A stretch of 64,000 nt of DNA, taken from sequence record OR896822.1; one strand, written 5' to 3'. The notes beneath the pieces are model-generated. The model did no database searches and was not told the DNA's origin. It worked only from the letters and a program-made list of their open reading frames with translations. Shown piece by piece: positions 1 to 64,000 of this stretch. This DNA is from Salmonella phage vB_SenS-3. A program made the position numbers and the translations under genes. How positions within the stretch are numbered: position 1 is the first letter of the stretch; each line of letters starts with the position of its first letter.

Positions 1-90
1 TTGAGAGAATGTGCCAGGCAACTCCCTGTTATCTAGCACATATTTATTATATCTTGTTGTAATTACGGAATAATCACCTTCCTGCTCAAT

Positions 91-121
91 TGATACAAAC
101 GCCCGTAAAGCATATACGGGC
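91..121 (-). terminator. putative rho-independent terminator downstream of DNA polymerase gene
   Basis: 7-bp inverted repeat GCCCGTA/TACGGGC followed by T-rich run on minus strand, just after pol stop at 131. Confidence 0.4.
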
Positions 122-130
122 AATTTGAAA

Positions 131-2698
131 TCAAGCACCTAAAATCCTTTTCACATTATCCAGATCTTTACATACAGCAATAAACTTATCATCCTTGTAC
201 TTGCTGTGGTCTGGATGCTCTTTATCCATTGCAGCTAACTTCTTATACTCGAAATCTGCATCGAGTAATACACCCTTAACATAACGAGTATATTCATCAT
301 CATCAATACAAGCGATTGATGGGTGCTGTTTCTTCATCTTACCACAAGAGTAGTCGCGAGAACCACCTTTCTCAGAATCAGAATCAATACCGATTGGGCA
401 ACCAGGGATACTAATACCACGATCCTTCTGGATGTTACGAATCAGAATCTCGTTATACTGATCGATCAGATCTTCACGTACAATGGCAACCACGGAGTCG
501 TGAACCAACATGACGATCTTCATCTCTTTTCCTAGACCCAGTGACAGGATTTCTTCATCAGCATCAATAGCACCTAACAACAGGCTATCAGAAGATGCAG
601 ACTGAATGATTGCGTTAAATCCAGAACGGATTTCTTCACCTTGAACACCACGATCTTCGGAATGGATGTTGTGCAGACGACGCTTACGACCAAAGTGACT
701 ATAGATGAATCCAAAGTTCTTGATCTGATCGTGGCACTTATCAATCCAACGCTTAAGCTGAGGGAACTGACCGAAGTAAGTTTCGATATAGTCCTTAGCA
801 TCTGCAACGGTACATTCAACAAACGGTTCGCCTGTCTTAGCAGCCTGTTCCAGAAGAGCTTCGTTAACAGAATGAGCTACTTTCGCTGGGCCAGAACCAT
901 ACAGAATACCGAAGGTAATTGCCTTAGCAGCCTGACGCAGAGCTGGGAACAGCTTTTTAACATCACGTGGTTCACAGGTCAGTTTAAATACCATGTGTGC
1001 GATGTTTGAGTGGAAGTCAGGGTATTTATCCGGCTCATTCTTCATGTTGATAAATACTTGTTGCATGTTTCTGTCACCAGACAGTACAGCAGCGTAATAA
1101 ACTTCCGCAGTTGTTAAGTCCCATGCGATTACACGATATCCAGGGGGAGCTACTACACAACCCTTGATAATAGATTCATCACGTGGTAACTGTTGCAGGT
1201 TTAGCTTACCAGAAGAACTCAGACGACCAGAAGTAGTCATGTGTTCGTGGAAACCGGTACGAATGCAACCATCTGCATCGATGCTCAGAAGAATCTTCTC
1301 AACATAAGTAGAGATCAGCTTAGTCAGCTTACGAATCTCTAGCAGAGTTTTAGCAATCGGGTGCTGAGTAGCCAGTTCATTCAGAGCTTCTGCATTTGTA
1401 GAATCTGCACCTGTATCCGTCAGTTTACCAGTTGGAGTCAAACCAACATAATCAAACAGAAGAACACGGAGTTGCTTAACAGAGTTCGGGTTAAACGCCT
1501 CGTTCTGATTCTTCTCCAGCTGAACGACTTCTGGATAAGTATACAGCTTCTCACGAGCCATATTTAATCGATGTGTCAACTGATACTGAGCTTCTTTCAA
1601 GCGATCAACGGAAATCGGTACACCACGATCTTCAACACGTTGCAGGAATACACAACCAGGCATCAGAACTTCGTAGTATAGACTGCAAAGCTTTTCGTTC
1701 TTCTCAATTTTTGGTAAGAAGAAGTTATGCAGACGCAGAGTAGCATCGGTATCTTTTGCAGCATATGGCCACATAATATCAAAAGGAATCAGATCATAGC
1801 TGAAATCCTCTTTTTTGATCTTATGTGCCTTGCAATAATCATCCTTGAACTTATCCAGTTCAAAGTCATAATCGCCCATGTCAGTATACTTCATAGCCAG
1901 AGATTTCAAGCCGTGAGTACCACGACGTTCATCAAGAACATAGTGTTGCAACATGGTATCATGAAGTCTACGCTCTTTATGTGCTTTCTCGAAGGAAAGT
2001 CTTAGATGATAGGAGTAAAAGTGCATATCGAACTTCAAGTTATGAAAAACGATCTGATGATTCTTGCTATCCAGAATTTTCTGGAGATAATGTACAGCTA
2101 CTTCGGTAATGCTGTCAGAGTCAATATAGACACCCTGATACTCTTGGTGAGACATAGAAACACCAAGAAGATAACCATCACGAGCATACAGAGCTGAGGT
2201 TTCGGAGTCGAATGCGATAGGTCCGATAACCATGTTATACACCATCTTGATGTATTCTTCAGCTTCGTCTGGATCAGTAATAGGACGATAATCACCAGCT
2301 TTTGCAATCTTCTCACGACCATTAATAATGTCGTGAATACTTTCAACAGTAGCATCGAAAACTGGTTTCATTTCAGGTTTAAAGTGTAGCTGAGCTGGAC
2401 TAATACTTGCAATCCAGTTGGCATAGCCACCATGCTCTACACGTTTACCAGTATAATCACCGATACCTTTCTTACCTGCGAAGTACAGGAAAGGTTCAGC
2501 ACCGACTAGCACAACAAAATCGTAATCGTTCGGATCGAACGGGTTATCTGGAGTTCCGATTGTAATATGCTTTTTCAGCAAACGACCAGATAACTTCTCG
2601 TTACACATATGGAATACATCAACTTCCTCACCATAAAGCTGGAAGTGTTTATCATAACGAGTGTTATTTAGAGCTTTATCAACTACTGCAATTTTCAA
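131..2698 (-). CDS. DNA polymerase, family A (Pol I-like) with 3'-5' exonuclease domain
   Basis: 855 aa ORF; exo motif FDSETSALY; motif B RQAAKAITFGILYGSG; motif C VMLVHDSV. Confidence 0.9.
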   Translation of the reverse strand: MKIAVVDKALNNTRYDKHFQLYGEEVDVFHMCNEKLSGRLLKKHITIGTPDNPFDPNDYDFVVLVGAEPFLYFAGKKGIGDYTGKRVEHGGYANWIASISPAQLHFKPEMKPVFDATVESIHDIINGREKIAKAGDYRPITDPDEAEEYIKMVYNMVIGPIAFDSETSALYARDGYLLGVSMSHQEYQGVYIDSDSITEVAVHYLQKILDSKNHQIVFHNLKFDMHFYSYHLRLSFEKAHKERRLHDTMLQHYVLDERRGTHGLKSLAMKYTDMGDYDFELDKFKDDYCKAHKIKKEDFSYDLIPFDIMWPYAAKDTDATLRLHNFFLPKIEKNEKLCSLYYEVLMPGCVFLQRVEDRGVPISVDRLKEAQYQLTHRLNMAREKLYTYPEVVQLEKNQNEAFNPNSVKQLRVLLFDYVGLTPTGKLTDTGADSTNAEALNELATQHPIAKTLLEIRKLTKLISTYVEKILLSIDADGCIRTGFHEHMTTSGRLSSSGKLNLQQLPRDESIIKGCVVAPPGYRVIAWDLTTAEVYYAAVLSGDRNMQQVFINMKNEPDKYPDFHSNIAHMVFKLTCEPRDVKKLFPALRQAAKAITFGILYGSGPAKVAHSVNEALLEQAAKTGEPFVECTVADAKDYIETYFGQFPQLKRWIDKCHDQIKNFGFIYSHFGRKRRLHNIHSEDRGVQGEEIRSGFNAIIQSASSDSLLLGAIDADEEILSLGLGKEMKIVMLVHDSVVAIVREDLIDQYNEILIRNIQKDRGISIPGCPIGIDSDSEKGGSRDYSCGKMKKQHPSIACIDDDEYTRYVKGVLLDADFEYKKLAAMDKEHPDHSKYKDDKFIAVCKDLDNVKRILGA

Positions 2699-2760
2699 AT
2701 TTAGTCTCCTTTTGGTAAGTAAGTATAACTTCAGTGTTTCTTCTCTAACTTACCAATATA

Positions 2761-3651
2761 TTATACCAAATCTTTGAGCGATTCGGCAACTAAAATTTCA
2801 ATACGTTGAGCCAACATATCGATCTCTTCTTTATTTAAATCACCTGGGTCTTTGCCTTCTGGAAGAAGGAAGTTACCAACTATAGGTGTTAAACGTGTTT
2901 TTGTACGAATTAGCTTCGCTAGTGCTTGGGCAGCTTTATTACCAGAGGCATCATTATCTAGCAAGATAACAACTACTCTTACTCCAGCAATAATGTAAGG
3001 ACTAAACTTATCCGCAATGTTATCAGATGTAAACTGATGTGTACCAAAGCAGCAAGAAGCATAATCTACACCATTGTCTTCTAGATTTAACATATCAAAG
3101 ATACCTTCAACTAGAACAAGAACTGGTGTATTATATCGTACAGGGAAAATCGGTGGTGAAACTTGTTTTGGTTTTACTAAGTATTTAGGAGGGGCAGAAC
3201 TGTTTATAGAACGTCCCAGGAATAGGATATTGCGTCCAACAGCATCTGTTATTGGGAATACAATTCTGCCTTCCCAGTCTGCTTGATGTTGGAAAGCAAA
3301 ATATTTCTTCAAGGTCTTAGAACTGATACCTCGGAAATCACCTTCGAAAAGGTAAGCAGATTCAGGAATTGCAAGATTCGTAGATCCATTCCTAATCTCT
3401 GAAATCTTTTTACGTACTTGTGACAATCTTGGGGACTGTCTGTACTGAGTCTCATTAAAATAATGGTAAATGCTCGGTATTCCTCTACCGAAGCCACAGC
3501 TCAAGCAATGCATAATACCTGATTCAGGATCAATACGCAAGCTTGGGTGTTTATCATCATGATCTGGATTGAGACAACAGATGAGGATGTCCCCACCTGT
3601 GTCTTTGTATTCAATGCCTTTCAGATCAAGTAGTTCTGTTATTCTACTCAT
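2761..3651 (-). CDS. DNA primase (DnaG-like, zinc finger + TOPRIM)
   Basis: 296 aa; CxxC zinc-binding region (HCLSCGFGRG); TOPRIM motifs LVEGIFD and VVVILLDNDASG. Confidence 0.8.
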   Translation of the reverse strand: MSRITELLDLKGIEYKDTGGDILICCLNPDHDDKHPSLRIDPESGIMHCLSCGFGRGIPSIYHYFNETQYRQSPRLSQVRKKISEIRNGSTNLAIPESAYLFEGDFRGISSKTLKKYFAFQHQADWEGRIVFPITDAVGRNILFLGRSINSSAPPKYLVKPKQVSPPIFPVRYNTPVLVLVEGIFDMLNLEDNGVDYASCCFGTHQFTSDNIADKFSPYIIAGVRVVVILLDNDASGNKAAQALAKLIRTKTRLTPIVGNFLLPEGKDPGDLNKEEIDMLAQRIEILVAESLKDLV

Positions 3652-5120
3652 ATATCGCTGGCCTGTTCACCTGTTGAATTTTCAGCTTTGTCTTTCTTAG
3701 CACGTTTAGGTTGAGCTGGTTTATCCTTTTCAATAGGAATAACGAACTCAGCTTCCATTTGCGCAATATCTTCCATTGCTAGGTTGGTAGTGTTATCCAT
3801 TCGCAGAGTTTCCCAGTTCATCTTAGGCATAAACTTCACACTATCAGAGGAACGAGTCTTAACGAAGTCAAACATAATAGCACCTTGACCATTATCAGCT
3901 TTTGCAGCATTAAGATTAGCAGCCATATCTGCGGAATCAAGAATCCCTTTAGACATACGCGTTCTACCATCTTGGTCAATCTGATAAGGAGCAACACCAG
4001 CCACGTTATGTTTCTGGCAGATAGATTTGAAAGACGAACTAACAACCATCTGTTCTTTCCAGTCATACATGTCAATGGTCTTTGAATCTGGAAGTCTTGT
4101 TTGGTTAATATAGTCTAGAAGAGCTACAGTAACCTTATCACCATACTTAGCAACTAGTTTATTTAATTCTACGTCAACCGTCGTAATAGACAGTTCAGGA
4201 TCGTAAACGATGATCATAGGAGTGTGAAGTTCATAGCTTTCAAGGAGTTTACTTTCCATATCATAGAAGTCACTCATTTTAGCCATAGTGTACTGCTTAA
4301 CGAAACTATCGAAAAGCTCTTCACCACCATTAAACATTCTAGCCCTAGTTCTGGCTAATCTCAACAGAGCAGCACCTTCAAGAGTGTTATTACGCATTGC
4401 TAATGCAGATACTCCAGCTAACATAGCCAGATTACGTCTAAACACTTCGTGCTCTTTCATCTCAATTGAGAAATATGGAGCAATGTCTCCATTCAAATAT
4501 TGCTGAACCTGTATGTTTGAACAGATAATGGATTTACCAGTACCACGCCAACCACCAAGCAGTAACGTTTCTGTGCGAGCTAAACCAATTTGAGCGTCGA
4601 ACTCATTACAAATACCAAGAGCGATCAAGTTCAGTTTGGTATCTTCTTCTCTCTGGAAAATACGCATTGTGTCCGCGTTGAATACCTTTCCAGTATTCGT
4701 TACTTTCTCTTCTAATTTTAAGTGAAGGGAGGCAACTCGATTGAGAATTTCTCCCTGATCCAGCATTGTTAAATCTTGAAGCACGTCTGTTTCTAGAAGT
4801 TTCAGGAATAGATCCTGTGTATATTCAGCTTCTAGGACTTCAAGTGCCTGTTCCATGCTCACTTCTGGAATTTGAGTGTTAGCTAAGACGACAAGAGCTT
4901 GAGAAAGGCGGGCGTTCCTATTGGCCTCAAGCATCAGTGCGTCAATGGACGGCATTGCGTTATATTTCTTATAATAATTCTGGACGGCTTGGTAAATTGA
5001 GGAGAAAGCGTCATTAAAATGATCTTTATGCAGTTTTGAGAATGTTTCCAATGCTATTTGCTTCTGTTCAGAAGCGAGAAGCATCTTCAACACTACAGCT
5101 TGCACGTTAAACAAGGTCAT
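3648..5120 (-). CDS. replicative DNA helicase (DnaB-like)
   Basis: Walker A GGWRGTGKS; overlaps primase start by 4 nt; ATG at 5120 preceded by AAGGAG chosen over upstream ATG at 5171, which sits inside a terminator hairpin. Confidence 0.8.
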   Translation of the reverse strand: MTLFNVQAVVLKMLLASEQKQIALETFSKLHKDHFNDAFSSIYQAVQNYYKKYNAMPSIDALMLEANRNARLSQALVVLANTQIPEVSMEQALEVLEAEYTQDLFLKLLETDVLQDLTMLDQGEILNRVASLHLKLEEKVTNTGKVFNADTMRIFQREEDTKLNLIALGICNEFDAQIGLARTETLLLGGWRGTGKSIICSNIQVQQYLNGDIAPYFSIEMKEHEVFRRNLAMLAGVSALAMRNNTLEGAALLRLARTRARMFNGGEELFDSFVKQYTMAKMSDFYDMESKLLESYELHTPMIIVYDPELSITTVDVELNKLVAKYGDKVTVALLDYINQTRLPDSKTIDMYDWKEQMVVSSSFKSICQKHNVAGVAPYQIDQDGRTRMSKGILDSADMAANLNAAKADNGQGAIMFDFVKTRSSDSVKFMPKMNWETLRMDNTTNLAMEDIAQMEAEFVIPIEKDKPAQPKRAKKDKAENSTGEQASDI

Positions 5121-5155
5121 TCTCCTTTGCACGCTTTCGTGCCTTCTAAATGCAA

Positions 5156-5186
5156 AAAGGGGAAGGAGCATAGCCCCCTCCCCTTA
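5156..5186 (-). terminator. putative terminator between 5203..5970 gene and helicase gene
   Basis: AAGGGGA/TCCCCTT inverted repeat followed on minus strand by TTTTTGC. Confidence 0.4.
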
Positions 5187-5202
5187 GGTTTAATTTACCA
5201 GA

Positions 5203-5970
5203 TTATTCAGCAGCCGCAGCTTTTGCATCCAGTTTAGCACGCTTAGCGGCACCATCATAGTCCTTAGCAACCAGACCACGACGAGACAGCATAGATTTAA
5301 CACCGCGCTCAGACTTACCAGTTTTCTCAGCGATCTCAGCAACAGTCATGTTAGCCAGATCCAGACCTTCTAACAGATCTTCACGAGTTTTAGCACTTGA
5401 AGTTTCCTGTACCGGCATAGCAGCGATACGACCTTCACGAAGCAGGCTCAGAGCTTTACCACGGATCTGCTTAATATTGCGACCGAAGTGAGCAGCGATA
5501 GCTTCAATAGTAGCACCAGCAACAACCTGATTAACGAAATCAGTTTCTTCGTCAGGAGTGAAGGAACGAACAGCAGCAGTTTTTTCAGTTGGCTTAACAG
5601 AAGCAGTCATTTCCAGACTCAGGATCTTACCCTGTACCTGCTTAGCACCGAACTGACCACCAGCTACAGCAGCAGCGATTTCAGCGTAAGTATACTGACC
5701 AGCATGAGCGTTCAGGAAATCAACCAGTTCAGCTTCCTGTTCAGGAGTCCACGGGGATTTCTGTACTTCGTTAGCTTTCTGTACTTCGAAACCTTCTTTA
5801 CGCAGCTTAGAGCCAACAGAGCGAGCGGTAACGTCTTTACCAGTCTCGGTAGCCAGTTCAGCAGCGATAGCAGCTACTTGTTCTTGAGAGATTACAGCAA
5901 CACCCAGAGCAGTGGCTTTTGCTTTCAGAGACTCGGTTACACCTTCTACGTTCCAGTTCAGTTTAGACAT
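5203..5970 (-). CDS. putative DNA-binding protein with four tandem HTH-like repeats
   Basis: 255 aa, Ala-rich; four repeats of the pattern xEIAxxxGxxxxxxxGKxLSL; RBS present. Confidence 0.6.
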   Translation of the reverse strand: MSKLNWNVEGVTESLKAKATALGVAVISQEQVAAIAAELATETGKDVTARSVGSKLRKEGFEVQKANEVQKSPWTPEQEAELVDFLNAHAGQYTYAEIAAAVAGGQFGAKQVQGKILSLEMTASVKPTEKTAAVRSFTPDEETDFVNQVVAGATIEAIAAHFGRNIKQIRGKALSLLREGRIAAMPVQETSSAKTREDLLEGLDLANMTVAEIAEKTGKSERGVKSMLSRRGLVAKDYDGAAKRAKLDAKAAAAE

Positions 5971-6745
5971 TATTATTTTTCTCCAATAGTTCTTTAATCG
6001 ACAGGATTTCTATCCCATTCGTTTCGGCTTTCTTATAAGATGAGGAAGAACGTTTTGATTCATCCTCACAGATTAGGTATTTGACGTCTTTGGTAACGGA
6101 CTTCTTGACCGTATATCCTAGACTTTCTAAATAGTTTGTTGCATCCGTTCGATTTGCAAAATCTTGCAAAGATCCGGTAATACAGATCGTGATTCCATTT
6201 GGCTGGGCAACTAAATCATCCGTAATGATGATATCAGCTTTAGTACCTCGAATACCAGTTGAGAATTTCCATGGTAATTCAATAACATCCTTGCCTTGTG
6301 GGGAATTTAGCCAGGTTTTGTAATTTTCTCCAGCCTTGCCGTCAGCCTTCACATCGTGGAAGCTAGTGCAATTTTGGGACAGTTTCTTTGCTGCAACCTC
6401 TCCAATAAGAGGAATTCCTAAAGAACCGAGAACCGAACCAAAGTCAATGTCTCCGCGAACCTTAGTATTTAACTCGCTAATCAACTTAGCGGCAACCTTG
6501 CTACCAACAGCTCCGACCAAATCTTCTTCGGTCAGGTAAAACAGTTCTGAGATCTTAGTCAGTTCCAGCTTCTCAATAGTTTTCGGGCCAAAGCCCTTTA
6601 ACTTCATTTTTGTGCAGAAGTTCTCGATTAACTTACTTGATTGCGCTGGACAGTTGGACTTATTCCTACAGAATAATTGCCCGTTGACAAGATCTAGCTT
6701 AGAACCACAAGAGGGACATTGTGTTGGAATTTCGATTTTCATCAA
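5963..6745 (-). CDS. ligB: NAD-dependent DNA ligase, C-terminal part (Zn finger, HhH, BRCT)
   Basis: 260 aa; C4 zinc finger CPSCGSKLDLVNGQLFCRNKSNCPAQ; HhH-like GFGPKTIEKL; C-terminal BRCT-like region. Confidence 0.8.
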   Translation of the reverse strand: MMKIEIPTQCPSCGSKLDLVNGQLFCRNKSNCPAQSSKLIENFCTKMKLKGFGPKTIEKLELTKISELFYLTEEDLVGAVGSKVAAKLISELNTKVRGDIDFGSVLGSLGIPLIGEVAAKKLSQNCTSFHDVKADGKAGENYKTWLNSPQGKDVIELPWKFSTGIRGTKADIIITDDLVAQPNGITICITGSLQDFANRTDATNYLESLGYTVKKSVTKDVKYLICEDESKRSSSSYKKAETNGIEILSIKELLEKNNNV

Positions 6746-6771
6746 ATTTCTTCCTTATCAATTTATATAAA

Positions 6772-6800
6772 TATTATAGCAAGTATTTAAGCATTTAGCA
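6772..6800 (-). promoter_or_regulatory. sigma70-type promoter in the ligA-ligB gap
   Basis: minus-strand -35 TTGCTA, 17 bp spacer, -10 TATAAT, then conserved leader ATTTATATAAATTGATAAGG. Confidence 0.6.
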
Positions 6801-6944
6801 ACTACAATTTTAACTAACTTTGCTTACCCTCGCCATAACTTTCTATCCCTCAACTGAATGATAATAGTATATACCTAAGCGGCGAAAATGTCAATAACCA
6901 CTTTATAATTCCGACATGGTAAACGGGTAGCAAAGGGTTACGAA

Positions 6945-7919
6945 TTAGTCGTATACTCGCTCTACTATACAAGGGATTACACCACCAGCACGAATCACTC
7001 GAATCTGGCAACCGATCTCTAAATCGAGAGCGTTAATATAATCAACGTTATTAAGAGTTGCTTTAACGATTGTGGCATCATCAATAATCACCGGCTCGAA
7101 ATAACCAACTGGAGTTACTTTACCAGAAGCCCCTACTTGCCATTCAACTTTAACAAGTGTGGTAATTTCGCCTTCTTCATCCTCTTTAATAGCAAATGCA
7201 CCGCGAGGAAATTTATTAGTCCAACCTTCACGGAAGAATTTGTTGTTATCATTAATACGAACAACTTTACCATCCGTCGGAATCCACTTAAAGAAGGAAC
7301 GAACATTAACAACTGTCAAGAAGTTCTCATTCTCTAGCCAAAGCATATCTTTTAAATAGGCTTCTGTAATACCGACTGTTTCCGCTGAACACTGGATACC
7401 ATATGCAACGAAGATTAAACCACCTTCACCAATACGTTGCATGAAATCATCACTATCTTTCAGGTTAATAGCACCAGAAGCATAGTTACGTTTGTTCTCT
7501 ACTTCTTTAGTAATGAGAACTTCACCAGTGATTTGAGTTGGTACTTTTTGGGAAATAGTTTTGGGGATGTTCAGCATTTTAACATTATGCGTTACATCAT
7601 TCCCTAGAATACCGTTACCACGAGTTAACGCTTGAACAAACTCACCATTAATATATAATAGAGAAATCGCACAACCATCTAACTTATCAGTTTCAACCTG
7701 ACCAAGTGGGTTGAATGGAGCTTTATCACCACGATCGTAATAGACTTTCTGCAAAGAATACATACGATACAAATGAGGGATATCACCTTTCGGTCCGATT
7801 TCTTCCTCTAGTGGGAATCTTTTAATCAGACGATCATATTCTTCATCGGAAATAAGACTCATTCCCTGGTAGTACGCTTCTTGACAACGTTTAATAAAGT
7901 CTTTTACATTATTCATCAT
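6945..7919 (-). CDS. ligA: NAD-dependent DNA ligase, N-terminal part (adenylation + OB domain)
   Basis: 324 aa; adenylation motif KLDG (TDKLDGCAISLLY); separate ORF from the Zn-finger/BRCT part. Confidence 0.85.
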   Translation of the reverse strand: MMNNVKDFIKRCQEAYYQGMSLISDEEYDRLIKRFPLEEEIGPKGDIPHLYRMYSLQKVYYDRGDKAPFNPLGQVETDKLDGCAISLLYINGEFVQALTRGNGILGNDVTHNVKMLNIPKTISQKVPTQITGEVLITKEVENKRNYASGAINLKDSDDFMQRIGEGGLIFVAYGIQCSAETVGITEAYLKDMLWLENENFLTVVNVRSFFKWIPTDGKVVRINDNNKFFREGWTNKFPRGAFAIKEDEEGEITTLVKVEWQVGASGKVTPVGYFEPVIIDDATIVKATLNNVDYINALDLEIGCQIRVIRAGGVIPCIVERVYD

Positions 7920-8109
7920 CTGCGATTTCCATTTTGAGTTCTTTATTATACTGAGCAGCCATACCAGCTAAATCAGCAGCTTCTTTTAACCACGCATCTT
8001 TGTACGCTTTCTGGTTTGGAGTGCCAGTATTGTCCTGATAATTGATCTTTGCTATGGAAAGCAAATTAAGTTTTGCTTGAATCTTTGGAAGTGTTATTGT
8101 CATTGCCAT
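7909..8109 (-). CDS. hypothetical protein
   Basis: start set at internal ATG after RBS GAGAGGA in the conserved leader; overlaps ligA start by 11 nt. Confidence 0.5.
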   Translation of the reverse strand: MAMTITLPKIQAKLNLLSIAKINYQDNTGTPNQKAYKDAWLKEAADLAGMAAQYNKELKMEIADDE

Positions 8110-8138
8110 AATTGATCCTCTCATCAATTTATATAAAT

Positions 8139-8167
8139 ATTATATATGAAAACTGAGTCGAAAGCAA
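8139..8167 (-). promoter_or_regulatory. sigma70-type promoter
   Basis: minus-strand -35 TTGCTT, 17 bp, -10 TATAAT plus conserved ATATTTATATAAATTGATGAG leader. Confidence 0.6.
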
Positions 8168-8194
8168 GTACATTTATAAAGAAAAAGCCAAGAA

Positions 8195-8503
8195 CTAGGC
8201 ATTCTTGGCTTTGAGTTCTTCAGCTCGTTTCTGTACTTCATGCAAGACCTCGGATTCACTGAGGATTTGCGTAAAAGCGTAGAATAGCTGTGACGTAGTT
8301 TCTAGGGTATAAGGAAAAGAGAAGCCGGATTTCGTTGGAAACCACTCTCCAGTAATATCTTGGAGCCAGTAACGAATTCCCATGTATAGATTCCCACGAA
8401 ATTCAGATACGGTTAGTCTTACTTGTTCTCCCTCCTTCTCCCAAAGCATGATGGACTGGTCGTCAACGTGTCCTTCATAGTTTTGATTTACCTGATCGCT
8501 CAT
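8195..8503 (-). CDS. hypothetical protein
   Basis: 102 aa ORF, coding-like composition, co-oriented with neighbours. Confidence 0.55.
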   Translation of the reverse strand: MSDQVNQNYEGHVDDQSIMLWEKEGEQVRLTVSEFRGNLYMGIRYWLQDITGEWFPTKSGFSFPYTLETTSQLFYAFTQILSESEVLHEVQKRAEELKAKNA

Positions 8504-8519
8504 TTACATATCCCAAATA

Positions 8520-8543
8520 CACAAAAAGCCCCATATAGGGGCT
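8520..8543 (-). terminator. putative rho-independent terminator
   Basis: AGCCCC/GGGGCT hairpin with T-run on minus strand, immediately downstream of gene 8554..8850. Confidence 0.5.
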
Positions 8544-8553
8544 AATTGGTTTC

Positions 8554-8850
8554 TTATCGGCCTACTGGAGAAGCACGATCTAACTCTGACTGGAGGCTCG
8601 TCACACGGCGAACTTTCGCAACAGGAATGAAACGGAAGCTATCATTAGTACGAGAGAAAACGAGGATTTCATCTTCTTTCGGCTTACGGATGCGCTCACG
8701 TTTAATACGCTCAGCCAGGTATTTATCCTGAGCTGGATCAAATTCCATCGTACCCTGAAGGTACGTGGTTCCTTTCTGACGAAGTTTTTCGTAATGAAGA
8801 TAAAACTCACCAAATTTTTCGCATTGAGCAATAATTTCAGCTTTATTCAT
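8554..8850 (-). CDS. hypothetical protein
   Basis: 98 aa ORF; followed by terminator hairpin. Confidence 0.55.
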   Translation of the reverse strand: MNKAEIIAQCEKFGEFYLHYEKLRQKGTTYLQGTMEFDPAQDKYLAERIKRERIRKPKEDEILVFSRTNDSFRFIPVAKVRRVTSLQSELDRASPVGR

Positions 8851-8886
8851 AACTGTATTCCTTGTGTTGGTGGATTTATCTAAGAA

Positions 8887-9297
8887 TTACTTAGTGATAG
8901 CTCGGATAGCTTCTGCCAGATGAGCAGCTGCTTTACCGGTCAGCTTGTCGATGATTGCGTAGTCCAGGAAGTCCGGGGCTAAGCCAGCATCAGAGAATGC
9001 AGAGCGAAGATCGGAGTGAGCCTGAGCTTTGGAAGTACGAGAACCACCAGAAGCTTTTTCTCCAGTAGATGCGCTTGATTTAGAAGTAGAGCCAGCAGCT
9101 TTCTTGATATACAGACCTGCTTTGGTCAGCTTCATACGAAAACCGTTCGGAGTTACACCATTTTCCTGAGCAATTTCGCTAACAATTTCCATGCTAACGC
9201 CCGGACGCTCATCCTCTGGGAATTGCTCCATACGAGCAACGTAGTCGGAAGACATTTTTTCGAACAGTTCATCAGTCCACTGAGTTGGAGTAGTCAT
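8887..9297 (-). CDS. hypothetical protein
   Basis: 136 aa ORF downstream of minus-strand promoter at 9356..9384. Confidence 0.55.
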   Translation of the reverse strand: MTTPTQWTDELFEKMSSDYVARMEQFPEDERPGVSMEIVSEIAQENGVTPNGFRMKLTKAGLYIKKAAGSTSKSSASTGEKASGGSRTSKAQAHSDLRSAFSDAGLAPDFLDYAIIDKLTGKAAAHLAEAIRAITK

Positions 9298-9355
9298 ATT
9301 TTTCGATTTCCTTAATTAAGAATTAAACAGAATAGTTCTTTCAAACTATGAGAAT

Positions 9356-9384
9356 ATTATATCAATAATTACAGGATTAAGCAA
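9356..9384 (-). promoter_or_regulatory. sigma70-type promoter
   Basis: minus-strand -35 TTGCTT, 17 bp, -10 TATAAT. Confidence 0.55.
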
Positions 9385-9404
9385 CTGAAATTTTTCAGTA
9401 ACTG

Positions 9405-9650
9405 CTACACATCTAGTTCAACGATCTCCCAATCGTCAGCCAGGGCTTCGTCTAGGGAGAGTTCTACCTCTTGCTTATACGCTCGCTTTACATCCTCAGC
9501 CGTATCGTTAGGTAATGGCACAAACCTTTTAACAGTATCGGCATCAACGTTAAACTCGAAAAGCATAGTAAATGTTTTACTATTTTCCCAGCAATCTCGC
9601 TGGAGATATTTTACGTCTCCAGCTTTTAACAGATCAGTTAGTTTACTCAC
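9405..9650 (-). CDS. hypothetical protein
   Basis: 81 aa acidic ORF; overlaps upstream gene end by 8 nt. Confidence 0.55.
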   Translation of the reverse strand: MSKLTDLLKAGDVKYLQRDCWENSKTFTMLFEFNVDADTVKRFVPLPNDTAEDVKRAYKQEVELSLDEALADDWEIVELDV

Positions 9651-10347
9651 GGCGTTTTCCTTTCTCTTTATCGAGTTTTAGGGCAGCTTTAACAGCTTCA
9701 TTAACCAACGTGATAACTTCTTCACGACTCCATTTAAAGCCCAGAGCCTTAACATCAACTCCCAGCTTTTCCAGATGTTTAACAGAGGCTAATTCGTAGT
9801 GCATATAGTGAACGTTCTGTTGTTTACCTTCTGATAACAACCAAACACGATAGCAACCAACTGGATTAGTCATTGCTTTCTTGATTTCACCAATACACTG
9901 ATAGCCAGGAACCCAAACAAGTTCACCAACTTCAAATTCTTCTGCCATCGCATCATCAGGAATCAGCGGTGGATTCAATGGATCAACAATATCGTTTAAA
10001 CGAAGCAAAGCACCATAACGTTCCAGAACAGATTTAATCATCGCTACAGAACGATAATTACGATCTGCGATTTCTTCAAAAGAATCACCAGAAAGATACT
10101 GTTCAATTACGTTTGCAAGCTCAACACCTTCAATCAGTGTTCCACGCTTCTTCTTTTTCATTTCCGCAACCTGAACCTGACGATCTCTCCATTCTTCAAT
10201 CATTCGTTCCATAGTTGGGTTAGAAGAAACACCGAGCATTTCACATGCTGCTTTCTTAGTACCACCATTCTCTAGATGTTCAATAACCTTTTTAAAGGTT
10301 TCATCAGGGATTTCATGGATAAGTTTCTTTCTACGAGAACCAGCCAT
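9643..10347 (-). CDS. hypothetical protein with N-terminal HTH-like segment
   Basis: 234 aa; N-terminal TKKAACEMLGVSSNPTMERMIEEW resembles a helix-turn-helix. Confidence 0.6.
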   Translation of the reverse strand: MAGSRRKKLIHEIPDETFKKVIEHLENGGTKKAACEMLGVSSNPTMERMIEEWRDRQVQVAEMKKKKRGTLIEGVELANVIEQYLSGDSFEEIADRNYRSVAMIKSVLERYGALLRLNDIVDPLNPPLIPDDAMAEEFEVGELVWVPGYQCIGEIKKAMTNPVGCYRVWLLSEGKQQNVHYMHYELASVKHLEKLGVDVKALGFKWSREEVITLVNEAVKAALKLDKEKGKRRE

Positions 10348-10378
10348 ATTTAAACTCCTCTCTCAAATTTATGAATCT

Positions 10379-10407
10379 ATTATACAGAAAAATTTTCCTG
10401 AAAGCAA
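10379..10407 (-). promoter_or_regulatory. sigma70-type promoter
   Basis: minus-strand -35 TTGCTT, 17 bp, -10 TATAAT, conserved ATTCATAAATTTGAGAGG leader. Confidence 0.6.
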
Positions 10408-10415
10408 ATAAATTT

Positions 10416-10874
10416 TTAAGCTGGATATAGCTCGGCTTTGAAAGCAGCTCTAACTTCTATGGCCTCTTCTAACGAATTGCATTGTTGGTACTTACGAGTA
10501 TTTCCTTTTTGCATAAGTACACAGTATTTTTCACCGCGCATATAGATATTAGATTCTCCTAACTTATTGTCCTTTCTCACATCTATATTATGCATTTGAT
10601 CAGATCTATTGGAATCTTCTAGATTCTCTATGAAATTACAATCCTTAATTCTGTTATTATGGTCTATCTCTTCAGGAATATATCCTTTATGATACAGAAA
10701 GACTAACTGATGTTCTCCCCATTTCTTGCCTTTGAAACCAATCCTGATATACCCTTTGTGCTTCCCACCCGCAAACTGCCCTATTAACCTCTTTTGGTTA
10801 GTTTTCCTCCATTTGAGGTGGCCAGTTTCTGAATCATATTCAAAGGCTTCTCTAACCTCTTCTTGAGTTATCAT
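10416..10874 (-). CDS. HNH homing endonuclease with AP2-like DNA-binding domain
   Basis: 152 aa; HNH motif EIDHNNRIKDCNFIENLEDSNRSDQMHN; C-terminal AP2-like region. Confidence 0.75.
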   Translation of the reverse strand: MITQEEVREAFEYDSETGHLKWRKTNQKRLIGQFAGGKHKGYIRIGFKGKKWGEHQLVFLYHKGYIPEEIDHNNRIKDCNFIENLEDSNRSDQMHNIDVRKDNKLGESNIYMRGEKYCVLMQKGNTRKYQQCNSLEEAIEVRAAFKAELYPA

Positions 10875-11103
10875 CTTCTTTAATTAATTCTCCTAATTCC
10901 TTATAAACACGTTCTAACTCAAAAGGGATACGTAAGGATATTCGTACCTTACGTTGTTTTAACAGCCATATAGATACGTTCGGAATACCAGCCAATCTGG
11001 GAGGGACCACTCGGCATAGTTTCTCCGCAGTATCGTAAACAGAAGTTTTCCGTTCTTTTACTGAAAACTTCCTTGTTTCCCACTTTTTATTCTTCGCTGT
11101 CAT
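10852..11103 (-). CDS. hypothetical protein
   Basis: ORF overlapping 3' end of helicase gene; start trimmed to internal ATG; basic protein. Confidence 0.4.
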   Translation of the reverse strand: MTAKNKKWETRKFSVKERKTSVYDTAEKLCRVVPPRLAGIPNVSIWLLKQRKVRISLRIPFELERVYKELGELIKEDDNSRRG

Positions 11104-13876
11104 TTCTAGCCCCCAATTCAGCAAGAGCTTCCTCATGCATCTGACGTTCTTCATCTGTCATAAACTTAACTGGAATCGGCATACATTCGATCTTACAGTA
11201 AGTTCTGTACCAGTCCACAATCTTTTCCGTATCCAGATCTTTACCGATACCCATCATGCCAAGATACATACGAGCATATTTTGGGTTAGCGCTCTGACCT
11301 GTCTTAAGGAAGAAATCCTTCTTCTTATTCTTAAGAGCTTCGATAAACGGTTTGATTGTTACGTTTGAACACTTTTTAATATCTTCCCAGAACATGTCGT
11401 GCATCTTATGGAAGAATGCAGCTCTATCGTTTGGTTTATCCTTGATATACTGTTCAACGTGTTCCACTGTTACATCTTTAATAGAATCCAGATGATAATA
11501 GCGAACCAGAAGTAACTTGGCTTCATAGGCATCTGCATGACGTGGTGCACAATATTCAGGAGTTGAGTGCAAAATAGCTTTGATTCGCTCTTCTGTATAC
11601 TCTTTGCCTGCACCTTCGATAGTCCCCCAGCTTTCACTGAAGATATCAATAGTTGCACCTTGATCGAGAAGATAATAACGCAAAGTACTGGTATAGTTTC
11701 TAGATTCCAGCTCACGACGGCGTGCGTACAGTTGCTGAGCTAACTCAATCCAACCCTCGTCAATATTATATTGCTCGGAACCAGCAGAGAATCCACTCGT
11801 AGATTTATCAATAAAATAATAAATGTTCTGAGCACCACGGTCGCGCCTGATTGCTTGAAAACGCATGTTTGGCGCTTGGTTTGAGGTTCTAGTGATTACG
11901 AATACGTTATCAAAATAGTTAAAGTCAACACCACTCGTTACAGATGGACTACATAACAAACAATCAATCTGTTGATCAATTAGCTCATTAGTTGTATAAT
12001 CCAGAATACGTCGGATATCTACATCAGACGTAGAGTTTGAGTGAATTTCTTTAACTAACGCACCAGTATTACGACGTAATGCCATTCCCTTCTCATTCAG
12101 TTCATCCGGGCCACAGTCAGATACTAGGATTGATTTCTCCCCCATCTCTAAAGATGTTTGAAGTGCAACCCAAATACTGGATTCATCAGGGAACTCATAT
12201 GCATGAGCTTTTGCCAGCATTTTACGGTGATGATTATAGAACGCGACCGGTTTATCAAAATCAATCAAAGAACCATAGGCTTCAATCGTTTCTGCACTGA
12301 TATCACCATCAGATAAGATAACCGTTTTTGCAGTAATAAGAATATCGCGAAGAACCTGAATACATTCACGACGGTTTTTAACAACCGGGGCGAATAACAG
12401 ATCATTCATTACTGCGTCACATTCATCAATAAAGATCGTATCAATCTGACCCACAAAGCTCTTGAACTTATGGATAGAGTGAATAGTTGAAGACATACGA
12501 TCAATAGCACCACGTTTGAAGTTCAGCATATCAACTGACTTATCATACTGACCAGCACCGAATTTCTTCGCGTTTGAAGATACAAGTGCCCTAGTATTTG
12601 TGATTGCAATAAAGTTTCCTGGAAGAACACCTGCATCTAGCCACTTAGTTACTGCTGTGGTTTTACCTGTACCAAGACTTGCCTTAACAAATGTTAAATG
12701 TCCTTTTGGGGGTACAATGTTAATCTTCAAGTATGGAACTTCTGGCGGTGAATCTGTGTCCAGACGCTTTAGTGGTACACCTTTTAAGTTGGGTGGAATC
12801 TCACGTTTGGAGTTATTCACAAAGGCTTTTAGAGCCTGCTTACGACCGTTATTAAAGTAATCTTGAATATTACGACTATTATCTTTAGTTGCAATATATT
12901 CAGATAAAGCTGGTTTAATCTCACGTTCTAACCACGTAAAGTCAACACCATCTTCTAACGCTCTGTGATAAAGTTTTGGGATAATACGCAGGTACACCCC
13001 ATCCTCAGCTTCTTCTAGTTCGCTGATGGTTTCTTCCACTTTATCAGATGCAGCTTTCTTGCCTTTAATTTGGTCAAGTAAGGAGTAGAATTCTTCTTTA
13101 AACTCACCTCTAGTTGTTTCAAAGTCAACTAGGTTATTGGGTAGATTCACTTTCGAACCCTTAACATACACAAGACGTGGTTTATTCTCCGCTTTAAACG
13201 GATCGACTATACCATCATCAAACAAGGGATCTGCGAAATAGTGAAGCTGAACAGAAGAATAATAAGCTAAGTCAGCAATATCAAAGCCATACTTTTGCTT
13301 ACTACTGTCATTGATAGATGTAAATAAGAACTTTAACTGTCCCTGCGTTACCTTGACATTAGATTCTAGCATTAAGTGCATTCGGATACCTGGTTTTAAT
13401 CCAGCCGAAGACGATGCATGGGCAATAAACCCTGCATCAAGAGGAAACATATCCTCACTAATACTATTCAACATCTTAATAATATGACGTGCCATGCCAA
13501 CAAGATTAAACTTGTCATAGCCACCAGTATCTACAATACCATCCACGTCCATAGCGATAATATGACTAGGATTGGATACGTTAAAGTTTCCTCTGGTACG
13601 ACGCACATTATCTTTTGGAGCTAGACATTTACCACGAATAGCTACAATATGCGGGTCTTTGGTAAGACGACGCATGATAGATAACATTTCAGCAAGGTTT
13701 TGCGGGTCAAGTTCTTCAAGTACATCAAATTTGAAGGGCATGGAAGCTGGTTTACCTTCTGGATGCTCTTTAGAGAATCGCTTTGCAAAGGTATAATCTT
13801 CCACTTTGATCTCTTTCCAGATGCCAGTGGCTTTATCTCTGGAAAATCCTGCGTGACCTTGTAGGATTGAGAACAC
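11087..13876 (-). CDS. large P-loop NTPase / superfamily helicase (putative replication origin-binding or primase-helicase type)
   Basis: Walker A SLGTGKTTAV mid-protein; six-frame ORF extends to 13999, but a GTG at 13876 follows RBS AGGAG and the upstream N-terminus looks non-coding. Confidence 0.75.
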   Translation of the reverse strand: MFSILQGHAGFSRDKATGIWKEIKVEDYTFAKRFSKEHPEGKPASMPFKFDVLEELDPQNLAEMLSIMRRLTKDPHIVAIRGKCLAPKDNVRRTRGNFNVSNPSHIIAMDVDGIVDTGGYDKFNLVGMARHIIKMLNSISEDMFPLDAGFIAHASSSAGLKPGIRMHLMLESNVKVTQGQLKFLFTSINDSSKQKYGFDIADLAYYSSVQLHYFADPLFDDGIVDPFKAENKPRLVYVKGSKVNLPNNLVDFETTRGEFKEEFYSLLDQIKGKKAASDKVEETISELEEAEDGVYLRIIPKLYHRALEDGVDFTWLEREIKPALSEYIATKDNSRNIQDYFNNGRKQALKAFVNNSKREIPPNLKGVPLKRLDTDSPPEVPYLKINIVPPKGHLTFVKASLGTGKTTAVTKWLDAGVLPGNFIAITNTRALVSSNAKKFGAGQYDKSVDMLNFKRGAIDRMSSTIHSIHKFKSFVGQIDTIFIDECDAVMNDLLFAPVVKNRRECIQVLRDILITAKTVILSDGDISAETIEAYGSLIDFDKPVAFYNHHRKMLAKAHAYEFPDESSIWVALQTSLEMGEKSILVSDCGPDELNEKGMALRRNTGALVKEIHSNSTSDVDIRRILDYTTNELIDQQIDCLLCSPSVTSGVDFNYFDNVFVITRTSNQAPNMRFQAIRRDRGAQNIYYFIDKSTSGFSAGSEQYNIDEGWIELAQQLYARRRELESRNYTSTLRYYLLDQGATIDIFSESWGTIEGAGKEYTEERIKAILHSTPEYCAPRHADAYEAKLLLVRYYHLDSIKDVTVEHVEQYIKDKPNDRAAFFHKMHDMFWEDIKKCSNVTIKPFIEALKNKKKDFFLKTGQSANPKYARMYLGMMGIGKDLDTEKIVDWYRTYCKIECMPIPVKFMTDEERQMHEEALAELGARNDSEE

Positions 13877-14372
13877 AACAATACTCCTATGTTGGTTATT
13901 CGAATATCTTTCTTTAGGACTATTCAAAAGAATAGAACAACTATTACTACCATTTACACAAACATTAATCATCATCAAGCAGTATGAATAAGTTATCATA
14001 CCTCAGTGCTGCGCTCTCTTAACTCTTATCCAGATCAGAACCTAGGTCATTGGCCGCTAAGCCGATTCTGATTGCCCTCACTATCCTATTGGTAGGTGGC
14101 TACTGGACGTGTCACCATTCGCTGCTCTTTTCGTTCGCACCCCCATATAAAGCTCTGCCTATATAACGAGCTAAATATGCACGGTTTGGATTTACCTTTC
14201 CGAATTCAGGGTACGCAGATCACTTAATTGATAATTAACTAATGCAGTATAAACACTAGTAATAGTTAAAACAACCCTTAATGGGGCAGCCTAACTGTTC
14301 CGTATTGCGGACTGTAAACAAGAAAAATTAGCAAAATCAATTTTTACTAATGTCTCTCAATTCAATATAAAT

Positions 14373-14401
14373 ATTATATCAAGATTTTGAGCATCCTGCA
14401 A
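14373..14401 (-). promoter_or_regulatory. sigma70-type promoter reading into the ORF-free region 13877..14372
   Basis: minus-strand -35 TTGCAG, 17 bp, -10 TATAAT, conserved ATTTATATTGAATTGAGAG leader. Confidence 0.55.
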
Positions 14402-14440
14402 GTAAAATTTTTCCGAAGGTGCTATCAGTGTCCTTGAGCA

Positions 14441-14468
14441 CAGAGAAAACCGAGTCAAAATGACTCGG
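14441..14468 (-). terminator. putative terminator downstream of gene 14493..14816
   Basis: 9-bp perfect hairpin ACCGAGTCA/TGACTCGGT followed by TTTCTCT on minus strand. Confidence 0.5.
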
Positions 14469-14492
14469 TAATCAGGATTGAGCTAATGAAAA

Positions 14493-14816
14493 TCAATCAT
14501 CATTTAGGCCTGGGACATAGATTCCAATGCGATTTAATTGACCTTTAGCTTCTTCGAGAATATCTTCGGTGTACTCCCAAATATCATCTTCTACTTGCAA
14601 AAGATAAGGGGATTCACCAGTTTCGGGCTCACGTGTAATGGCTAAGCCACGTGGATGGAATATAGAGAAGTTGAGGGCAACAATCAAGCCCATGCTGGAC
14701 AATTCATTCCAGTCAGCTTCCCAGCCATCATCTTCATCTTCGTCCACAAATACACCTACACTAGGGTCTGTTACAGAAGTAAACGGAAATGTTACACTAA
14801 CCTTGTCAACCCCCAA
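14493..14816 (-). CDS. hypothetical protein, paralog of 14898..15326
   Basis: 107 aa; shares DW-EL-MGL-ALN ... TGE-P ... PGL pattern with the adjacent ORF. Confidence 0.6.
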   Translation of the reverse strand: MGVDKVSVTFPFTSVTDPSVGVFVDEDEDDGWEADWNELSSMGLIVALNFSIFHPRGLAITREPETGESPYLLQVEDDIWEYTEDILEEAKGQLNRIGIYVPGLNDD

Positions 14817-14897
14817 CCAACGTGCAAGGAGCCCCTCAGCACGCTATACCAAACTAGGATCTATCTGACGCCAAAATACTTGTTCCATTCTGCCTCC

Positions 14898-15326
14898 TTA
14901 AGCAGTTAAACCTGGGATCATATACCCGAAACGACGAAGTTTCTGAATCCCCTCATTTACTTCCTCGGGCGAATATGACCAGCCCTCACGTTCATTTACC
15001 TGGAAAGCAGGAGCTTCACCAGTGCGATAGTTTACAATAAGACGGTGATTTGCAGGCATAAACAGCTTATGGTTCAAGGCAAAAACCAGACCCATTTCAT
15101 CGAGTTCTTTCCAGTCTACAATTTCTTCTACTCCCCCACCTAAATCCACGCTAACTCCAATACACGGAGCTTCCTCTAGTGGGCCTTTAAAAGACAGGAA
15201 GATATCGTTATTCTCACACCAAATCTTAAGCAGATTGATGGTTTCATTGTACATACCATTAGGGAGAGAACGCCAGAAGTTGAGGAGCATAGGATTTACC
15301 TCTTTCATGAAAATATTATTGAACAT
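14898..15326 (-). CDS. hypothetical protein, paralog of 14493..14816
   Basis: 142 aa; C-terminal region alignable to neighbouring 107 aa ORF. Confidence 0.6.
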   Translation of the reverse strand: MFNNIFMKEVNPMLLNFWRSLPNGMYNETINLLKIWCENNDIFLSFKGPLEEAPCIGVSVDLGGGVEEIVDWKELDEMGLVFALNHKLFMPANHRLIVNYRTGEAPAFQVNEREGWSYSPEEVNEGIQKLRRFGYMIPGLTA

Positions 15327-15328
15327 GC

Positions 15329-15868
15329 TTATACCTTAAGTTTCTGAAGAGCCTTACACATTTCAAGATCTGGACTAAATTCCAGCATATAGCTTATAGC
15401 ATTTAAATCTTGAAGGTTTATTCCAGTCCTGCCATTTACAATAACAGTAGGAAATTGGTACATCATAGCACCAGCATCATCTAGGACGCACCAATGCTTG
15501 AGCTTATGTTTTTCTACGAAACGTAAGACAGAATTACCTCGAGATAAACCACCTCCAGTAAAATCTGTTGTACCAAGAAAACGATCGATCAAACCGAGTC
15601 CGGTCATAATCTGAACGTTCTCCATTTCATTTCGTACAGAAAACCATGAAGATACCCCAACAATCATTATTGGGGATGGCTTAAGAAAGTTCTGAAAAGC
15701 CTGGAGTAATGGCTTGTAAACCCAATCACCACCAAAGAATAGCTTTTCACTATCTGGAGCATGATGGTGAGAGATGCTCGAATTGAGCACCCCATCAATA
15801 TCCGGGAAAATCACAGGAGTATTACTTATTTCCACCAGTAGCATCCCACGTCCAGACTTTAACTTCAT
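15329..15868 (-). CDS. HAD-superfamily hydrolase-like protein (putative phosphatase/nucleotidase)
   Basis: 179 aa; N-terminal IFPDIDGVL resembles HAD motif I (DxDG); VLDDAG near C-terminus. Confidence 0.5.
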   Translation of the reverse strand: MKLKSGRGMLLVEISNTPVIFPDIDGVLNSSISHHHAPDSEKLFFGGDWVYKPLLQAFQNFLKPSPIMIVGVSSWFSVRNEMENVQIMTGLGLIDRFLGTTDFTGGGLSRGNSVLRFVEKHKLKHWCVLDDAGAMMYQFPTVIVNGRTGINLQDLNAISYMLEFSPDLEMCKALQKLKV

Positions 15869-16007
15869 CAGTAAAAGGAACTGGAACCTTCAATTCACCT
15901 TTACCCCACATAACAGATAGGAACAGAGAATAAATGGTAATCATACCGATTAGGTTGACAAACCATACTAGACCTTTCCAGATACCCTTAAAAATCTTCT
16001 TCACCAT
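15822..16007 (-). CDS. small membrane protein
   Basis: start set at ATG after RBS AGGAGGG; one hydrophobic helix (LVWFVNLIGMITIYSLFLSVMW). Confidence 0.4.
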   Translation of the reverse strand: MVKKIFKGIWKGLVWFVNLIGMITIYSLFLSVMWGKGELKVPVPFTDEVKVWTWDATGGNK

Positions 16008-16170
16008 ATTCTCCCTCCTTAATAAGGAACTCTTTCCATTCTGCTGTATCCTCATAGATAACGCAGAAATCATCACTCTTCCATGAGAAGTCATCAGTAG
16101 CAAATTCGAAACGGTAGCACCAACTACCGTCTGGCCATACTAAAAGATCACACATGCTTTTCTGGGACAT
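15988..16170 (-). CDS. hypothetical protein
   Basis: start trimmed to ATG after RBS GGAGGG; acidic C-terminus. Confidence 0.4.
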   Translation of the reverse strand: MSQKSMCDLLVWPDGSWCYRFEFATDDFSWKSDDFCVIYEDTAEWKEFLIKEGEYGEEDF

Positions 16171-16999
16171 AAATATTTCCCTCCATAAAAGCTTCAACTT
16201 GATCAATAAAGTGTTTATTACCAAAAACTTCGGCAGCTCCAGCACGCCATACAGTAACACCACGTTTCTCATATTCAAGCTGTTCATCATAGCGAACTTG
16301 AGGGTTAACAACCATCATCTTAGTTCCACGACATACAGCAGGGAATAGTTCCCAGTTGAAGTCAATCACTTGGTTGCTACAACCTACTACAATAACCATA
16401 TCATTGCTAGTAAGTGTATCAAACAGGTTAATCTGACCCATATACCACGGAGCCGTCTCACCAAAGAATGTTACGTTTGGTTTTACCCATTCGTAATCTT
16501 CAGGAACAATTGCAGTGTATCCAACATCTTCGATGATTTGATTGCGACCCCGACGATAGATCACCTCTTTCAAGTACCCGTGAGCGTGAATGATTTCATC
16601 ACGAGGGATACCAGCACGTTCCAGAAGGTCATCAACGTTAGTAGTGAAGTTCTTCACGCTATCCGCACCATAACGCTGGAACCATTCTGCAATTCGCAGA
16701 TGGGCAATGTTAGGCTCAACAGTCTGTAATTCCTGACGACGCATGTTGTAGAACTCATGAGTCTTGAGATACAGATCGTTACCCTCTTCATCAATGCCAG
16801 GGAAACGAGCACTGAAGTAGTTAGGATCATCTTCACCACAGAAGCGACGGAAGCCAGCTTCAAAGTTAGGCAAGCTACATACTTCCTCTAGATCGTACTC
16901 ATCCCACAAAGATTTTCCACTAGCAGTATCAGTACGGAAAGCACGAACACCACTATCAACACTTAAACCAGCACCACTAACAATGATTAGTCTACGCAT
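16148..16999 (-). CDS. Sir2-family (sirtuin-like) NAD-dependent protein
   Basis: 283 aa; sirtuin-like motifs SGAGLSVDSGVRAFR, TTNVDDL, IHAHG, VTFFGE. Confidence 0.75.
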   Translation of the reverse strand: MRRLIIVSGAGLSVDSGVRAFRTDTASGKSLWDEYDLEEVCSLPNFEAGFRRFCGEDDPNYFSARFPGIDEEGNDLYLKTHEFYNMRRQELQTVEPNIAHLRIAEWFQRYGADSVKNFTTNVDDLLERAGIPRDEIIHAHGYLKEVIYRRGRNQIIEDVGYTAIVPEDYEWVKPNVTFFGETAPWYMGQINLFDTLTSNDMVIVVGCSNQVIDFNWELFPAVCRGTKMMVVNPQVRYDEQLEYEKRGVTVWRAGAAEVFGNKHFIDQVEAFMEGNIYVPEKHV

Positions 17000-17193
17000 T
17001 ATACGATTCCTTGCTTGAATCCTTCGATGATATTTTGGAGCAGAATTGCTTCTTCTGGGCGAACCTTCTCTTGCTTAATAAGCATATCCAAACCAGCAAT
17101 ACAGGTAGCTACTCCAGCATTATACCCAGCATTCCACTGCTCCATAAGCATATTTTCTAAATTACTTTTTAGATTCTGATTCAAGAAGTCCAT
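16999..17193 (-). CDS. hypothetical protein
   Basis: start set at internal ATG (MDFLNQ...) with RBS GGAGG; upstream part of the six-frame ORF looks non-coding. Confidence 0.45.
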   Translation of the reverse strand: MDFLNQNLKSNLENMLMEQWNAGYNAGVATCIAGLDMLIKQEKVRPEEAILLQNIIEGFKQGIV

Positions 17194-17365
17194 AAAGTTT
17201 TTCCTCCAATTCCATAATACGATTTTCGTAAGAAGCACGCAGCTTCTCGATGGACAAAGCACGAACTGTAACTTCATCTGAATTGATCGCTAGCTGAGCT
17301 AGATCTTCTGTTTCCATACGTCCGTTGTAAATTAAGCGATATTTAAGATGTTTTACGTTTTTCAT
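17162..17365 (-). CDS. hypothetical protein
   Basis: 67 aa ORF with coiled-coil-like composition. Confidence 0.5.
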   Translation of the reverse strand: MKNVKHLKYRLIYNGRMETEDLAQLAINSDEVTVRALSIEKLRASYENRIMELEEKLYGLLESESKK

Positions 17366-17374
17366 TCTTGTTCC

Positions 17375-17656
17375 TTAGTTCTGTACTGTAAATTCATTCT
17401 TATCACAGTGAGCATAATAATACCCATACATACGATAAATTTTCACAGCCTTAGTAGACCCCTTCGATTCTTCATAATCAATCCAGAGCCACTTGTCTTT
17501 ACCTACATAATGTACCCGAAACTTCTTAACTTTCTTATCATTCCATGTTGCAACAACACGACGATAATCAAATCCGCCCAACCAATCTAGAGCCTTACGT
17601 TCTTCACTAGGCTCTCCAAGATGGGAAACATCTACTTTCGGAAGCAATTCGCTCAT
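17375..17656 (-). CDS. hypothetical protein
   Basis: 93 aa ORF directly downstream of minus-strand promoter 17684..17712. Confidence 0.55.
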   Translation of the reverse strand: MSELLPKVDVSHLGEPSEERKALDWLGGFDYRRVVATWNDKKVKKFRVHYVGKDKWLWIDYEESKGSTKAVKIYRMYGYYYAHCDKNEFTVQN

Positions 17657-17683
17657 AGCTTTCTCCTCTCAAATTTATAAATC

Positions 17684-17712
17684 AATTATACATAAGTTTT
17701 AGCTCGAAAGCA
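17684..17712 (-). promoter_or_regulatory. sigma70-type promoter
   Basis: minus-strand -35 TTGCTT, 17 bp, -10 TATAAT, conserved leader TGATTTATAAATTTGAGAGG. Confidence 0.6.
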
Positions 17713-17746
17713 AATAAAATAAAAGCCAGGTCGACTAGCAACCTGG
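17711..17746 (-). terminator. putative terminator downstream of nrdD
   Basis: GCCAGG/CCTGGC stem with T-rich tract on minus strand, just after nrdD stop. Confidence 0.45.
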
Positions 17747-17754
17747 CTGATTCA

Positions 17755-19629
17755 TTATTTAGCGCGAATGTCTTGATGTTTCACTCGACCCATAACCTCA
17801 TGTTGTTTACCTGGGTTAAACGGACGAGCACCTGGATTTCCAAGATATCCACAAACTCGACGAGTTACCTCAAGAGTCTCAGGATCATGATTGCCACAAA
17901 TTGGGCATTTGAAACCATCCTCAGAAGCTATAGTTTCACCCAAGAACCCACATTCCCCACAAGAGTCTACTGGAGTATTAATACCGAAGTAATGAACTTT
18001 ACTTGCAGCATAGTTAATAACCCATTCCAGTGCATCAGGGAATCGTTTCATATCAGGCAATTCCACATAGGAAATGCACCCACCAGAAGCAATTGGGGTA
18101 AAGTTAGACTCATAATCGAACTTCACGTTCGGAGCAACCTTACGCTCCACATCAAGGTGATGAGAGTTAGTGTAATATCCTTTAACCAGAATATCTTCAT
18201 GCTCTGGGAAATACTCACGATCTAGACGACAGAAGCGATCACATAGAGATTCAGATGGTGTAGCATACAGACTATACCCTAATTGAGTCTCTTCCTTCTT
18301 CTGATCAGCACGATCACGCATGTATTGTAGCACACGTTGAACGAACTTGATACAGGATTCAGACATTGTATCTACATCTTTACCAAACATGAACTGTAAC
18401 ATTTCGTGGCAGCCAATATATCCTAGAGATACAGAAGCACGCTTGTAGAAATGATCAAATACATATTCATCTGGCCCCAGACGTAATCCAAAGGCTCCTG
18501 ACATATAGAGGATGGGCGCAGCTTTAGCTTGAATGTACTTTAAGCGATCAACCCTCCACTCCAATGCTTTTAACGCGGTATCCACACGCAGCTCAAGCAG
18601 ATCGAAGAATAGATCAATATTACCTTCCGCTTCGATAGCAATTCGAGGTAGGTTTACAGAAACAACGCCTAAGTTGTTACGACCAGAAGTTTCACCATCT
18701 TCCGCAGCAGCCAGGAATGAACGACAGCCCATAGAGACTTTGTAGTCTCCCGTAACTTCTACAACCTTATCATAACTGATGTAGTCAGGATACATACGTT
18801 CAGCAGTACATTTCATAGCTAACTTCTTGATATCATAGTTAACATCACCAGGTTTCATGTTTACGCCATCACGCAAAACAAATACCAGTTTAGGGAAGAT
18901 AGCTGTACGTTTATTGATACCCAAACCATCCATACGCACTTCTAGGATTGCTTTCTGTACAAGACGTGCTTCCCAAGAAGTTCCTAGACCAAACCCAAAG
19001 GTAATAAACGGACTTTGACCATTAGAGTTGAACATCGTATTGATTTCATACTCCAGGCCCTGACAGGCATCGTAAACTTCTTTCTCAGTCATTTCCGTAG
19101 CCATTACAGATGCTTTAGCTTCATCCTTAGTCCAACGCTTTGCAAACGCATGATTCTTATCATAAGACTTACGAACATAAGGAGCCAATACTTCATCTAA
19201 TCGGTCTACAGAAGTACCCCCATATTGATGTGAACTAACCTGAGTGATAATCTGAGCTGTGATAGCAGCCGCAGTAGTAATAGAGTTTGGTGTACTGATT
19301 TCAGCATTACCAACCTTCATACCATTCTTCAACATATCTTCCAAAGCAACCAGGCAACAGTTAGTCATACCTAACGCAGCGTAATCAGCATCATGGAAGT
19401 GAATATCACCAATCATGTGAGCATTTCGAATCTGGATTGGCATTTCTTCCAGAATCAGATGTTTACTCAATTCCCCTGCAAGCATGTCCCTTTGTGTAGG
19501 GAAACGTTCGCTTGGTTTGTTCGCATTATTAAAGAGTAGCTCTTCATCTGCTGATCCTTCGATAATTTCTTTGCAGTTTCGAATTAAGGACTGCACTCCT
19601 TTATACTTTAGTTCTTCATTGCGATTCAT
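17755..19629 (-). CDS. nrdD: anaerobic ribonucleoside-triphosphate reductase (class III RNR)
   Basis: 624 aa; C-terminal glycyl-radical motif RRVCGYLGNP and Cys-rich zinc ribbon CGECGF...CPICG. Confidence 0.9.
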   Translation of the reverse strand: MNRNEELKYKGVQSLIRNCKEIIEGSADEELLFNNANKPSERFPTQRDMLAGELSKHLILEEMPIQIRNAHMIGDIHFHDADYAALGMTNCCLVALEDMLKNGMKVGNAEISTPNSITTAAAITAQIITQVSSHQYGGTSVDRLDEVLAPYVRKSYDKNHAFAKRWTKDEAKASVMATEMTEKEVYDACQGLEYEINTMFNSNGQSPFITFGFGLGTSWEARLVQKAILEVRMDGLGINKRTAIFPKLVFVLRDGVNMKPGDVNYDIKKLAMKCTAERMYPDYISYDKVVEVTGDYKVSMGCRSFLAAAEDGETSGRNNLGVVSVNLPRIAIEAEGNIDLFFDLLELRVDTALKALEWRVDRLKYIQAKAAPILYMSGAFGLRLGPDEYVFDHFYKRASVSLGYIGCHEMLQFMFGKDVDTMSESCIKFVQRVLQYMRDRADQKKEETQLGYSLYATPSESLCDRFCRLDREYFPEHEDILVKGYYTNSHHLDVERKVAPNVKFDYESNFTPIASGGCISYVELPDMKRFPDALEWVINYAASKVHYFGINTPVDSCGECGFLGETIASEDGFKCPICGNHDPETLEVTRRVCGYLGNPGARPFNPGKQHEVMGRVKHQDIRAK

Positions 19630-19879
19630 TACACCCTCCTTCTCTAATTAAGACTACTATTATAACTCATTCGAAGGCGGATGTCAACAATATTTTACCA
19701 TAAAGTTCTGTAACATGATCTGAGTCAAAAAATTTTATTTGCCAACCTCTATTAAAAATAGTATAATCACACGCCCGTGTACGCGATATAAAATGATTAT
19801 CTAGTACCATACATCTCCCAATAAAAGCAAGTAAATTTTTTATTTAAAAGCAATATCATGGGTTTATTTAAAATTATAC

Positions 19880-19908
19880 TTGCTTTTTGCTGTAAACCTT
19901 GTTATAAT
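19880..19908 (+). promoter_or_regulatory. sigma70-type early promoter
   Basis: -35 TTGCTT, 17 bp, -10 TATAAT upstream of phoH. Confidence 0.6.
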
Positions 19909-19984
19909 ATATTTGTAAGTTGATAAACAAGATCTCTTTGTTGATCCTCTGTTAGAAGCGAAGTACACTATAGGAGTGTTATTT

Positions 19985-20737
19985 ATGGGAAAAGCACGTC
20001 AAAAAAGAGAGAACCGCAATGGTTCAAGAAAGCGTGGCAACAAGTATGATAGTAACGTAATTCAAGCAGATTTCTCTGGTGATTACGCCAATCCAGTTGC
20101 TAAATCCCTAGTTGGTAAAAACCGTGAGCAAAAATCATATATCAATATGATCAAGAACAACACAGTGACTGTTGGTATTGGTGAACCAGGTACTGGTAAA
20201 ACCTTTATTCCGTCCGTTCTTGCAGCTCAGGAACTCGTAGACATTCACTCAGATATTGAGCAAGTGATCCTCGTGCGTCCGAACGAACCTCTAGGTAAAT
20301 CTCTTGGTATGCTCCCAGGTGATCTGGCAGAAAAGCTAGAGCCTTGGTTGGAACCAATAGCCGATGGCATGAAATGGGCAATCGGTGATCACGCCTACAA
20401 AGGATATGTCGAACGTCAGAAAATTAAATTCCTGGCTATCGAACATGCCCGTGGCCGAACTTTCAACAACTCCTATGTAATTGTCGATGAAGCTCAGAAT
20501 ATCTCCGTTGAAGCAATGATCTGTCTCCTGACTCGTGTAGGACAAGATTGTCGTTTAATTATCTGTGGGGATATAGCGCAGAAAGACATCAAGGGTGATT
20601 CAGGTCTAGCACTTCTTATGGAAGTCTATGAGAAGTATGAAAACTCTCCTTTCTCTATGATCGAACTGATCGACAACGTTCGCTCACCAGAGTCTAAAGC
20701 ATTCTACGATATCTTTAAGGATATGGGGAAGGTGTAA
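19985..20737 (+). CDS. phoH: PhoH-like ATPase
   Basis: Walker A GEPGTGKT; ATG at 19985 preceded by RBS TAGGAG (listed ORF starts at GTG 19976). Confidence 0.85.
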   Translation: MGKARQKRENRNGSRKRGNKYDSNVIQADFSGDYANPVAKSLVGKNREQKSYINMIKNNTVTVGIGEPGTGKTFIPSVLAAQELVDIHSDIEQVILVRPNEPLGKSLGMLPGDLAEKLEPWLEPIADGMKWAIGDHAYKGYVERQKIKFLAIEHARGRTFNNSYVIVDEAQNISVEAMICLLTRVGQDCRLIICGDIAQKDIKGDSGLALLMEVYEKYENSPFSMIELIDNVRSPESKAFYDIFKDMGKV

Positions 20738-20738
20738 T

Positions 20739-20981
20739 ATGGGAAACGTCGTACATCTGCACCGCAAAACTAAGATTCACCGTACTTCACTGAGTGCTGC
20801 TAATATGATTACACGTAAGGAAGGGGAAGAAAGTCCTAAGACTACCCTAGCGTGGAAAATTGTAGCCTCTAATCCAAATCGGCCTTTTAATTATAACGAA
20901 TTGAGTACTTCTATAGACATTCTTATGGCTAAGGAAATACGACAGAAACTAACTGATATGACCGATAAACTTAAATGGTAA
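20739..20981 (+). CDS. hypothetical protein
   Basis: 80 aa ORF immediately after phoH. Confidence 0.5.
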   Translation: MGNVVHLHRKTKIHRTSLSAANMITRKEGEESPKTTLAWKIVASNPNRPFNYNELSTSIDILMAKEIRQKLTDMTDKLKW

Positions 20982-20989
20982 GACAGACG

Positions 20990-21022
20990 AGCCTGGGTAT
21001 GAAAATATCCGGGCTCTTTTTA
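20990..21022 (+). terminator. putative rho-independent terminator
   Basis: GAGCC...GGCTC hairpin followed by TTTTT. Confidence 0.5.
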
Positions 21023-21037
21023 TCTGTAAAATTGTAC

Positions 21038-21066
21038 TTGCAAAATGACCCAAAACAAAGTAGAAT
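21038..21066 (+). promoter_or_regulatory. sigma70-type promoter upstream of nrdA
   Basis: -35 TTGCAA, 17 bp, -10 TAGAAT. Confidence 0.5.
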
Positions 21067-21104
21067 ATTTCCTAAATCCTGATAACTACAAAAAGGAAAG
21101 CCAA

Positions 21105-23435
21105 ATGAGCCATCGCATCGAAAAAGTAATTAAACGTGACGGTACTGTTCAGGACTTTGCTCCTGAAAAACTCAATGATTGGGCTGCATGGGCATGTAAA
21201 GATACTGACGTAAGTTGGTCTGCCGTAGTTATGGCTGCCCTGAAAAATCTACCCAAAGGTGTTGTAGACTCCGATACACTCCAAGATGTGTTAATTAAAG
21301 CCGCTGAAGGTCTTATCAAAGACAACCCAGCATATGATACTGTAGCAAAGGAATTACGTCTTGCGCAGATGCGTAAACGCCTATATGATTCCTTTGAACC
21401 TCCTTCTCTGCGTTTCTTCCACGATCATATGATTCGTGTTGGCGCCTGGGAAGACATGAGTGCATGGATTAGCGATGATCAGTTTGATGCTCTGAATCAA
21501 GTTATTGATCATGATCGCGATCGTTTATTCACCAGTGGTGGACTGAAACAGTTCTTCGACAAGTATTCCCGTCGTAATATTGCAACTGGTGAAATTTATG
21601 AAACCCCGCAGTTTGCCTACATGGGTATGGCAATGGCGATGTTATCTCAACCTAACTGGACAATTCTCGATGCAATCGACCTCTACAACGCAATGTCACT
21701 CCATAAAATCAACGTGCCGACTCCACCTCTCGTGGGTCTTAGGAGCAGCGACCGCGGTTTTGCTTCTTGTTGTCTTGTTGATAGTACTGATACCCTCGAT
21801 TCAATCGACACAGCCGAGCACATCGTCTTCAAAATGGTCGCAGCCAGAGCGGGAATCGGGTATCATCTTGAAAGCCGATCAATTGCTGATCCGGTGCGAA
21901 ATGGGGCATTCCCGCATTCCGGAAAACTGCCATATTATCGACACATTGACCGATCAGTAAAAGCTAACACTCAGCAAACCCGTGGTGGTTCTGCTACTGT
22001 GTCTTACCCATACTTCGATCCTGAAATCATTCAGTTGATGCAGGTTAAGCAGCAACGTGCTACAGACGAGAATAAAATCGATAAGATGGATTACTCTCTG
22101 AGCTTTAACAACCTTCTGTTAAAACGTTACCTGAAAAATGAAGATATTACGCTAATGTCCTACTTCTACGCACCAGAAGTTCATGAAGCGTTTTATGGCG
22201 AAGATGAGGCTAAGTTTGAAGAAATCTACGTGGCAGCGGAGAAACGTGTGGCATCTCTTACAAAGATCGACCACGAAGGAAAAACAATTCCAGCAGCTCC
22301 TAGAATCTCTGCAAAAGAAATCCTAGATACTTGGTTACGTATCCGTATGGAAACAGGGCGTATGTATGCTCATCACATTGGTGAATCTAACCGTCATGGT
22401 AACTTCCTTGACCCGATTCGTATGACCAACCTTTGTGTTGAAATTACTCAGCCAACCCGTCCATTCCATCACATTACGGAGCTGTATAAGACCCAAGATC
22501 AGTTAGACGATATGCGTCCAGAAGATATTGGTGAAGTATCTCTGTGTAACTTAGGTGGTGTTGTACTAGGTCGTATGGAATCTCTGGCTGAATGGGAGAA
22601 AACTTGCTACATTCTTCTGAAATTCGTTGATACAATCATCGAGATTCAGGATTACCCATTCCCAACTATGGAGTACACGGCTAAGAAACGTCGTAACGTT
22701 GGTATTGGTCTGATGAACGCAGCAGGTGCAATGGCAGCAGAAGGTTTGGCTTACGAAGGTGTTGAAGCCCGTAACTGGATTCACCGTGAAGCTGAAAAGC
22801 TGTCCTACTTCCTACATAAAGCCTCTGTACGTCTGGCTAAAGAACAAGGTGCATGTGACTGGTTTAATCGTACTAAGCCTTCGCAAGGAACTCTGGTAAT
22901 CGACACGTACAAGAAAACTGTTGATGAACTGGTAACTGTAGGTCTAGAAATGGATTGGGAATCTCTGCGTGCAGATATTCTGAAATATGGTATGCGCAAC
23001 TCTGTTCTGACTGCTCAGATGCCAGGTGAAAGTTCCTCTGTACTGCTAGGTGTTACTAACTCTATCGAACCGCCCCGTAAGATCGTATCTATCAAGGGTA
23101 GTGCAGTGAATAAAGTAATTGCAATTGCTCCAGGTGCAACTGATTGGGATACATTAATGAGCTATAAACTGGCTTATGATGTAGATCGTATCGAGTGGAT
23201 CAAATGGGTAGCAACCATGCAGAAATTATTCAGCCAGTCTATCAGTACGAATATGTACTATGACTACACCAAGTTCGAGAATGAAATCATTCCCGGCCCA
23301 GTAGTAGTTCGTGACTTTATGACTGCTGTTAAGTACGGTTGGAAAACTTGGTACTACGCTAACTTCAACACTGAAAATGGTGGTGGAGCTGGTGAAGAAG
23401 CAGCAGGTTGTGCATCAGGTGGTTGTAACCTATAA
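21105..23435 (+). CDS. nrdA: ribonucleoside-diphosphate reductase large subunit (class Ia)
   Basis: N-terminal ATP-cone-like region; catalytic-site motif NLCVEI; start set at ATG 21105 after RBS AAGGAAAG. Confidence 0.9.
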   Translation: MSHRIEKVIKRDGTVQDFAPEKLNDWAAWACKDTDVSWSAVVMAALKNLPKGVVDSDTLQDVLIKAAEGLIKDNPAYDTVAKELRLAQMRKRLYDSFEPPSLRFFHDHMIRVGAWEDMSAWISDDQFDALNQVIDHDRDRLFTSGGLKQFFDKYSRRNIATGEIYETPQFAYMGMAMAMLSQPNWTILDAIDLYNAMSLHKINVPTPPLVGLRSSDRGFASCCLVDSTDTLDSIDTAEHIVFKMVAARAGIGYHLESRSIADPVRNGAFPHSGKLPYYRHIDRSVKANTQQTRGGSATVSYPYFDPEIIQLMQVKQQRATDENKIDKMDYSLSFNNLLLKRYLKNEDITLMSYFYAPEVHEAFYGEDEAKFEEIYVAAEKRVASLTKIDHEGKTIPAAPRISAKEILDTWLRIRMETGRMYAHHIGESNRHGNFLDPIRMTNLCVEITQPTRPFHHITELYKTQDQLDDMRPEDIGEVSLCNLGGVVLGRMESLAEWEKTCYILLKFVDTIIEIQDYPFPTMEYTAKKRRNVGIGLMNAAGAMAAEGLAYEGVEARNWIHREAEKLSYFLHKASVRLAKEQGACDWFNRTKPSQGTLVIDTYKKTVDELVTVGLEMDWESLRADILKYGMRNSVLTAQMPGESSSVLLGVTNSIEPPRKIVSIKGSAVNKVIAIAPGATDWDTLMSYKLAYDVDRIEWIKWVATMQKLFSQSISTNMYYDYTKFENEIIPGPVVVRDFMTAVKYGWKTWYYANFNTENGGGAGEEAAGCASGGCNL

Positions 23436-23444
23436 TAAAAACAA

Positions 23445-23470
23445 GGAGATCTTCGGGTCTCCTTTTTTCT
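23445..23470 (+). terminator. rho-independent terminator after nrdA
   Basis: GGAGATC-TTCG-GGTCTCC hairpin followed by TTTTTTCTTT. Confidence 0.6.
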
Positions 23471-23482
23471 TTGAAATTTTAC

Positions 23483-23511
23483 TTGCTAATCTCTACCAGA
23501 TTTGCTATAAT
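23483..23511 (+). promoter_or_regulatory. sigma70-type early promoter
   Basis: -35 TTGCTA, 17 bp, -10 TATAAT. Confidence 0.6.
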
Positions 23512-23542
23512 ATTCCTGAAATAGTGAGAAAGAGGAAAATCA

Positions 23543-24688
23543 ATGACTACTTTACTAAACCTGAATTGGGATCATACTAACGCTGACCTTTTCCTGGGCG
23601 ATTCTCTTGGTATCGCAGATTACGTTCGTGTAGCACATCCTGAACTTGAGCGTCTAGCACTTCTGCAACGTTCTCAATTTTGGACTGAAACTGAAATCAG
23701 TCTGGAAGCTGATAAGAAACAATGGCCAAACCTCCCGCGTGATATCCAGGAAATTACTCTCCTGAACTTAGCATGGCAAACTCAAACAGATTCTTTCATT
23801 AGTCGTGCTCCTGAGGCAGCTATTATGCCACTTGTAAGCCGTCCTGAATTGGAAGGTATGCTCAAGCAGTGGAGCTACTTCGAAGATCTACATAGCCGTG
23901 CGTATAGTAACATTATTCGTAACGTTCTGACTGACCCAGCAGAATTTATTGATTCTGTAACTAAAAACCAAGAAGCATTTGCACGTATCGCAGATTCTGT
24001 TGAACTGTTTGATGAATTGTATCTGTTAGGTCAGTATTTCCTTGCAGTACGTGATCATCGTGGTGATAATACTTATCCAGAAACTGAGTTCCCTGAAGTT
24101 AAACGTGAAACTCAGGCTAAACTGTTAGACGCTTACTTTGCAATCTACGGTCTGGAAGCAATGCAGTTCTACGCATCCTTTGCATGTACCTTTGCTCTAG
24201 CAGAGAACGATATTCTGCAAGGTATTGCTAAGAACCTGCAATTAATCGCTAAAGATGAAGCTCTACATACTCAAATGTCTAAAGCTATCATCCAGATTAT
24301 GTTCCAGCAGTTTGATAAAGATCTGGTAGATGAAGCATTAGCTAAAGCACCAGCACAACTCCTAAAAACTCTGAAAACTGAGATTGAATGGGGCCACTTT
24401 ATCTTTAAAGGCCGCAGTCTGATTGGTTTGAACGCAGAATTGCTTGAAGAATACCTTTACTTTGTAGGACGTAACGCATTTATGCACATTGGTGTAGAAT
24501 GGCCAAGCCACTTACCTGTAATTACTAAGAACCCTATTCCGTGGATTATGAACTGGTTGGATACTACATCTTTACAACCTGCTCCACAAGAGATTCAGAT
24601 TGGTGCAGCGTACCGTGTAGGTCAAGTAACTGAAACCTCTGCTGATACTCTGAAAGATCTTGGCAACGAATTTGAGGATATGTTCTAA
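23543..24688 (+). CDS. nrdB: ribonucleoside-diphosphate reductase small subunit
   Basis: 381 aa; di-iron ligand motifs (ExxH) and tyrosyl-radical region. Confidence 0.9.
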   Translation: MTTLLNLNWDHTNADLFLGDSLGIADYVRVAHPELERLALLQRSQFWTETEISLEADKKQWPNLPRDIQEITLLNLAWQTQTDSFISRAPEAAIMPLVSRPELEGMLKQWSYFEDLHSRAYSNIIRNVLTDPAEFIDSVTKNQEAFARIADSVELFDELYLLGQYFLAVRDHRGDNTYPETEFPEVKRETQAKLLDAYFAIYGLEAMQFYASFACTFALAENDILQGIAKNLQLIAKDEALHTQMSKAIIQIMFQQFDKDLVDEALAKAPAQLLKTLKTEIEWGHFIFKGRSLIGLNAELLEEYLYFVGRNAFMHIGVEWPSHLPVITKNPIPWIMNWLDTTSLQPAPQEIQIGAAYRVGQVTETSADTLKDLGNEFEDMF

Positions 24689-25218
24689 TGATAGCAGCAA
24701 TCTATGCAACTGGGCCGAATGGGGAGTTCGGCCTCAATGGTAAGCTCCCCTGGGGTTCTTTCAAAGAAGAACTAGATATCTTCTATGCTACATTGGATTC
24801 TCTGGCACCTGACAATATTATTGTAGGAGCAGGAACTTGGTTAGCATTCCCTGAGACTCTGCAAAAAAGAATACTAGGAGATTCTGACCTATTTATTTAT
24901 GCAAATAGACCACTACCGAACTCTATAAGATCAGCTACACGCATAAGCAACATTGGATACCGTCTGCCTGATTTTCTCAAGGAAGAGGTAACTGTAGTAT
25001 TAGGGGGAGCAACTCTGCTTCTTGAAATGTATGTCAAAAATCATCTAGATATGGCGTATATCTCTACTGTTACTTCAGCCACACCATTATCTGCTGATGT
25101 ACATCTGCATCATCATATTACTTTAACTAATTCAATGGCAACTAGAATGGACTATGTGGCAGGACAGAATGCAGATAAAACGCTTTCATTCTTACAAGAA
25201 TTGGTGATATTTAAATGA
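24688..25218 (+). CDS. folA: dihydrofolate reductase
   Basis: 176 aa; N-terminal [18 protein letters not shown] matches the DHFR signature; start overlaps nrdB stop. Confidence 0.85.
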
Positions 25219-26069
25219 AGCAATATATTGAAACTGGAAAACGTATTCTTGAAGAGGGTGTATGGGTAACGAATCCTAGAACAGGGGTTCGTTGCCTAAC
25301 CATTATTGATGCAGACTTTACCTTTAACGTAGGAGCAGGAGAACTGCCGCTAGTAACTACTCGTAAAGCATTTGCTAAACAAGCAATAATGGAAATGATC
25401 GGATATCTACGTGGGTACGACTCAGCAGCACAATTCCGCGCTATTGGTGTTAATACATGGAATGCTAATGCAAATGAAAATATTGCCTGGCTAGGTAATC
25501 CATTCCGTAAAGGCGAGGATGATATGGGACGAGTCTATGGTGTTCAAGGACGTCATTGGACTAATTCTGATGGTATGGTATTTGATCAGTTAGCCAAAGT
25601 CTACCATAATTTGAAAAGAGGGATTGACGATCGTGGAGAAATTTTAACTTTTTGGAACCCTGGGGAATTTCGTAAAGGATGCCTACGTCCGTGTATGCAT
25701 ACCCATCAATTCTCTATTTTAGGTGATACACTATACCTAAACTCTTTCCAGAGGTCTAATGATTTCTTGCTGGGCCAAGTATTTAATATGGTGCAATGCT
25801 ATGCACTTCTAGCTATTATGGCACAGATTACAGGTCTTAAGCCAGGTATTGCTCGTCAAAAGATTATTAATCTTCATATCTATGAAGATCAGTATAATGT
25901 TCTGATGGAGCACAAGCAATTCGATCGTGAACCTTTTGCACCTCCTACTTTAGAAATCAATCCAAATATTAGAACTTTGGATGATGTATTAACGTGGGTA
26001 AGTAAGGATGATTTTACTGTTCGTGGCTATGAACACCATCCTGCTATTGCATATCCATTTACGGTGTAA
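25215..26069 (+). CDS. thyA: thymidylate synthase
   Basis: 284 aa; ThyA-family active-site region LRPCMH and conserved FQ/RSND segments; overlaps DHFR stop by 4 nt. Confidence 0.85.
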
Positions 26070-26072
26070 CAT

Positions 26073-26426
26073 ATGTTAATTATACTATTATTTGTCATAT
26101 TCTTTCTAAAACATTTTATGGCCGATTATCCACTCCAAACACCATATATGCTAAGAAAGACGCATAAAATAGGGTGGAAACTTCCATTATTAACCCATTC
26201 GCTAGTACATGCTGGATTAACATTTGCAATTCTAATCCTATTCACATCACCAGGAATGTCTATAGCTTTAGCTATTATGGAATTAATTCTACACTTTATT
26301 ATAGATTATTGGAAAGCACAACGCTGTAAATACGCTATAAGCGATGCTAAGTTTTGGATAGCTTTAGGATTTGATCAGTTACTGCATTATCTGACATACG
26401 CCCTAATAATCTTGATTATAATCTAA
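26073..26426 (+). CDS. small membrane protein
   Basis: 117 aa with about three hydrophobic helices. Confidence 0.55.
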   Translation: MLIILLFVIFFLKHFMADYPLQTPYMLRKTHKIGWKLPLLTHSLVHAGLTFAILILFTSPGMSIALAIMELILHFIIDYWKAQRCKYAISDAKFWIALGFDQLLHYLTYALIILIII

Positions 26427-26430
26427 TTCA

Positions 26431-26456
26431 AATAGCCCTTCGGGGCTATTATATTT
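26431..26456 (+). terminator. rho-independent terminator
   Basis: AATAGCCC-TTCG-GGGCTATT hairpin followed by AT-rich run. Confidence 0.55.
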
Positions 26457-26465
26457 AAATTTCAT

Positions 26466-26494
26466 TTGCTTACTGAGTGAAATTCAAATATAAT
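26466..26494 (+). promoter_or_regulatory. sigma70-type early promoter
   Basis: -35 TTGCTT, 17 bp, -10 TATAAT. Confidence 0.55.
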
Positions 26495-26524
26495 ATACTT
26501 CTAATTTGACAGAAGGATTTAATA

Positions 26525-27103
26525 ATGACAGCCATAGTAGCATTTAAATATAAAGATAAAGTATACTTAGCTGGTGATCGTATGGGTTCTAATGGCTATA
26601 CGAAACTGCTGGTTAAAAATCCGAAAGTATTCAAAATCTCTGATGATTTGTACTTCGGATACACTAGTTCCTTCTACATGGGACAATTACTAGAGCATAG
26701 CTTTACTGTACCACCACGTTTAGCAGATATTTCCGATGATAAATATTTATATACGGAAATAGTACCTAAATTACGTGATATGTTTAACCAGAAAGATTTT
26801 GGCGAAAAGAAAAATGAAAAATATGCTGAACCTAATCTGGGACAATTTATTATGCTCTACAAAGGAAGAATCTTTATTTTCCAATCTAATGCTTCTATTC
26901 TAGAAGTTGAATATGCCGGTGTAGGCTGTGGAGGAGAAGATGTACTTTCCAGTATTCGTACAGGTTTAGCTATTGCGGATTGTCGAGCCACAGATTTAGA
27001 TGTAGATGATATATTTGAAATCATTGATCTGGCTTTTACGCATTGTGCAGATTATATGTGTGGTGTATCTTCCCAACATGATGTTTTAGTAATTGGAGAA
27101 TAA
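26525..27103 (+). CDS. hypothetical protein
   Basis: 192 aa ORF with RBS. Confidence 0.55.
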   Translation: MTAIVAFKYKDKVYLAGDRMGSNGYTKLLVKNPKVFKISDDLYFGYTSSFYMGQLLEHSFTVPPRLADISDDKYLYTEIVPKLRDMFNQKDFGEKKNEKYAEPNLGQFIMLYKGRIFIFQSNASILEVEYAGVGCGGEDVLSSIRTGLAIADCRATDLDVDDIFEIIDLAFTHCADYMCGVSSQHDVLVIGE

Positions 27104-27105
27104 AT

Positions 27106-27375
27106 ATGTCTATTCTTTTATCTGCTTTAGAAGCAAAACAAAATACTATTGCTAGCATTAAAAAGGAAGTAATTGACCTAGAATCACTTATTGCCGTAGA
27201 GATTGACAAAGCTATTAAAGATAAAGAATTTAACTGTCACATCCAGGGATTAACTGAATACTCAGAAAACGCTAGAAATAGCGTCATGCAAAAACTTAGC
27301 AAACTAGGTTATGTTGTAGAAGCTAAGTATGAACAGCGTGAAGGTTTTTGGCTTGAAATTGATTGGAGCAAATAA
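27106..27375 (+). CDS. hypothetical protein
   Basis: 89 aa ORF. Confidence 0.5.
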   Translation: MSILLSALEAKQNTIASIKKEVIDLESLIAVEIDKAIKDKEFNCHIQGLTEYSENARNSVMQKLSKLGYVVEAKYEQREGFWLEIDWSK

Positions 27376-27851
27376 TGTCGGTTTTCCACATATATACAGA
27401 TGGTGCATGTAAGGGCAATCCTGGTTTAGGTGCGTGGGGATTCGTTGTCTATAATGATAATGATGATCGTATTGGCTCTAAATCTGGCTTCAGCCATAAA
27501 ACTACTAATAACGAAATGGAACTTACTGCAATTGTTGAAGTTCTTCGTTGGTCTACTAAGAAAGATAATCGTCCAGTAATTATCTACACTGATTCTGCTT
27601 ACTGCAAAAATGGTATGGAAAGCTGGATGTGGTCTTGGCAGAAGAAAGGATGGAAGAAAGGAGATGGTGAAACTCCTCTTAATCTAGAACTCTGGCAAGA
27701 AGCGTTTAAACTAACTCAACAGTATATTAATTTCCATGATACTAACCCAACCTTTGTTAAGGTTAAAGGTCACTCAGGTATTCGTGGTAATGAAGAAGTT
27801 GATGCTCTATGCAATACTGTAATTACTGAGCAAGAACTTGCTGAGATGTAA
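27363..27851 (+). CDS. rnhA: ribonuclease H (RNase HI-like)
   Basis: 162 aa; N-terminal HIYTDGACKGNPGLGAWG and HSG...NEEVD motifs typical of RNase HI. Confidence 0.85.
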   Translation: MEQIMSVFHIYTDGACKGNPGLGAWGFVVYNDNDDRIGSKSGFSHKTTNNEMELTAIVEVLRWSTKKDNRPVIIYTDSAYCKNGMESWMWSWQKKGWKKGDGETPLNLELWQEAFKLTQQYINFHDTNPTFVKVKGHSGIRGNEEVDALCNTVITEQELAEM

Positions 27852-27871
27852 TAAATAAATTAAAAATTCAC

Positions 27872-27900
27872 TTGCTTAAAGCCCTCGAATTTATTATAAT
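27872..27900 (+). promoter_or_regulatory. sigma70-type early promoter
   Basis: -35 TTGCTT, 17 bp, -10 TATAAT. Confidence 0.6.
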
Positions 27901-27927
27901 ATTCGTATTGAAAGTGAGGAGGGCTTT

Positions 27928-28206
27928 ATGCGAATTTACAACTCAAATTCATTAGGATTTAAACCTTTGAGAAAACGCGCACAATCTCCGCGTCAGATCA
28001 GAAAGGCAAATATTGGTGAGCCAGAAACTAGGCTTCCACCACCTCCGGAGCAACGTCTAGTTTACTTAGACGAAGAATTAGCCGAAAGGGAACGTAAAGC
28101 TCAAGAAGAAATTGAGCGTAAGAAACTGTGTACTGCTCCTGCATATAATAAGGGTGGTTATCAGTACGTTTCCAGTGAGGAACAAGCTAAGATGATCGGC
28201 AGATAA
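27928..28206 (+). CDS. hypothetical protein
   Basis: 92 aa ORF with RBS GAGGAGG. Confidence 0.5.
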   Translation: MRIYNSNSLGFKPLRKRAQSPRQIRKANIGEPETRLPPPPEQRLVYLDEELAERERKAQEEIERKKLCTAPAYNKGGYQYVSSEEQAKMIGR

Positions 28207-28222
28207 TTTTTAAAAAATTCAT

Positions 28223-28251
28223 TTGCTAAACGCTTCAAAATTTCGTATAAT
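28223..28251 (+). promoter_or_regulatory. sigma70-type early promoter
   Basis: -35 TTGCTA, 17 bp, -10 TATAAT, conserved leader. Confidence 0.6.
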
Positions 28252-28289
28252 ATATCTCATAAATTGATCAACAAAAAGGAAAACAAATA

Positions 28290-28805
28290 ATGGCTAAGCA
28301 GAAAAACGCAAAAACTCAGGCAGCTCCGGCAGTTAAAACTTTCGCTCAGACCGAAGCCAATCGTAAGGCTCGTCTGGAACGTCATCTGCGTAAGCATCCT
28401 ACTGATGCTCAGGCTCAGACTGCCCTGAAGTCTGCGGCTCCGGTTCGCCAGAAGCCGAAGGCCAAGAACTCTACTCGCGCAACTGCTAAGCAGGTTGTGT
28501 TCATCAAGGGTGAAGGTCATAAGTCTGTACCGGTAACTCTGAGCTTTAACGGTGGTGCTGAGATGTTCGCCCGCAACGGTATGGCTCTGAAAGACTACGA
28601 AAAAGCAGTCAATCAGAAGCGTAAGCCAATGGCTGACGTAATGCGTGAATCGCGTGGACAGTTTGGCTCCGTTAAACCGAATATCTTCGGTGTAGAGTAC
28701 AGCCGTGACAACGTTCGCGCTCTGTGCTACGGTATCGGTATTAAGTTTACTGGTGCTTCTGATCGTAAATCCGCTAAACCTACTCGTAAGCGTAAAGCGA
28801 AGTAA
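28290..28805 (+). CDS. highly basic hypothetical protein
   Basis: 171 aa, Lys/Arg/Ala-rich; opposite-strand ORF 28257..28829 judged spurious. Confidence 0.55.
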   Translation: MAKQKNAKTQAAPAVKTFAQTEANRKARLERHLRKHPTDAQAQTALKSAAPVRQKPKAKNSTRATAKQVVFIKGEGHKSVPVTLSFNGGAEMFARNGMALKDYEKAVNQKRKPMADVMRESRGQFGSVKPNIFGVEYSRDNVRALCYGIGIKFTGASDRKSAKPTRKRKAK

Positions 28806-28866
28806 TGATTGATGGGGCGAAAGCCCCATATACTAACTCTTTCTCTGACTAATCAAGGATATTTTT

Positions 28867-29082
28867 ATGTTCTCTAAGAAACCACGTTCCGTTACTGAAA
28901 TCGTTGCTTCCTTTACCACTATTACTGATGAACTTCAAGCTCGTATTGAAGCTGACCAGAAAACTGCTGCTGATATTCAGAAACAGCAGGAAGAACTCGC
29001 TCTGAAACTGGCTGAAACCAATAAGAGTGAAAAATCTGCTCAAACTATTAAGGAAAATATCCTTAAACTGCTGGGCAAGTAA
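28867..29082 (+). CDS. hypothetical protein
   Basis: 71 aa ORF. Confidence 0.5.
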   Translation: MFSKKPRSVTEIVASFTTITDELQARIEADQKTAADIQKQQEELALKLAETNKSEKSAQTIKENILKLLGK

Positions 29083-29091
29083 TTTAAATCA

Positions 29092-29114
29092 GGGGGCGAA
29101 AGCCCCTCTTATTT
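29092..29114 (+). terminator. rho-independent terminator
   Basis: GGGGC-GAAA-GCCCC hairpin followed by TCTTATTT. Confidence 0.5.
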
Positions 29115-29123
29115 GGAGAAACT

Positions 29124-29336
29124 ATGCGTAACTTCGTTGCAAAGAATGATTTTAACCGTGCTAGCACTCACAAGTCTGCTAGAGACTACACTCGTCTTTC
29201 TAAACATGAGCTTCTAGAAGAAATCATGGAAGAAAACTGGGATGTTAGTGAAAATGGAACAGACCTGTTTGAAGAAGAGGAACTTCCTCTGAAAGACCCC
29301 AAACAGTGGGAGTCTATTAAAGAGACAGCTCTTTAA
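29124..29336 (+). CDS. hypothetical protein
   Basis: 70 aa acidic ORF. Confidence 0.5.
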   Translation: MRNFVAKNDFNRASTHKSARDYTRLSKHELLEEIMEENWDVSENGTDLFEEEELPLKDPKQWESIKETAL

Positions 29337-29366
29337 TAGTTTTCTACAACAATAAAGGACATAATT

Positions 29367-30068
29367 ATGAAATTCAAGCCCTTTGGTATGCTGGACATTG
29401 AATCTCTAGGTACTCCAGGAAATTGCGGTACTACTCATATTGCAATGCCTTCTTTCGCTTTTGTAGCGATGCACGGAATTGATAAAGATCCTGATCTGGT
29501 ATTCGTTACTCTAGACGTTCAAGATCAGCTTAATGCGGGTGCTAAGGTAACTGCCTCTACTATTGCATTCTGGATGGATCAAGCTAAAAACAGTCCATCT
29601 GCGCTCCATATTATGGAGGCTCTAAATGGTCGTAATCCTAAACTGATTGCCTTCCGTGATGGTAAGCATCACTGCACTAATGACGTAGGCTCTAATTATG
29701 CTGCCTTCTCTATGGCTCAGAACATTATGGAATTGTCTCTAGGAGATAATGCTCTGTATTATGGCAATGGCCCAGAGTTTGATATGACAATCTACTCTGC
29801 AAATACGTTCCATGCCGGAACCCATGAAGAAATAGTTCCGTGGAAATTCTGGAACTTAGGTAACGTTCGATCTTTCCGTAATCAGTGGATGCAAGCTGGT
29901 TATAGCTATAAAGATCTAGAAGCCGAAGGTGCTAGCTGGGCAAAAGCTAAAATGGAAAAGATGGACACCATTCGTTATGGAATCTATCCTGTGAAGCATG
30001 ATCCAGCATTCGATGCTTTAGTTGAAAGTTATTGTGTAGCCGTCATGATCGAAAAAATCAAAATTTGA
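29367..30068 (+). CDS. hypothetical protein (possible DEDD-type exonuclease-like fold)
   Basis: 233 aa; N-terminal LDIESLG weakly resembles exonuclease motif I; assignment tentative. Confidence 0.5.
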   Translation: MKFKPFGMLDIESLGTPGNCGTTHIAMPSFAFVAMHGIDKDPDLVFVTLDVQDQLNAGAKVTASTIAFWMDQAKNSPSALHIMEALNGRNPKLIAFRDGKHHCTNDVGSNYAAFSMAQNIMELSLGDNALYYGNGPEFDMTIYSANTFHAGTHEEIVPWKFWNLGNVRSFRNQWMQAGYSYKDLEAEGASWAKAKMEKMDTIRYGIYPVKHDPAFDALVESYCVAVMIEKIKI

Positions 30069-30069
30069 T

Positions 30070-30098
30070 TTGCTTTCAGCTCCAAAATTCTGTATAAT
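30070..30098 (+). promoter_or_regulatory. sigma70-type early promoter
   Basis: -35 TTGCTT, 17 bp, -10 TATAAT, conserved leader. Confidence 0.6.
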
Positions 30099-30138
30099 AT
30101 ATTCATAAATTTGAGAGAACAACAAAAGGAAAATAATT

Positions 30139-30321
30139 ATGCCAGTATCTAAAAACGTCCGTAAAAATGGTAAAGTAGCAAAACGTAACCTGGGTCTGCG
30201 TCGTATGGCTGAGCGTCAGTCCGGCATCCAGAAAATCTTTAATGTGCTGAATCGCGCCAACCCGAATATTGATAACAGTTCTGATACTGTTCTGCGCACT
30301 CTGCTGGCAATCGGTCTGTAA
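30139..30321 (+). CDS. hypothetical basic protein
   Basis: 60 aa ORF downstream of promoter. Confidence 0.45.
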   Translation: MPVSKNVRKNGKVAKRNLGLRRMAERQSGIQKIFNVLNRANPNIDNSSDTVLRTLLAIGL

Positions 30322-30374
30322 TAGACCATTTTTAAAACAAATTCAAATCTCAAACTTCATATAAGGAAGAAATA

Positions 30375-31013
30375 ATGACTACTCGTATCTCTAAAACTCG
30401 TGCTCTGGCAACTATCAAGTCTCTAGAAGCTAAAATCCGTAAAGCTACTGAACAACAGCTTTTGATTGCTGTTGGTGAAGGTAAGGATAAGAACCAAGTT
30501 GTAGTTGGCGCTGCAATCGAAGTAGATGCTCTGTCTACTCGTATTAAGACTGATTTCCAGTCTCTGTTGGATATGATGTCCCAGCGTGATCATCTGAAAG
30601 CAGCGCTGATCAAGAGCAATGCTGAAACTGTTGTAGAGATCGGTTCCCGATCTATGACTGTTGCGGAAGCAATCGAAGCTAAGCGTTCTATGGAACTCAA
30701 AGCTCAGTTGCTGGCTAACATGCGTAAGCAGTTCCATGCTGCTACTGTTAAGTTTAACACTCAGAAGGCTCAGTTTGATAACAAGTATGAGCGTTTGCAG
30801 GATACCATGGCTACCCGCGACAAGAAGACTTCTGAGGATGAAGTTAAGATGCAGCTTAACCTGCTGGAACTCAAGAACACTCCGTTCCTGATCGATCCGC
30901 TGGAGCTGGAAAAGCTGATCAAGCAACACGACGAAGAATACCAGGATTTTGCAACCAACGTTGACTTTGTTATGTCTGAGTCCAACGCCTCTACTTTTAT
31001 CGAAGTAGAGTAA
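30375..31013 (+). CDS. hypothetical protein
   Basis: 212 aa, coiled-coil-like composition. Confidence 0.55.
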   Translation: MTTRISKTRALATIKSLEAKIRKATEQQLLIAVGEGKDKNQVVVGAAIEVDALSTRIKTDFQSLLDMMSQRDHLKAALIKSNAETVVEIGSRSMTVAEAIEAKRSMELKAQLLANMRKQFHAATVKFNTQKAQFDNKYERLQDTMATRDKKTSEDEVKMQLNLLELKNTPFLIDPLELEKLIKQHDEEYQDFATNVDFVMSESNASTFIEVE

Positions 31014-31403
31014 TGATTTAAAAGACTAGTAAATCGGTAGACGAAAGCCCAAGCATCTTACCTCGCAGCAGCGGTTGAAATACGAGGTTAAATAAGACCG
31101 CTGACCATACTATAAAGTATAATCTATTGGAGATTATCTTAATTTATTTTTCGGCAGATGTTGCATCTGTCAAAATAAAACAAGACGTCGTTGGTAGTAC
31201 CAACACAACTTCAAAGATCAACGCTCAAGTATGAAAGCTGAAAAGTTAAAAGCACTCAAACTTCTAACCTTCTAAAGCTAAAAGATGCAAAGTATTCGTT
31301 GATGATTCAAACCCTAGATCAAAGGTACATGGCTCATAAGATATGGCCTGTGGCGCCTCTAGGCTATTTATCGGTTTACTAGTTTCACAATTTAAAAATG
31401 TAT

Positions 31404-31432
31404 TTGCTAATTAGTTTAGTTTTCTGTATAAT
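31404..31432 (+). promoter_or_regulatory. sigma70-type early promoter
   Basis: -35 TTGCTA, 17 bp, -10 TATAAT. Confidence 0.6.
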
Positions 31433-31462
31433 ATATTTTTAAATTGATGAGACGAGGCTATT

Positions 31463-31780
31463 ATGATTTTTCATATTCTTATTGATGATGTGCGTAACCT
31501 TCATGGAATGGACATTATAATTCGAACCCCCGAAGCCGCTGTTGAGTTTCTGAATAAAACCGATACCACAGGTCATTTCGTTTATATGGATAACGATCTG
31601 GCTGTAGATGATATGGAAGGTTATCAAATTCTTCGTTTACTCCTAGAATTTGGTCAGAGACCCAAGAAAGTGGTACTAGTAACCTCGAACCCAGTAGCTA
31701 AAGAGACCATGCGTAATGATCTCTTAGACGAAGGGTATCAAGAAAGCCCTAATCGTATTGAGTACGATTGGCCGGAGTAA
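31463..31780 (+). CDS. CheY-like receiver (REC) domain protein
   Basis: 105 aa; ILIDD acidic pair, YMDNDL putative phosphoacceptor region, VVLVTSNP and downstream Lys follow CheY spacing. Confidence 0.5.
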   Translation: MIFHILIDDVRNLHGMDIIIRTPEAAVEFLNKTDTTGHFVYMDNDLAVDDMEGYQILRLLLEFGQRPKKVVLVTSNPVAKETMRNDLLDEGYQESPNRIEYDWPE

Positions 31781-31785
31781 ATAAA

Positions 31786-32235
31786 ATGAAGGCAGCTTTG
31801 CTTTTAATAGCTGCCCTAACCTATAGCTTCAATAGTCATGCTACCTACGACGCTAAACAGATTGATTGCATTGCAAAAAATGTCTATTTTGAGAGCCGAG
31901 GTGAGGGCACGAAGGGAATGGTTGCAGTTGCACAGGTCACCAAAAACCGTGTTAACTCTGGTACATTCCCGGATTCTTACTGTAAAGTAGTATATCAGTC
32001 TAACCAGTTCTCTTGGGTATCTAAGAGACCAAAAGTTGATAAAACCGATGCGGCTTGGCAAACTGCTAAGAATGTAGCTAGAGTGATATACTACGTTGAT
32101 TTACCCCATGATCCAACATATGGAGCGTTATACTTCCATAGTGGTAAAGAAAAGCCGTACTGGACGAAAACGTTCAAGAAAACAACTAAAATTCAAGGCC
32201 ACACGTTCTATAAGCCTGTGACTAAGAAAATTTAA
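31786..32235 (+). CDS. secreted SleB-like cell wall hydrolase domain protein
   Basis: signal peptide MKAALLLIAALTYSFNSHA; Hydrolase_2-like NVYFESRGEG...VAQVTKNR; ATG 31786 with RBS GGAG. Confidence 0.65.
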   Translation: MKAALLLIAALTYSFNSHATYDAKQIDCIAKNVYFESRGEGTKGMVAVAQVTKNRVNSGTFPDSYCKVVYQSNQFSWVSKRPKVDKTDAAWQTAKNVARVIYYVDLPHDPTYGALYFHSGKEKPYWTKTFKKTTKIQGHTFYKPVTKKI

Positions 32236-32243
32236 AAATTCAA

Positions 32244-32272
32244 TTGCTTTAAGCCTTAAAATTCTGTATAAT
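32244..32272 (+). promoter_or_regulatory. sigma70-type early promoter
   Basis: -35 TTGCTT, 17 bp, -10 TATAAT. Confidence 0.6.
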
Positions 32273-32304
32273 AACTGTATAAATTGATGAGAGGAAAGCG
32301 AACA

Positions 32305-32475
32305 ATGAAAACCTTAGTAATTATTGGTGTTAATACTCATGGTATTCGTACTACGAAAACAGTTAAAACTACTAACATTGCTGAAATTACTACAAATCCT
32401 AAGAAGTTTGATTTCGCCAAAGTCTCAGCAGTTATGACAGAACAATCTTTTAACCAAGCACTGGGAATTAAATAA
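32305..32475 (+). CDS. hypothetical protein
   Basis: start set at ATG after RBS GAGAGGAAAG within the conserved leader. Confidence 0.45.
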   Translation: MKTLVIIGVNTHGIRTTKTVKTTNIAEITTNPKKFDFAKVSAVMTEQSFNQALGIK

Positions 32476-32918
32476 TGGAAGAGAATATTCTAGATGTTTT
32501 GCGTAGGGCTTTGCAGGAATCCAAGTTTGATGGTTCTGATAAAGAAGTAGCTAAAAGCTACCAGACCATAATCGGAGATCTTCAGCGTGTTGATAAAGAC
32601 TTCATTACTTCTGAACAGTTTATATCTTATCTAAAAGCTCAACTGAAAAGCATTAATCAGACGAAAGCTAAACTTCACAGTCAAGATCTTGATAATTATA
32701 GCTTGCAGTCTGCTCAGTATGAATATATACTGAACAAATGGTTACAGCAGTATTTGCCTCCTCAGCTATCTGATTCTGAGATTCGCAAATACTTCGCAGA
32801 ATTAGTTAAGCTGAATCCTGGGATTACAAAGGGTATGCTGATGAAAGCGATTAAGGAAGAGTTTCCTGGTCGTTACGACGGTGGCATTGCTGCTCAGGTT
32901 GCTGGCGAATTTAATTAA
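32475..32918 (+). CDS. GatB/YqeY-like domain protein
   Basis: 147 aa; N- and C-terminal segments resemble the YqeY family. Confidence 0.55.
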   Translation: MEENILDVLRRALQESKFDGSDKEVAKSYQTIIGDLQRVDKDFITSEQFISYLKAQLKSINQTKAKLHSQDLDNYSLQSAQYEYILNKWLQQYLPPQLSDSEIRKYFAELVKLNPGITKGMLMKAIKEEFPGRYDGGIAAQVAGEFN

Positions 32919-32927
32919 AAATTAATT

Positions 32928-32956
32928 TGCTAAACGCTTCAAAATTCTGTATAATA
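32928..32956 (+). promoter_or_regulatory. sigma70-type early promoter directly abutting the HNH endonuclease ORF
   Basis: -35 TTGCTA, 17 bp, -10 TATAAT; ATG of 32962 lies 6 nt after the -10 with no RBS. Confidence 0.6.
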
Positions 32957-32961
32957 TATTC

Positions 32962-33444
32962 ATGAAAAGGAAAGAATACCCTACTAAAGAAATACTTGAA
33001 AAATATTTTGTAGCTGATCCTGATAATGGGATACTATATAGGAAAACAAAGAAAGGTTTGAAAGAGTGTTGTGCCAATAATAAGAAATCACATCCAGATG
33101 TGGGATTTCAGGGCGACACCTATCAACTGCATGTCTTATTATTTATTATGTACTATGGATATATGCCTGAAGAAGTAGATCATAAGGATACTAATCCTAG
33201 AAATAATAGGAAAAATAATCTAAGGGACGCCTCTAGATCGCAAAATAATGCGAATAGAAACCAACAATGCAATAATACTTCTTGGTACAAAGGAGTAAGT
33301 TGGGAAGGCTCTTCCTTGAGATACCAAGTAAGACATGAAGGAAAAAATTACAGTAAAAGAGGGTTTAAAACTGCGGAAGAGGCTTTCGAGGCCTCTAAGA
33401 TATTAAGAGAATCCTTACATAAAGAATTTACTAACTTTGGTTAG
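32962..33444 (+). CDS. HNH homing endonuclease with AP2 domain
   Basis: 160 aa; HNH core EEVDHKDTNPRNNRKNNL...N; AP2-like WYKGVSWEGSSLRYQVRHEGKNYSKRGFKTAEEA. Confidence 0.75.
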   Translation: MKRKEYPTKEILEKYFVADPDNGILYRKTKKGLKECCANNKKSHPDVGFQGDTYQLHVLLFIMYYGYMPEEVDHKDTNPRNNRKNNLRDASRSQNNANRNQQCNNTSWYKGVSWEGSSLRYQVRHEGKNYSKRGFKTAEEAFEASKILRESLHKEFTNFG

Positions 33445-34074
33445 TAATAGTGGGGTGCCGAAACCACTTATGTAACAACACTGCCGTCCTAGTATAATAG
33501 GTATTATTAGGGCTTCACCGCCTGAAGATGTGGGTTCGAGTCCCACGGTCGGAAAGAGTTGGATAACTGGTGCTTCTAATGGCGAAGCAATCGCAGGCAG
33601 TTGCGCACTGCCAAAACCACGCGGTAGTTGGTTCCAGGCTAACCAACCACTCTTGAAAAGTATATACTACGGTTTTGCTTGTTCAGGAAGCTTCGCATCG
33701 AAAATCGGAGGTGCGATTTTATCAGACCGCGTGGAGGACGTCTCTCCGTTAAGTGACGAAAAGTGGGACGATTCAGGTAGAGCTGGATATGGAACACCTA
33801 TACATATGCGGAGTGCGCACAAAGCATATTGCGGTGGTACTAAACGAAATTAGGAGTCATGACCTGCACAAGTTTAGTATGTCATAACCGATGTACATTC
33901 AGTACAAAAACCACTGAAGCTAAGATAGATAGTCACCTTGACTTAAACTGGAAGATATTGTCTGACGGAAGGGCTGCAGAGCTTAATCTGAGGGGGCTGA
34001 CCCTACCTACCGTCGGGTATCTTTAAGAGTTCTTACGAGAACTCTTAAAGATACCTAAACATTAAGGAATACTG

Positions 34075-34584
34075 ATGAATCTAGGAACTACTTGTATATT
34101 TGATCACAGAGAAATGTGTTGCCCACATATTCTGTATGTAGTTCACTTTGCAGAACGTCTTACTCTGGATGAAGCTCGTGAGAAAATGGGTGGAATTACT
34201 GGATATGATTTCCGTGAAGGTGAATACTTTAGCATTGCTCTTGATTACATTGACAATACCCGTCTCTATCATCTAGTGCAGCTAGGGGAAGAAACTGATG
34301 AAGTGAAAATGGCGAAAGATACTCTACGTCGTTATCGTCCTCAGATTCTAGAACGTACACTTCGTGGAGAACGTAGTGACCCATTGTTCTTGAAGTGCTA
34401 TGACGCAGATGTTAATGAGTATCTAGGACAGCAACGGTTTTACACTGAAATCAAAGAGTTTGTTCGTGAAAAATACGACGCTCTACTAATTGATTCCAGA
34501 GCACGACGTGCAGCTAAAAATGCTGAGAAATCTGCTAAAGCAGCACTAGAAAGCCAAACCAAACTGAACGAAATCGTTAAGTGA
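34075..34584 (+). CDS. hypothetical protein
   Basis: 169 aa ORF ending 8 nt before tRNA-Arg. Confidence 0.55.
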   Translation: MNLGTTCIFDHREMCCPHILYVVHFAERLTLDEAREKMGGITGYDFREGEYFSIALDYIDNTRLYHLVQLGEETDEVKMAKDTLRRYRPQILERTLRGERSDPLFLKCYDADVNEYLGQQRFYTEIKEFVREKYDALLIDSRARRAAKNAEKSAKAALESQTKLNEIVK

Positions 34585-34592
34585 TCTAATTT

Positions 34593-34667
34593 CGGGGTGT
34601 AGTCTAAGGGATAGGCAGGAGTCTTCTAAATTCCTTTATGCAGGTTCGAATCCTGTCACCTCGGCCA
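34593..34667 (+). tRNA. tRNA-Arg (anticodon TCT)
   Basis: hand-folded cloverleaf: acceptor CGGGGTG/CACCTCG, anticodon loop CTTCTAA, T-loop TTCGAAT, CCA encoded. Confidence 0.75.
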
Positions 34668-34693
34668 ATCTTATTACCTGTTAGGAAAATAAA

Positions 34694-34894
34694 ATGAAAA
34701 CACGATATATAGTAAAAGTAGTAGGTGAACATTCGCAAGTAAATACCACGGATGTTACAGCACTAGCATTTGAGGTAGTCTCCGGTATAGTCATATTTCA
34801 TAATGGGGATATCAAAGCTCCTGAATTTGCTGTGGATGCTGGCCTGTTTATTTCTGCAACTAAAGTAACTGTAGTAGCTAACTCTTCTAAATAA
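34694..34894 (+). CDS. hypothetical protein
   Basis: 66 aa ORF with RBS AGGAAA. Confidence 0.45.
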   Translation: MKTRYIVKVVGEHSQVNTTDVTALAFEVVSGIVIFHNGDIKAPEFAVDAGLFISATKVTVVANSSK

Positions 34895-34905
34895 TAAGGA
34901 AATAT

Positions 34906-35850
34906 ATGTTTACTAAAAACACTAAAGAACTGACTTCTGAGCAAAAAGTAATTCGTACTATTAAACGTTGGGGTGTTGGTGCTGCTATTAGTCTTGGTGC
35001 TCTTATTCTGGCTCTCAATTCCTATACAGTTGTTCAGGATGGTACTGTTAAGACCCAAACCTTCCTGGGTAAAGTTAGCCCTAATCCTGTATTGCCAGGC
35101 TTCCATATTGTTAACCCATTTGCTTCTTTTGATACTTTTAGTACGAAAGATATTTCCATGAAACTGGATAAACTTCAGGTTCCTAGCCAGGATAAGTTTA
35201 AGTCCACTGTTGACATTACCGTTATGTTGCAGTTTGATGGTGCTAAAGCTCCTATGAACCGTGTTAACGCAGGTACTCAGGATCAAGCTCTGAACAAGTA
35301 CGTTGAAGAGAAGATGCTGTCTACGATTCGTGAGTTTGGTAAGTCTGTACCAAAAGCACAAGATCTGTTCGACGCTAAGATTCAGGCTCAACTGCAAACC
35401 GCTATTCAGCAAGAAGTAGAAGAGTATGCGCGTCCTTATGGTTACACCGTTAAGCAAGTATTCCTTCAGGATATTACTCTGCCACCGGTAATCATGGAAC
35501 AGGTACAGAACACCAAAGTTCGTGAAGAACAAGTTAACGCTGCAAAAGCTGAACTGGCTCGTGTTGAACAAGAAGCACAGCAGAAAGTTAAGCAAGCTGA
35601 GGCGGATCGTTCCGCTCGTGAAAACATGGCAGTAGCTAACGAACGTGACGCAGATGCTAAACTGTACGCAGCTAAGAAAGAAGCTGAAGCTAACGCCGCT
35701 CTGCAACGTACCATTACTCCTGAAATGATTCGTTGGAAGCAGCTGGAAGTTGAAATGCTTCGTGCTGAAAAATACCAAGGTGGTGTACCACAGACTGTTG
35801 TCGGTACTGGCTACGATGGTCAAATGATCATGGATATGCGTAACAAGTAA
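34906..35850 (+). CDS. SPFH/band-7 (prohibitin/HflC-like) membrane protein
   Basis: 314 aa; N-terminal TM helix, SPFH-like core, C-terminal Ala/Glu-rich coiled coil. Confidence 0.7.
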   Translation: MFTKNTKELTSEQKVIRTIKRWGVGAAISLGALILALNSYTVVQDGTVKTQTFLGKVSPNPVLPGFHIVNPFASFDTFSTKDISMKLDKLQVPSQDKFKSTVDITVMLQFDGAKAPMNRVNAGTQDQALNKYVEEKMLSTIREFGKSVPKAQDLFDAKIQAQLQTAIQQEVEEYARPYGYTVKQVFLQDITLPPVIMEQVQNTKVREEQVNAAKAELARVEQEAQQKVKQAEADRSARENMAVANERDADAKLYAAKKEAEANAALQRTITPEMIRWKQLEVEMLRAEKYQGGVPQTVVGTGYDGQMIMDMRNK

Positions 35851-35873
35851 TAGTTACACGTAATCTTCGAACC

Positions 35874-35908
35874 AAGCCCGCGTTTCCTTCGAGAGCGCGG
35901 GCTTTTCT
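35874..35908 (+). terminator. rho-independent terminator after SPFH gene
   Basis: AAGCCCGCG...CGCGGGCTT hairpin followed by TTCTGT. Confidence 0.55.
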
Positions 35909-36054
35909 GTATTTAAGGCAAAAGAAAAAGCCCATAAGTTATTCAACTAAGGTCTTTAGTATTTAATTCTTTAGAATCATATACTATTATTGCAGCAACA
36001 ACGTGCTAACCTTAAGTGCCCTGCGATTTTCCTCTAAAAAGTTAAAAAATTCGA

Positions 36055-36083
36055 TTGCTTGAATGCTAAATTCTCTGTATAAT
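36055..36083 (+). promoter_or_regulatory. sigma70-type early promoter
   Basis: -35 TTGCTT, 17 bp, -10 TATAAT, conserved leader TATAAATTTGAGAGAGGAATCAAAT. Confidence 0.6.
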
Positions 36084-36113
36084 ATATTTATAAATTTGAG
36101 AGAGGAATCAAAT

Positions 36114-37169
36114 ATGATTAAGACTGGTCTAGTAATTGGTAAGTTCGCACCATTAACGCGTGGTCATATTAACCTAATAAACACAGCAGCAACTATGTGT
36201 GAACGAGTTATTGTTGTAGTTAGTCATGATAATCGTTGGCTGGATAAGCAGAACACACGTGATAAGGAAGTATTACAGTTAAAGAATCGACTTCGTTGGT
36301 TAGAACAAACTTACGCGGATATTGAGCACATTTCGGTAGAGTACATTATTGAAGATGATATTCCTGAATATCCGAATGGTTGGCCGGAATATGCTAGAAT
36401 CCTTAATGAAAATTACGGACATTTGCCTGAGATCACCGTTTTCTCTAGCGAACTAGACTATGATGCAGAATATAAGAAATATCTGCCGAAGTTTGGTCAT
36501 TATATTGTAGATTCTGATCGGACTCGTGTTCCAATCTCAGCTACAATGATTCGTAATGATCTTATGAAGTATTGGGAGTTTCTTCCTAGCGTAGTTCGTA
36601 AAGATTACGTGCGTAAGGTTGTAATCATTGGGACTGAAAGCTCGGGAAAGACTACTTTAACAAAATACCTTGCGAAGCTATACAACACTTCGTGGGTAGA
36701 AGAATATGGTCGAACGTATTGTGAAGTTGATCTAGTTGGTAACGAAAATCTGCTTACCAGCGAAGATTATAGTAAAATTGCGTTCAGACACAAAGAGCTA
36801 GAGTTTGAAGCAGAACGTACTGCAAATAAGATCATGTTTGTGGATACAAATGCTTTTATTACTGAGTTCTACCACAGACTTTATGAACATAGTAAGAATC
36901 CTGTGGTTACAGCAATTGCAAAAGAAGAACATTATGATTTAGTAATTGTTCTAGCGCCTACTGTCAAGTGGGTAGATGATGGTTTACGTATTAACTCCGA
37001 TCGTTCAATTACTTCTGAACTATTCGAGCAGATGAAGAAAGAATTTCCAAATCAGTTCCCTGAAGGGCGTACTGTTTACATCGACTCTCCGGACTACAAA
37101 GTTCGTATGGACGAAGCAGTAAACGCAGTAGACTGGCTGATTCATCACTTTAACGTTGGAGAGTTTTAA
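36114..37169 (+). CDS. nadR: NadR-like bifunctional NMN adenylyltransferase / ribosylnicotinamide kinase
   Basis: N-terminal GKFAPLTRGHINLI (nucleotidyltransferase HxGH-type); C-terminal Walker A GTESSGKTT; ATG 36114 after conserved leader RBS. Confidence 0.8.
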   Translation: MIKTGLVIGKFAPLTRGHINLINTAATMCERVIVVVSHDNRWLDKQNTRDKEVLQLKNRLRWLEQTYADIEHISVEYIIEDDIPEYPNGWPEYARILNENYGHLPEITVFSSELDYDAEYKKYLPKFGHYIVDSDRTRVPISATMIRNDLMKYWEFLPSVVRKDYVRKVVIIGTESSGKTTLTKYLAKLYNTSWVEEYGRTYCEVDLVGNENLLTSEDYSKIAFRHKELEFEAERTANKIMFVDTNAFITEFYHRLYEHSKNPVVTAIAKEEHYDLVIVLAPTVKWVDDGLRINSDRSITSELFEQMKKEFPNQFPEGRTVYIDSPDYKVRMDEAVNAVDWLIHHFNVGEF

Positions 37170-37170
37170 T

Positions 37171-37827
37171 ATGACTAACTATCTCGTAAATGACTTTAAA
37201 AACTGGAAACCTCTGGAATATCTGTGGCTGTTCATAGCGGTTGTCTTCATTAGTTTAGCAAACTATAATGGTACAGCTCTAGATTGGGCTACTGCAATAA
37301 CCAATGTGGTTTGTGTTATTCTGGTTGCAAAAGGACGTATTTCCAACTATATTTGGGGCTTAGTGGGTGTTCTTACATATGGTATTACAGCTTTAAACGC
37401 AGATCTTTATGGTAACGCTGCACTAAACCTGCTATACTACGTTCCTATGCAGTTTTATGGAATGTACTTATGGCATAAAAATAAGCCAAGTAATCTGCCA
37501 GATGTTCCAACTAAGGTTCTGACTAAAGCCCAAGCTCTGCTGACTCTAGGGATTCTAGCAGTAGCCACGTTAGGGTATGGTAGTTTCTTAGCTACTACGG
37601 CTGATCCATTTCCAATGTTGGATGCATTTACTGCTGTAGGTAGTGTGATCGCTATGTGGCTTATGGTTAAGCAATATGCCGAGCAGTGGCTGATCTGGAT
37701 TGCTATTAACATTGGTACTGTGTACATTTGGCTTGTAACTGCTCAATCTACAGGTGCATCTTATGCAATCCTAGCAATGTGGCTAGTATTCTTAGGTAAC
37801 TCTATTATAGGAGCCTATAAAGGATAA
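37171..37827 (+). CDS. pnuC: PnuC-like nicotinamide riboside transporter
   Basis: polytopic membrane protein with W/G-rich helices; adjacent and co-oriented with nadR; ATG 37171 after RBS GGAGAG. Confidence 0.7.
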   Translation: MTNYLVNDFKNWKPLEYLWLFIAVVFISLANYNGTALDWATAITNVVCVILVAKGRISNYIWGLVGVLTYGITALNADLYGNAALNLLYYVPMQFYGMYLWHKNKPSNLPDVPTKVLTKAQALLTLGILAVATLGYGSFLATTADPFPMLDAFTAVGSVIAMWLMVKQYAEQWLIWIAINIGTVYIWLVTAQSTGASYAILAMWLVFLGNSIIGAYKG

Positions 37828-37854
37828 TTTGTACGCGTTAACAAATAAAGTAGT

Positions 37855-37878
37855 TATAGCCCTCGCTTAGAGGGCTAT
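37855..37878 (+). terminator. putative terminator hairpin after pnuC
   Basis: ATAGCCCTC-GCTTA-GAGGGCTAT perfect 9-bp hairpin; weak T-run. Confidence 0.45.
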
Positions 37879-37895
37879 TATACAGAAATTTTCAC

Positions 37896-37924
37896 TTGCT
37901 TAATATAGAAAATTTCTGTATAAT
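37896..37924 (+). promoter_or_regulatory. sigma70-type early promoter
   Basis: -35 TTGCTT, 17 bp, -10 TATAAT; leader identical to the nadR promoter leader. Confidence 0.6.
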
Positions 37925-37954
37925 ATATTTATAAATTTGAGAGAGGAATCAAAT

Positions 37955-38251
37955 ATGAAACGCATTGTACTTGCATTGACTCTAGTATCTACTTCTGTAT
38001 TTGCTGCTCCACAACAGGAACTTTGTCAAGTTCAAGTTTGTAATAAGCTAGAACGATTTACTCTAGACATTTGGTCCCACATTAAAGATAATATGGGTGA
38101 ACAGTGTTTTGATATTGTTCTGCCAAAAGAACAAGCTGTTCCTGGGGCTGTTCTCAGCTCAGAATCACGTTGGTGGCAAGGTTCTTCTATCAACCCAACT
38201 AAGAAGTCAGTGACACGTATCAAACAAGTATATCAGTGCAACGTTCAGTAA
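37955..38251 (+). CDS. secreted hypothetical protein
   Basis: signal peptide MKRIVLALTLVSTSVFAAP; paired cysteines. Confidence 0.5.
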   Translation: MKRIVLALTLVSTSVFAAPQQELCQVQVCNKLERFTLDIWSHIKDNMGEQCFDIVLPKEQAVPGAVLSSESRWWQGSSINPTKKSVTRIKQVYQCNVQ

Positions 38252-38259
38252 AATTTCAC

Positions 38260-38288
38260 TTGCTTAATGCCTAAATTTTCTGTATAAT
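38260..38288 (+). promoter_or_regulatory. sigma70-type early promoter
   Basis: -35 TTGCTT, 17 bp, -10 TATAAT. Confidence 0.6.
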
Positions 38289-38321
38289 ATATTCATAAAT
38301 TTGGAAGATTAGGAACTATTT

Positions 38322-38831
38322 ATGTTAGACTATGAGTCTATACTTTATAGATTCCGTTTAGAAGATGGTGTACTGGTGTGGAATCCGCTCTCCGGAAACT
38401 CCAGAGAGGAGAAGATATTTAATACTAAGTTTGCCAATAAACCTGCGGGATCTTTGCACAAAAGCTCTGGGTATATCAGAGTTAACGTTGATCACCAAGA
38501 TTACTTAGCTCATATCATAGTATTTATACTATATTATGGGTATAGGCCGGAAATGGTTGATCATAAAGACTGCAATAAGTTAAATATACATCCTTTAAAT
38601 TTAAGAGCAGCGGATAGTACCACTAATACTCATAATGCTAGTAAATCTTCTAGGAATACTAGCGGATTTAAGGGAGTATCCTACCACAAAGCATCTGGTC
38701 AGTGGCAGGGTAGAATAATGTTTAAAGGTAAGTCATACTCCGCAGGGCTGCACAGTACTCCTGAAGCAGCAAATGAAGCTCTAATTCAACTGAGAGAGAA
38801 ACTTCATGGGGAATATGCCCGAAATAATTAA
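38322..38831 (+). CDS. HNH homing endonuclease with AP2 domain
   Basis: 169 aa; HNH core PEMVDHKDCNKLNIHPLNL; AP2-like GFKGVSYHKASGQWQGRIMFKGKSY; stop abuts tRNA-Ser. Confidence 0.75.
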   Translation: MLDYESILYRFRLEDGVLVWNPLSGNSREEKIFNTKFANKPAGSLHKSSGYIRVNVDHQDYLAHIIVFILYYGYRPEMVDHKDCNKLNIHPLNLRAADSTTNTHNASKSSRNTSGFKGVSYHKASGQWQGRIMFKGKSYSAGLHSTPEAANEALIQLREKLHGEYARNN

Positions 38832-38920
38832 GGAAGAATAGCATAACGGTATTGCAGCAGATTGCTAATCTGTCGGTTTGAAACATAGCCTTGTGGGTTC
38901 GATTCCCACTTCTTCCGCCA
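38832..38920 (+). tRNA. tRNA-Ser (anticodon GCT), long variable arm
   Basis: acceptor GGAAGAA/TTCTTCC perfect; anticodon loop TTGCTAA; T-arm GTGGG-TTCGATT-CCCAC; CCA encoded. Confidence 0.8.
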
Positions 38921-38925
38921 AATTT

Positions 38926-39003
38926 GGTTCTCAAGCTCATTTGGTATGAGCCGTCGCCTCATAAGCGAAAGGTAGGTAGGTTCGAATCCTCCGGGAGCCA
39001 CCA
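38926..39003 (+). tRNA. tRNA with CAT anticodon (Met or Ile2)
   Basis: acceptor GGTTCTC/GGGAGCC with G-U pairs; D-stem GCTC/GAGC; anticodon loop CTCATAA; CCA encoded. Confidence 0.7.
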
Positions 39004-39152
39004 GATAACTAGGAGACTTTATGTCACGCTTTCACGAAATTAAGCAAGAACTAGAAGAATGTATGTGTACTGAATGTTGGGGTTCTGGCACTTAATGTTC
39101 CAGTGACTGGATTCCCTGATTGGCTGCAAGGTTACGAACTCTAACAAAATTT

Positions 39153-39238
39153 GGATCTGTGGTGGAATTGGCAATACACACCATGCTTAAAACGTGGCGC
39201 TTAAATGATTGAGGGTTCGAGCCCCTCCAGATCCACCA
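39153..39238 (+). tRNA. tRNA-Leu (anticodon TAA), long variable arm
   Basis: acceptor GGATCTG/CAGATCC perfect; anticodon stem CCATG/CGTGG, loop CTTAAAA; T-arm GAGGG-TTCGAGC-CCCTC; CCA encoded. Confidence 0.8.
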
Positions 39239-39399
39239 AATTAAGGAAGTAAAAATGAAATCTATTAAGAAAGCTATTCGTGAACTTATCCGTTGTCGCT
39301 TCCATAGCATCAAGGCTTCAACTAATGGTACTACTTACGATCGCTACGATCGCTATGATCCTAAGTTTGGCTTACATTCTAAATAACTGGAGAAAACAA

Positions 39400-39606
39400 A
39401 TGGCTAATCCTGAAATTACGGCACAACGTTTTATGCTGAAAGGAATTATTGCTGAAGCAGGCGTGACACAAGAAGTGGAAGATTTCCATAAGCAGTTCCT
39501 AAATATTCTCACTCAAGCCAAAGAGCTAGGAGAGAAAGAACATGGCGCGGCTATTATGGCAATCACATTGGTTGGGCTTGATCTGGCAGAAGAATCAGGA
39601 GTTTAA
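39400..39606 (+). CDS. hypothetical protein
   Basis: start set at internal ATG (MANPEITAQ...) with RBS; upstream part of the listed ORF overlaps tRNA-Leu. Confidence 0.4.
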   Translation: MANPEITAQRFMLKGIIAEAGVTQEVEDFHKQFLNILTQAKELGEKEHGAAIMAITLVGLDLAEESGV

Positions 39607-39636
39607 CTTCTCCAAGCAGAAATTTTAAAAATGTAC

Positions 39637-39666
39637 TTGCTTTTTACTTAAGATTTCTGCTATAAT
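39637..39666 (+). promoter_or_regulatory. sigma70-type early promoter
   Basis: -35 TTGCTT, 18 bp, -10 TATAAT. Confidence 0.55.
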
Positions 39667-39695
39667 AGTTATATAAGTTGATGAGAGGAATCAGA

Positions 39696-39971
39696 ATGTT
39701 AAAACGTTTTGCAGCAACTGGTATTGAAAGCTCAGTATGTAAATCCTGGGGTGGTTGGGAAGGTGAGATCGAGTGGCTTTATTTCTACAATGTAGAACTT
39801 CTTCCAGAGATCAAAGCTCAATGTATTAAGGCTGGTATGGCTCCTGATGCTACGGCTGATGTTGAAATCAGCATGAATAAGCTAGAGGGTCGAGTAGTCA
39901 CTGTTACTGATGAAGGTGAAGAGGTATTCGAACTTCCATTCACTTTGAAAGTCACTCCTTCATTTGATTAA
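39696..39971 (+). CDS. hypothetical protein
   Basis: start at ATG after conserved leader RBS GAGAGGAATCAGA. Confidence 0.5.
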   Translation: MLKRFAATGIESSVCKSWGGWEGEIEWLYFYNVELLPEIKAQCIKAGMAPDATADVEISMNKLEGRVVTVTDEGEEVFELPFTLKVTPSFD

Positions 39972-40008
39972 CTGATACAGCACTTGAGCAAGTTCTTTAA
40001 AATTTGAC

Positions 40009-40038
40009 TTGCTCAAGTGCCTTAAAACTTGATATAAT
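40009..40038 (+). promoter_or_regulatory. sigma70-type promoter heading a tRNA transcription unit
   Basis: -35 TTGCTC, 18 bp, -10 TATAAT; about 120 nt leader then tRNA-Tyr. Confidence 0.55.
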
Positions 40039-40162
40039 AGTTACCTAATTTGGAAACATATCTGAATGAGAAGTAATTAAGCGAGTTGCTTTGAGGGATA
40101 AAGTCAGGATAGCCGGAAATATTCCACCTTGAGTTTAACCGACTTACTTTTCATTCAAATAT

Positions 40163-40243
40163 GGGGGATTGGCTCAGTGGCGACGGCGCCTGGCTGTAGA
40201 CCGGGTATATCACGCGGAGGTTCGAGTCCTCCATCCCCCACCA
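40163..40243 (+). tRNA. tRNA-Tyr (anticodon GTA), long variable arm
   Basis: acceptor GGGGGAT/ATCCCCC perfect; anticodon stem CCTGG/CCGGG, loop CTGTAGA; T-arm GGAGG-TTCGAGT-CCTCC; CCA encoded. Confidence 0.75.
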
Positions 40244-40251
40244 AAATTAAT

Positions 40252-40326
40252 GCACCTATCGTCTAATGGTTAGGACATCAGGATTTCAATCTGAGAATTG
40301 AACTCCGATTCTCCGTGGGTGTGCCA
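40252..40326 (+). tRNA. tRNA-Glu (anticodon TTC)
   Basis: acceptor GCACCTA/TGGGTGT; D-stem GTCT/GGAC; anticodon stem TCAGG/TCTGA, loop ATTTCAA; atypical T-arm; CCA encoded. Confidence 0.6.
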
Positions 40327-40335
40327 ATTAATAAT

Positions 40336-40406
40336 TGGGGTACGCATAGGTTGCTAGTGGGCCTCCAAAACCCATGAAAAGGTTTCGAATACCTTTACCC
40401 CTGCCA
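40336..40406 (+). tRNA. tRNA-Trp (anticodon CCA), atypical
   Basis: T-arm AAGGT-TTCGAAT-ACCTT perfect; acceptor 6 bp with U1/U72 mismatch; anticodon loop CTCCAAA; CCA encoded. Confidence 0.55.
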
Positions 40407-40412
40407 ATATTT

Positions 40413-40487
40413 GCACCTTTAGCTGAGATGGATTAGCGCTTGCCTGAAGAGCTTGAGAGGTTCGTTCAATTCGAACAGGGTGCACCA
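40413..40487 (+). tRNA. tRNA, probable Phe (anticodon GAA); anticodon stem imperfect
   Basis: acceptor GCACCTT/AGGGTGC; T-arm GTTCG-TTCAATT-CGAAC perfect; loop CTGAAGA fits Phe but stem has two U-U mismatches; CCA encoded. Confidence 0.55.
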
Positions 40488-40504
40488 ATTTGAAGGAGAT
40501 GCTG

Positions 40505-40777
40505 ATGCATCCTGAAAACTTCTTTATATACTGTACTAGTCCTTTGCTTAAACGCCGGATTAATAAAGTATATCACTACAGAGCTAGTCAACAGCCTTAT
40601 GTTTATGATTCTAGTGGAGATCATATTCCACTTGAGCAACTAGGGACTGATTATATGGTTTTGAAGCACTTTAATGAGGCGAAGATCTCTAGCGTTCATA
40701 ACCGACAAAACTCTAAAACGTGGTGGCATAAGAAGCGTAAGAAAGGCATCAAATTTCTTAAAAATGTAGTTGCTTAA
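40505..40777 (+). CDS. hypothetical basic protein
   Basis: ATG 40505 six nt after RBS AAGGAG, immediately downstream of the tRNA cluster. Confidence 0.45.
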   Translation: MHPENFFIYCTSPLLKRRINKVYHYRASQQPYVYDSSGDHIPLEQLGTDYMVLKHFNEAKISSVHNRQNSKTWWHKKRKKGIKFLKNVVA

Positions 40778-40798
40778 ATCCTTAAAGTTCTGTATAAT
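40770..40798 (+). promoter_or_regulatory. sigma70-type early promoter
   Basis: -35 TTGCTT, 17 bp, -10 TATAAT; -35 overlaps stop region of 40505..40777. Confidence 0.6.
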
Positions 40799-40826
40799 TA
40801 TTACATAAATTGAACTGGAGAACTAG

Positions 40827-41015
40827 ATGAAAGCACCTAAACCGAAATTAGTTAAGTTCGACTGCTGTGATACTGAAATCTTATTTACTAAGTTTGGTGA
40901 ATTTAAGATGTGTGAATGTGGAACATGTGGTTACGATCATGGTGATGGATATTATTGCAGAACCCTAGGGCCTTCTGAACTAATCCACTTCTCATGGCCG
41001 GAAAGTAAAGAATAA
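40827..41015 (+). CDS. small Cys-rich (zinc-ribbon-like) protein
   Basis: 62 aa; CC...CEC..CGYDH..YC cysteine pattern. Confidence 0.45.
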   Translation: MKAPKPKLVKFDCCDTEILFTKFGEFKMCECGTCGYDHGDGYYCRTLGPSELIHFSWPESKE

Positions 41016-41083
41016 TACGACCGTTGGCTGAATGGCTTAGGCGGAGGCCTGCAAAACCTCCTTATGTGAGTTCGAATCTCATG
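41008..41083 (+). tRNA. tRNA-Cys (anticodon GCA)
   Basis: acceptor CGACCGT/GCGGTCG; anticodon loop CTGCAAA; T-arm GTGAG-TTCGAAT-CTCAT; CCA encoded; 5' end overlaps stop of 40827..41015. Confidence 0.7.
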
Positions 41084-41235
41084 CGGTCGTCCAATTTGCT
41101 GAAAGAATTGTTAAATCAATTCAGGCACGCGTAGGAACACTGCCTCAGTAATTGAAAGATGAGGCACGGTTTGGAGAGGTATGCCGCTACACGCTACGGT
41201 GCTAACTCCGTCTAGGTGAAAATCCTAGTCAGCAA

Positions 41236-41318
41236 TATAAATTTAGGGTCGTTAGCCAAGCGGTTTGGCGGTGGACTGTTAATCCATGTCGAAAGACAAC
41301 GTAGGTTCGAATCCTACA
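41236..41318 (+). tRNA. tRNA with GTT anticodon (Asn-like) and 13-nt variable arm
   Basis: acceptor GGGTCGT/ACGGCCC; anticodon stem GTGGA/TCCAT, loop CTGTTAA; T-arm GTAGG-TTCGAAT-CCTAC perfect; CCA encoded. Confidence 0.6.
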
Positions 41319-41431
41319 CGGCCCGCCATATTCTATGTAGGATTAAGTAAACCGGTAGCCAACCAGCTATCATTACTGATATCGAATTCAGTCACAGATA
41401 CCATTTTTCACTAACAACTGAGGAAATAGAT

Positions 41432-41617
41432 ATGACAACTCGTGCAATTGCTCGACTAGAAGCTGATCGTGATAATCTGATTAATAATATTAAGGTTCGT
41501 GGTAATATTATTAAGGCTCTGAAAGCTGAACTTCTTGAAGAACTTCAAGGTCAAGTAGAGCGTCGTGAAGCTCTAAAAGAGGTTGAGGAAGCTATCGAAA
41601 AACTCAAGGCTGAATAA
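41432..41617 (+). CDS. hypothetical coiled-coil protein
   Basis: 61 aa ORF with RBS GAGGAAA. Confidence 0.45.
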   Translation: MTTRAIARLEADRDNLINNIKVRGNIIKALKAELLEELQGQVERREALKEVEEAIEKLKAE

Positions 41618-41620
41618 ATT

Positions 41621-42202
41621 ATGCACGGAATATCCTTACCCATTCCAGGGTTTGAGGAGTACTTAGTAAGTTTGGATGGGTTAGTATTTAGTATCAAATC
41701 AAACAAAATACTAACCCCAATAACCAGTAATTACGGATACTTATCTATACGTCTCCATAAAAATGGTCAACAGAGAAATACCGGTGTACATAGGATTTTA
41801 GCATGTGCATTTAAGAAATTACCAAGTCTAGACTCTGAACTAGAAGTTGACCATATTAACACAGACATTACTTATTGGGGTCTTAATAACTTACAAGTGC
41901 TCACAAAAGAGCAGCATCTAGAAAAGACTTTAAAAGATAAAGGATTTAGTAAACTAAACCATGATAATTGTTGTAAGGATTGTGGTAAAGCTATTTCTTT
42001 AAAAGCTGAAAAATGTCAGGAGTGCTCTTCACATAAACCAAAAGATATCTCTATAACTAAAGAAATAATCGAGGTTACAGTAAGAGAGCTAGGCTGGTCA
42101 GGTGCAGGGAGAAAGTTAAATTATTCAGATAATGGGTTGCGTAAAAGATACACTTCTTTAGGAGGCAATCCTAAAGAACTTAAAAAGTTAAAGGTACTAT
42201 AG
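41621..42202 (+). CDS. HNH homing endonuclease (NUMOD-like N-terminus)
   Basis: 193 aa; motifs HRILACAF...VDHINTD...NNLQ; Cys-rich C-terminal region; stop codon overlaps 5' end of tRNA-Asp. Confidence 0.7.
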   Translation: MHGISLPIPGFEEYLVSLDGLVFSIKSNKILTPITSNYGYLSIRLHKNGQQRNTGVHRILACAFKKLPSLDSELEVDHINTDITYWGLNNLQVLTKEQHLEKTLKDKGFSKLNHDNCCKDCGKAISLKAEKCQECSSHKPKDISITKEIIEVTVRELGWSGAGRKLNYSDNGLRKRYTSLGGNPKELKKLKVL

Positions 42203-42267
42203 TCTAACGGTTAGGATACTCCCCTGTCACGGGAGAGGTAGGGTTTCGATTACCCTTAGTACCGCCA
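42193..42267 (+). tRNA. tRNA-Asp (anticodon GTC)
   Basis: acceptor GGTACTA/TAGTACC perfect; anticodon stem CTCCC/GGGAG, loop CTGTCAC; T-arm AGGGT-TTCGATT-ACCCT; CCA encoded. Confidence 0.85.
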
Positions 42268-42273
42268 AATTAT

Positions 42274-42350
42274 ACATCCATAGCTCAACTGGTCAGAGCT
42301 ACCGCCTCTTAAGCGGAGGGTTGAAGGTTCAAGTCCTTCTGGGAGTACCA
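42274..42350 (+). tRNA. tRNA-Lys (anticodon CTT)
   Basis: D-stem GCTC/GAGC; anticodon loop CTCTTAA; T-arm GAAGG-TTCAAGT-CCTTC; acceptor with one A-A mismatch; CCA encoded. Confidence 0.65.
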
Positions 42351-42553
42351 AACAAATAGAGTAAAGGCTACAGTAGGTGCACCCTTACGGACTGCTACAC
42401 CGGACTCTATTCATTAACAAACATTCTAGCGTGGTGGAGAGGGGACACCAGCTGTGCGAGGGTAGAAGCTTGTTCGATTCAAGTGAAAGAATGGTTCTCG
42501 TAAATCCGCAGCAGTGATAGTAGGTTCAAGTCCTACCTAGATTGACTTATTAT

Positions 42554-42627
42554 GCGTTCGTAGTTAAAAGGTATAATTTTTGGTTGCCAACCAGAAGTTG
42601 AGGGTTCGATTCCCTCCGACCGCACCA
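42554..42627 (+). tRNA. tRNA-Gly (anticodon GCC)
   Basis: T-arm GAGGG-TTCGATT-CCCTC; acceptor GCGTTCG/CGACCGC (one mismatch); anticodon stem TTTGG/CCAGA, loop TTGCCAA; CCA encoded. Confidence 0.65.
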
Positions 42628-42878
42628 AATTTAGGTTTCTGCTTCCTAGAGAACGGACTCCTAGATAAACAAGGCGATGAGTTTCCGGCCGGTTCTAGTC
42701 GCTGAAAATCCTCCCGACCAGGTAGGTGTAGGTAAACGAAAGTTTACTTATTGAGTAGGTTCCGATAGATCGGCGGATCTATTCTGGCATTTAAGAGAAG
42801 TCTCGCAAACTTCTTTGTCAGCAGAGCGTTTGAAGCGTGAGGTGGCCTACACAATAAGTAAATTTATTAAAAACTCAT

Positions 42879-42907
42879 TTGCTATTTCACTTAATTCTCT
42901 TTATAAT
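42879..42907 (+). promoter_or_regulatory. sigma70-type promoter heading a tRNA transcription unit
   Basis: -35 TTGCTA, 17 bp, -10 TATAAT; tRNA-Pro begins about 33 nt downstream. Confidence 0.6.
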
Positions 42908-42939
42908 ATATCTTATAAAGTGAGTTAACAAAGAATATT

Positions 42940-43017
42940 CTCCGTGTAGCTCAGTTTGGCCAGAGCGTTCCGTTTGGGGCGGTAGGGTCGGGGGTTCAAA
43001 TCCTCCCACGGAGACCA
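42940..43017 (+). tRNA. tRNA-Pro (anticodon TGG)
   Basis: acceptor CTCCGTG/CACGGAG perfect; D-stem GCTC/GAGC; anticodon loop TTTGGGG; T-arm GGGGG-TTCAAAT-CCTCC; CCA encoded. Confidence 0.8.
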
Positions 43018-43023
43018 AACAAT

Positions 43024-43101
43024 TGCGGGTTAGATCTCTGGTAGAGATCGCTAGTCTCATAAGCTAGAAAGAGGTAGGTTAGATTCCTACACCCGCTTCC
43101 A
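43024..43101 (+). tRNA. tRNA with CAT anticodon (Met or Ile2), U1/U72 mismatch
   Basis: D-stem GATC/GATC; anticodon stem CTAGT/GCTAG, loop CTCATAA; T-arm GTAGG-TTAGATT-CCTAC; CCA encoded. Confidence 0.7.
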
Positions 43102-43120
43102 ATTTAATAGAGGATACGAA

Positions 43121-43285
43121 ATGAAATTATTTCGATTGGTAGTAAGTGATAGACGGTCTAGCAAAGATCGTTCGAAGTATACCTTAGCCCATTATGGGAA
43201 AGATGAAAATGAAGTAATGGCTGAATTTGGTATTAATCATCGCTACTTAGAAGTTTACTCTATTAAGGAAGTTTATCCGTATTAA
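43121..43285 (+). CDS. small hypothetical protein (54 aa) between tRNAs
   Basis: ATG-initiated ORF found by eye (not in the six-frame list, under 60 aa); ends at the nucleotide before tRNA-Lys. Confidence 0.3.
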   Translation: MKLFRLVVSDRRSSKDRSKYTLAHYGKDENEVMAEFGINHRYLEVYSIKEVYPY

Positions 43286-43363
43286 GGGTCGTTAGCTCAA
43301 TTGGTTAGTAGCACTTGCCTTTTAAGCAATAGGTTGAAGGTTCGAGTCCTTCACGACCCACCA
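43286..43363 (+). tRNA. tRNA-Lys (anticodon TTT)
   Basis: acceptor GGGTCGT/ACGACCC perfect; anticodon loop CTTTTAA; T-arm GAAGG-TTCGAGT-CCTTC; CCA encoded. Confidence 0.8.
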
Positions 43364-43372
43364 AATTACTTT

Positions 43373-43446
43373 GCTCGGTTAGTTTAATGGGAGAACCCCG
43401 TCTTTACACGGCGGTTGCGATAGTTCGATTCTATCACCGAGTACCA
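43373..43446 (+). tRNA. tRNA-Val (anticodon TAC)
   Basis: acceptor GCTCGGT/ACCGAGT; anticodon stem CCGTC/GGCGG, loop TTTACAC; T-arm GATAG-TTCGATT-CTATC; CCA encoded. Confidence 0.75.
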
Positions 43447-43471
43447 ATTAACTCAAAATAAGGAATTGCAA

Positions 43472-43825
43472 ATGCAATTATCAAGCAAGATTCAAGGCTA
43501 TTTTGGTCATGTAACAATGGAGTTCGCTATCTCTAAAGGTTGGGATTTCGAGCAAGATCTAGCTGAGTTCTACAAAGATATTGATCTGAACGTACCATAC
43601 ATGGGACTCTCCACTGGTCAAGAGATCACAGAAGGCGATGTGTTCAAGGCAAGTCAAGGTGAGGTAACACCTAGTTTTGCCAAGTTCTGGTTAGGACTTA
43701 CTTTGAAGGAAGATGCACCAGAGGATGGTGTGGTTATGCAGAGTATGCACTCTGGAAGCTCTGATTACCTTTTCGTTAGCGACGTTAAGGAACTACAAGA
43801 AATCGCTAAAAATGTACTTGCTTGA
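43472..43825 (+). CDS. hypothetical protein
   Basis: ATG 43472 after RBS AAGGAA (listed ORF starts at TTG 43466); acidic protein. Confidence 0.5.
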   Translation: MQLSSKIQGYFGHVTMEFAISKGWDFEQDLAEFYKDIDLNVPYMGLSTGQEITEGDVFKASQGEVTPSFAKFWLGLTLKEDAPEDGVVMQSMHSGSSDYLFVSDVKELQEIAKNVLA

Positions 43826-43846
43826 TGCTTAATTTCTTGTTATAAT
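43818..43846 (+). promoter_or_regulatory. sigma70-type promoter overlapping the 3' end of CDS 43472..43825
   Basis: -35 TTGCTT, 17 bp, -10 TATAAT; leader then forms an 8-bp hairpin GATGAGGA/TCCTCATC. Confidence 0.55.
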
Positions 43847-44108
43847 ATTTATATAAATTGATGAGGAGAAATCCTCATCAAAGTTCACTAAGGTATTAGC
43901 TCGACCTAGGGCTGGCTGCCAAAAAGCACAATTGCAATTAGACCCCTAATGGCGGGGGATACTTTGCAATAAGTTCTAGATTAGTCCACTAGATTCAGTG
44001 GCAACTGAATAGTGTATCGGGTTTGTGAAGAGCGGTTATCCTCTACTGGCTAATGTCTGAGGGTAATACGCACACCGAGCTAATAGCCTTAGTAAACTTA
44101 AAGATTTT

Positions 44109-44187
44109 GGGGAATGGGTCTGCTTGGAGTGGACACCTCGCTTGCACCGAGGATATCAGAAGAGTTCGAATCTCTTATTCTCCACCA
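44109..44187 (+). tRNA. tRNA-Ala (anticodon TGC), copy 1
   Basis: acceptor with G3-U70 wobble pair (Ala identity element); anticodon stem CCTCG/CGAGG, loop CTTGCAC; CCA encoded. Confidence 0.65.
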
Positions 44188-44192
44188 AATTC

Positions 44193-44268
44193 GGGGTCAT
44201 AGGTTATTTGGTTAAACTTACTGCCTTGCAAGCAGTGGAACTCAGTTCAATTCTGAGTGACTCCACCA
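44193..44268 (+). tRNA. tRNA-Ala (anticodon TGC), copy 2
   Basis: acceptor GGGGTCA/TGACTCC with G3-U70; anticodon stem ACTGC/GCAGT, loop CTTGCAA; T-arm CTCAG-TTCAATT-CTGAG; CCA encoded. Confidence 0.75.
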
Positions 44269-44287
44269 AACAAATTAAGGAAATAAT

Positions 44288-44506
44288 ATGGTATTCTTAG
44301 CAGCCTCTGTAGTTCTTGCAGCTTTAGCACTAGCTATCTATTTTAGAACTATTAAAGATTTAGCTAAAGAAAAGAAAACTTTCTTTACTGATTATTCTTG
44401 GGGCGCTCCATATAACGTCCGCTTTATCAGCTTAGAAGCTATGCTGATAATGGTATTCAGTGGCATAGGTTCCATTGTTGCAGGGTTACTATTTATTTCT
44501 AACTAA
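44288..44506 (+). CDS. small membrane protein
   Basis: 72 aa with two hydrophobic helices. Confidence 0.45.
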   Translation: MVFLAASVVLAALALAIYFRTIKDLAKEKKTFFTDYSWGAPYNVRFISLEAMLIMVFSGIGSIVAGLLFISN

Positions 44507-44513
44507 ATAAAAT

Positions 44514-44594
44514 GGGGATGTGGCGAAATTGGCAGACGCGCTAGATTTAGGTTCTAGTCTTCGGGTGTGGGTTCGAGTCCCTCCATCCCTACCA
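44514..44594 (+). tRNA. tRNA-Leu (anticodon TAG), long variable arm
   Basis: acceptor GGGGATG/CATCCCT; anticodon stem CTAGA/TCTAG perfect, loop TTTAGGT; T-loop TTCGAGT; CCA encoded. Confidence 0.7.
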
Positions 44595-44768
44595 AACATT
44601 GGATTAACTCATGATGAAAACTCCTATAACTGATATCTGGTTAGCTGTTAATACATCAACTAAAGAGTATGTGTTTATAGAGTATGGTCAGAGGTATGAC
44701 CAAAAGATGTATAATCTCATACTTCCAGTATCTGCTAATGAAGTTTATGATTTAATCCTGAGATCTAC

Positions 44769-44861
44769 GGAAGAGCAAATCGATTAGGTGACGAAAACCG
44801 CTTGGAAAGTGGCTGACTTGTTAAAGCAGGCTTGAGAATTCGAATCTCTCTTCTTCCGCCA
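44769..44861 (+). tRNA. tRNA-Ser (anticodon GGA), long variable arm
   Basis: acceptor GGAAGAG/TTCTTCC; anticodon loop TTGGAAA; T-loop TTCGAAT; CCA encoded; 93 nt. Confidence 0.6.
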
Positions 44862-44882
44862 AACAACTAATAGGGAATATAA

Positions 44883-45125
44883 ATGAAAGTCAAGATTATG
44901 ATGTTGGATTTAGCTAATGATAAGTTTTTCTTGCGTCATACATTCCCTAGTAAGCAAGCTTTAGAGTTTCATATCAAGTACGCAATAGGCATGAAACTTC
45001 CTGAGCGAGAAATATTTGATAAAGCATGTGATACTGGAGTTATTTATGTATGGCAAACAACCTATCATGATAATCCAGAAGATCTTCGAAAAGAAGTAGA
45101 ACAAATACTAGAAGATAGGACGTAG
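44883..45125 (+). CDS. hypothetical protein
   Basis: 80 aa ORF; 3' end overlaps the start of tRNA-Ser(TGA). Confidence 0.5.
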   Translation: MKVKIMMLDLANDKFFLRHTFPSKQALEFHIKYAIGMKLPEREIFDKACDTGVIYVWQTTYHDNPEDLRKEVEQILEDRT

Positions 45126-45199
45126 TGGTATGTAACCGGTCTTGAAAACCGGCCCGCTGTAGTGATACGGTGATGGTTCGACTCCATTATCTTCTGCCA
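45109..45199 (+). tRNA. tRNA-Ser (anticodon TGA), long variable arm
   Basis: acceptor AGAAGAT/ATCTTCT perfect; anticodon stem CCGGT/ACCGG perfect, loop CTTGAAA; T-arm GATGG-TTCGACT-CCATT; CCA encoded. Confidence 0.75.
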
Positions 45200-45524
45200 A
45201 ATCTTGAAGTATGCCGGAATCGGTAGACGGGGCTTCCTAAAGGGCGTAAGGGGAACATCCACTCCTCATAAGATACCCGAAAACGAGGCTGAGATAACTG
45301 GTCTATCTCGTGAAGGTTCGAGTCCTTCTGCTTCTTGATATTCATCAATGGCTCAAAGTGTAACGGTGCTATTTGATGCTCTTAGTAAGACTTTCCCGAC
45401 ATGCGTTCGGGAGTAAGCTGCTAAGGCTAGAGTAGAAGAGTTTCGGAGAGCCGCCACAATTGAAGTCTTTAGAATGGGTATCGCCCTTTAGCCCCTCCGA
45501 AAGGGATAACTAGAGATTTCAATT

Positions 45525-45601
45525 GTGGTTATATCATAATTGGTTAATGATCCTGATTGTGAATCAGGCCTATGTGGATTCGAATTCCACTAACCACCCC
45601 A
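45525..45601 (+). tRNA. tRNA-His (anticodon GTG)
   Basis: acceptor GTGGTTA/TAACCAC perfect; D-stem TCAT/ATGA; anticodon stem CCTGA/TCAGG, loop TTGTGAA; T-arm GTGGA-TTCGAAT-TCCAC; CCA encoded. Confidence 0.85.
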
Positions 45602-45607
45602 AATATT

Positions 45608-45682
45608 GCGTCCTTATTTCAATGGAAAGAATGTAAAGCTACGAACTTTACGATCGGGGTTCGATTCCCTGAGGATGCACCA
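45608..45682 (+). tRNA. tRNA-Arg (anticodon ACG)
   Basis: acceptor GCGTCCT/AGGATGC; anticodon stem TAAAG/CTTTA perfect, loop CTACGAA; T-loop TTCGATT; CCA encoded. Confidence 0.75.
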
Positions 45683-45706
45683 ATTAACTTATACAGGAAC
45701 TAAAAT

Positions 45707-45907
45707 ATGGCTGATTTCTGCAAAGAATGCTCTATCGATATGTGGGGCAAAGATACTGGTGATCTTTCTGGTCTGATTACAGAAGCCGAAGTTAAAGAAG
45801 GCTATGGTGCTGTTGTAATCTGTGAAGGTTGTGGTATTATTCGTGTTGACCATAATGGTAAACGTCTAGAAGAACCAGATCCAATTGCCACGGTTCCTGT
45901 AGAATAA
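45707..45907 (+). CDS. small Cys-rich protein
   Basis: 66 aa; CKEC...CEGC cysteine pairs (zinc-ribbon-like). Confidence 0.45.
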   Translation: MADFCKECSIDMWGKDTGDLSGLITEAEVKEGYGAVVICEGCGIIRVDHNGKRLEEPDPIATVPVE

Positions 45908-45914
45908 AAATTAT

Positions 45915-45990
45915 TGGGATGTAGATCAATTGGCAGATCGTCGGCCTCTGACTCCGAAGGTTCCACGTTCGATCCGTGGCATCCCAGCCA
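45915..45990 (+). tRNA. tRNA-Gln (anticodon CTG)
   Basis: acceptor TGGGATG/CATCCCA perfect; D-stem GATC/GATC; anticodon loop CTCTGAC; T-arm CCACG-TTCGATC-CGTGG; CCA encoded. Confidence 0.7.
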
Positions 45991-45996
45991 AACAAT

Positions 45997-46072
45997 TGGA
46001 GAGTAGTGTAACGGTTAGCACAACGGCCTTTGACTCCGTTAATGGTAGGTTCGATTCCTCCTTCTCCAGCCA
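45997..46072 (+). tRNA. tRNA-Gln (anticodon TTG)
   Basis: acceptor TGGAGAG/TTCTCCA; anticodon stem ACGGC/TCCGT, loop CTTTGAC; T-loop TTCGATT; CCA encoded. Confidence 0.65.
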
Positions 46073-46078
46073 ATTTAT

Positions 46079-46153
46079 GCGTGATTAGTTCAGTGGCTAG
46101 AATAACTGGCTTCCAACCAGTAGACACGAGTTCGACTCTCGTATCCCGCACCA
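46079..46153 (+). tRNA. tRNA-Gly (anticodon TCC)
   Basis: anticodon stem ACTGG/CCAGT perfect, loop CTTCCAA; T-arm ACGAG-TTCGACT-CTCGT perfect; CCA encoded. Confidence 0.75.
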
Positions 46154-46169
46154 AATATAAGGAAACGTT

Positions 46170-46391
46170 ATGGACGTTTTTGAGTTTCGTAATAAAAACC
46201 CCAATAGACGAGTTTTAATTATTGGTGAAACATATAGAGCTTATGAGCAAGAAGATGGTTCGGTTTTATTAAATGATGAAAAACAAGGCTATAGCTTTCA
46301 TCCAGAAGAAACATATGAAGAATTTCGTACTAAGTTTCTTTTACCAGACTGGCTAGCAATAGCTGAGCAAAGAGAATCCAAAGATGGCTGA
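46170..46391 (+). CDS. hypothetical protein
   Basis: 73 aa ORF with RBS AAGGAAA. Confidence 0.45.
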   Translation: MDVFEFRNKNPNRRVLIIGETYRAYEQEDGSVLLNDEKQGYSFHPEETYEEFRTKFLLPDWLAIAEQRESKDG

Positions 46392-46535
46392 TAATCTAAA
46401 GCTAAAAGTAGATAAACGAATGAAGTGCGTTGAGGTTGAGTTGGGTGAAGAACGTTTAAAACTCTCCTTCGAATTCTTACAGCAGTTGGCTATGACAGTA
46501 ATGTCTGATAAGTCTCCTGTATTTGAAAAAGAAAT

Positions 46536-46558
46536 CCCGTTGAAATAACGGGTTTATT
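46536..46558 (+). terminator. putative terminator hairpin just upstream of tRNA-Thr
   Basis: CCCGTT-GAAATA-AACGGG hairpin followed by TTTATT. Confidence 0.45.
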
Positions 46559-46632
46559 GCTCCTAAAGCATTGCTGGCGATGCAGTTGCCTTGTAAGCAT
46601 CTGAACCGGGTTCGATTCCTGGTGGGAGCACC
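46559..46632 (+). tRNA. tRNA-Thr (anticodon TGT)
   Basis: acceptor GCTCCTA/TGGGAGC; D-stem GCAT/ATGC; anticodon loop CTTGTAA; T-arm CCGGG-TTCGATT-CCTGG; CCA encoded. Confidence 0.75.
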
Positions 46633-46647
46633 AAATTTAAAAATTCA

Positions 46648-46677
46648 TTTGCCTTCTCTCTTATTTCTTGTTATAAT
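46648..46677 (+). promoter_or_regulatory. sigma70-type early promoter
   Basis: -35 TTGCCT, 18 bp, -10 TATAAT, conserved leader. Confidence 0.55.
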
Positions 46678-46707
46678 ATTTATATAAATTAATGAGAGGG
46701 AAACCAA

Positions 46708-47001
46708 ATGAAACGTTATCTTTCTGTCGTATTCCAAACGGGTGGTCAACGCTACACTTATGAATTTCCTGAGTCCTGGAAAATTAAAGAAGGTGATCAA
46801 GTTGTTGTATTAACACCTCGTGAAGGCTTCAAAGTAGTAACGGTTAAACAAGTATTTCCAAAAGATCACGAACCATCTAAGTCTATTCAGTACAAGATGA
46901 TTCATGGTCTAGTTCGTAAAGTACCACGAACTGAGGTAGAAGTAGATAAGACTGGTGAAGCTAAATACCAGTATACTTCTTACTTAGACGAGTTGTTATA
47001 A
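46708..47001 (+). CDS. hypothetical protein
   Basis: 97 aa ORF with conserved leader RBS. Confidence 0.5.
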   Translation: MKRYLSVVFQTGGQRYTYEFPESWKIKEGDQVVVLTPREGFKVVTVKQVFPKDHEPSKSIQYKMIHGLVRKVPRTEVEVDKTGEAKYQYTSYLDELL

Positions 47002-47207
47002 TGAGAATTACTTTCACAGAAAAGATTATGGGCAATGGTGTTATGATCATTACCGCATGGGATGGTAATCAGTGGTGTAGTGTTTCAGGTATTAAGCCTG
47101 AAGAACAAACACTAGAAAATATCTCAAAGATTAAGCGAAGAATGGCAGAACGTGCACGACTTCCAGGTGCTCCTAGAAATGGTAAACGTTCTGCAATTAA
47201 ATGTTAA
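47001..47207 (+). CDS. hypothetical protein
   Basis: 68 aa ORF; start overlaps previous stop (ATGA). Confidence 0.45.
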   Translation: MRITFTEKIMGNGVMIITAWDGNQWCSVSGIKPEEQTLENISKIKRRMAERARLPGAPRNGKRSAIKC

Positions 47208-47208
47208 T

Positions 47209-47285
47209 GCTTCGGTAGCTTAGCGATCTAAAGCACTCGGCTGATAACCGAGAGATCGGGGGTTTAAATCCCTCCCGGAGTACCA
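47209..47285 (+). tRNA. tRNA-Ile (anticodon GAT)
   Basis: acceptor GCTTCGG/CCGGAGT with G-U pairs; D-stem GCTT/AAGC; anticodon stem CTCGG/CCGAG perfect, loop CTGATAA; CCA encoded. Confidence 0.75.
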
Positions 47286-47381
47286 AATTTAGGAAGTAAG
47301 ACTATGCGTCCAGGAAAGTTTAAAAAAGCTAATTGGTCTAAAGAGTATAAAGAATACTTACTTAGTCTAGTAAAACATAAT

Positions 47382-47454
47382 AGTTAGTTGGCAGAGAGGT
47401 TATGCACCTCCTTCATACGGAGCGCCTACAGTGGTTCAAATCCACTACTAACTA
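47382..47454 (+). tRNA. tRNA with CAT anticodon (Met or Ile2)
   Basis: acceptor AGTTAGT/ACTAACT perfect; anticodon loop TTCATAC; T-arm AGTGG-TTCAAAT-CCACT perfect; CCA not encoded. Confidence 0.65.
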
Positions 47455-47821
47455 CTAAACAGAGGATCAGATCATTGTACCAGATCCTGCTGAGAAGAGA
47501 GTCCACATTCTATAAATGGCCGGGCGTGACAGCAGGAAGTAGACTGCAACTCCATGCTATACAGGAGTATAAATGTAGAAGCTAGGGCTTTAGATAGCCA
47601 TTGTCTTAGCGTGAGCAATCACGTAGTTGCAACAGACCAGGGGATAGCAACGTTAAAATCAAAGCTCCTGTGCTTATTAAACTGAATGGGACTATCAATC
47701 CACAAGCCGGACTACGAGCGATTATCGGGTATTCACTTAATAAGCAAGCCTGCCTTCCAGTTTTTATCTTGCTTCTGGGTTAACAAAAAGCTGAGCCAAA
47801 TTCTAGCATCAGGGAGATCTA

Positions 47822-48190
47822 ATGAAAGCATATCAAAGTCTTAAGTCTGGCGTAATTAACCTTGTTCATAACAATCAGATCATTCAACTATATTCTAAAG
47901 ATGGTGAACTTAAACAGAAAGTTCTAGTCGAAGATCTAGAAGGTATCACACCTCACTTTGACCCTGAGGCCTTTCGCATTGTAGATGTGGAAGTGATTCC
48001 TCAAGTCGAGGGTGGTCAGCACCTAAATGTCAACGTGTTAAGCCGTGATCAGCTTTTGGATGCACAGAAACATCCTGAAAAATATCCTCAGTTGACCATC
48101 CGTGTCTCTGGATATGCTGTTCGATTTAACGCATTGACGCGTGAACAACAGAACGACGTTATTAGTCGTACATTTACTCAGGCGATATAA
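47822..48190 (+). CDS. grcA: GrcA/YfiD-like autonomous glycyl radical cofactor protein
   Basis: C-terminal [12 protein letters not shown]...[37 protein letters not shown] closely matches E. coli GrcA and the PFL C-terminal glycyl-radical domain. Confidence 0.8.
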
Positions 48191-48271
48191 TGGGGTTTGG
48201 ATATGATTTCTCCCAGCTACGCAAGGTAGTCGAGCAAACTCCATTTATCTCCCAAGTTTTAGGAGAAATGT

Positions 48272-48571
48272 GTGGATCGAGCATTAAGACGCCATCACCG
48301 GCAACGTGTGAAAAACAATCGCAAAAAGTATTGGACAGTCTTCCCACATGAAGAAAGTCCTAAGCGGTTAGGCATTATCACTACCACTCCTTGCATCTGT
48401 TCTTGTTGGATGTGTGGGAATCCTCGCAAATACTATAAGAATAGTAAAGCAGGTATGAAAATCTCGGAGATTAAAAAGATGGATGCAATGATTATGGGCA
48501 TCACCTTTACAGGCGGTATCTCTGATGAATTCGACGGTTTTGTAACTCAGGATATTGTCGAAATTATCTAA
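48272..48571 (+). CDS. hypothetical protein
   Basis: 99 aa ORF, basic N-terminus. Confidence 0.45.
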   Translation: MDRALRRHHRQRVKNNRKKYWTVFPHEESPKRLGIITTTPCICSCWMCGNPRKYYKNSKAGMKISEIKKMDAMIMGITFTGGISDEFDGFVTQDIVEII

Positions 48572-48582
48572 TTAATAATAAA

Positions 48583-48616
48583 CCCCAGCTATTGAATAGG
48601 TAGTCTGGGGTTTTCT
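48583..48616 (+). terminator. rho-independent terminator
   Basis: CCCCAG...CTGGGG hairpin followed by TTTTCTTG. Confidence 0.55.
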
Positions 48617-48638
48617 TGTAGTATGTAGGATTTTCGAA

Positions 48639-48824
48639 ATGAAAATTTTTAAAGTGAACTATAGCGGCCTGTGGTTAGGTGGTACAGCTATTGTCGTTGC
48701 AGAAACTGCAGAAGAAGCAATCGAACTGGCTAGAAACCATAGAAGTTCTATAGAATTCGAGGATGTGACAGTAGAAGAACTCCCGAGCAGTGGGGTAGTA
48801 TACAACGACAACGGAGATTACTGA
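48639..48824 (+). CDS. hypothetical protein
   Basis: 61 aa ORF. Confidence 0.4.
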   Translation: MKIFKVNYSGLWLGGTAIVVAETAEEAIELARNHRSSIEFEDVTVEELPSSGVVYNDNGDY

Positions 48825-48882
48825 TGTTATATTTTGAAGTTCGCCCACATTAAGTTAATTTAAAAGACTTAATGGAGGTAAT

Positions 48883-49278
48883 ATGAGCCGTACATATCGT
48901 AAACAATCTGGTGATCGTCACTGGCGTGATGCACATCGTTCTACTTATAATTTTCATAGCACTAATATCCGTATTCCGTATATCTACACGGATAGGGATG
49001 GTAGGCAGTGGAAGTATTATCAAGTTCGATCCAATGAAGCATGGGCTAAAACTTGGGATGAAATTGAGAAGGAGATTCAGGAAAATATCATCCGTAACGA
49101 GAAGAAAGATGGGCACTGGTGGGATTCTGTTAGTAGGAATGTTAAGTGGCATTCTAACAAAATGGTTCGTCAGGGAAACCGTCGCGAACTTCATCGTGTG
49201 ATGAAAGATCCAGAAAATTACGACTATAATCGCGATCATGATCTGCGTAAGCGTGGGTTATGGTGGTGCTACGACTAA
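48883..49278 (+). CDS. hypothetical protein
   Basis: 131 aa, Arg/Trp-rich; RBS GGAGG. Confidence 0.5.
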   Translation: MSRTYRKQSGDRHWRDAHRSTYNFHSTNIRIPYIYTDRDGRQWKYYQVRSNEAWAKTWDEIEKEIQENIIRNEKKDGHWWDSVSRNVKWHSNKMVRQGNRRELHRVMKDPENYDYNRDHDLRKRGLWWCYD

Positions 49279-49295
49279 TTTCATAAATAATTCAT

Positions 49296-49324
49296 TTGCT
49301 AAAACCCTCTCCTTTTGATATAAT
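49296..49324 (+). promoter_or_regulatory. sigma70-type early promoter
   Basis: -35 TTGCTA, 17 bp, -10 TATAAT, conserved leader. Confidence 0.6.
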
Positions 49325-49354
49325 ATTTATATAAATTGATGAGAGGGCTTTGAA

Positions 49355-49627
49355 ATGAAAGAAGCAGAAATTAATGAAATGGCTAGAATATTCATCGTTT
49401 CCTATATGCAAGGCAGTTGCAATAGTTTATTCGAGTCTGCTATAGTATTTCAGGAAATGTTAGCCGAGAAAGGCGTACATATGGAAGATACTGAAATTGA
49501 AGATCTTCTAATGGAAACTTGTAGTAGTGCTGAAGTCTTCCAGTGTGGTAACTGTAATTGGTGGTGTCCAGAGCATGATCGTTCTGAAGAAGGTTCCTAC
49601 TGTTCCGATTGTGAAGGAGAAGAATAA
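49355..49627 (+). CDS. hypothetical Cys-rich protein
   Basis: 90 aa; CGNCNWWC and CSDC motifs. Confidence 0.5.
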   Translation: MKEAEINEMARIFIVSYMQGSCNSLFESAIVFQEMLAEKGVHMEDTEIEDLLMETCSSAEVFQCGNCNWWCPEHDRSEEGSYCSDCEGEE

Positions 49628-49926
49628 TGAATAAGTTTATTATTGCTCTAGTAATTTCAGCAGTTAGTTTCGGTTCTCTGGCATCTACCAAAGTTTCTAT
49701 GAAAAATGGTAATGTTAAAGTTCAGCAGAATGGCATTACCACCGAATATGGTAAAGTACGTGATGTAAAAGAACGTAATGGCAAAGTAGAAATATATACT
49801 AATAAAAACTTCTCTACTCCGGCTGTTACTGTTAGTAAACGTGGTGAAATCACTACTCAACGTACTAATAGTTCTGATTCTTTTACTTGCCGTTATGACT
49901 GCGGCTTTGAAGGTGAAGATGAGTAA
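49627..49926 (+). CDS. secreted hypothetical protein
   Basis: 99 aa with N-terminal signal peptide. Confidence 0.5.
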   Translation: MNKFIIALVISAVSFGSLASTKVSMKNGNVKVQQNGITTEYGKVRDVKERNGKVEIYTNKNFSTPAVTVSKRGEITTQRTNSSDSFTCRYDCGFEGEDE

Positions 49927-50338
49927 TTTAGACCCTAGAATTAAACATGCAGTTGAAGAAATCCAAGATCAAATCGATGAGGATTTCACTGTTTGGTCAA
50001 GATTTGGTAATGGTGAAGGTTGTCAGCTTTATAGCATGAAAATGGGTATCTCGATTGAACTTAGTATCAATCCCGAGGGTAACGTAGAAGCCCAACCCAT
50101 GTTCAGTGTTCCAGGCTTCTCTGGATTTGTTATGGGCATGAAACTATGTCTACCAAATAAACATCTTTACCGCGTTATCTGTCAGCTAGAAACAATTAAA
50201 CATTTCTTACCAGAAGATAACATTAATGACTACTATCATGAAGTTGTAGCAGCTTACATGATGAAAGAACGCAAACGTCGGAGAGCAGAACGTGAAAGAG
50301 CTAAATCTCAACAGTCTAGTACAGATTCCAGCAACTGA
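49919..50338 (+). CDS. hypothetical protein
   Basis: start set at ATG overlapping previous stop (GATGAGTAA); upstream extension of the listed ORF unlikely. Confidence 0.5.
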   Translation: MSNLDPRIKHAVEEIQDQIDEDFTVWSRFGNGEGCQLYSMKMGISIELSINPEGNVEAQPMFSVPGFSGFVMGMKLCLPNKHLYRVICQLETIKHFLPEDNINDYYHEVVAAYMMKERKRRRAERERAKSQQSSTDSSN

Positions 50339-50588
50339 TGCTGTACTAGACTTCCCCAAGCAGGAACATATTAAGTTCTGGACTAACTATGCAGAACAGT
50401 ACGAAGAAACTTCTAGTGCAATAACATTCGCGGATAAACGAATAGCTGAGTATACAGATCCTAGAGTTAAAAATGGTATGATTACCTTACCACTTTGGGA
50501 TGTAATGGAAAAGTTTGGTAAAGATTTGTGCCCAGGTTGTATACCATTGTTTGTTACTATTCTAATTGACGAAAAGGATCTTAAATGA
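50292..50588 (+). CDS. hypothetical protein
   Basis: 98 aa ORF; 5' overlap with the previous gene makes the start uncertain. Confidence 0.4.
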   Translation: MKELNLNSLVQIPATDAVLDFPKQEHIKFWTNYAEQYEETSSAITFADKRIAEYTDPRVKNGMITLPLWDVMEKFGKDLCPGCIPLFVTILIDEKDLK

Positions 50589-50869
50589 TTATCTCTCCAT
50601 TTGCTTTGTGGTTTGTTATTGGTGCAGTTGTCGCGATTTACAGTCTGATTGATGATCTGTATATCTCTAAAAATAAAGATGTTATTCTTTATGTTATAAA
50701 CAAATATCGTCCGCCAGAATTAACAGAATTTGACGATGAAAAGATGTTCAAATTCATTATGTCAGGTATGCTTATTATGGATACCTTGTTCGGGCCAGTA
50801 GCTACTTATTTCTTCTTCCGTAAAACTCGTAAGATGAAAAAGTTCCGTGCTGAAATGCAGAGCAAGTAA
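50585..50869 (+). CDS. small membrane protein
   Basis: 94 aa with two hydrophobic helices. Confidence 0.45.
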   Translation: MIISPFALWFVIGAVVAIYSLIDDLYISKNKDVILYVINKYRPPELTEFDDEKMFKFIMSGMLIMDTLFGPVATYFFFRKTRKMKKFRAEMQSK

Positions 50870-50985
50870 AGAACTCGCGTAGGACCGAGTTGCGTCACCT
50901 GCAACTGTTACGGATAAGGGAGTCGTGCCCCTTAGTGCGGTAAGTGGTGAGTTGGTCGCTGACCTCAACTTTAACTGGAGATATC

Positions 50986-51333
50986 ATGAGCTTTATTTTA
51001 TTCATTGTAGCAGCATGGTTTATTATTGGTTTAGGCTATGCTATTGCAGTTATTCGTCATCTGGATGAATATTCTGCTGAATGGTTTATTAAGTACCTAC
51101 GTTTAGACGATCAAGAACACGAGTTCGACAGTGCTGAGGAAAGACAGGCTGTCCAGTCAATGACTCCCAAAGAATGCTTGCTTTACATGCGTGTAATTGG
51201 TTTCTTTGGACTGTTGGTAGCGGGGCCGCTAGGTCTTACTATTGCTCCCTACAAAGAAGTTGTTGACGACATTAAACTATGGAGAACCGCTGGATCGCTA
51301 CGTCGTGCTAGAGAATTAAGTAAACAAGAGTGA
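50986..51333 (+). CDS. small membrane protein
   Basis: ATG 50986 after RBS GGAG (listed ORF starts at GTG 50944); two hydrophobic helices. Confidence 0.45.
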   Translation: MSFILFIVAAWFIIGLGYAIAVIRHLDEYSAEWFIKYLRLDDQEHEFDSAEERQAVQSMTPKECLLYMRVIGFFGLLVAGPLGLTIAPYKEVVDDIKLWRTAGSLRRARELSKQE

Positions 51334-51368
51334 TGATAATCACCTCCTAGCAAGAATAATAATGACAA

Positions 51369-51402
51369 AGCCCAGCCTGCAATTTTGCGACTGGGCTATT
51401 TT
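51369..51402 (+). terminator. rho-independent terminator
   Basis: AGCCCAG...CTGGGCT hairpin followed by ATTTTTG. Confidence 0.55.
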
Positions 51403-51418
51403 TGTAATAAAATTTCAG

Positions 51419-51447
51419 TTGCTCAGATGCCACAAGTATTGTATAAT
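51419..51447 (+). promoter_or_regulatory. sigma70-type early promoter
   Basis: -35 TTGCTC, 17 bp, -10 TATAAT. Confidence 0.6.
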
Positions 51448-51478
51448 ATGTTTATAGATTGAGGCAAAAGGATAATTT

Positions 51479-52177
51479 ATGAGAATCATTTCAAAGTTCA
51501 ATGATGTATACGATTTGCAGAATAGTTTATTTGATCCAGATCGTGTCTGGGAGCGTAAAACTGAAGAGCTGCTAGTAAAAGTAACTGACGATGTAGAAAA
51601 GAATATCGTTCATAATCGTCAGGTGTTTCGTGAGGGTTCCTTATCCTTCCGTGGTGACTTCGAATACTCAGTAAATCCACTGTTTATTGCAGGTGAAGTT
51701 TACTGGTTACATGAACTGTCCTGCTGGCATCCAGCATTCAGTTTCAAAACGTTCAACATCGATGCTGTGTTCGATAAAATGGAAGAAATGGGATTACATG
51801 CCCGTTCTTACTTACTAGATAAGAATCGTGGTGATGTTCGTGAAACCATGCGAGATATGTTGGTTGAAGCAAAACCTAAAGCAGAACGTATCTTATCTGA
51901 ACTGCGCGTACCAATTGCATATGTGAAAGGTATTAAGAAGAACGATAACGATGATGTTCGTAACTTCGTAATTCAGACAAACATTCGTTTCCATCAGTCA
52001 GGTATTCCGTGGCAGGAAATTGAAAGTAACTTATACCGTTTACACCAAGTTCTCGAACAGTATATTTTCGGTGTACTAGGAACTGGTGAGCCTGATATGA
52101 TTACCGTATCAGATAAAGACAGGTTAGCAGCACATGGATTTGATACAAAAACTTCTTTCAGGAATATGGCAAGGTAA
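51479..52177 (+). CDS. hypothetical protein
   Basis: 232 aa ORF downstream of promoter. Confidence 0.55.
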   Translation: MRIISKFNDVYDLQNSLFDPDRVWERKTEELLVKVTDDVEKNIVHNRQVFREGSLSFRGDFEYSVNPLFIAGEVYWLHELSCWHPAFSFKTFNIDAVFDKMEEMGLHARSYLLDKNRGDVRETMRDMLVEAKPKAERILSELRVPIAYVKGIKKNDNDDVRNFVIQTNIRFHQSGIPWQEIESNLYRLHQVLEQYIFGVLGTGEPDMITVSDKDRLAAHGFDTKTSFRNMAR

Positions 52178-52583
52178 GTGGTATATCCTGGGAGCTGGTC
52201 TTGCGATAGGTATCGGATTCGGTGCTTATCACTTAGTAAATAAGGTTGAAACTCTAGCTGGGGATCTTGCAGTTGCGGCTAAAAAGATCTCCACTCTAGA
52301 GACTTCCCTTAATAAGGTGAAAACTGAAAGTGAACTTCGGGAGACTCGAATGAACCAGTATTTCACAATGAATAATATTTCGCAAGCAGATCTAGACAAA
52401 AAGATTAAGCAGTTAGATAAAGCTCTTAATCGTCAAGATGTTATCGCTGCAAAGCCTGGATTGGTAACATTAATTGCTAAAAAGCAGAATAAAGAGTTCG
52501 AGGAAAGATTAGCGTGTTTAACTGGAAACTTGGAGTACTGCTCGCAGCCGCAATCACAATCACAGGCTGTGCAGAAGAAATAA
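52134..52583 (+). CDS. putative i-spanin (Rz-like)
   Basis: N-terminal TM helix YILGAGLAIGIGFGAY followed by coiled-coil region; overlaps lipoprotein ORF. Confidence 0.5.
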   Translation: MDLIQKLLSGIWQGKWYILGAGLAIGIGFGAYHLVNKVETLAGDLAVAAKKISTLETSLNKVKTESELRETRMNQYFTMNNISQADLDKKIKQLDKALNRQDVIAAKPGLVTLIAKKQNKEFEERLACLTGNLEYCSQPQSQSQAVQKK

Positions 52584-52867
52584 AACCAGAGCCATCCCAT
52601 GAGTTAAAGCAAGCTCATATCGATTGGCCTAAAGGACTTCAGCCTTGTAGTTTTGATTTCAAATTCGAAAAGAAATTAGCTACAAATGGTGAAGATGGCG
52701 TAGTAGTTGTTGTACCTTACAAAGATTGGAATGCAAAAGCAAAATGCGAGGAAGCAGTTTACTCTTACATTTCACGACTGACCGGTATGGTTTGCTTCTA
52801 TCGTCAGGATTTACAAGAAAAACGTTGCTTAGTTTATTATCCACCCATTACAAATAGGAAAGATTAA
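52514..52867 (+). CDS. putative o-spanin (Rz1-like outer membrane lipoprotein)
   Basis: GTG start with RBS AGGAAAG; lipobox-like LAAAITITGC; overlaps the i-spanin candidate out of frame. Confidence 0.5.
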   Translation: MFNWKLGVLLAAAITITGCAEEIKPEPSHELKQAHIDWPKGLQPCSFDFKFEKKLATNGEDGVVVVVPYKDWNAKAKCEEAVYSYISRLTGMVCFYRQDLQEKRCLVYYPPITNRKD

Positions 52868-53619
52868 TGTCAGTATTAGTCGGTTTACATGGTGAGGCTG
52901 GTGCGGGAAAAGATACTGTTGCAAAATTAATGATTGACTGGTGTAATGACACGTTCCCAACGTGTTTATCCCGTCGTTATAGTTTTGCTAAACCCGTTTA
53001 CGAACTTGCATCCGTAATCCTCGGGGTAACTCCAGAGTTTCTGGGAGAGCGCAGGAGAAAAGAGATTGACCAATGGTTTACGATCACACAATCTCAATTG
53101 GAGCGAGCTAGAGACGTATGGTTTAAGTATGGTATCGATAAGTTTGAGGACTTCTCGTACGTTTGGCCGATTTTTGAAGGAAAATACCTTGATCCTCAGC
53201 AGTTAATTGGGCAAGCTGATGATGCGCTGTATAGCGTGTTTATCTCCCCAAGAAAAATGCTACAGCTTGTAGGTACTGAGTTAGGAAGGCAGCTGGTGCA
53301 TGAACGCATTTGGCTCATAATTCTGGAGCAATCCATCGATAAAGACGACCCAGACGTCGCAATCGTTACCGATGTGCGTTTCCCCAATGAGGGAGAGCTA
53401 ATCATGGAAACCAATACTCTAGATATGGATTCCATGCTTATTAAGGTTGAATCTGGTATTACTAATAAGTATCGCATCGAGACAGATCATCCGTCTGAAA
53501 GCGGTATTCCTGAAAAATACATTTCTCATAAATTTGAGAATACCTTCAACGGACTTGATGCACTTCGTACCGATGTGTACCACTTCTGTGACTTAGAGCT
53601 AGAACCACTAGTTGGATAA
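52867..53619 (+). CDS. P-loop nucleotide kinase, likely deoxynucleoside monophosphate kinase
   Basis: N-terminal Walker A GLHGEAGAGKDT. Confidence 0.65.
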   Translation: MSVLVGLHGEAGAGKDTVAKLMIDWCNDTFPTCLSRRYSFAKPVYELASVILGVTPEFLGERRRKEIDQWFTITQSQLERARDVWFKYGIDKFEDFSYVWPIFEGKYLDPQQLIGQADDALYSVFISPRKMLQLVGTELGRQLVHERIWLIILEQSIDKDDPDVAIVTDVRFPNEGELIMETNTLDMDSMLIKVESGITNKYRIETDHPSESGIPEKYISHKFENTFNGLDALRTDVYHFCDLELEPLVG

Positions 53620-53631
53620 TTAAGGATCACT

Positions 53632-54231
53632 ATGACTAATAAGAAAGAAGAAAAGACTAACTTGTTTCACACTGTTCGCCAATCTAACGAATATACCTTT
53701 TTCTTTGATGAAGAATTAGGCTCACCGGATGAGTATCGTGACCTATCCATGATACTTATGCAGGCTGGTGAAGAAGATGAAATTAATCTGATGATTAATG
53801 GGCCTGGTGGTTACGTTGATACTGCTGCACAACTATCTAACCTAATCGCTAACTGTCGTGGAACGGTTATTGGACACCTGCTCGGTCCTAGTGCTTCTGC
53901 TTACTGTACAATCTTCCTGTCTTGCCACGGTTGGGTTGTACATCCACATGCTACGCTTATGGGACATACGTTCTCTGGCGGATTCTGCGAGAAAGGTCAA
54001 GAAATCAAGAAAGCCTATGAATCCTACAACCAGTTTGTAGAAGATATGATGCTAGATATTTACTTTCCGTTCTTCTCTGTCGACGAAATCGAGGATATGG
54101 TAAAAGAGAATAAGAATATCTATCTCAACAGCAAAGAAATCAATAAGCGTATTGAAATTTTGGCGAATTATCGTAAAGAGCAGTGTAGTAAAGCTCAAGC
54201 CCCGCATCCAGAAGAACATGGAGAAGTGTAA
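53632..54231 (+). CDS. ClpP-like serine protease family protein
   Basis: 199 aa; INLMINGPGGYVDTAAQL, GPSASAYCTIFL and HPHATLMGH segments align with the ClpP Ser/His region. Confidence 0.6.
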   Translation: MTNKKEEKTNLFHTVRQSNEYTFFFDEELGSPDEYRDLSMILMQAGEEDEINLMINGPGGYVDTAAQLSNLIANCRGTVIGHLLGPSASAYCTIFLSCHGWVVHPHATLMGHTFSGGFCEKGQEIKKAYESYNQFVEDMMLDIYFPFFSVDEIEDMVKENKNIYLNSKEINKRIEILANYRKEQCSKAQAPHPEEHGEV

Positions 54232-54239
54232 GTAGTTTT

Positions 54240-54270
54240 AAGCCAGAGTTTAACGACTCTGGCTTTTCTT
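54240..54270 (+). terminator. rho-independent terminator
   Basis: AGCCAGAGT-TTAACG-ACTCTGGCT hairpin followed by TTTTCTTTTG. Confidence 0.6.
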
Positions 54271-54333
54271 TTGCCTAAAATTCTTCTTGACAACGACAAA
54301 AAATTGTGCTCCAGAAGTGATCTTAAAAAACAC

Positions 54334-54362
54334 ATTGTAATTTTACTCTAGAATTAGTATAA
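54334..54362 (+). promoter_or_regulatory. sigma70-type promoter upstream of holin (distinct -35)
   Basis: -35 TTGTAA, 17 bp, -10 TATAAT; lacks the conserved early leader. Confidence 0.45.
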
Positions 54363-54387
54363 TGGTAGTGGTTAGAGGAGGTTACAA

Positions 54388-55044
54388 GTGGAAAAGTTTA
54401 TACAACTATTAACGATACTGCTACAAGAAGCGAAAGATCCAGCTTCGCTACTAAAACGTCTGCTAACTATCTTAGTTGCTGTCATTATTTTCTTGTTTAT
54501 AAGTAACACTAGCGAGGTGATGTCATTTTTAAAGACTTTCTCCACGTCTTCGGTTTTACAGGATGTTCAAACCCAAAGGATAGATAACTTTCCTAATGTA
54601 GCACGAGAAAAGAGTATGGTTCTTTTCTCCCAGACTGGTGCGGATGCCGTTTTTGTAGTAAAGTATAAACCAGATGCTATAAATGATTATTCAAACATTA
54701 TTGCATGGGAAAGCAATGCGCAATTGGATAGGGCTGACTTGGCAGATAAAGCAGTAAACAAGACGTCTGAACTTTATAGACGTCACCTGGAAGGCTTTAA
54801 CTATGCTGCGGATTTAAGTGTAAAAGTAAATAAATATACGGGGTCAAATATACCAGCGTTTAAGAACATTACTTTTAATTACGTCTACACTTGTCCATAT
54901 TTCAACCTAAATAATATCTATGCTGGATACATAGGTATTGCATGGAAGGATAAACCCGTAGATACAGCTGATTCGGAACAATTTAATGAGTACTTAGCAA
55001 AGCTCTGTTCCCCACAACGGAGATCATTAGGTAGATCTATATGA
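54388..55044 (+). CDS. putative holin
   Basis: 218 aa; GTG start with RBS AGAGGAGG; N-terminal TM helix LTILVAVIIFLFI; immediately upstream of and overlapping the endolysin gene. Confidence 0.6.
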   Translation: MEKFIQLLTILLQEAKDPASLLKRLLTILVAVIIFLFISNTSEVMSFLKTFSTSSVLQDVQTQRIDNFPNVAREKSMVLFSQTGADAVFVVKYKPDAINDYSNIIAWESNAQLDRADLADKAVNKTSELYRRHLEGFNYAADLSVKVNKYTGSNIPAFKNITFNYVYTCPYFNLNNIYAGYIGIAWKDKPVDTADSEQFNEYLAKLCSPQRRSLGRSI

Positions 55045-55454
55045 GTTTTAAATTTGGTAAAAATAGCGAAAAACAATTAGCAACTGTTAAGCCCGAGCTA
55101 CAGAAGGTAGCTCGTAGGGCTTTAGAATTATCTCCATATGATTTCACAATCGTACAGGGTATTCGTACAGTAGCACAAAGTGCCCAAAACATTGCTAATG
55201 GTACTTCATTTTTGAAAGACCCTAGCAAAAGTAAGCATGTAACTGGAGACGCTATCGATTTTGCACCATATATTAATGGTAAGATTGATTGGAAAGATCT
55301 GGAAGCATTTTGGGCTGTTAAGAAGGCTTTTGAACAAGCTGGTAAGGAACTTGGTGTCAAACTTCGTTTTGGTGCCGACTGGAATAGTTCTGGTGATTAT
55401 CATGATGAGATCGATCGTGGTACTTACGACGGTGGTCACGTAGAATTAGTCTGA
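55041..55454 (+). CDS. endolysin, L-alanyl-D-glutamate peptidase (peptidase M15 family)
   Basis: 137 aa; zinc-ligand motifs HVTGDAIDF and DGGHVEL; start overlaps holin stop. Confidence 0.85.
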   Translation: MSFKFGKNSEKQLATVKPELQKVARRALELSPYDFTIVQGIRTVAQSAQNIANGTSFLKDPSKSKHVTGDAIDFAPYINGKIDWKDLEAFWAVKKAFEQAGKELGVKLRFGADWNSSGDYHDEIDRGTYDGGHVELV

Positions 55455-55463
55455 TAATAAATC

Positions 55464-55488
55464 AAGGCGGGGTAATTCCCGCCTTTTA
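55464..55488 (+). terminator. rho-independent terminator after endolysin
   Basis: AAGGCGGG-GTAATT-CCCGCCTT hairpin followed by TTAAA. Confidence 0.55.
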
Positions 55489-55529
55489 AAGCAAAGGGGG
55501 CTTTAAAAACTTAATGATAGGAGAAAGCC

Positions 55530-55946
55530 ATGTTTGCAGAACTATTCACCATGATATTACTAGGAATATGGAAAATAAGCCTAGTAGTTTTCATCTTAAT
55601 GATAATTCTCACTGTTGTCGCACTAGTTACCCAAAATGATACATTAAAGAAAGTCGTTCATGGGCTAGAGTATATAATTATGGGCACATTCGGCGTTTGC
55701 AAATGCAACTGCCAGAGGAATACGAAATATTGTTGGCTTTGGATGGAGTTAGAGAACTGCATCACAGTAGCCTTGGCTGTCTCATTCGGTATGATTCTTA
55801 TGGCCCTTACTCTAGCATTGATACCACTAATGTTAGCTGGGGGAGTCACGGCTTATTTCACCCTTTTCTCCCCTATACTTATGTATTCAATATACCCAAT
55901 AACTATGTACTTAGTTAGGAAGAGATTCCCACATCAAGCACACTAA
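55530..55946 (+). CDS. membrane protein
   Basis: 138 aa, multiple hydrophobic helices, Cys cluster CKCNCQ. Confidence 0.5.
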   Translation: MFAELFTMILLGIWKISLVVFILMIILTVVALVTQNDTLKKVVHGLEYIIMGTFGVCKCNCQRNTKYCWLWMELENCITVALAVSFGMILMALTLALIPLMLAGGVTAYFTLFSPILMYSIYPITMYLVRKRFPHQAH

Positions 55947-55959
55947 TATAAAAAAGTAG

Positions 55960-55988
55960 TTGACTTTCCGCTGAAATTTTTATATAAT
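55960..55988 (+). promoter_or_regulatory. sigma70-type early promoter
   Basis: -35 TTGACT, 17 bp, -10 TATAAT. Confidence 0.6.
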
Positions 55989-56021
55989 ATTTGTATAAAT
56001 TGAATCAGAGGAGTTTCACAA

Positions 56022-56432
56022 ATGTCAGATCGTTACTATACTCAGATGGCTAACCATTACAATATGGCTCCGTATGAATTGAACATCGCATTACGTGACC
56101 TAGATTCACCAGAGCGTGCAAAACTTGAGAAAAAGGCGGGAATTCGTATGTCTAGCAAGGGCAAGAAACTTACTCGTATTGACTTAAATACCATGCTAAT
56201 GGAAGAGCTTGGCGTGAATATTGAAGGTCAGAAGTTGCCTCTCAATGTTCTTGAAACGATGCTGGATAAAGTCAAGAAGAAAACCTATAAGAAAGTACAA
56301 GTACCGGAAGGCAGGCTAAAAGCCCCTTATCAAGCTGCTGTATCCGAGTGCTTAGGTGCTACCTTAGATCTTAGCACTGCAACTGTCAAGGTAATGAAAG
56401 GCTTTTTGGAGGCCATTAATAAACATGAGTAA
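56022..56432 (+). CDS. hypothetical protein
   Basis: 136 aa ORF with RBS. Confidence 0.5.
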   Translation: MSDRYYTQMANHYNMAPYELNIALRDLDSPERAKLEKKAGIRMSSKGKKLTRIDLNTMLMEELGVNIEGQKLPLNVLETMLDKVKKKTYKKVQVPEGRLKAPYQAAVSECLGATLDLSTATVKVMKGFLEAINKHE

Positions 56433-56715
56433 ATTAATATATCTATTAAAAGGTTCCACTTGCAACCCATGTAAACTTTTCGAGCCTGTATTCGATAAAG
56501 TAGTACAGGGCTACAGTCTAGAAGTTCATAAAGAGACTGATAATACAGAACTTATGCAGAAGTTCGGTGTTAGACAAGTTCCTGTAGTAGTTCTAGCAGA
56601 TCGTCTACCGAATGGTCGTGTGGAAGCCAACCACATTCTGATTGATCGTCAGCTTCGTAAGGAAACTATGCACGATGCAATCAAAAACTTCCTGGAAGAT
56701 AATCCAGAAGATTAA
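56425..56715 (+). CDS. thioredoxin/glutaredoxin-like (CxxC) protein
   Basis: 96 aa; CNPC redox motif near N-terminus. Confidence 0.55.
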   Translation: MSKLIYLLKGSTCNPCKLFEPVFDKVVQGYSLEVHKETDNTELMQKFGVRQVPVVVLADRLPNGRVEANHILIDRQLRKETMHDAIKNFLEDNPED

Positions 56716-56724
56716 TAAATCCAA

Positions 56725-56752
56725 CCCAGATCTTAGCTGATCTGGGTTTTTC
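56725..56752 (+). terminator. rho-independent terminator
   Basis: CCCAGATC-TTAGCT-GATCTGGG hairpin followed by TTTTTCTTT. Confidence 0.6.
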
Positions 56753-56756
56753 TTTA

Positions 56757-56785
56757 TTTGCTAAACGCTTAAAATTTTGATATAA
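56757..56785 (+). promoter_or_regulatory. sigma70-type early promoter
   Basis: -35 TTGCTA, 17 bp, -10 TATAAT. Confidence 0.6.
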
Positions 56786-56817
56786 TATACCTATAAACTT
56801 GAGAAAGGAACCAGATA

Positions 56818-57681
56818 ATGAAAAAAGAATTTAACCTGCATGAAATGTTAGTAGTACCAGACGATGTTAACCTGTTCTTCGTAGGAGATATTCACGGCTG
56901 TAATGATATGCTGGAAGATGCTCTTAAACTAGCAGGATATAAAGAGAAGCGTGACTATGTTGTCTGTGTTGGCGACTTAATTGACCGTGGCCCGCAGAAC
57001 TTACAGGTTCTAGCCAAATTCTTATATAACCCACGCTTCCGCAGCGTTCGTGGCAACCATGATCAGTTTATGATTGCTGGTGACTACGCCAACTGGATGT
57101 ATAATGGTGGAATGTGGGCAATGAATGATCTAGATACCGATACAATTAAAGGTATCGCAGAAGATATGGCAGTTAAAATGCCAGTATTCATGACTGTACT
57201 CCATCGTGGCAAGAAATATGGTGTTGTTCATGGTGGAATACCATTCCAATATAAAGATGCGGGATTCGATGTACATACACCTAATTGGGATGATATTATT
57301 GATCATATCGCTGCAAGTGAAAATGATCCTAATGATCATCCTAGTTATTACATTGAGCCATATCTATGGGATCGTGATGTAATTCAGGAAATTGGTTTTC
57401 ATCTGTCTAAGCAAGGTGCAGAGCACCCCTATTTCCAGCGTTATGCAGGATTTAAAGATGAATTGACGGTGGAAGTACCAGAAGTTGAAAGTGTGGATTT
57501 CGTATTCCACGGCCACACTGGTGTTCCTTACCCGATTCTATATAAGAACCGTGTTTATCTTGATACTGGCGGTGTTTTCAACGGGCAGTTGACGGTTGCG
57601 CAAGTTAATGATGAAGCCGGTAAAATCATGACATTTACCACAGATAAAAATGATAGCTGTGGTGTACAGAGGATTCTATAA
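56818..57681 (+). CDS. Ser/Thr protein phosphatase (calcineurin-like, lambda PPase type)
   Basis: 287 aa; motifs GDIHG, GDLIDRG, RGNHD. Confidence 0.85.
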   Translation: MKKEFNLHEMLVVPDDVNLFFVGDIHGCNDMLEDALKLAGYKEKRDYVVCVGDLIDRGPQNLQVLAKFLYNPRFRSVRGNHDQFMIAGDYANWMYNGGMWAMNDLDTDTIKGIAEDMAVKMPVFMTVLHRGKKYGVVHGGIPFQYKDAGFDVHTPNWDDIIDHIAASENDPNDHPSYYIEPYLWDRDVIQEIGFHLSKQGAEHPYFQRYAGFKDELTVEVPEVESVDFVFHGHTGVPYPILYKNRVYLDTGGVFNGQLTVAQVNDEAGKIMTFTTDKNDSCGVQRIL

Positions 57682-58049
57682 TGGAACGTGAAGAACGTTA
57701 TGTAGTAATAAAGTTGTCTGATATTGAGAAAGCCCTAGAATTAGGGCATATCACTCAAAGCAACTTTACCACTTTGGAACATATCTTATCCAAACTGTGG
57801 TATAGTCGAGCACAACGTGGAAAAGAGGATCTCAAAACCGTTGTGGTAGAGCATGACTGGCCAGAGTATGAAGAAGTCTGGAAAATGCTAGAGAATCGTG
57901 TTGATTTTGAGCAAGCACGACAAGAAGAACTTGACAAAGGATATCAAGAAGCAAAAGAACATCATGAGATTCATGATGAAATATTCAAACTTCGTGGTAT
58001 TAGTAGTTATTGTCAGGGTTGGAATAAATATGCGGAGGAAGTTCTGTAA
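57681..58049 (+). CDS. hypothetical protein
   Basis: 122 aa acidic ORF. Confidence 0.5.
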   Translation: MEREERYVVIKLSDIEKALELGHITQSNFTTLEHILSKLWYSRAQRGKEDLKTVVVEHDWPEYEEVWKMLENRVDFEQARQEELDKGYQEAKEHHEIHDEIFKLRGISSYCQGWNKYAEEVL

Positions 58050-58567
58050 TGAAAGTTTATTTTTGGAGCGACCTACACTTAGGGCATGTTAATATCCCTA
58101 AGTTTCGAACTATGTTCTCTAGTATGGAAGAGCACGACGAATTTATCATGGATACTATTACGTCTATGAAGGATAAACGTACTGTATTTTTCATTTTAGG
58201 GGACGCATTTGTATCTAGAAAGGGTCTGGAGAAGTTTGAAAAACTATTTAGCAATGTTAGGACTACTTTAGTTCTGGGAAACCACGATTTGGAACGAGAA
58301 GGCTTATCTTTTACAGACTTAGTAGGTGTAGTAGATAATGTGCAGTCTTTAGTTAAATATAAGAACTTCTGGCTTTCTCATGCCCCCGTGCACCCAGGAG
58401 AGTTAAGGGGTAAAAAGAATTTACATGGGCATACTCACTTTGAATTAATGGGAGATCCACGTTACATTAACGTTTGTGTTGAGTATGCAAAGTCGCCTGT
58501 ACGATTAGAAGATATTATGAGTGGTAAGTATACTTCTCATGATAAAACTAGCTGGATGTTGGAATGA
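58049..58567 (+). CDS. metallophosphoesterase
   Basis: 172 aa; motifs SDLHLGH, GNHD, GHTH. Confidence 0.7.
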   Translation: MKVYFWSDLHLGHVNIPKFRTMFSSMEEHDEFIMDTITSMKDKRTVFFILGDAFVSRKGLEKFEKLFSNVRTTLVLGNHDLEREGLSFTDLVGVVDNVQSLVKYKNFWLSHAPVHPGELRGKKNLHGHTHFELMGDPRYINVCVEYAKSPVRLEDIMSGKYTSHDKTSWMLE

Positions 58568-59031
58568 TATGGATACAAATTACAGAATATCCTAACTATG
58601 CTGTATCAGAAGATGGTGAAGTTAAGAATATATCACGAGGTAGACTTTTAACTCCCCATATAGATAGAGATGGATATGTTATTTATACACTATATAACAA
58701 GGGTAAACCTAAAAAGTTAAAAGCCCATAGATTAGTCGCGCAATACCATCTAGATTTACCAGATAACTGGGAAAACCTACCTGTTAATCACAAGGATGGG
58801 GATAAGCAGAATAACCATAAATCTAATGTAGAATGGTCTACTATACTGGAAAATAATAGACATACTAGAATTAATGGGTTAACTACAGATGCGCTTACAG
58901 TAGAACAAGTATGGGAAATTAGAAGTCTGCTTATACAAGGCAGATCTAATACCGAAATTGCCAAAATCTATAAAGTAGATCAGTCTACTATCAGTAATAT
59001 AAAGACAGGAAGAACGTGGAATTATGTTTGA
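58564..59031 (+). CDS. HNH homing endonuclease (NUMOD-like N-terminus, C-terminal HTH)
   Basis: 155 aa; HNH_3-like AHRLVAQYH...VNHKDGDKQNNH..N; C-terminal NTEIAKIYKVDQSTISNI HTH. Confidence 0.7.
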   Translation: MIWIQITEYPNYAVSEDGEVKNISRGRLLTPHIDRDGYVIYTLYNKGKPKKLKAHRLVAQYHLDLPDNWENLPVNHKDGDKQNNHKSNVEWSTILENNRHTRINGLTTDALTVEQVWEIRSLLIQGRSNTEIAKIYKVDQSTISNIKTGRTWNYV

Positions 59032-59133
59032 TTTTGATGGCATGGCTCGTGAGATATTTATAGCAATAGGGATAGTAGTTCTTATCTCTTTCTTTACGGG
59101 CCTAGGCTTAGGCCTTTTATTTTAAAACTTCAT

Positions 59134-59162
59134 TTGCTAAAATGCTTAGTTTTCTGTATAAT
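59134..59162 (+). promoter_or_regulatory. sigma70-type early promoter
   Basis: -35 TTGCTA, 17 bp, -10 TATAAT. Confidence 0.6.
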
Positions 59163-59193
59163 TACTTTATAAATTGATGAGAAGGAATCAAAA

Positions 59194-59625
59194 ATGCAAA
59201 AGATTGATAAAGCACTTTTAATCGCAACAGCAGATAAGTTTGAGCAAGTTAAAACTACTTTTAAGGCAGTCTTTCAGTCCTATGTTCAAGACAAATCGAA
59301 CCCGATTTCTGAGCGTTTGATGATGTGGGAATGTTTTACTTGCAATGCTCTGCTAATTTCCGATTATAGGGGAGAAGTATCTGAGGAATTGCAGGAGATC
59401 TTTATTAATGAAGATACTACACGCTATCAGTTAGTGAACTTCCAGGATCTAGCCGAGCAAGTTATTCCAGATGATCTTTGGGACAAGTATTACGGTGATC
59501 CTGAAGAAGATGGTATGGAACCTGAGAAGTGCATCGAACTGATCTGTAAGGATTATCCTGAAATTGCTGAGAAATTTGAGTTAGTATTTGCTTCGGAGTT
59601 CTCAGGTTTCGTTAACGATTGGTAA
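59194..59625 (+). CDS. hypothetical protein
   Basis: 143 aa acidic ORF. Confidence 0.5.
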   Translation: MQKIDKALLIATADKFEQVKTTFKAVFQSYVQDKSNPISERLMMWECFTCNALLISDYRGEVSEELQEIFINEDTTRYQLVNFQDLAEQVIPDDLWDKYYGDPEEDGMEPEKCIELICKDYPEIAEKFELVFASEFSGFVNDW

Positions 59626-59638
59626 ATAAATAATTTAC

Positions 59639-59667
59639 TTGCTAAATGTCCAGAAATCTTATATAAT
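59639..59667 (+). promoter_or_regulatory. sigma70-type early promoter
   Basis: -35 TTGCTA, 17 bp, -10 TATAAT. Confidence 0.6.
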
Positions 59668-59699
59668 ATATTTATAAATTAATGAGAGAGGAAGTTCAA

Positions 59700-59960
59700 A
59701 TGGAAAACATGACTAAAACTGAAATGGCAAACGTATTGGCTATCCTGCTGGACATGCAAGGGTTTGAAGGTCAGCTCATGAAGATGTCTATTCCGGCAAT
59801 GAAAAAGATGTATGATTCTCTGAACAAGAATGCTATGGCATTCAACCTAGCAAAACAGGAAGCACGTTTTGCGAAAGAGCATCAGGCAACTGCCGAACGT
59901 CGTGCAGCATCTTTTGAGCGTGAAGTTAAGCAACTGAAAGGTAAGAAAAATGGAAGCTAA
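59700..59960 (+). CDS. hypothetical protein
   Basis: start set at ATG after leader RBS GAGAGAGGAAG. Confidence 0.5.
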   Translation: MENMTKTEMANVLAILLDMQGFEGQLMKMSIPAMKKMYDSLNKNAMAFNLAKQEARFAKEHQATAERRAASFEREVKQLKGKKNGS

Positions 59961-60092
59961 ACTAGCTATATTAGTAGTATTAGCTTTCCAAGCAATGGTA
60001 TTAGGATTTATTCATGGTAAAGTGTCCCATTTAGAGAATTCAGTGAAGGAATTAAAAGTAGAAATGTGCAAAAATATCCCAGATAATGAAAA

Positions 60093-60389
60093 ATGCAGGA
60101 GCACTTAATGATTATAGAAATTTTAATTGGATTGCTGGTTCTTACTACTTTAGCAGCAATTGGAGGAATCATTGGCATTCTTAATGCTAGTAAAAATATG
60201 GAAGCAATGAAGGCTACCAACAATGCGCTTTGGGAAAAATATATAGCTGCGGAAAAAGATATCGAGGACACACAAAGACGTTCAGATCTTCTTAAAGAAA
60301 AGCTAAAGAATGTTGAAACTCTTGTTGGTAACACTAAACTTCCTATTAAAGTCCTGCGCGCTCAGGTAATCACGGAGATTAAGAAATGA
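60093..60389 (+). CDS. small membrane protein
   Basis: 98 aa; N-terminal TM helix; opposite-strand ORF 60008..60334 judged spurious. Confidence 0.45.
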   Translation: MQEHLMIIEILIGLLVLTTLAAIGGIIGILNASKNMEAMKATNNALWEKYIAAEKDIEDTQRRSDLLKEKLKNVETLVGNTKLPIKVLRAQVITEIKK

Positions 60390-60631
60390 TGTTAATTATC
60401 TTAGCTTTTTATCTGGTTATTGTTGGTGTTCTGGTTACTAAGTATCACACCTGGACTCCGAAGAACGTTGGTAAAGTAGCACTGTTTGTTCTGCCAGTTC
60501 CTATCATCATCGTTGCAATGCTGTTCACGATGTTGGCCGGTAAAGTGACAAAAACTGACGTTAAACGCATTGTAGACGAACTACAGCAATCTTCTGACAT
60601 GATCGAGGATATTCTGAAAGATGAAGCTTAA
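60386..60631 (+). CDS. small membrane protein
   Basis: 81 aa, two hydrophobic helices; overlaps previous stop. Confidence 0.45.
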   Translation: MMLIILAFYLVIVGVLVTKYHTWTPKNVGKVALFVLPVPIIIVAMLFTMLAGKVTKTDVKRIVDELQQSSDMIEDILKDEA

Positions 60632-60953
60632 TTTTAGTGAATTAACCCTGCTGGACGAGTTTCTAGGTTTTGTTACTGAACGTGGGTTTATTAACGTAGA
60701 CCACCAGACACTAGAAGTCCTTCAATCTATCCAGAATAAAACTAAAACAGATCTGGAAGACTTATGGCGACCGCTTTCTGAGTTAACTCCTCTTAATATG
60801 AAAGTGATTATTAAAAATATTGAAACTGGTGAAGAACGTGAGATGGTTCGTAAAGAACTGGCTAATAGTTATTCTCCAGAGTCCCTAGTGATGCATCATG
60901 ACGATGAACCAGAAACACTTTGGACAGCCCATTATATTTGGCGTCTGCCTTGA
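60621..60953 (+). CDS. hypothetical protein
   Basis: 110 aa ORF. Confidence 0.5.
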   Translation: MKLNFSELTLLDEFLGFVTERGFINVDHQTLEVLQSIQNKTKTDLEDLWRPLSELTPLNMKVIIKNIETGEEREMVRKELANSYSPESLVMHHDDEPETLWTAHYIWRLP

Positions 60954-61052
60954 TTGATTTAACAACTGTTACGGCAATCTTAATCTTCGGTTTAGTGGTT
61001 GCAGTTTTCATAATCGTTGAGCAGGCCAAAGTAATACGGAGACTTAAAAACA

Positions 61053-61253
61053 ATGCTAAGACTTCTTAGTTCCAAGCTCTCCCAATCCATTTGGGAGTAT
61101 TTTATAATTCTACCAGCTTTTATGTTAAGTTGTGCAATCATTAACATTATGTATCAAGAAGCTGGTTGGACAGTCCAAGATTTCCACATTTCACAAGTTC
61201 TTCCCTTCATGTATGAAGGCGTTATCGCAGCAATAAATGGAGTTCGTAAATGA
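61053..61253 (+). CDS. small membrane protein
   Basis: 66 aa with a hydrophobic helix. Confidence 0.4.
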   Translation: MLRLLSSKLSQSIWEYFIILPAFMLSCAIINIMYQEAGWTVQDFHISQVLPFMYEGVIAAINGVRK

Positions 61254-61717
61254 CAGCACTGCAAAGATTACAAAATTACTGGTTTGATGGCCAATTTAAT
61301 GATTTATTCATCCAGTTGTTTGTCGAAACGAATGGACGCTTTAACTACCGCTTCTTTAATACCTTCCATGAAACGAAGTTCTCACATACAGAGATTAATG
61401 CGGCGATTCAAGATCTCACCGGTTCTAAGGTAGTTCCTTATCGTGATGTAGATTTTGCACCTGACTGTTTTGGTTTTGAACTGTTCAAGAAAGCATATAA
61501 GTTCGGTAAGTTTGAAAATGCACGACATTGGGTTCATGACTTCTGGTATAATACCGATATCGTTCCTAGCCGTGTACTGATCCTCAACTGGATTGCTAAA
61601 CAACATCCGCCGAAAGCACAATCGGCATTCCTTCCAACTGATACAGGAAACCTTTACCATGACACAAAAGAAAAATCCAGTGCTAGAGCAGATGAAGCAG
61701 TTGGAGAAGCAGATTGA
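61250..61717 (+). CDS. hypothetical protein
   Basis: 155 aa; start overlaps previous stop. Confidence 0.5.
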   Translation: MTALQRLQNYWFDGQFNDLFIQLFVETNGRFNYRFFNTFHETKFSHTEINAAIQDLTGSKVVPYRDVDFAPDCFGFELFKKAYKFGKFENARHWVHDFWYNTDIVPSRVLILNWIAKQHPPKAQSAFLPTDTGNLYHDTKEKSSARADEAVGEAD

Positions 61718-62042
61718 GGAAGGAAGCGTTGATGGGCAGTCAATTGTCAATCATGCTTTCGATCTTACAGTAGGATGTGCTAATCCGCTGGTGGCAGGTG
61801 AAACAACAGATATTCTTGGGCTTTTAATGGCTGTTGGCCAGTTAATTGAGATTACCAAAGAAGAGTTAGACAAGGATGAAGAAGTAACTGTTCATGATGT
61901 TCTTGGTGCTCTAGATCTGATTGTTAATGCTTATGCCTATAAACGCCGCCACTCAATTGATGAATATCTAGTTTCTCGAGAGATTACCGAATCTCTTCTG
62001 GAAACCGCTGATATGGCCTTAAACGGCAAGCAACTTCACTAA
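61659..62042 (+). CDS. hypothetical protein
   Basis: start set at internal ATG (MTQKKNP...) after RBS AGGAAA. Confidence 0.45.
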   Translation: MTQKKNPVLEQMKQLEKQIEEGSVDGQSIVNHAFDLTVGCANPLVAGETTDILGLLMAVGQLIEITKEELDKDEEVTVHDVLGALDLIVNAYAYKRRHSIDEYLVSREITESLLETADMALNGKQLH

Positions 62043-62048
62043 TCCTAG

Positions 62049-62077
62049 AGGCCAGGACTTAATTGTTCTGGCCTTTC
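62049..62077 (+). terminator. putative terminator
   Basis: AGGCCAG...CTGGCCT hairpin followed by TTCG/T-rich. Confidence 0.45.
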
Positions 62078-62605
62078 GTGTATGCTATGAGAGATAAAAT
62101 AAACGAATTACTTTATGAGGAAGCATTACAATTCCCCATAAATAGCTTCACTAAATCAGATGGATCTATTAATAGAACTAAGCTCAAACAACTTCATCCA
62201 GACTTCCAGCAAGACGCACTTAATCTTATCTTTATCAGGAGAGCTGTAGAAGCACATGGTAAGTTCTTTGGATATGAAAGAGTTAAGTATAGAACTATGC
62301 AGCAGCAGGTTGAGATCTATTGCCCAGATCACGATGGTTACTTCTTGCAAACTGCACGGTCTCACTTAGAAGGACATGGTTGCCGATTATGCGCTCATAA
62401 AGTTGTGACACGCTTAACAGAGTATGGAGTGTACACCGTACCAGCACCTTTCCACAAATTTGTAGTTGACGGTGAGCATATAATTTGGTATAATAAAGAT
62501 CAAAAGTTAAAACAGGAGTTAAAGAAAGATGGAGTACGTAGTCTGGTCAAACCCATTAGCTCTACTCTCCCACAAACTGTTCAAGACGACGTGGGGAAGG
62601 CATGA
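62063..62605 (+). CDS. hypothetical protein
   Basis: 180 aa; Cys/His cluster CPDHDG...HGCRLCAH. Confidence 0.5.
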   Translation: MFWPFVYAMRDKINELLYEEALQFPINSFTKSDGSINRTKLKQLHPDFQQDALNLIFIRRAVEAHGKFFGYERVKYRTMQQQVEIYCPDHDGYFLQTARSHLEGHGCRLCAHKVVTRLTEYGVYTVPAPFHKFVVDGEHIIWYNKDQKLKQELKKDGVRSLVKPISSTLPQTVQDDVGKA

Positions 62606-62813
62606 AGTCTTTATAGATACAAATCCTTATCCAAATAGCCCTCCATTAGTTCCTACATTATTTAAGGTAAAAATTGATGGTAAAGAATATTTACTAGATT
62701 CTTTTGGGCATGAGTTTGTAATAGAAGCTGTAGAAAATAATAGTATCTCTATGCGTGAAGTAATTAATAGAGTAGCCACCTTTGATAAGAGTTGGATGTT
62801 AATCTGGGGTTAA
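62529..62813 (+). CDS. hypothetical protein
   Basis: 94 aa ORF overlapping previous gene by 77 nt; start uncertain. Confidence 0.35.
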   Translation: MEYVVWSNPLALLSHKLFKTTWGRHEVFIDTNPYPNSPPLVPTLFKVKIDGKEYLLDSFGHEFVIEAVENNSISMREVINRVATFDKSWMLIWG

Positions 62814-63039
62814 TATGGAAATTATAGTAAGTGTCTTAGTAGTTATGTTATTCATCGTAATACTCGTATCTTTCGCTATTATGCGTAGAACTAGCAGCAG
62901 ATCTAACAAAGTTACGTGGCGAAGTAGCTGGTTTTAAACTACAACGTGAAGCTCTCAAGTTATTCGTGGCTCAAGGTAGCCTAGAACATAAAGCGGAAGA
63001 CTTTATCGTATATCTTAAACATTACATGGGAATCAAATA

Positions 63040-63225
63040 ATGGAAACATTACTTCTTGTATTACTAGGCGGCTCACTCTTAACCATCCTAGGCTTGATAA
63101 TTGTGTGCAGTCGCCTCAATACTAAGAATCTAGAGTTAATCTGTGAGAATGAAATTCTCAATAATGAACTCTTTCAATATAACATCGCAGCTCATAAACT
63201 GTTAGACAAACTGGAGAATATATAA
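63040..63225 (+). CDS. small membrane protein
   Basis: 61 aa, N-terminal TM helix. Confidence 0.4.
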   Translation: METLLLVLLGGSLLTILGLIIVCSRLNTKNLELICENEILNNELFQYNIAAHKLLDKLENI

Positions 63226-63830
63226 TGTTTACACAACAACCTATTCAAGTAGTACCGGATCATGAACTGAACACATGGGATTATAGCTTTAAAGATTTAA
63301 CTGCTACTGTACAATTCAAATCTATGAAGCTAACATTTGCACACAATGACCTTAGAGCATGTAAAGATCTTGAGGGTAAGCTCGAAGATGCTCGCAAGAT
63401 TTTTGGTAAGGCCCGCATCCCGGCGGATAATCTGATTAATGCACTGATCGATGCAGGATACAAACTCGTGAAGACTGAGGTGAACCGCCCGAGTACTACA
63501 ACTATTCCTCGTAATGACCCTTGGCATATTACTGCACTGACTAATTCTGATAAAAGATTAATGTCTGATATGCACAATGTTCCTTGTGGTGGCGTGGTAA
63601 GCAATACGCAATCATATAAGTTTGGGGAGGATTGCAGTCCTTCTGTACAATTGAAACATACTCAAGAAGCTCTTGAATCTGATATGCGAAGCGTAGCACC
63701 AGCGGATACTGGAGTTTCTAGGAACTCATACACCATTCATCTGAGTACACCATCTAGTAGAAATGAGAGCTTTGCTGATGCAGTTATGGAAGCTCTTGTT
63801 GATCTGACTAATAGTAAGGGTTTTAATTAA
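63225..63830 (+). CDS. hypothetical protein
   Basis: 201 aa; start overlaps previous stop. Confidence 0.5.
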   Translation: MFTQQPIQVVPDHELNTWDYSFKDLTATVQFKSMKLTFAHNDLRACKDLEGKLEDARKIFGKARIPADNLINALIDAGYKLVKTEVNRPSTTTIPRNDPWHITALTNSDKRLMSDMHNVPCGGVVSNTQSYKFGEDCSPSVQLKHTQEALESDMRSVAPADTGVSRNSYTIHLSTPSSRNESFADAVMEALVDLTNSKGFN

Positions 63831-64000
63831 TGGAACTAGTTACTGAATTTACTATAGGCCACTGCAAGGTGGCTTTTCTCAATGAAAAGTCTTTTAATAA
63901 CGAAGAAACTATTGGGATCTTTGAAATTAAGGAGGATGAATATGAACGTGTGGAAAGGCTAGCGTATTTATTCTTTGCTGATGGTCATTTAATGAATGAT

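What the first reader, a model, noticed from the sequence alone, without database searches (positions are those of the whole stretch)
33445..34074. 630 nt structured, GC-rich region with an orphan tRNA T-arm and a 17-bp perfect hairpin; predicted ORF is probably not coding
Directly after an HNH endonuclease gene, the sequence contains a canonical T-arm (GTGGG-TTCGAGT-CCCAC) with no complementary acceptor 5' strand within tRNA distance, multiple GC-rich stems, and a perfect 17-bp hairpin GGTATCTTTAAGAGTTC/GAACTCTTAAAGATACC (about 34015-34056). The 107 aa ORF at 33530..33853 is Gly/Ser-rich and low-complexity. This looks like a non-tRNA stable RNA, a degenerate or permuted tRNA, or a tRNA disrupted by endonuclease-associated rearrangement.
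Basis: seen in the sequence. Interest (0 to 1): 0.6.

Follow-up and report, generated by a model that had tools for sequence, protein, structure and literature searches.

The report
Phage T5 "RNAX" stable RNA orthologue
This stretch is not a broken tRNA or a protein gene but this phage's copy of "RNAX", a roughly 610-base folded non-coding RNA with a built-in tRNA look-alike; it has been annotated in phage T5 as a stable RNA of unknown function, has no Rfam family, and I found no paper describing it.

Summary
The window is a T5-like Salmonella phage (Epseptimavirus; the region is 100% identical to phage bux). Region 33446-34056 is the orthologue of rnaX, annotated in GenBank records of T5, BF23, DT57C and DT571/2 as "stable RNA with unknown functions". 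It sits in the same slot: after the YqeY-like gene and an early promoter, upstream of tRNA-Arg(UCU).

The T-arm and the hairpin are real. The hairpin is 18 bp perfect, at 34016-34055. The T-arm is not orphan: it belongs to a complete cloverleaf (33483-33554; Rfam tRNA 33 bits, gathering score 29).

That cloverleaf is a tRNA mimic, not a decoding tRNA. Orthologues keep the acceptor, D and T arms and the elbow nucleotides. The "anticodon" arm varies: a 3-4 bp stem with a 6-nt loop, a GAGA tetraloop or a long inserted hairpin, and one lineage lacks the D and T arms.

The 107-aa ORF is not conserved. Covariation supports the RNA fold: 21 of 37 pairs in the 5' domain show compensatory changes, with 89% of cells paired against 26-45% in slid controls.

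The HNH gene is a free-standing insertion into the RNAX leader and does not disrupt the RNA.

The function is unknown. The RNA is dispensable in the laboratory, has no Rfam family, and occupies the same niche as GOLLD and ROOL RNAs.

The parts
32927..32955 (+). Sigma-70 early promoter (TTGCTA-17-TATAAT), counterpart of T5 promoter P16-17 that drives rnaX
   Evidence: 10 of 12 consensus matches, and the only strong + strand promoter-like site near the region; near-identical to the T5, BF23 and DT57C sequence upstream of annotated rnaX. P16-17 is annotated there.
32962..33444 (+). Free-standing HNH homing endonuclease gene inserted between the promoter and the conserved RNAX core. It is context, not part of the RNA core.
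   Evidence: Pfam HNH_3, 46.8 bits. PHROG 99; absent at this site in T5, HildyBeyeler, DaisyDussoix and vB_EcoS-26175II; the ATG lies 7 nt after the -10 box.
33446..34056 (+). RNAX core: conserved, structured non-coding RNA, orthologue of T5 rnaX
   Evidence: 79.6% identity over 250 nt and 71.8% over 142 nt to T5 rnaX; rnaX is annotated in the same slot; structural covariation.
33446..33482 (+). Conserved 5' leader (AGUGGGGUG..GAA..ACUUAUGU...AACACU) with a possible small hairpin AGUGG/CCACU. U at position -1 of the tRNA-like domain is invariant.
   Evidence: invariant columns. helix 1: 94.8% of cells paired but no compensatory change, so the hairpin is unproven.
33483..33555 (+). tRNA-like domain: acceptor, D-arm, degenerate anticodon-like arm (GGGC-UUCACC-GCCU) and T-arm at 33530-33546. 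No encoded CCA.
   Evidence: helices 2-5: compensatory changes in all four arms; the anticodon arm is not conserved among orthologues.
33571..33589 (+). Hairpin Hb (UGCUUC-UAAUGGC-GAAGCA)
   Evidence: helix 6. The apical pair is U-A in 16 sequences, A-U in 8 and C-G in 7. Another pair is C-G in 24 and G-C in 7.
33596..33612 (+). Hairpin Hc (GGCAGU-UGCGC-ACUGCC), followed by the conserved AAACCACG at 33614-33621
   Evidence: helix 7: 5 of 6 pairs have changes on both sides. In the Daisy, KpGranit and Erwinia types the apex carries a 50-70 nt insertion.
33694..33715 (+). Hairpin M6: stem CGCA/UGCG with the conserved loop UCGAAAAUCGGAGG
   Evidence: the stem is CGCA/UGCG, CACA/UGUG or UACAUA/UAUGUA in different phages.
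33852..33865 (+). Hairpin M8: stem AGG/CCU capped by the invariant 8-nt loop AGUCAUGA (33855-33862), which contains the self-complementary UCAUGA
   Evidence: the loop is identical in all 16 distinct contexts (Tequintavirus, Epseptimavirus, Sugarlandvirus, Pantoea phage), while the flanking stems differ and stay complementary by my own inspection (no pair count was run).
33931..33943 (+). Motif M9, AGUCA-CCU-UGACU (small hairpin). It is duplicated in T5.
   Evidence: 5 invariant pairs, so there is no covariation evidence for this hairpin.
33962..34016 (+). Three-way junction: closing helix CUGACGG/CCGUCGG, helix AGG/CCU, and two hairpins separated by the conserved CUUAAU
   Evidence: independent minimum-energy folds of the window, T5 and one Klebsiella-type sequence (L072) give this architecture from different sequences; the MFE folds of the other Klebsiella types and of L005/L017 differ; helix 92% paired, with G-C/A-U and G-C/U-G swaps.
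33952..33958 (+). AAGAUAU, able to pair with GUAUCUU (34017-34023). This alternative helix (P-ext) extends the junction stem and competes with the base of the terminal hairpin.
   Evidence: paired in all sequence types (6 of 7 positions in the T5 types, all 7 elsewhere), and the variable position changes in step (G with C, or A with U). In 7 loci this helix stays perfect where the terminal hairpin has a C-A mismatch; 100% of 72 cells paired.
34016..34055 (+). Terminal 18-bp hairpin with a UACG loop. In T5, BF23 and DT57C it lies 6 nt before the 5' end of tRNA-Arg.
   Evidence: one pair is C-G in 7 sequences and U-A in 7. G-U and U-G wobbles at three positions in orthologues are only possible in + strand RNA.
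34075..34584 (+). 169-aa ORF of unknown function inserted between RNAX and tRNA-Arg (context)
   Evidence: no family match. Present in vB_EcoS-26175II and in the Pantoea and Erwinia phages. Absent in T5.
34593..34667 (+). tRNA-Arg(UCU), the conserved downstream neighbour of rnaX
   Evidence: 49.3 bits; 92% identity to T5.

Best explanation
Region 33446-34056 (+) is this phage's rnaX gene, a roughly 610-nt modular, structured non-coding RNA of T5-like phages (Demerecviridae).

Shown here:
- Homology and synteny with annotated rnaX.
- No conserved ORF.
- Strand-specific, covariation-supported helices.
- A 5' tRNA-like domain that keeps the acceptor, D and T arms and the elbow nucleotides (GG in the D-loop, GGUUCRANUCC in the T-loop). 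Its anticodon arm is free to vary, so it mimics tRNA shape rather than decoding.

Inferred mechanism:
1. The RNA is made early from the sigma-70 promoter at 32927-32955, as part of one long transcript: HNH mRNA, RNAX, ORF169, tRNA-Arg.
2. The tRNA-like domain gives the host tRNA-processing machinery a handle. RNase P would cut at 33482/33483, after the invariant U at position -1. This would free the RNA from the upstream HNH message.
3. The 18-bp terminal hairpin acts as a 3' stabiliser or processing site. In T5 the 3' end would be made by RNase P cutting at tRNA-Arg, 6 nt further on.
4. The product is a long-lived RNA that acts as RNA. The invariant loop AGUCAUGA and other invariant motifs would be contact sites for a partner or for other copies of itself.

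Its role is unknown. My preferred guess is an accessory host-takeover or anti-defence function of the tRNA island, because it is dispensable on laboratory E. coli.
For: Identity:
- The T5 record AY543070 annotates misc_RNA rnaX, 'stable RNA with unknown functions', between promoter P16-17 and tRNA-Arg, downstream of T5.081. The same annotation is in BF23 AJ604530, DT57C and DT571/2.
- T5 rnaX aligns to window 33441-33687 (79.6%) and 33929-34060 (71.8%).
- The covariance model of the 5' domain scores the window at 198.7 bits.
- About 525 phage records carry the element.

Non-coding:
- No ORF is conserved in position or frame.
- In-frame stops occur in three sequence types, and substitutions show no consistent excess at the third codon position (12:7:6 against the T5 types, about even against the others).
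- There is no Pfam hit.
- Different annotators call different small ORFs on either strand, or none.

Structure:
- In the 5' domain 88.8% of cells are paired, against 26-45% when partners are slid. 21 of 37 pairs change on both sides. The covariation score is 0.311, against 0.13 in shuffles (0 of 500 reach it) and 0.04-0.06 when slid.
- The terminal hairpin, M6, M8 and the three-way junction keep pairing across different sequences.
- G-U wobbles fix the strand.

Mimic, not tRNA:
- The anticodon-like loops are UUCACC, GUAACU, UUGGGU or GAGA, or the arm carries a 21-nt insertion.
- ARAGORN calls the orthologues SeC, Ser(act), Ser(aga), Pro(tgg) or nothing.
Against: - I have no expression or end-mapping data for this phage.
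- I found no paper behind the 'stable RNA' label.
- RNase P processing is inferred only. The 37-nt leader that RNase P would remove is itself almost invariant, which is odd for a discarded leader.
- The STG2-type phages keep RNAX but lack the D and T arms.
- The middle third (33748-33929) is poorly conserved and mosaic.
- The alignment used for the covariation count was fitted to the structure by the model, which favours pairing.
- A laboratory BF23 stock has lost most of the gene, so any function is conditional.
Confidence: 0.88

Rival explanations
1. It is mainly a cis-acting processing or regulatory leader for the downstream genes (ORF169, tRNA-Arg) rather than a trans-acting RNA. The tRNA-like domain and the terminal hairpin would serve only to cut and stabilise the polycistronic transcript. 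The competition between the P-ext helix and the terminal hairpin would act as a switch.
For: - The element lies inside an operon, with no terminator on either side.
- It always precedes tRNA-Arg.
- The alternative pairing is conserved and changes in step with its partner.
Against: - 600-900 nt with at least ten conserved elements is far more than processing needs.
- The gene immediately downstream differs between phages (tRNA-Arg, ORF169, other ORFs) while RNAX is kept.
- The invariant loop motifs suggest contacts with partners.
- The T5 annotators list it as a stable RNA species.
Confidence: 0.15
2. 33482-33555 is a genuine decoding tRNA (an opal suppressor or tRNA-Sec, as many GenBank records label it), and the rest is unrelated spacer.
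For: - ARAGORN calls tRNA-SeC(tca).
- The Rfam tRNA score is above the gathering score.
- Records annotate tRNA-Sec or tRNA-OTHER here.
Against: - The acceptor stem has two mismatches.
- Covariation supports a 3-4 bp stem with a 6-nt loop, not a 5-bp stem with a 7-nt loop.
- The 'anticodon' differs or is absent in orthologues.
- No CCA is encoded.
- There is no long variable arm or 8+5 acceptor/T geometry as in bacterial tRNA-Sec.
- The downstream 'spacer' is conserved and covaries.
Confidence: 0.03
3. The 107-aa ORF 33530-33853, or another ORF in the region, is a real protein gene.
For: - An open frame of 107 codons exists.
- Residues 2-41 match PHROG 19105, E 1.7e-20.
Against: - The ORF is 45-53 aa or absent in orthologues and is interrupted by stops.
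- It starts with GTG inside the T-stem.
- The PHROG is a 45-aa family of ORFs called over the conserved RNA. Its conservation follows from the roughly 80% nucleotide identity.
- There is no consistent third-position bias and no Pfam hit.
Confidence: 0.02
4. It is decaying debris: a pseudo-tRNA plus junk left by homing-endonuclease traffic.
For: - HNH genes and deletions are common in this region.
- The tRNA-like domain has mismatches.
Against: - Invariant motifs and compensatory changes persist across at least three genera, Tequintavirus, Epseptimavirus and Sugarlandvirus, plus unassigned Pantoea and Erwinia phages.
- The element is present with or without the HNH gene.
Confidence: 0.02

Closest known systems
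rnaX (RNAX) of phages T5, BF23, DT57C and DT571/2, a GenBank misc_RNA described as 'stable RNA with unknown functions'
   Same: - Same genomic slot: YqeY-like gene, promoter P16-17, RNAX, tRNA-Arg(UCU).
- Homologous 5' domain (79.6% identity) and 3' domain (71.8% identity).
- Same leader motif, tRNA-like domain, M8 loop, three-way junction and terminal hairpin.
   Different: - In the window an HNH gene replaces the short leader between the promoter and the core.
- A 169-aa ORF separates the RNA from tRNA-Arg, so the 3' end cannot be made by RNase P at tRNA-Arg.
- The middle third is a different module.
- The tRNA-like acceptor stem has two mismatches.
- Core length is about 610 nt, against 636-784 nt for the annotated genes.
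GOLLD and ROOL large 'ornate' RNAs of phages and prophages
   Same: - Several hundred nucleotides long, elaborately folded, function unknown.
- Encoded by phages, often near tRNA islands.
- GOLLD has a variable linker that sometimes contains tRNAs.
- Kissing loops build their multimers (PMC12286853).
- RNAX lies in a tRNA island, contains a tRNA-like domain, has a variable middle, and has an invariant loop with a self-complementary hexamer.
   Different: - No Rfam model other than tRNA matches, even at E up to 10.
- The hosts are Enterobacterales phages.
- No evidence of multimerisation was obtained. The resemblance is one of niche and style, not homology.
T4 rnaC and rnaD (species 1 and 2 small stable RNAs)
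   Same: - Stable phage RNAs of unknown function inside the tRNA cluster.
- Directly next to tRNA-Arg and to a homing endonuclease gene (segB).
- rnaC has a weak T-arm-like match.
   Different: - They are 119 and 139 nt, not about 600 nt.
- They lie downstream rather than upstream of tRNA-Arg.
- The RNAX model finds no match beyond tRNA-like segments.
tRNA mimics embedded in longer RNAs: the tmRNA tRNA-like domain, bacterial Y RNA YrlA, mascRNA of MALAT1 (from my own knowledge)
   Same: An acceptor/T-arm/elbow mimic that lacks a functional anticodon and is used as a handle for tRNA-binding enzymes.
   Different: - ARAGORN finds no tmRNA and Rfam finds no Y RNA or tmRNA match.
- Here all four arms are present and the domain lies near the 5' end of a much longer RNA.

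Membership tests
T5-type rnaX (RNAX) | Position between the YqeY-like gene with its early promoter P16-17 and tRNA-Arg(UCU), on the same strand | tested here: met
   In the window two extra ORFs (HNH and ORF169) are inserted at the edges.
T5-type rnaX (RNAX) | Sequence homology to annotated rnaX | tested here: met
   79.6% over 250 nt and 71.8% over 142 nt; covariance model score 198.7 bits, E 2e-51.
T5-type rnaX (RNAX) | Accumulates as a stable RNA in infected cells | not testable with these tools
   This rests only on the wording of the GenBank annotation. No paper was found.
tRNA (Rfam RF00005) | Cloverleaf scoring above the family's gathering score | tested here: met
   33.0 bits against a gathering score of 29. 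ARAGORN also calls it.
tRNA (Rfam RF00005) | A 7-nt anticodon loop on a 5-bp stem, with the same anticodon identity in orthologues | tested here: not met
   Covariation supports a 3-4 bp stem with a 6-nt loop (helix 4). The loops are UUCACC, GUAACU, UUGGGU or GAGA, or the arm carries a long insertion. ARAGORN types disagree or are absent.
tRNA (Rfam RF00005) | Intact 7-bp acceptor stem and a 3' CCA end (encoded or added), with aminoacylation | tested here: inconclusive
   The window has 5 of 7 acceptor pairs and T5 has 7 of 7. No CCA is encoded in any orthologue. CCA addition and charging cannot be tested here.
tRNA-Sec (as labelled by ARAGORN and several GenBank records) | Extended acceptor/T geometry (8+5 in bacteria) and a long variable arm | tested here: not met
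   The element is 74 nt with a 7-bp acceptor, a 5-bp T-stem and a 4-nt variable region. In the Rfam scans the tRNA model, not tRNA-Sec, was the reported match of that clan.
GOLLD / ROOL | Match to the family covariance model | tested here: not met
   No match at E up to 10, either in the window element or in the 860-nt KpGranit element.
GOLLD / ROOL | Forms RNA-only homo-oligomers | not testable with these tools
   The only hint is the invariant loop AGUCAUGA, which contains the palindromic UCAUGA.
tmRNA (including permuted forms) | tRNA-like domain together with a tag-peptide reading frame | tested here: not met
   ARAGORN found no tmRNA and Rfam gave no match.
Group I or II intron, or HNH-associated guide RNA (HEARO/omega RNA) | Match to the family model, and obligatory linkage to the endonuclease gene | tested here: not met
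   No Rfam match. RNAX is present without any HNH gene in T5, HildyBeyeler, DaisyDussoix and Klebsiella phages.

The most novel reading that the evidence does not exclude
RNAX is the T5-family counterpart of the GOLLD and ROOL class: a large phage RNA from a tRNA island that works as an RNA-only or RNA-scaffolded assembly.

In this reading it self-associates through the invariant palindromic loop AGUCAUGA. It uses its tRNA-shaped domain to engage tRNA-binding factors. Candidates are host tRNA-targeting defence nucleases, RNase P, or the adjacent phage YqeY-like protein. It would therefore be an RNA-based anti-defence or host-takeover device in a genetically tractable model phage.
Probability: 0.1. 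Interest if true: 0.85.

Novelty: already known. Interest (0 to 1): 0.5.

Why it matters
RNAX is a 600-900 nt conserved, structured RNA. It is present in about 525 sequenced T5-like phages, including the classic model phage T5.

It has no Rfam family, and I could find no published structure or function. Most genome records mislabel its 5' part as tRNA-Sec, tRNA-Pro, tRNA-Ser or a pseudo-tRNA, and call spurious ORFs over the rest.

Recognising it corrects those annotations. It also removes a phantom suppressor tRNA and a phantom protein family (PHROG 19105).

It offers an E. coli and T5 system in which to ask what large phage RNAs next to tRNA islands are for. For GOLLD and ROOL that question is still open.

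Tried and rejected
- **Rfam scans.** Three E-value scans of the window element and the KpGranit element found only tRNA.
- **Literature.** Searches for RNAX, T5 stable RNA and T5 RNA-seq found nothing on this RNA. The one hit for 'RNAX' has no occurrence in its main text. Rad, the anti-retron factor of the T5 tRNA island, is a protein elsewhere in the island. The Schlafen paper does not concern RNAX.
- **Host similarity.** blastn against 5,426 E. coli genomes gave no match at E up to 0.01. The database is very large, so short antisense matches would not pass.
- **Bacterial genomes.** The leader pattern gave one hit, in a KSB1 MAG with no other similarity to the window. About that many hits are expected by chance.
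- **More distant relatives.** The search for related loci with the YqeY-like protein returned only the same T5-like isolates.
- **Three-way junction across all types.** RNAalifold on a MAFFT alignment of all 3' domains recovered only the two hairpins, because MAFFT misaligns the junction between sequence types. I therefore used independent folds and a subset alignment.
- **Long-range helix AAGAG(33558)...CUCUU(33651).** This helix would close the Hb and Hc hairpins. It is plausible in the window and in T5, but I could not put it in one register across all types, so I do not claim it.
- **Leader hairpin.** It has no compensatory changes (helix 1).
- **Leader pairing with M7 or with Hc.** Not conserved in the Daisy type; rejected.
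- **YqeY-like protein as an obligate partner.** The gene is absent upstream of RNAX in Sugarlandvirus.
- **Homology with T4 rnaC/rnaD.** None found.

Full report
**What the window is.** The 1.8 kb around the finding is 99.8-99.9% identical to Salmonella phages RA40, bux, polluks and others. Region 33445-34074 is 100% identical to phage bux, an Epseptimavirus of the Demerecviridae. ARAGORN finds 28 tRNA genes in the window, as expected for the tRNA island of a T5-like phage.

**Checking the observation.**
- The T-arm GTGGG-TTCGAGT-CCCAC is at 33530-33546.
- The hairpin has arms 34016-34033 and 34038-34055. It is 18 bp, perfect, with loop TACG, and is one of two perfect 18-bp hairpins in the 64 kb.
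- The region has 45.7% G+C against 39.8% for the window, within the top 2% of 630-nt windows.
- The + strand folds to -201 kcal/mol (z -5.6, only 20 shuffles). The - strand folds to -184 kcal/mol (z -3.8).
- The T-arm is not orphan. ARAGORN calls a 74-nt cloverleaf at 33482-33555. Rfam's tRNA model gives 33.0 bits against a gathering score of 29.
- The acceptor stem GCCGUCC/GGUCGGA has G1-A72 and U5-U68 mismatches.

**What it is.**
- The T5 reference record AY543070 annotates a misc_RNA, gene rnaX, product RNAX, 'stable RNA with unknown functions'. It is 719 nt long and lies between early promoter P16-17 and tRNA-Arg, just downstream of T5.081.
- The same feature is annotated in BF23 (AJ604530, 784 nt), DT57C (636 nt) and DT571/2.
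- The window has the same order of elements: YqeY-like gene (32475-32918, homologous to T5.081), a promoter almost identical to P16-17 (32927-32955), the region in question, then tRNA-Arg(UCU) at 34593-34667.
- T5 rnaX aligns to window 33441-33687 at 79.6% identity and to 33929-34060 at 71.8%.
- About 525 phage records carry the element: Salmonella, Escherichia, Klebsiella (Sugarlandvirus), Shigella, Citrobacter, Yersinia, Pectobacterium, Pantoea and Erwinia phages.
- The element is mosaic. The 5' module (33446-33687), a short module (33689-33747) and the 3' module (33930-34060) are widely shared. The middle (33748-33929) is variable, and the total length ranges from about 600 to 900 nt.

**It is not coding.**
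- The 107-aa ORF starts with GTG in the T-stem. It is 53 aa, 45 aa or absent in orthologues, and no ORF is conserved on either strand.
- In the aligned frame the Klebsiella, Daisy and S124 types have stop codons. Substitutions are spread over the codon positions, for example 12:7:6 and 14:13:10.
- Pfam finds nothing.
- PHROG 19105 matches residues 2-41. It is a 45-aa family of ORFs that gene callers placed over the conserved RNA.
- Annotators of related genomes call different small ORFs on either strand, or none.

**It is a folded RNA on the + strand.**
- I built a covariance model of the 5' domain (leader, tRNA-like domain and two hairpins). I used it to align 31 distinct sequences, including metagenomic ones.
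- On that alignment 88.8% of cells form pairs, against 26-45% when the partners are slid by 1-3 columns.
- 21 of 37 pairs have changes on both sides.
- The covariation score is 0.311, against 0.13 in shuffles (0 of 500 reach it) and 0.04-0.06 when slid.
- Every arm of the cloverleaf and both downstream hairpins carry compensatory changes. One pair in hairpin Hb is U-A, A-U or C-G. Five of six pairs of hairpin Hc change on both sides, and the apex of Hc accepts a 50-70 nt insertion.
- Caveat: this alignment was fitted to the structure by the model.
- Further downstream, hairpin M6 has stem CGCA/UGCG, CACA/UGUG or UACAUA/UAUGUA under a conserved loop.
- Hairpin M8 has an invariant loop, AGUCAUGA, while by inspection its flanking stem sequences differ and stay complementary.
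- The 3' three-way junction is recovered by independent folding of the window, T5 and one Klebsiella-type sequence (L072); the other types tested give partly different MFE folds.
- In the terminal hairpin one pair is C-G in 7 sequences and U-A in 7. Three positions carry G-U wobbles in orthologues. These would be mismatches on the other strand.

**The cloverleaf is a mimic.**
- The D-loop GG, the T-loop GGUUCRANUCC, the acceptor stem and U at position -1 are kept.
- The anticodon arm is a 3-4 bp stem with a 6-nt loop: UUCACC here, GUAACU in T5 and UUGGGU in Erwinia phage KEY.
- It carries a GAGA tetraloop in Pantoea phage AAS21, and a 21-nt insertion with its own hairpin in KpGranit and phB7.
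- STG2-type phages have lost the D and T arms altogether but keep the rest of RNAX.
- ARAGORN labels the orthologues SeC(tca), Ser(act), Ser(aga), Pro(tgg) or nothing. GenBank records say tRNA-Sec, tRNA-Pro, tRNA-Ser, tRNA-OTHER or pseudo-tRNA.
- No CCA is encoded.
- So this is not a suppressor or selenocysteine tRNA.

**Role of the HNH gene.**
- The 160-aa HNH_3 protein gene (32962-33444) sits between the promoter and the conserved core. T5 has only a roughly 35-nt leader there.
- Phages without the HNH gene have the same tRNA-like sequence, including its mismatches.
- The gene is a free-standing homing endonuclease that landed in the leader. It did not break a tRNA.

**How it probably works (inferred).**
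- Transcription from the early promoter gives a long RNA carrying the HNH message, RNAX, ORF169 and tRNA-Arg. No terminator-like site was found on the + strand in 32400-34900.
- The tRNA-shaped domain is the obvious entry point for RNase P. The terminal hairpin is a 3' stabiliser or processing site. In T5 it ends 6 nt before the RNase P site of tRNA-Arg.
- The mature RNA then acts through its conserved loops.
- Points against a simple picture are the near-invariant leader that RNase P would discard, and the lineage without a T-arm.
- The RNA is dispensable on laboratory E. coli. The sequenced BF23 stock OR083247 has lost it in a roughly 4-kb deletion.

**Comparison with known RNAs.**
- It is the same thing as T5 rnaX.
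- It is not in Rfam. It is not a tmRNA. It shows no homology to T4 rnaC or rnaD, although T4 has the same kind of arrangement: homing endonuclease, tRNA-Arg, stable RNAs of unknown function.
- In niche and style it resembles GOLLD and ROOL. These are large phage RNAs near tRNA islands, with a variable linker that sometimes holds tRNAs, and they assemble by kissing loops (PMC12286853). There is no sequence or model match, and I have no evidence of assembly.

**Verdict.** This is a real feature whose existence is already annotated for T5. It was correctly sensed as a non-coding structured RNA but wrongly described as an orphan or disrupted tRNA. Its function remains open.

Noticed in passing
window 32950-32964: The ATG of the HNH gene (32962) lies exactly 7 nt after the -10 box TATAAT (32950-32955). 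T5 early promoters start transcription at this distance. The endonuclease would therefore be translated from a leaderless mRNA with no Shine-Dalgarno sequence.
   Followed up: partly
L002 (Bf23 OR083247) 2585-2625, against L042 (BF23 AJ604530) and L009 (T5) 1087-1164: The roughly 4-kb deletion reported for the sequenced BF23 stock (PMC10644984) has its junction inside the RNAX tRNA-like T-arm. The 15 nt GTAGGTTCGAATCCT are shared with tRNA-Ile2, so recombination between the two T-arms left a chimeric tRNA-like gene. It removed most of RNAX, tRNA-Arg and the Rad gene. The older BF23 tRNA-region record still has the full rnaX.
   Followed up: yes
window 33855-33862; all orthologues: The loop AGUCAUGA is identical in every RNAX examined, while its stem differs between phages and, by inspection, stays complementary. 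It contains the self-complementary hexamer UCAUGA, the kind of sequence that makes kissing-loop dimers. In some phages it also reads as a Shine-Dalgarno-like GGAG followed by AUG.
   Followed up: partly
window 33952-33958 with 34017-34023: A conserved alternative helix (AAGAUAU/GUAUCUU) would extend the three-way-junction stem and compete with the base of the terminal hairpin. It changes in step with its partner (G-C here, A-U in T5). In 7 loci it stays perfect where the terminal hairpin has a C-A mismatch. It may be a conformational switch.
   Followed up: partly
L044 3883-4086 and L045 3701-3904 (STG2-type Epseptimavirus): These phages keep the leader, an acceptor-like stem (CCAGA/UCUGG), the small hairpin with a 6-nt loop and the rest of RNAX. 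They lack the D and T arms, so the tRNA shape is not indispensable to the RNA.
   Followed up: partly
window 33530-33664; PHROG 19105: PHROG 19105 (45 aa, unknown function) appears to be a spurious protein family built from ORFs called across the conserved 5' domain of RNAX. Many GenBank records likewise label the tRNA-like domain tRNA-Sec, tRNA-Pro, tRNA-Ser or tRNA-OTHER.
   Followed up: yes
L089 (T4 NC_000866) 70908-71918: T4 has a parallel arrangement: segB homing endonuclease, tRNA-Arg, then rnaD and rnaC (small stable RNAs of unknown function). rnaC shows a weak T-arm-like match.
   Followed up: partly
L007 (KpGranit) 1079-1500; L006 1013-1500: In Sugarlandvirus there is no YqeY-like gene. 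About 420-490 nt without a convincing ORF lie between the cell-wall hydrolase gene and the RNAX core. This may be a longer RNAX leader or a further non-coding element.
   Followed up: no
window 37876-37925: This is the only other perfect 18-bp inverted repeat in the window (TATTATACAGAAATTTTC / GAAAATTTCTGTATAATA, 14 nt apart). It looks like two face-to-face -10-like boxes.
   Followed up: no
window 32475-32918: The gene upstream of RNAX is variously annotated as 'recombination-related exonuclease', 'tRNA amidotransferase' or 'YqeY domain protein'. It has only a sub-threshold YqeY match (25.2 bits against 27). From my own knowledge, the YqeY/GatB tail domain binds tRNA, so this protein is a candidate partner of the tRNA-like domain in Markadamsvirinae.
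   Followed up: no

What the first reader, a model, noticed from the sequence alone, without database searches (positions are those of the whole stretch)
34593..47454. Large tRNA array (about 30 genes) with duplicated isoacceptors and three CAT-anticodon tRNAs
Hand-folding gives tRNAs for Arg(TCT, ACG), Ser(GCT, GGA, TGA), Leu(TAA, TAG), Tyr, Glu, Trp, Phe(?), Cys, Asn-like, Asp, Lys(CTT, TTT), Gly(GCC, TCC), Pro, Val, Ala(TGC twice), His, Gln(CTG, TTG), Thr, Ile and three CAT tRNAs; nearly all encode CCA. Several host anticodon-nuclease defences (PrrC, retron-associated PtuAB, PARIS) cleave specific tRNAs such as Lys and Tyr, and phage tRNA variants are reported to counter them. The duplicated Ala, Lys and Gln genes and non-host-like stems fit replacement tRNAs.
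Basis: partly seen in the sequence, partly recalled or inferred. Interest (0 to 1): 0.6.

Follow-up and report, generated by a model that had tools for sequence, protein, structure and literature searches.

The report
T5-like phage tRNA gene array
This is the well-known cluster of about 30 transfer-RNA genes carried by T5-like phages, which gives the virus its own decoding set and, in close relatives, has been shown to replace host tRNAs that bacterial defence nucleases destroy; it is real but already described.

Summary
ARAGORN by default, Rfam adds Glu, and Trp and Ser(GGA) appear only at a relaxed threshold. Shuffled sequence gives none.

The window is 99.9% identical to annotated Salmonella Epseptimavirus phages (RA40, PMBT36) and syntenic with the curated tRNA region of T5. 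The array covers all 20 amino acids and 50-55 of 61 codons. Of the 30 genes, 29 encode CCA, and host aminoacylation marks are kept. Nine T5-type early promoters and two HNH homing endonuclease genes lie inside the array; two more promoters and a third HNH gene lie just upstream.

The anti-nuclease reading is published for T5 and SP15: tRNA-Lys/Thr/Asn against PARIS, tRNA-Tyr against retron-Eco7, tRNA-Lys against PrrC. In this window Lys(UUU) and Thr(UGU) differ from the host at the mapped AriB determinant (U39→G), but Asn(GUU) matches the host there. Codon supply fits equally well.

The only fresher points are allele-level. Individual tRNA genes assort as discrete ~60%-divergent alleles among related phages. 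This phage's tRNA-Tyr lacks the long variable arm that PtuAB cuts.

Verdict: already known, low interest.

The parts
34593..34667 (+). tRNA-Arg(TCT)
   Evidence: ARAGORN. Rfam 49.3 bits. 98.7% identical to T5 tRNA-Arg.
38832..38920 (+). tRNA-Ser(GCT), class II
   Evidence: 60.5 bits. 98.9% identical to T5 Ser3.
38926..39003 (+). tRNA with CAT anticodon, the homologue of T5 tRNA-Ile2(CAU)
   Evidence: 40 bits. 85.9% identical to T5 tRNAI2, with the same position after Ser(GCU). The Ile2 identity is inferred from T5's annotation and was not tested.
39153..39238 (+). tRNA-Leu(TAA); absent from T5
   Evidence: 50.7 bits.
40163..40243 (+). tRNA-Tyr(GTA): 81 nt, G37, with a variable region of about 9-11 nt and no stable stem
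   Evidence: 49.9 bits. Rfam aligns it as a class-I tRNA with a 7-nt insertion. 61-66% identical to the T5 and SP15 alleles. The allele occurs in 88 phage records.
40252..40326 (+). tRNA-Glu(TTC), atypical T arm
   Evidence: Rfam 35.2 bits with mismatches in the T stem. Annotated as tRNA-Glu in PMBT36. Missed by ARAGORN.
40336..40406 (+). tRNA-Trp(CCA), marginal
   Evidence: Found only by ARAGORN -ps90, with no Rfam hit. The minimum-energy fold is cloverleaf-like. It lies at the position of the 71-nt tRNA-Trp annotated in T5.
40413..40487 (+). tRNA-Phe(GAA), G37
   Evidence: 45.8 bits. 100% identical to T5.
41018..41093 (+). tRNA-Cys(GCA)
   Evidence: 40.7 bits.
41246..41328 (+). tRNA-Asn(GTT): 83 nt, with an extra 3-bp arm in the variable region; its AriB site is host-like
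   Evidence: 59 bits. Fold. 100% identical to SP15 Asn. Positions 36-41 read UAAUCC, as in E. coli asnT.
42193..42267 (+). tRNA-Asp(GTC)
   Evidence: 63.1 bits. A rare allele, shared only with mar003J3 in my sample.
42274..42350 (+). tRNA-Lys(CTT); the E. coli lys genes seen here all carry UUU
   Evidence: 58.6 bits. The five E. coli lys genes at the lysT locus are all UUU.
42554..42627 (+). tRNA-Gly(GCC); absent from T5
   Evidence: 61.1 bits.
42940..43017 (+). tRNA-Pro(TGG)
   Evidence: 53.3 bits.
43024..43101 (+). Initiator-type tRNA-fMet(CAT), with a 1x72 mismatch (U1/U72)
   Evidence: 44.1 bits. 97.4% identical to T5 tRNAfM.
43286..43363 (+). tRNA-Lys(TTT); its anticodon stem has C31-G39 where the host has A31-U39
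   Evidence: 64.3 bits. 85.9% identical to E. coli lysT, 81% to T5 and 74% to SP15. Positions 36-41 read UAAGCA against host UAAUCA. The allele occurs in only 14 phage records at 95% identity or more.
43373..43446 (+). tRNA-Val(TAC)
   Evidence: 57.8 bits.
44109..44187 (+). tRNA-Ala(TGC) copy 1, G3:U70 kept
   Evidence: ARAGORN. Rfam 38.1 bits in E-value mode. G3:T70 shown. Positional homologue of T5 tRNA-Ala.
44193..44268 (+). tRNA-Ala(TGC) copy 2, a different allele, G3:U70 kept
   Evidence: 59.6 bits.
44514..44594 (+). tRNA-Leu(TAG)
   Evidence: 53.5 bits.
44772..44861 (+). tRNA-Ser(GGA), marginal and possibly decaying
   Evidence: Found only by ARAGORN -ps90. Acceptor mismatches and a poor fold with z=+1.4. 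Homologue of T5 tRNAS2(GGA).
45110..45199 (+). tRNA-Ser(TGA), class II
   Evidence: ARAGORN. Best Rfam match is the tRNA-Sec model at 39.6 bits, below its threshold. Its 17-nt anticodon stem-loop is identical to E. coli serT.
45525..45601 (+). tRNA-His(GTG); no G-1 encoded
   Evidence: 59.8 bits. The base at -1 is T.
45608..45682 (+). tRNA-Arg(ACG); absent from T5
   Evidence: 55 bits.
45915..45990 (+). tRNA-Gln(CTG)
   Evidence: 56.4 bits.
45997..46072 (+). tRNA-Gln(TTG)
   Evidence: 50 bits.
46079..46153 (+). tRNA-Gly(TCC)
   Evidence: 65.5 bits.
46559..46633 (+). tRNA-Thr(TGT); positions 36-41 read UAAGCA against host UAAUCA
   Evidence: 47.4 bits. 96% identical to T5 and 100% to SP15.
47209..47285 (+). 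tRNA-Ile(GAT)
   Evidence: 64.7 bits.
47382..47455 (+). Elongator tRNA-Met(CAT); the only member without an encoded CCA
   Evidence: 48.6 bits. 94.7% identical to T5 tRNAM.
32244..32272 (+). T5-type early promoter (A-tract, TTGCTT, N17, TATAAT) upstream of the array
   Evidence: Homology to T5's annotated promoters, alignment of ten copies and motif positions. A further copy lies at 32927-32955.
36055..36083 (+). T5-type early promoter before nadR-pnuC
37896..37924 (+). T5-type early promoter
38260..38288 (+). T5-type early promoter before the HNH gene, Ser(GCT), Ile2 and Leu(TAA)
39637..39666 (+). T5-type early promoter
40009..40038 (+). Promoter about 125 nt upstream of Tyr-Glu-Trp-Phe; homologue of T5 P14a
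   Evidence: Sequence read, motif, T5 P14a annotation. The strong tRNA-Tyr promoter is described in PMC11555353.
40770..40798 (+). T5-type early promoter before Cys, Asn and the downstream genes
42879..42907 (+). T5-type early promoter (P13a homologue) before Pro-fMet-Lys(TTT)-Val
43818..43846 (+). T5-type early promoter (P13b homologue) before Ala-Ala-Leu-Ser-Ser-His-Arg-Gln-Gln-Gly
46649..46677 (+). T5-type early promoter (P11 homologue) before Ile-Met
32962..33444 (+). HNH homing endonuclease gene, just upstream of the array
   Evidence: Pfam HNH_3, E=2.3e-12.
38322..38831 (+). HNH (+AP2) homing endonuclease gene ending 1 nt before tRNA-Ser(GCT)
   Evidence: Pfam HNH_3 E=1.2e-8 and AP2 E=1.7e-5.
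41621..42202 (+). NUMOD4/HNH homing endonuclease gene overlapping the start of tRNA-Asp by 10 nt
   Evidence: Pfam NUMOD4 E=4.1e-5 and HNH_3 E=1.5e-3.

Best explanation
This is the tRNA-rich region (TRR) of a T5-like phage (Demerecviridae, Epseptimavirus). About 30 tRNA genes sit among small ORFs and homing-endonuclease genes. They are transcribed early from a series of strong T5-type sigma-70 promoters as multi-gene transcripts (inferred from homology to T5's mapped promoters). Host RNases process these transcripts, and host aminoacyl-tRNA synthetases charge the products (inferred from the encoded CCA and the conserved identity elements). Together the tRNAs form a nearly complete phage-owned decoding set. 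This set does two compatible things. First, it supplies the A/U-ending and rare codons that the phage's genes favour. Second, because its members differ from host tRNAs in their stems and loops, it keeps translation going when host tRNAs are cut by tRNA-targeting defences: PARIS AriB (Lys UUU, Thr UGU, Asn GUU), retron-Eco7 or Septu PtuAB (Tyr), and PrrC (Lys). The defence-evasion step has been shown directly for T5 and SP15. For this phage it is inferred from homology and from substitutions at the mapped AriB determinant.
For: Identity and annotation: the region is 99.9% identical to the annotated phages RA40 and PMBT36 and syntenic with the curated T5 tRNA region. Real tRNAs: 28 pass ARAGORN default or Rfam gathering thresholds, against 0 expected by chance. 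Functional marks: CCA is encoded in 29 of 30, the discriminator base matches E. coli in 25 of 27, both Ala copies keep G3:U70, both Gln keep U1-A72, fMet keeps a 1x72 mismatch, and Ser and Leu keep long arms. Expression signals: eleven copies of the conserved T5 early-promoter element, one of them about 125 nt upstream of tRNA-Tyr. Coverage: all 20 amino acids, and 50 of 61 codons by strict wobble or 55 with U34 four-box reading. Divergence from the host: 55-86% identity, and 25 of 26 anticodon stem-loops differ. AriB determinant: U39 becomes G in Lys(UUU) and Thr(UGU); a U39-to-A change abolishes cleavage in vitro (PMC12409363). Tyr lacks the long variable-arm stem in which PtuAB cuts (PMC12673091, PMC13096335). 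Thr and Asn are 100% identical to SP15's. Experiments in relatives: PMC11464382, PMC12409363, PMC11555353.
Against: There is no experiment on this phage or on its particular Lys(UUU) and Tyr alleles. Asn(GUU) is identical to host asnT at the AriB site, and the Lys(UUU) anticodon loop that PrrC targets is identical to the host's. The feature shown to protect SP15 tRNA-Tyr is a longer variable loop, whereas this allele has a shorter one, so resistance cannot be carried over (PMC12673091). Some defences cleave phage tRNAs as well or better than host ones, as RorSlfn5 does with T5 tRNA-Ala (PMC13056530). Three members (Glu, Trp, Ser-GGA) are structurally marginal and may not function. Codon usage alone also fits the set.
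Confidence: 0.8

Rival explanations
1. Codon compensation only. The tRNAs exist to match the phage's AT-rich codon usage to a host tRNA pool tuned for GC-rich codons, and their divergence from host tRNAs is neutral drift.
For: The codons most enriched in phage genes relative to E. coli genes are all read by phage tRNAs: AGA 6.7x, AGG 4.5x, CTA 4.2x, GGA 2.8x, ATA 2.3x, TTA 2.3x, CCA 2.4x. The six codons left unread even with expanded wobble (ACC, CCC, CGG, CTC, GCC, GTC) are all under-used by the phage, at 0.27-0.64x.
Against: The set covers all 20 amino acids, including codons that are abundant in the host (AAA, GAA, GAT, CGT). By strict wobble, covered and uncovered codons show no difference in mean phage/host bias. 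In T5, tRNA deletions are tolerated on ordinary hosts but become lethal on hosts carrying PARIS or retron-Eco7 (PMC11464382, PMC11555353). Discrete ~60%-divergent alleles of the same anticodon swap between phages, which codon matching does not predict.
Confidence: 0.15
2. General pool maintenance. T5-like phages degrade host DNA and shut off host transcription early, so the array simply replaces tRNAs that can no longer be resynthesised or that turn over during infection. No specific nuclease is involved.
For: A near-complete decoding set and early strong promoters fit bulk replacement. This rests on established knowledge of T5 pre-early host DNA degradation, recalled from memory and not tested here.
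Against: tRNAs are stable over the length of an infection. The published phenotypes are specific to one tRNA and one defence (PMC12409363, PMC11555353). This reading does not explain substitutions at nuclease determinants or the allele shuffling.
Confidence: 0.08
3. Largely selfish or decaying DNA. The tRNA genes are cargo or targets of homing endonucleases, and many are pseudogenes without a role in translation.
For: Three HNH homing-endonuclease genes abut or overlap tRNA genes. Several degenerate tRNA-like elements are present: the 'SeC(tca)' call, the RNA2 homologue, and the marginal Ser-GGA, Trp and Glu. T5 marks Gln2 as a pseudogene.
Against: Twenty-seven members score well as canonical tRNAs and keep CCA and identity elements. 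Many alleles are conserved at 95-100% across genera. Function has been demonstrated for homologues (PMC12409363). This reading is plausible only for a minority of members.
Confidence: 0.03

Closest known systems
Bacteriophage T5 tRNA gene region (AY543070, about 28.0-40.9 kb; called the 'TRR' by Azam et al. 2024)
   Same: The gene order is the same from Arg(UCU) through Ser-Ile2 and Tyr-Glu-Trp-Phe-Cys-Asn-Asp-Pro-fMet-Lys-Val-Ala-Leu-Ser-Ser-His-Gln-Gln-Gly-Thr to Ile-Met. It has the same promoter element, interspersed HNH endonucleases and homologues of T5's stable RNAs. Ten tRNAs are 91-100% identical.
   Different: The window has six extra genes: Leu(UAA), Lys(CUU), Gly(GCC), Arg(ACG), a second Ala(UGC), and a nadR-pnuC module between Arg(UCU) and the main array. 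About twelve tRNAs are replaced by 54-81%-identical alleles, including Tyr and Lys(UUU).
Escherichia phage SP15 TRR (NC_048627), the experimental model for tRNA-Tyr against retron-Eco7 and tRNA-Lys against PrrC170
   Same: Asn, Thr and Gln(UUG) are 100% identical. Gln(CUG), Arg(UCU), Ile, His and fMet are 97-99% identical.
   Different: Tyr is 61% identical (91 nt with an 18-nt variable arm, against 81 nt with about 9 nt here). Lys(UUU) is 74% identical. So the two alleles that were tested experimentally are not the ones present here.
Epseptimavirus genomes RA40, PMBT36, EPS7 and vB_EcoS-26175I
   Same: RA40 and PMBT36 are 99.9% identical over the whole region and already carry tRNA annotations. 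EPS7 and 26175I share most alleles.
   Different: Even within the genus, individual genes switch allele: Tyr in EPS7 (61%), Lys(UUU) in EPS7 and 26175I (65%), and Ile in 26175I (63%).
T4/T6 tRNA cluster with the SegB homing endonuclease
   Same: It is a phage tRNA cluster with an embedded homing endonuclease. In T6, tRNA-Tyr dosage counters Septu PtuAB (PMC13096335).
   Different: T-even clusters hold only about 8-10 tRNAs and a GIY-YIG rather than an HNH endonuclease, and escape is by gene amplification. No tandem amplification is seen here.

Membership tests
tRNA genes (Rfam RF00005 / ARAGORN) | Cloverleaf covariance-model score at or above the gathering threshold, or an ARAGORN default call | tested here: met
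   Met for 28 of the 30. Trp and Ser(GGA) are found only at the relaxed ARAGORN threshold.
tRNA genes (Rfam RF00005 / ARAGORN) | More calls than chance would give | tested here: met
   No default calls in 30 dinucleotide shuffles, and none elsewhere in the window.
tRNA genes (Rfam RF00005 / ARAGORN) | Host aminoacylation identity elements retained (N73, Ala G3:U70, Gln U1-A72, fMet 1x72 mismatch, class II arms of Ser and Leu) | tested here: met
   N73 matches E. coli in 25 of 27 (both Gly carry A73 rather than U73). Both Ala copies keep G3:T70. tRNA-His lacks an encoded G-1.
T5-like (Demerecviridae) tRNA-rich region | Synteny and sequence homology with the T5 tRNA region | tested here: met
   blastn blocks are collinear with AY543070 28.0-41.8 kb. 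The region is 99.9% identical to annotated Epseptimavirus genomes.
T5-like (Demerecviridae) tRNA-rich region | T5-type early promoters and interspersed HNH homing endonucleases | tested here: met
   Eleven promoter copies and three HNH genes.
Nuclease-evading replacement tRNAs (T5 Lys/Thr/Asn against PARIS AriB) | Encodes isoacceptors of the targeted host tRNAs (Lys UUU, Thr UGU, Asn GUU) | tested here: met
   All three are present.
Nuclease-evading replacement tRNAs (T5 Lys/Thr/Asn against PARIS AriB) | A substitution in the AriB site U36-A-A-U39-C40|A41 | tested here: inconclusive
   Lys and Thr read UAAGCA (U39 to G), which meets the criterion. Asn reads UAAUCC, identical to host asnT, which does not. 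G39 itself was never tested; only U39-to-A was (PMC12409363).
Nuclease-evading replacement tRNAs (T5 Lys/Thr/Asn against PARIS AriB) | Resistance to cleavage and rescue of infection | not testable with these tools
   This needs in vitro AriB assays and plaque assays.
Nuclease-evading tRNA-Tyr (SP15/T5 against retron-Eco7 PtuAB) | A variable loop longer than that of E. coli tRNA-Tyr, which SP15 tRNA-Tyr requires for evasion | tested here: not met
   The variable region here is about 9 nt, against 13 nt in the host, 14 in T5 and 18 in SP15. It is a different allele class, so membership of the tested type is not claimed. It could still evade cleavage because it lacks the stem that is cut.
Nuclease-evading tRNA-Tyr (SP15/T5 against retron-Eco7 PtuAB) | A strong dedicated promoter upstream | tested here: met
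   TTGCTC-N18-TATAAT with an A-tract at 40009-40038, homologous to T5 P14a. Its strength was not measured.
Selenocysteine or opal-suppressor tRNA (the 33482-33555 'SeC(tca)' call) | A conserved UCA anticodon arm, a Sec-type long variable arm, and a CCA or G73 end | tested here: not met
   The anticodon arm is not conserved among the T5, SP15 and HMD-P4 homologues, which ARAGORN reads as 'Ser(act)'. There is no CCA, position 37 is C, and the element lies inside the homologue of T5 stable RNA 'RNAX'. It gets 33 bits on the general tRNA model and has no tRNA-Sec hit.

The most novel reading that the evidence does not exclude
The array is one draw from a shared pool of interchangeable tRNA alleles that Demerecviridae swap gene by gene, probably through the embedded HNH homing endonucleases. 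On this reading the allele classes are alternative escape solutions to tRNA-cleaving defences. Examples in this phage are a tRNA-Tyr that has lost the long variable-arm stem where PtuAB (retron-Eco7, Septu) cuts, a tRNA-Asn that has gained an extra variable arm while keeping a host-like AriB site, and a rare Lys(UUU) allele with G39. The degenerate tRNA-like RNAs could be leftovers of this turnover, or decoys.
Probability: 0.3. Interest if true: 0.5.

Novelty: already known. Interest (0 to 1): 0.2.

Why it matters
tRNA-cleaving defences such as PARIS, retron-Eco7, Septu, PrrC and Schlafen, together with phage-encoded tRNAs, are an active arms-race topic, and T5-like phages are candidates for Salmonella and E. 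coli biocontrol. This window adds no new principle, because near-identical genomes are already annotated and the mechanism is published for T5 and SP15. Its practical value is allele-level. It shows that the alleles tested so far do not represent all T5-like phages. It also points to specific untested variants (short-arm Tyr, extra-arm Asn, G39 Lys) that could predict which defences a given therapeutic phage can bypass.

Tried and rejected
1. I rejected the reading of the 33482-33555 'SeC(tca)' call as a selenocysteine or opal-suppressor tRNA. It is a conserved tRNA-like element whose anticodon arm is not conserved.

2. I did not count the relaxed ARAGORN call 'Arg(gcg)' at 42424-42492 as a 31st tRNA. 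It is the homologue of T5 'RNA2', a tRNA-like stable RNA, and it lacks CCA.

3. The generic sigma-70 and terminator scan was uninformative, with 36 promoter-like sites against 41±6 in shuffles. The promoters were found instead through homology to T5's mapped promoters and a specific motif. That motif is common across the whole early region, with 25 copies on the + strand, so it is not specific to the tRNA array. A first pattern search used the wrong spacer length and found nothing relevant.

4. I tried to learn whether the short tRNA-Tyr allele had already been tested under the name 'KpP_HS106' in Azam et al. The sequence is not in the held supplements, and that phage is not among the 83 records carrying the allele. 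This stays unresolved.

5. They are different anticodons.

6. The covered-versus-uncovered codon bias test under strict wobble showed no difference (0.07 against -0.04). The set is too complete for this test to separate the hypotheses.

7. The host comparison used E. coli K-12 rather than Salmonella, because no Salmonella genome collection was available. That enterobacterial tRNAs are nearly identical between the two is background knowledge and was not tested here.

Full report
**What is there.** ARAGORN with default settings finds 28 tRNA genes in the 64-kb window, all on the + strand. Twenty-seven lie between 34593 and 47455, and one 'SeC(tca)' call sits at 33482-33555. Rfam's tRNA model gives 27 hits at gathering score. 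These include a Glu at 40252-40323 (35.2 bits) that ARAGORN missed. A more permissive run recovers Ala copy 1 at 38.1 bits and places Ser(TGA) under the related tRNA-Sec model, below that model's threshold. At a relaxed ARAGORN threshold two more appear: Trp(cca) at 40336-40406 and Ser(gga) at 44772-44861. Thirty dinucleotide shuffles of the region gave no default calls and 0.07 relaxed calls per shuffle, and the other 48 kb of the window gave none. Twenty-nine of the 30 encode the 3' CCA.

**Where it comes from.** The region is 99.9% identical over 14 kb to Salmonella phages RA40, PMBT36 and vB_SenS-3, and 668 phage records share similarity. RA40 is classified as Demerecviridae, Markadamsvirinae, Epseptimavirus. 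Both RA40 and PMBT36 already annotate the tRNAs. The region is collinear with the curated tRNA region of phage T5 (AY543070). That record annotates 24 tRNAs, including Trp(CCA), Glu(UUC) and Ser2(GGA), and it resolves the three CAU tRNAs as Ile2, fMet and Met. By position and identity the window's CAT genes correspond to Ile2 (38926, 85.9%), fMet (43024, 97.4%) and Met (47382, 94.7%).

**Anatomy.** The array is not a bare tandem.
- A conserved element (A-tract, TTGCTT, N17, TATAAT, then a conserved downstream box) matches T5's mapped early promoters and occurs 11 times around the array. One copy lies about 125 nt upstream of tRNA-Tyr. The same motif occurs throughout the early region, with 25 copies on the + strand, so it marks early transcription generally.
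- Three HNH homing-endonuclease genes abut tRNA genes: 32962-33444, 38322-38831 and 41621-42202. The last overlaps tRNA-Asp by 10 nt.
- Between Arg(TCT) and the main array lie an SPFH protein and a NadR-like plus PnuC NAD-salvage pair, and a GrcA-like gene follows the array. The small inter-tRNA ORFs belong to phage families of unknown function.

**Are they functional tRNAs?**
- The discriminator base equals the E. coli one in 25 of 27 comparable cases.
- Both Ala genes keep G3:U70, and both Gln keep U1-A72.
- The fMet-type gene keeps a 1x72 mismatch, and Ser and Leu keep long arms.
- All 20 amino acids are represented. By strict wobble the set reads 50 of 61 sense codons, or 55 if U34 in four-codon boxes also reads U.
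- Three members are marginal: Glu has mismatches in the T stem, Trp has no Rfam hit, and Ser(GGA) has acceptor mismatches and a poor fold.

I fetched the E. coli K-12 counterparts.
- Identities run from 55% to 86%.
- Twelve of 26 seven-nucleotide anticodon loops are identical to the host's.
- Only Ser(UGA) has an identical 17-nt anticodon stem-loop.

For PARIS, AriB cuts host Lys(UUU), Thr(UGU) and, less efficiently, Asn(GUU) at U36AAUC|A/C41. A U39-to-A change abolishes cleavage and an A41-to-C change inhibits it (PMC12409363). Here Lys(UUU) and Thr(UGU) read UAAGCA, so position 39 is changed, to G. Asn(GUU) reads UAAUCC, exactly as host asnT does. For PrrC, which cuts 5' of the wobble base (recalled from memory), the Lys(UUU) loop is identical to the host's. 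For retron-Eco7 and Septu, PtuAB cuts host tRNA-Tyr in the long variable arm, and SP15 tRNA-Tyr escapes through an even longer arm (PMC12673091, PMC13096335). This window's tRNA-Tyr is different again. It is 81 nt long, has G37, and has a variable region of about 9-11 nt without a stable stem. The result is therefore mixed. It is consistent with evasion for Lys, Thr and Tyr, and it does not show evasion for Asn.

**What is already published.**
- T5 tRNA-Lys neutralises PARIS (PMC11464382).
- T5 Lys, Thr and Asn together are necessary and sufficient against PARIS (PMC12409363).
- T5 and SP15 tRNA-Tyr neutralise retron-Eco7, and SP15 tRNA-Lys neutralises PrrC170. That study also surveyed 250 T5-like TRRs (PMC11555353).
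- The general hypothesis was stated in 2023 (PMC10264068).
- Some defences cut phage tRNAs too (PMC13056530).

**Rival: codon supply.** I used 15,343 phage codons from the window and 10,312 E. coli codons from one locus. The codons most enriched in the phage (AGA, AGG, CTA, GGA, ATA, TTA, CCA) are all served by phage tRNAs. The six codons left unread are all ones the phage avoids. This fits codon compensation as well as it fits evasion, and the two readings are not exclusive. The published phenotypes that are specific to one defence are what favour a defence role.

**Allele mosaic (my addition).** I compared the window with T5, SP15, EPS7, 26175I, mar003J3, HMD-P4, Sugarland and a Proteus phage. 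Same-anticodon identities are bimodal: 89 of 159 comparisons are at 90% or more, 51 are at 50-70%, and few lie between. Alleles assort independently of phage relatedness.
- The window's Tyr allele is shared with 26175I (98.8%) and with Klebsiella phage Sugarland, a different genus (93.8%), but not with EPS7 (61%).
- Its Lys(UUU) allele is shared only with mar003J3.
- Its Asn, Thr and Gln(UUG) are 100% identical to SP15's, while its Tyr and Lys are not.

Across the phage collection the Tyr allele occurs in 88 records and the Lys(UUU) allele in only 14. Among nine Demerecviridae, Lys(UUU) shows five different versions of the AriB site, and none equals the host's. Gene-by-gene replacement, plausibly helped by the HNH endonucleases, is the simplest reading, but that is inference. 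I found no paper that describes the short-arm Tyr allele.

**Other elements.** The 'SeC(tca)' call is a tRNA-like structure at the 5' end of the homologue of T5's stable 'RNAX'. Its acceptor, D and T arms are conserved, with a compensatory change in the T stem. Its anticodon arm is not conserved and it has no CCA, so the 'tRNA-Sec' annotation in RA40 and 26175I is probably spurious. Homologues of T5's RNA3, RNA2, RNAIV, RNA2H and RNA1/I/III are also present.

**Verdict.** This is a real and correctly read tRNA array that belongs to a well-studied, already annotated kind. Novelty: already known. Interest: low. The modest allele-level leads are listed above.

Noticed in passing
window 33482-33555 (within about 33441-34592): The ARAGORN/Rfam 'tRNA-SeC(tca)' call, annotated as tRNA-Sec in RA40 and 26175I, is a conserved tRNA-like element at the 5' end of the homologue of T5 stable RNA 'RNAX'. 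Its acceptor, D and T arms are conserved with one compensatory T-stem change. Its anticodon arm is not conserved, and it has no CCA. This is probably a misannotation in GenBank.
   Followed up: yes
window ~41331-41403, 42422-42546, ~42753-42855, ~43893-44090, ~45203-45524: Homologues (76-88% identity) of T5's annotated 'stable RNAs with unknown functions': RNA3, RNA2, RNAIV, RNA2H and RNA1/RNAI/RNAIII. Some keep T-arm-like motifs (for example GAAGGTTCGAGTCCTTC at 45312-45328), but none scores as a tRNA in Rfam. Their function is unknown. They may be decayed tRNAs or processing elements.
   Followed up: partly
window 36063-37827: A NadR-like gene (NMN adenylyltransferase plus ribosylnicotinamide kinase) and a PnuC nicotinamide-riboside transporter gene are inserted between tRNA-Arg(TCT) and the main array, where T5 has other genes. 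A phage NAD+ salvage module could matter against NAD+-depleting defences.
   Followed up: partly
window 45524-45601: The phage tRNA-His does not encode G-1 (the base at -1 is T), whereas E. coli hisR does. G-1 is the major HisRS identity element, so it is unclear how this tRNA is charged. The T5 homologue is 97% identical.
   Followed up: partly
L019 (EPS7) and L023 (26175I), tRNA-Lys(TTT): The Lys(UUU) allele of EPS7 and 26175I has the anticodon loop CCTTTAA, that is C33 in place of the near-universal U33. This is next to the PrrC cut site (site recalled from memory).
   Followed up: no
window 42554-42627 and 46079-46153: Both phage tRNA-Gly genes carry A73, where E. coli tRNA-Gly has U73. 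These are the only two discriminator mismatches among 27 comparisons.
   Followed up: no
window 34075-34584: A 169-aa ORF with no Pfam or PHROG match occupies the interval where T5 annotates the non-coding RNAX. It is annotated as hypothetical in RA40, PMBT36 and 26175I. Whether it codes for a protein is not established.
   Followed up: partly
window 32475-32918: A YqeY/GatB-like ORF (PHROG 'tRNA amidotransferase', E=1.5e-46) lies immediately upstream of the tRNA region. It is conserved in SP15, EPS7 and HMD-P4.
   Followed up: partly
window 34906-35904 and 47822-48190: An SPFH/Band-7 protein gene is followed by a strong terminator-like hairpin (35874-35904, 12 bp). A GrcA-like glycyl-radical cofactor gene lies just downstream of the array.
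   Followed up: partly
whole window: The T5-type promoter motif occurs 25 times on the + strand, all but one between about 19.7 and 59.7 kb, and 6 times on the - strand below 19.7 kb. This matches the GC-skew sign change near 20 kb and indicates a divergent transcription switch there.
   Followed up: partly
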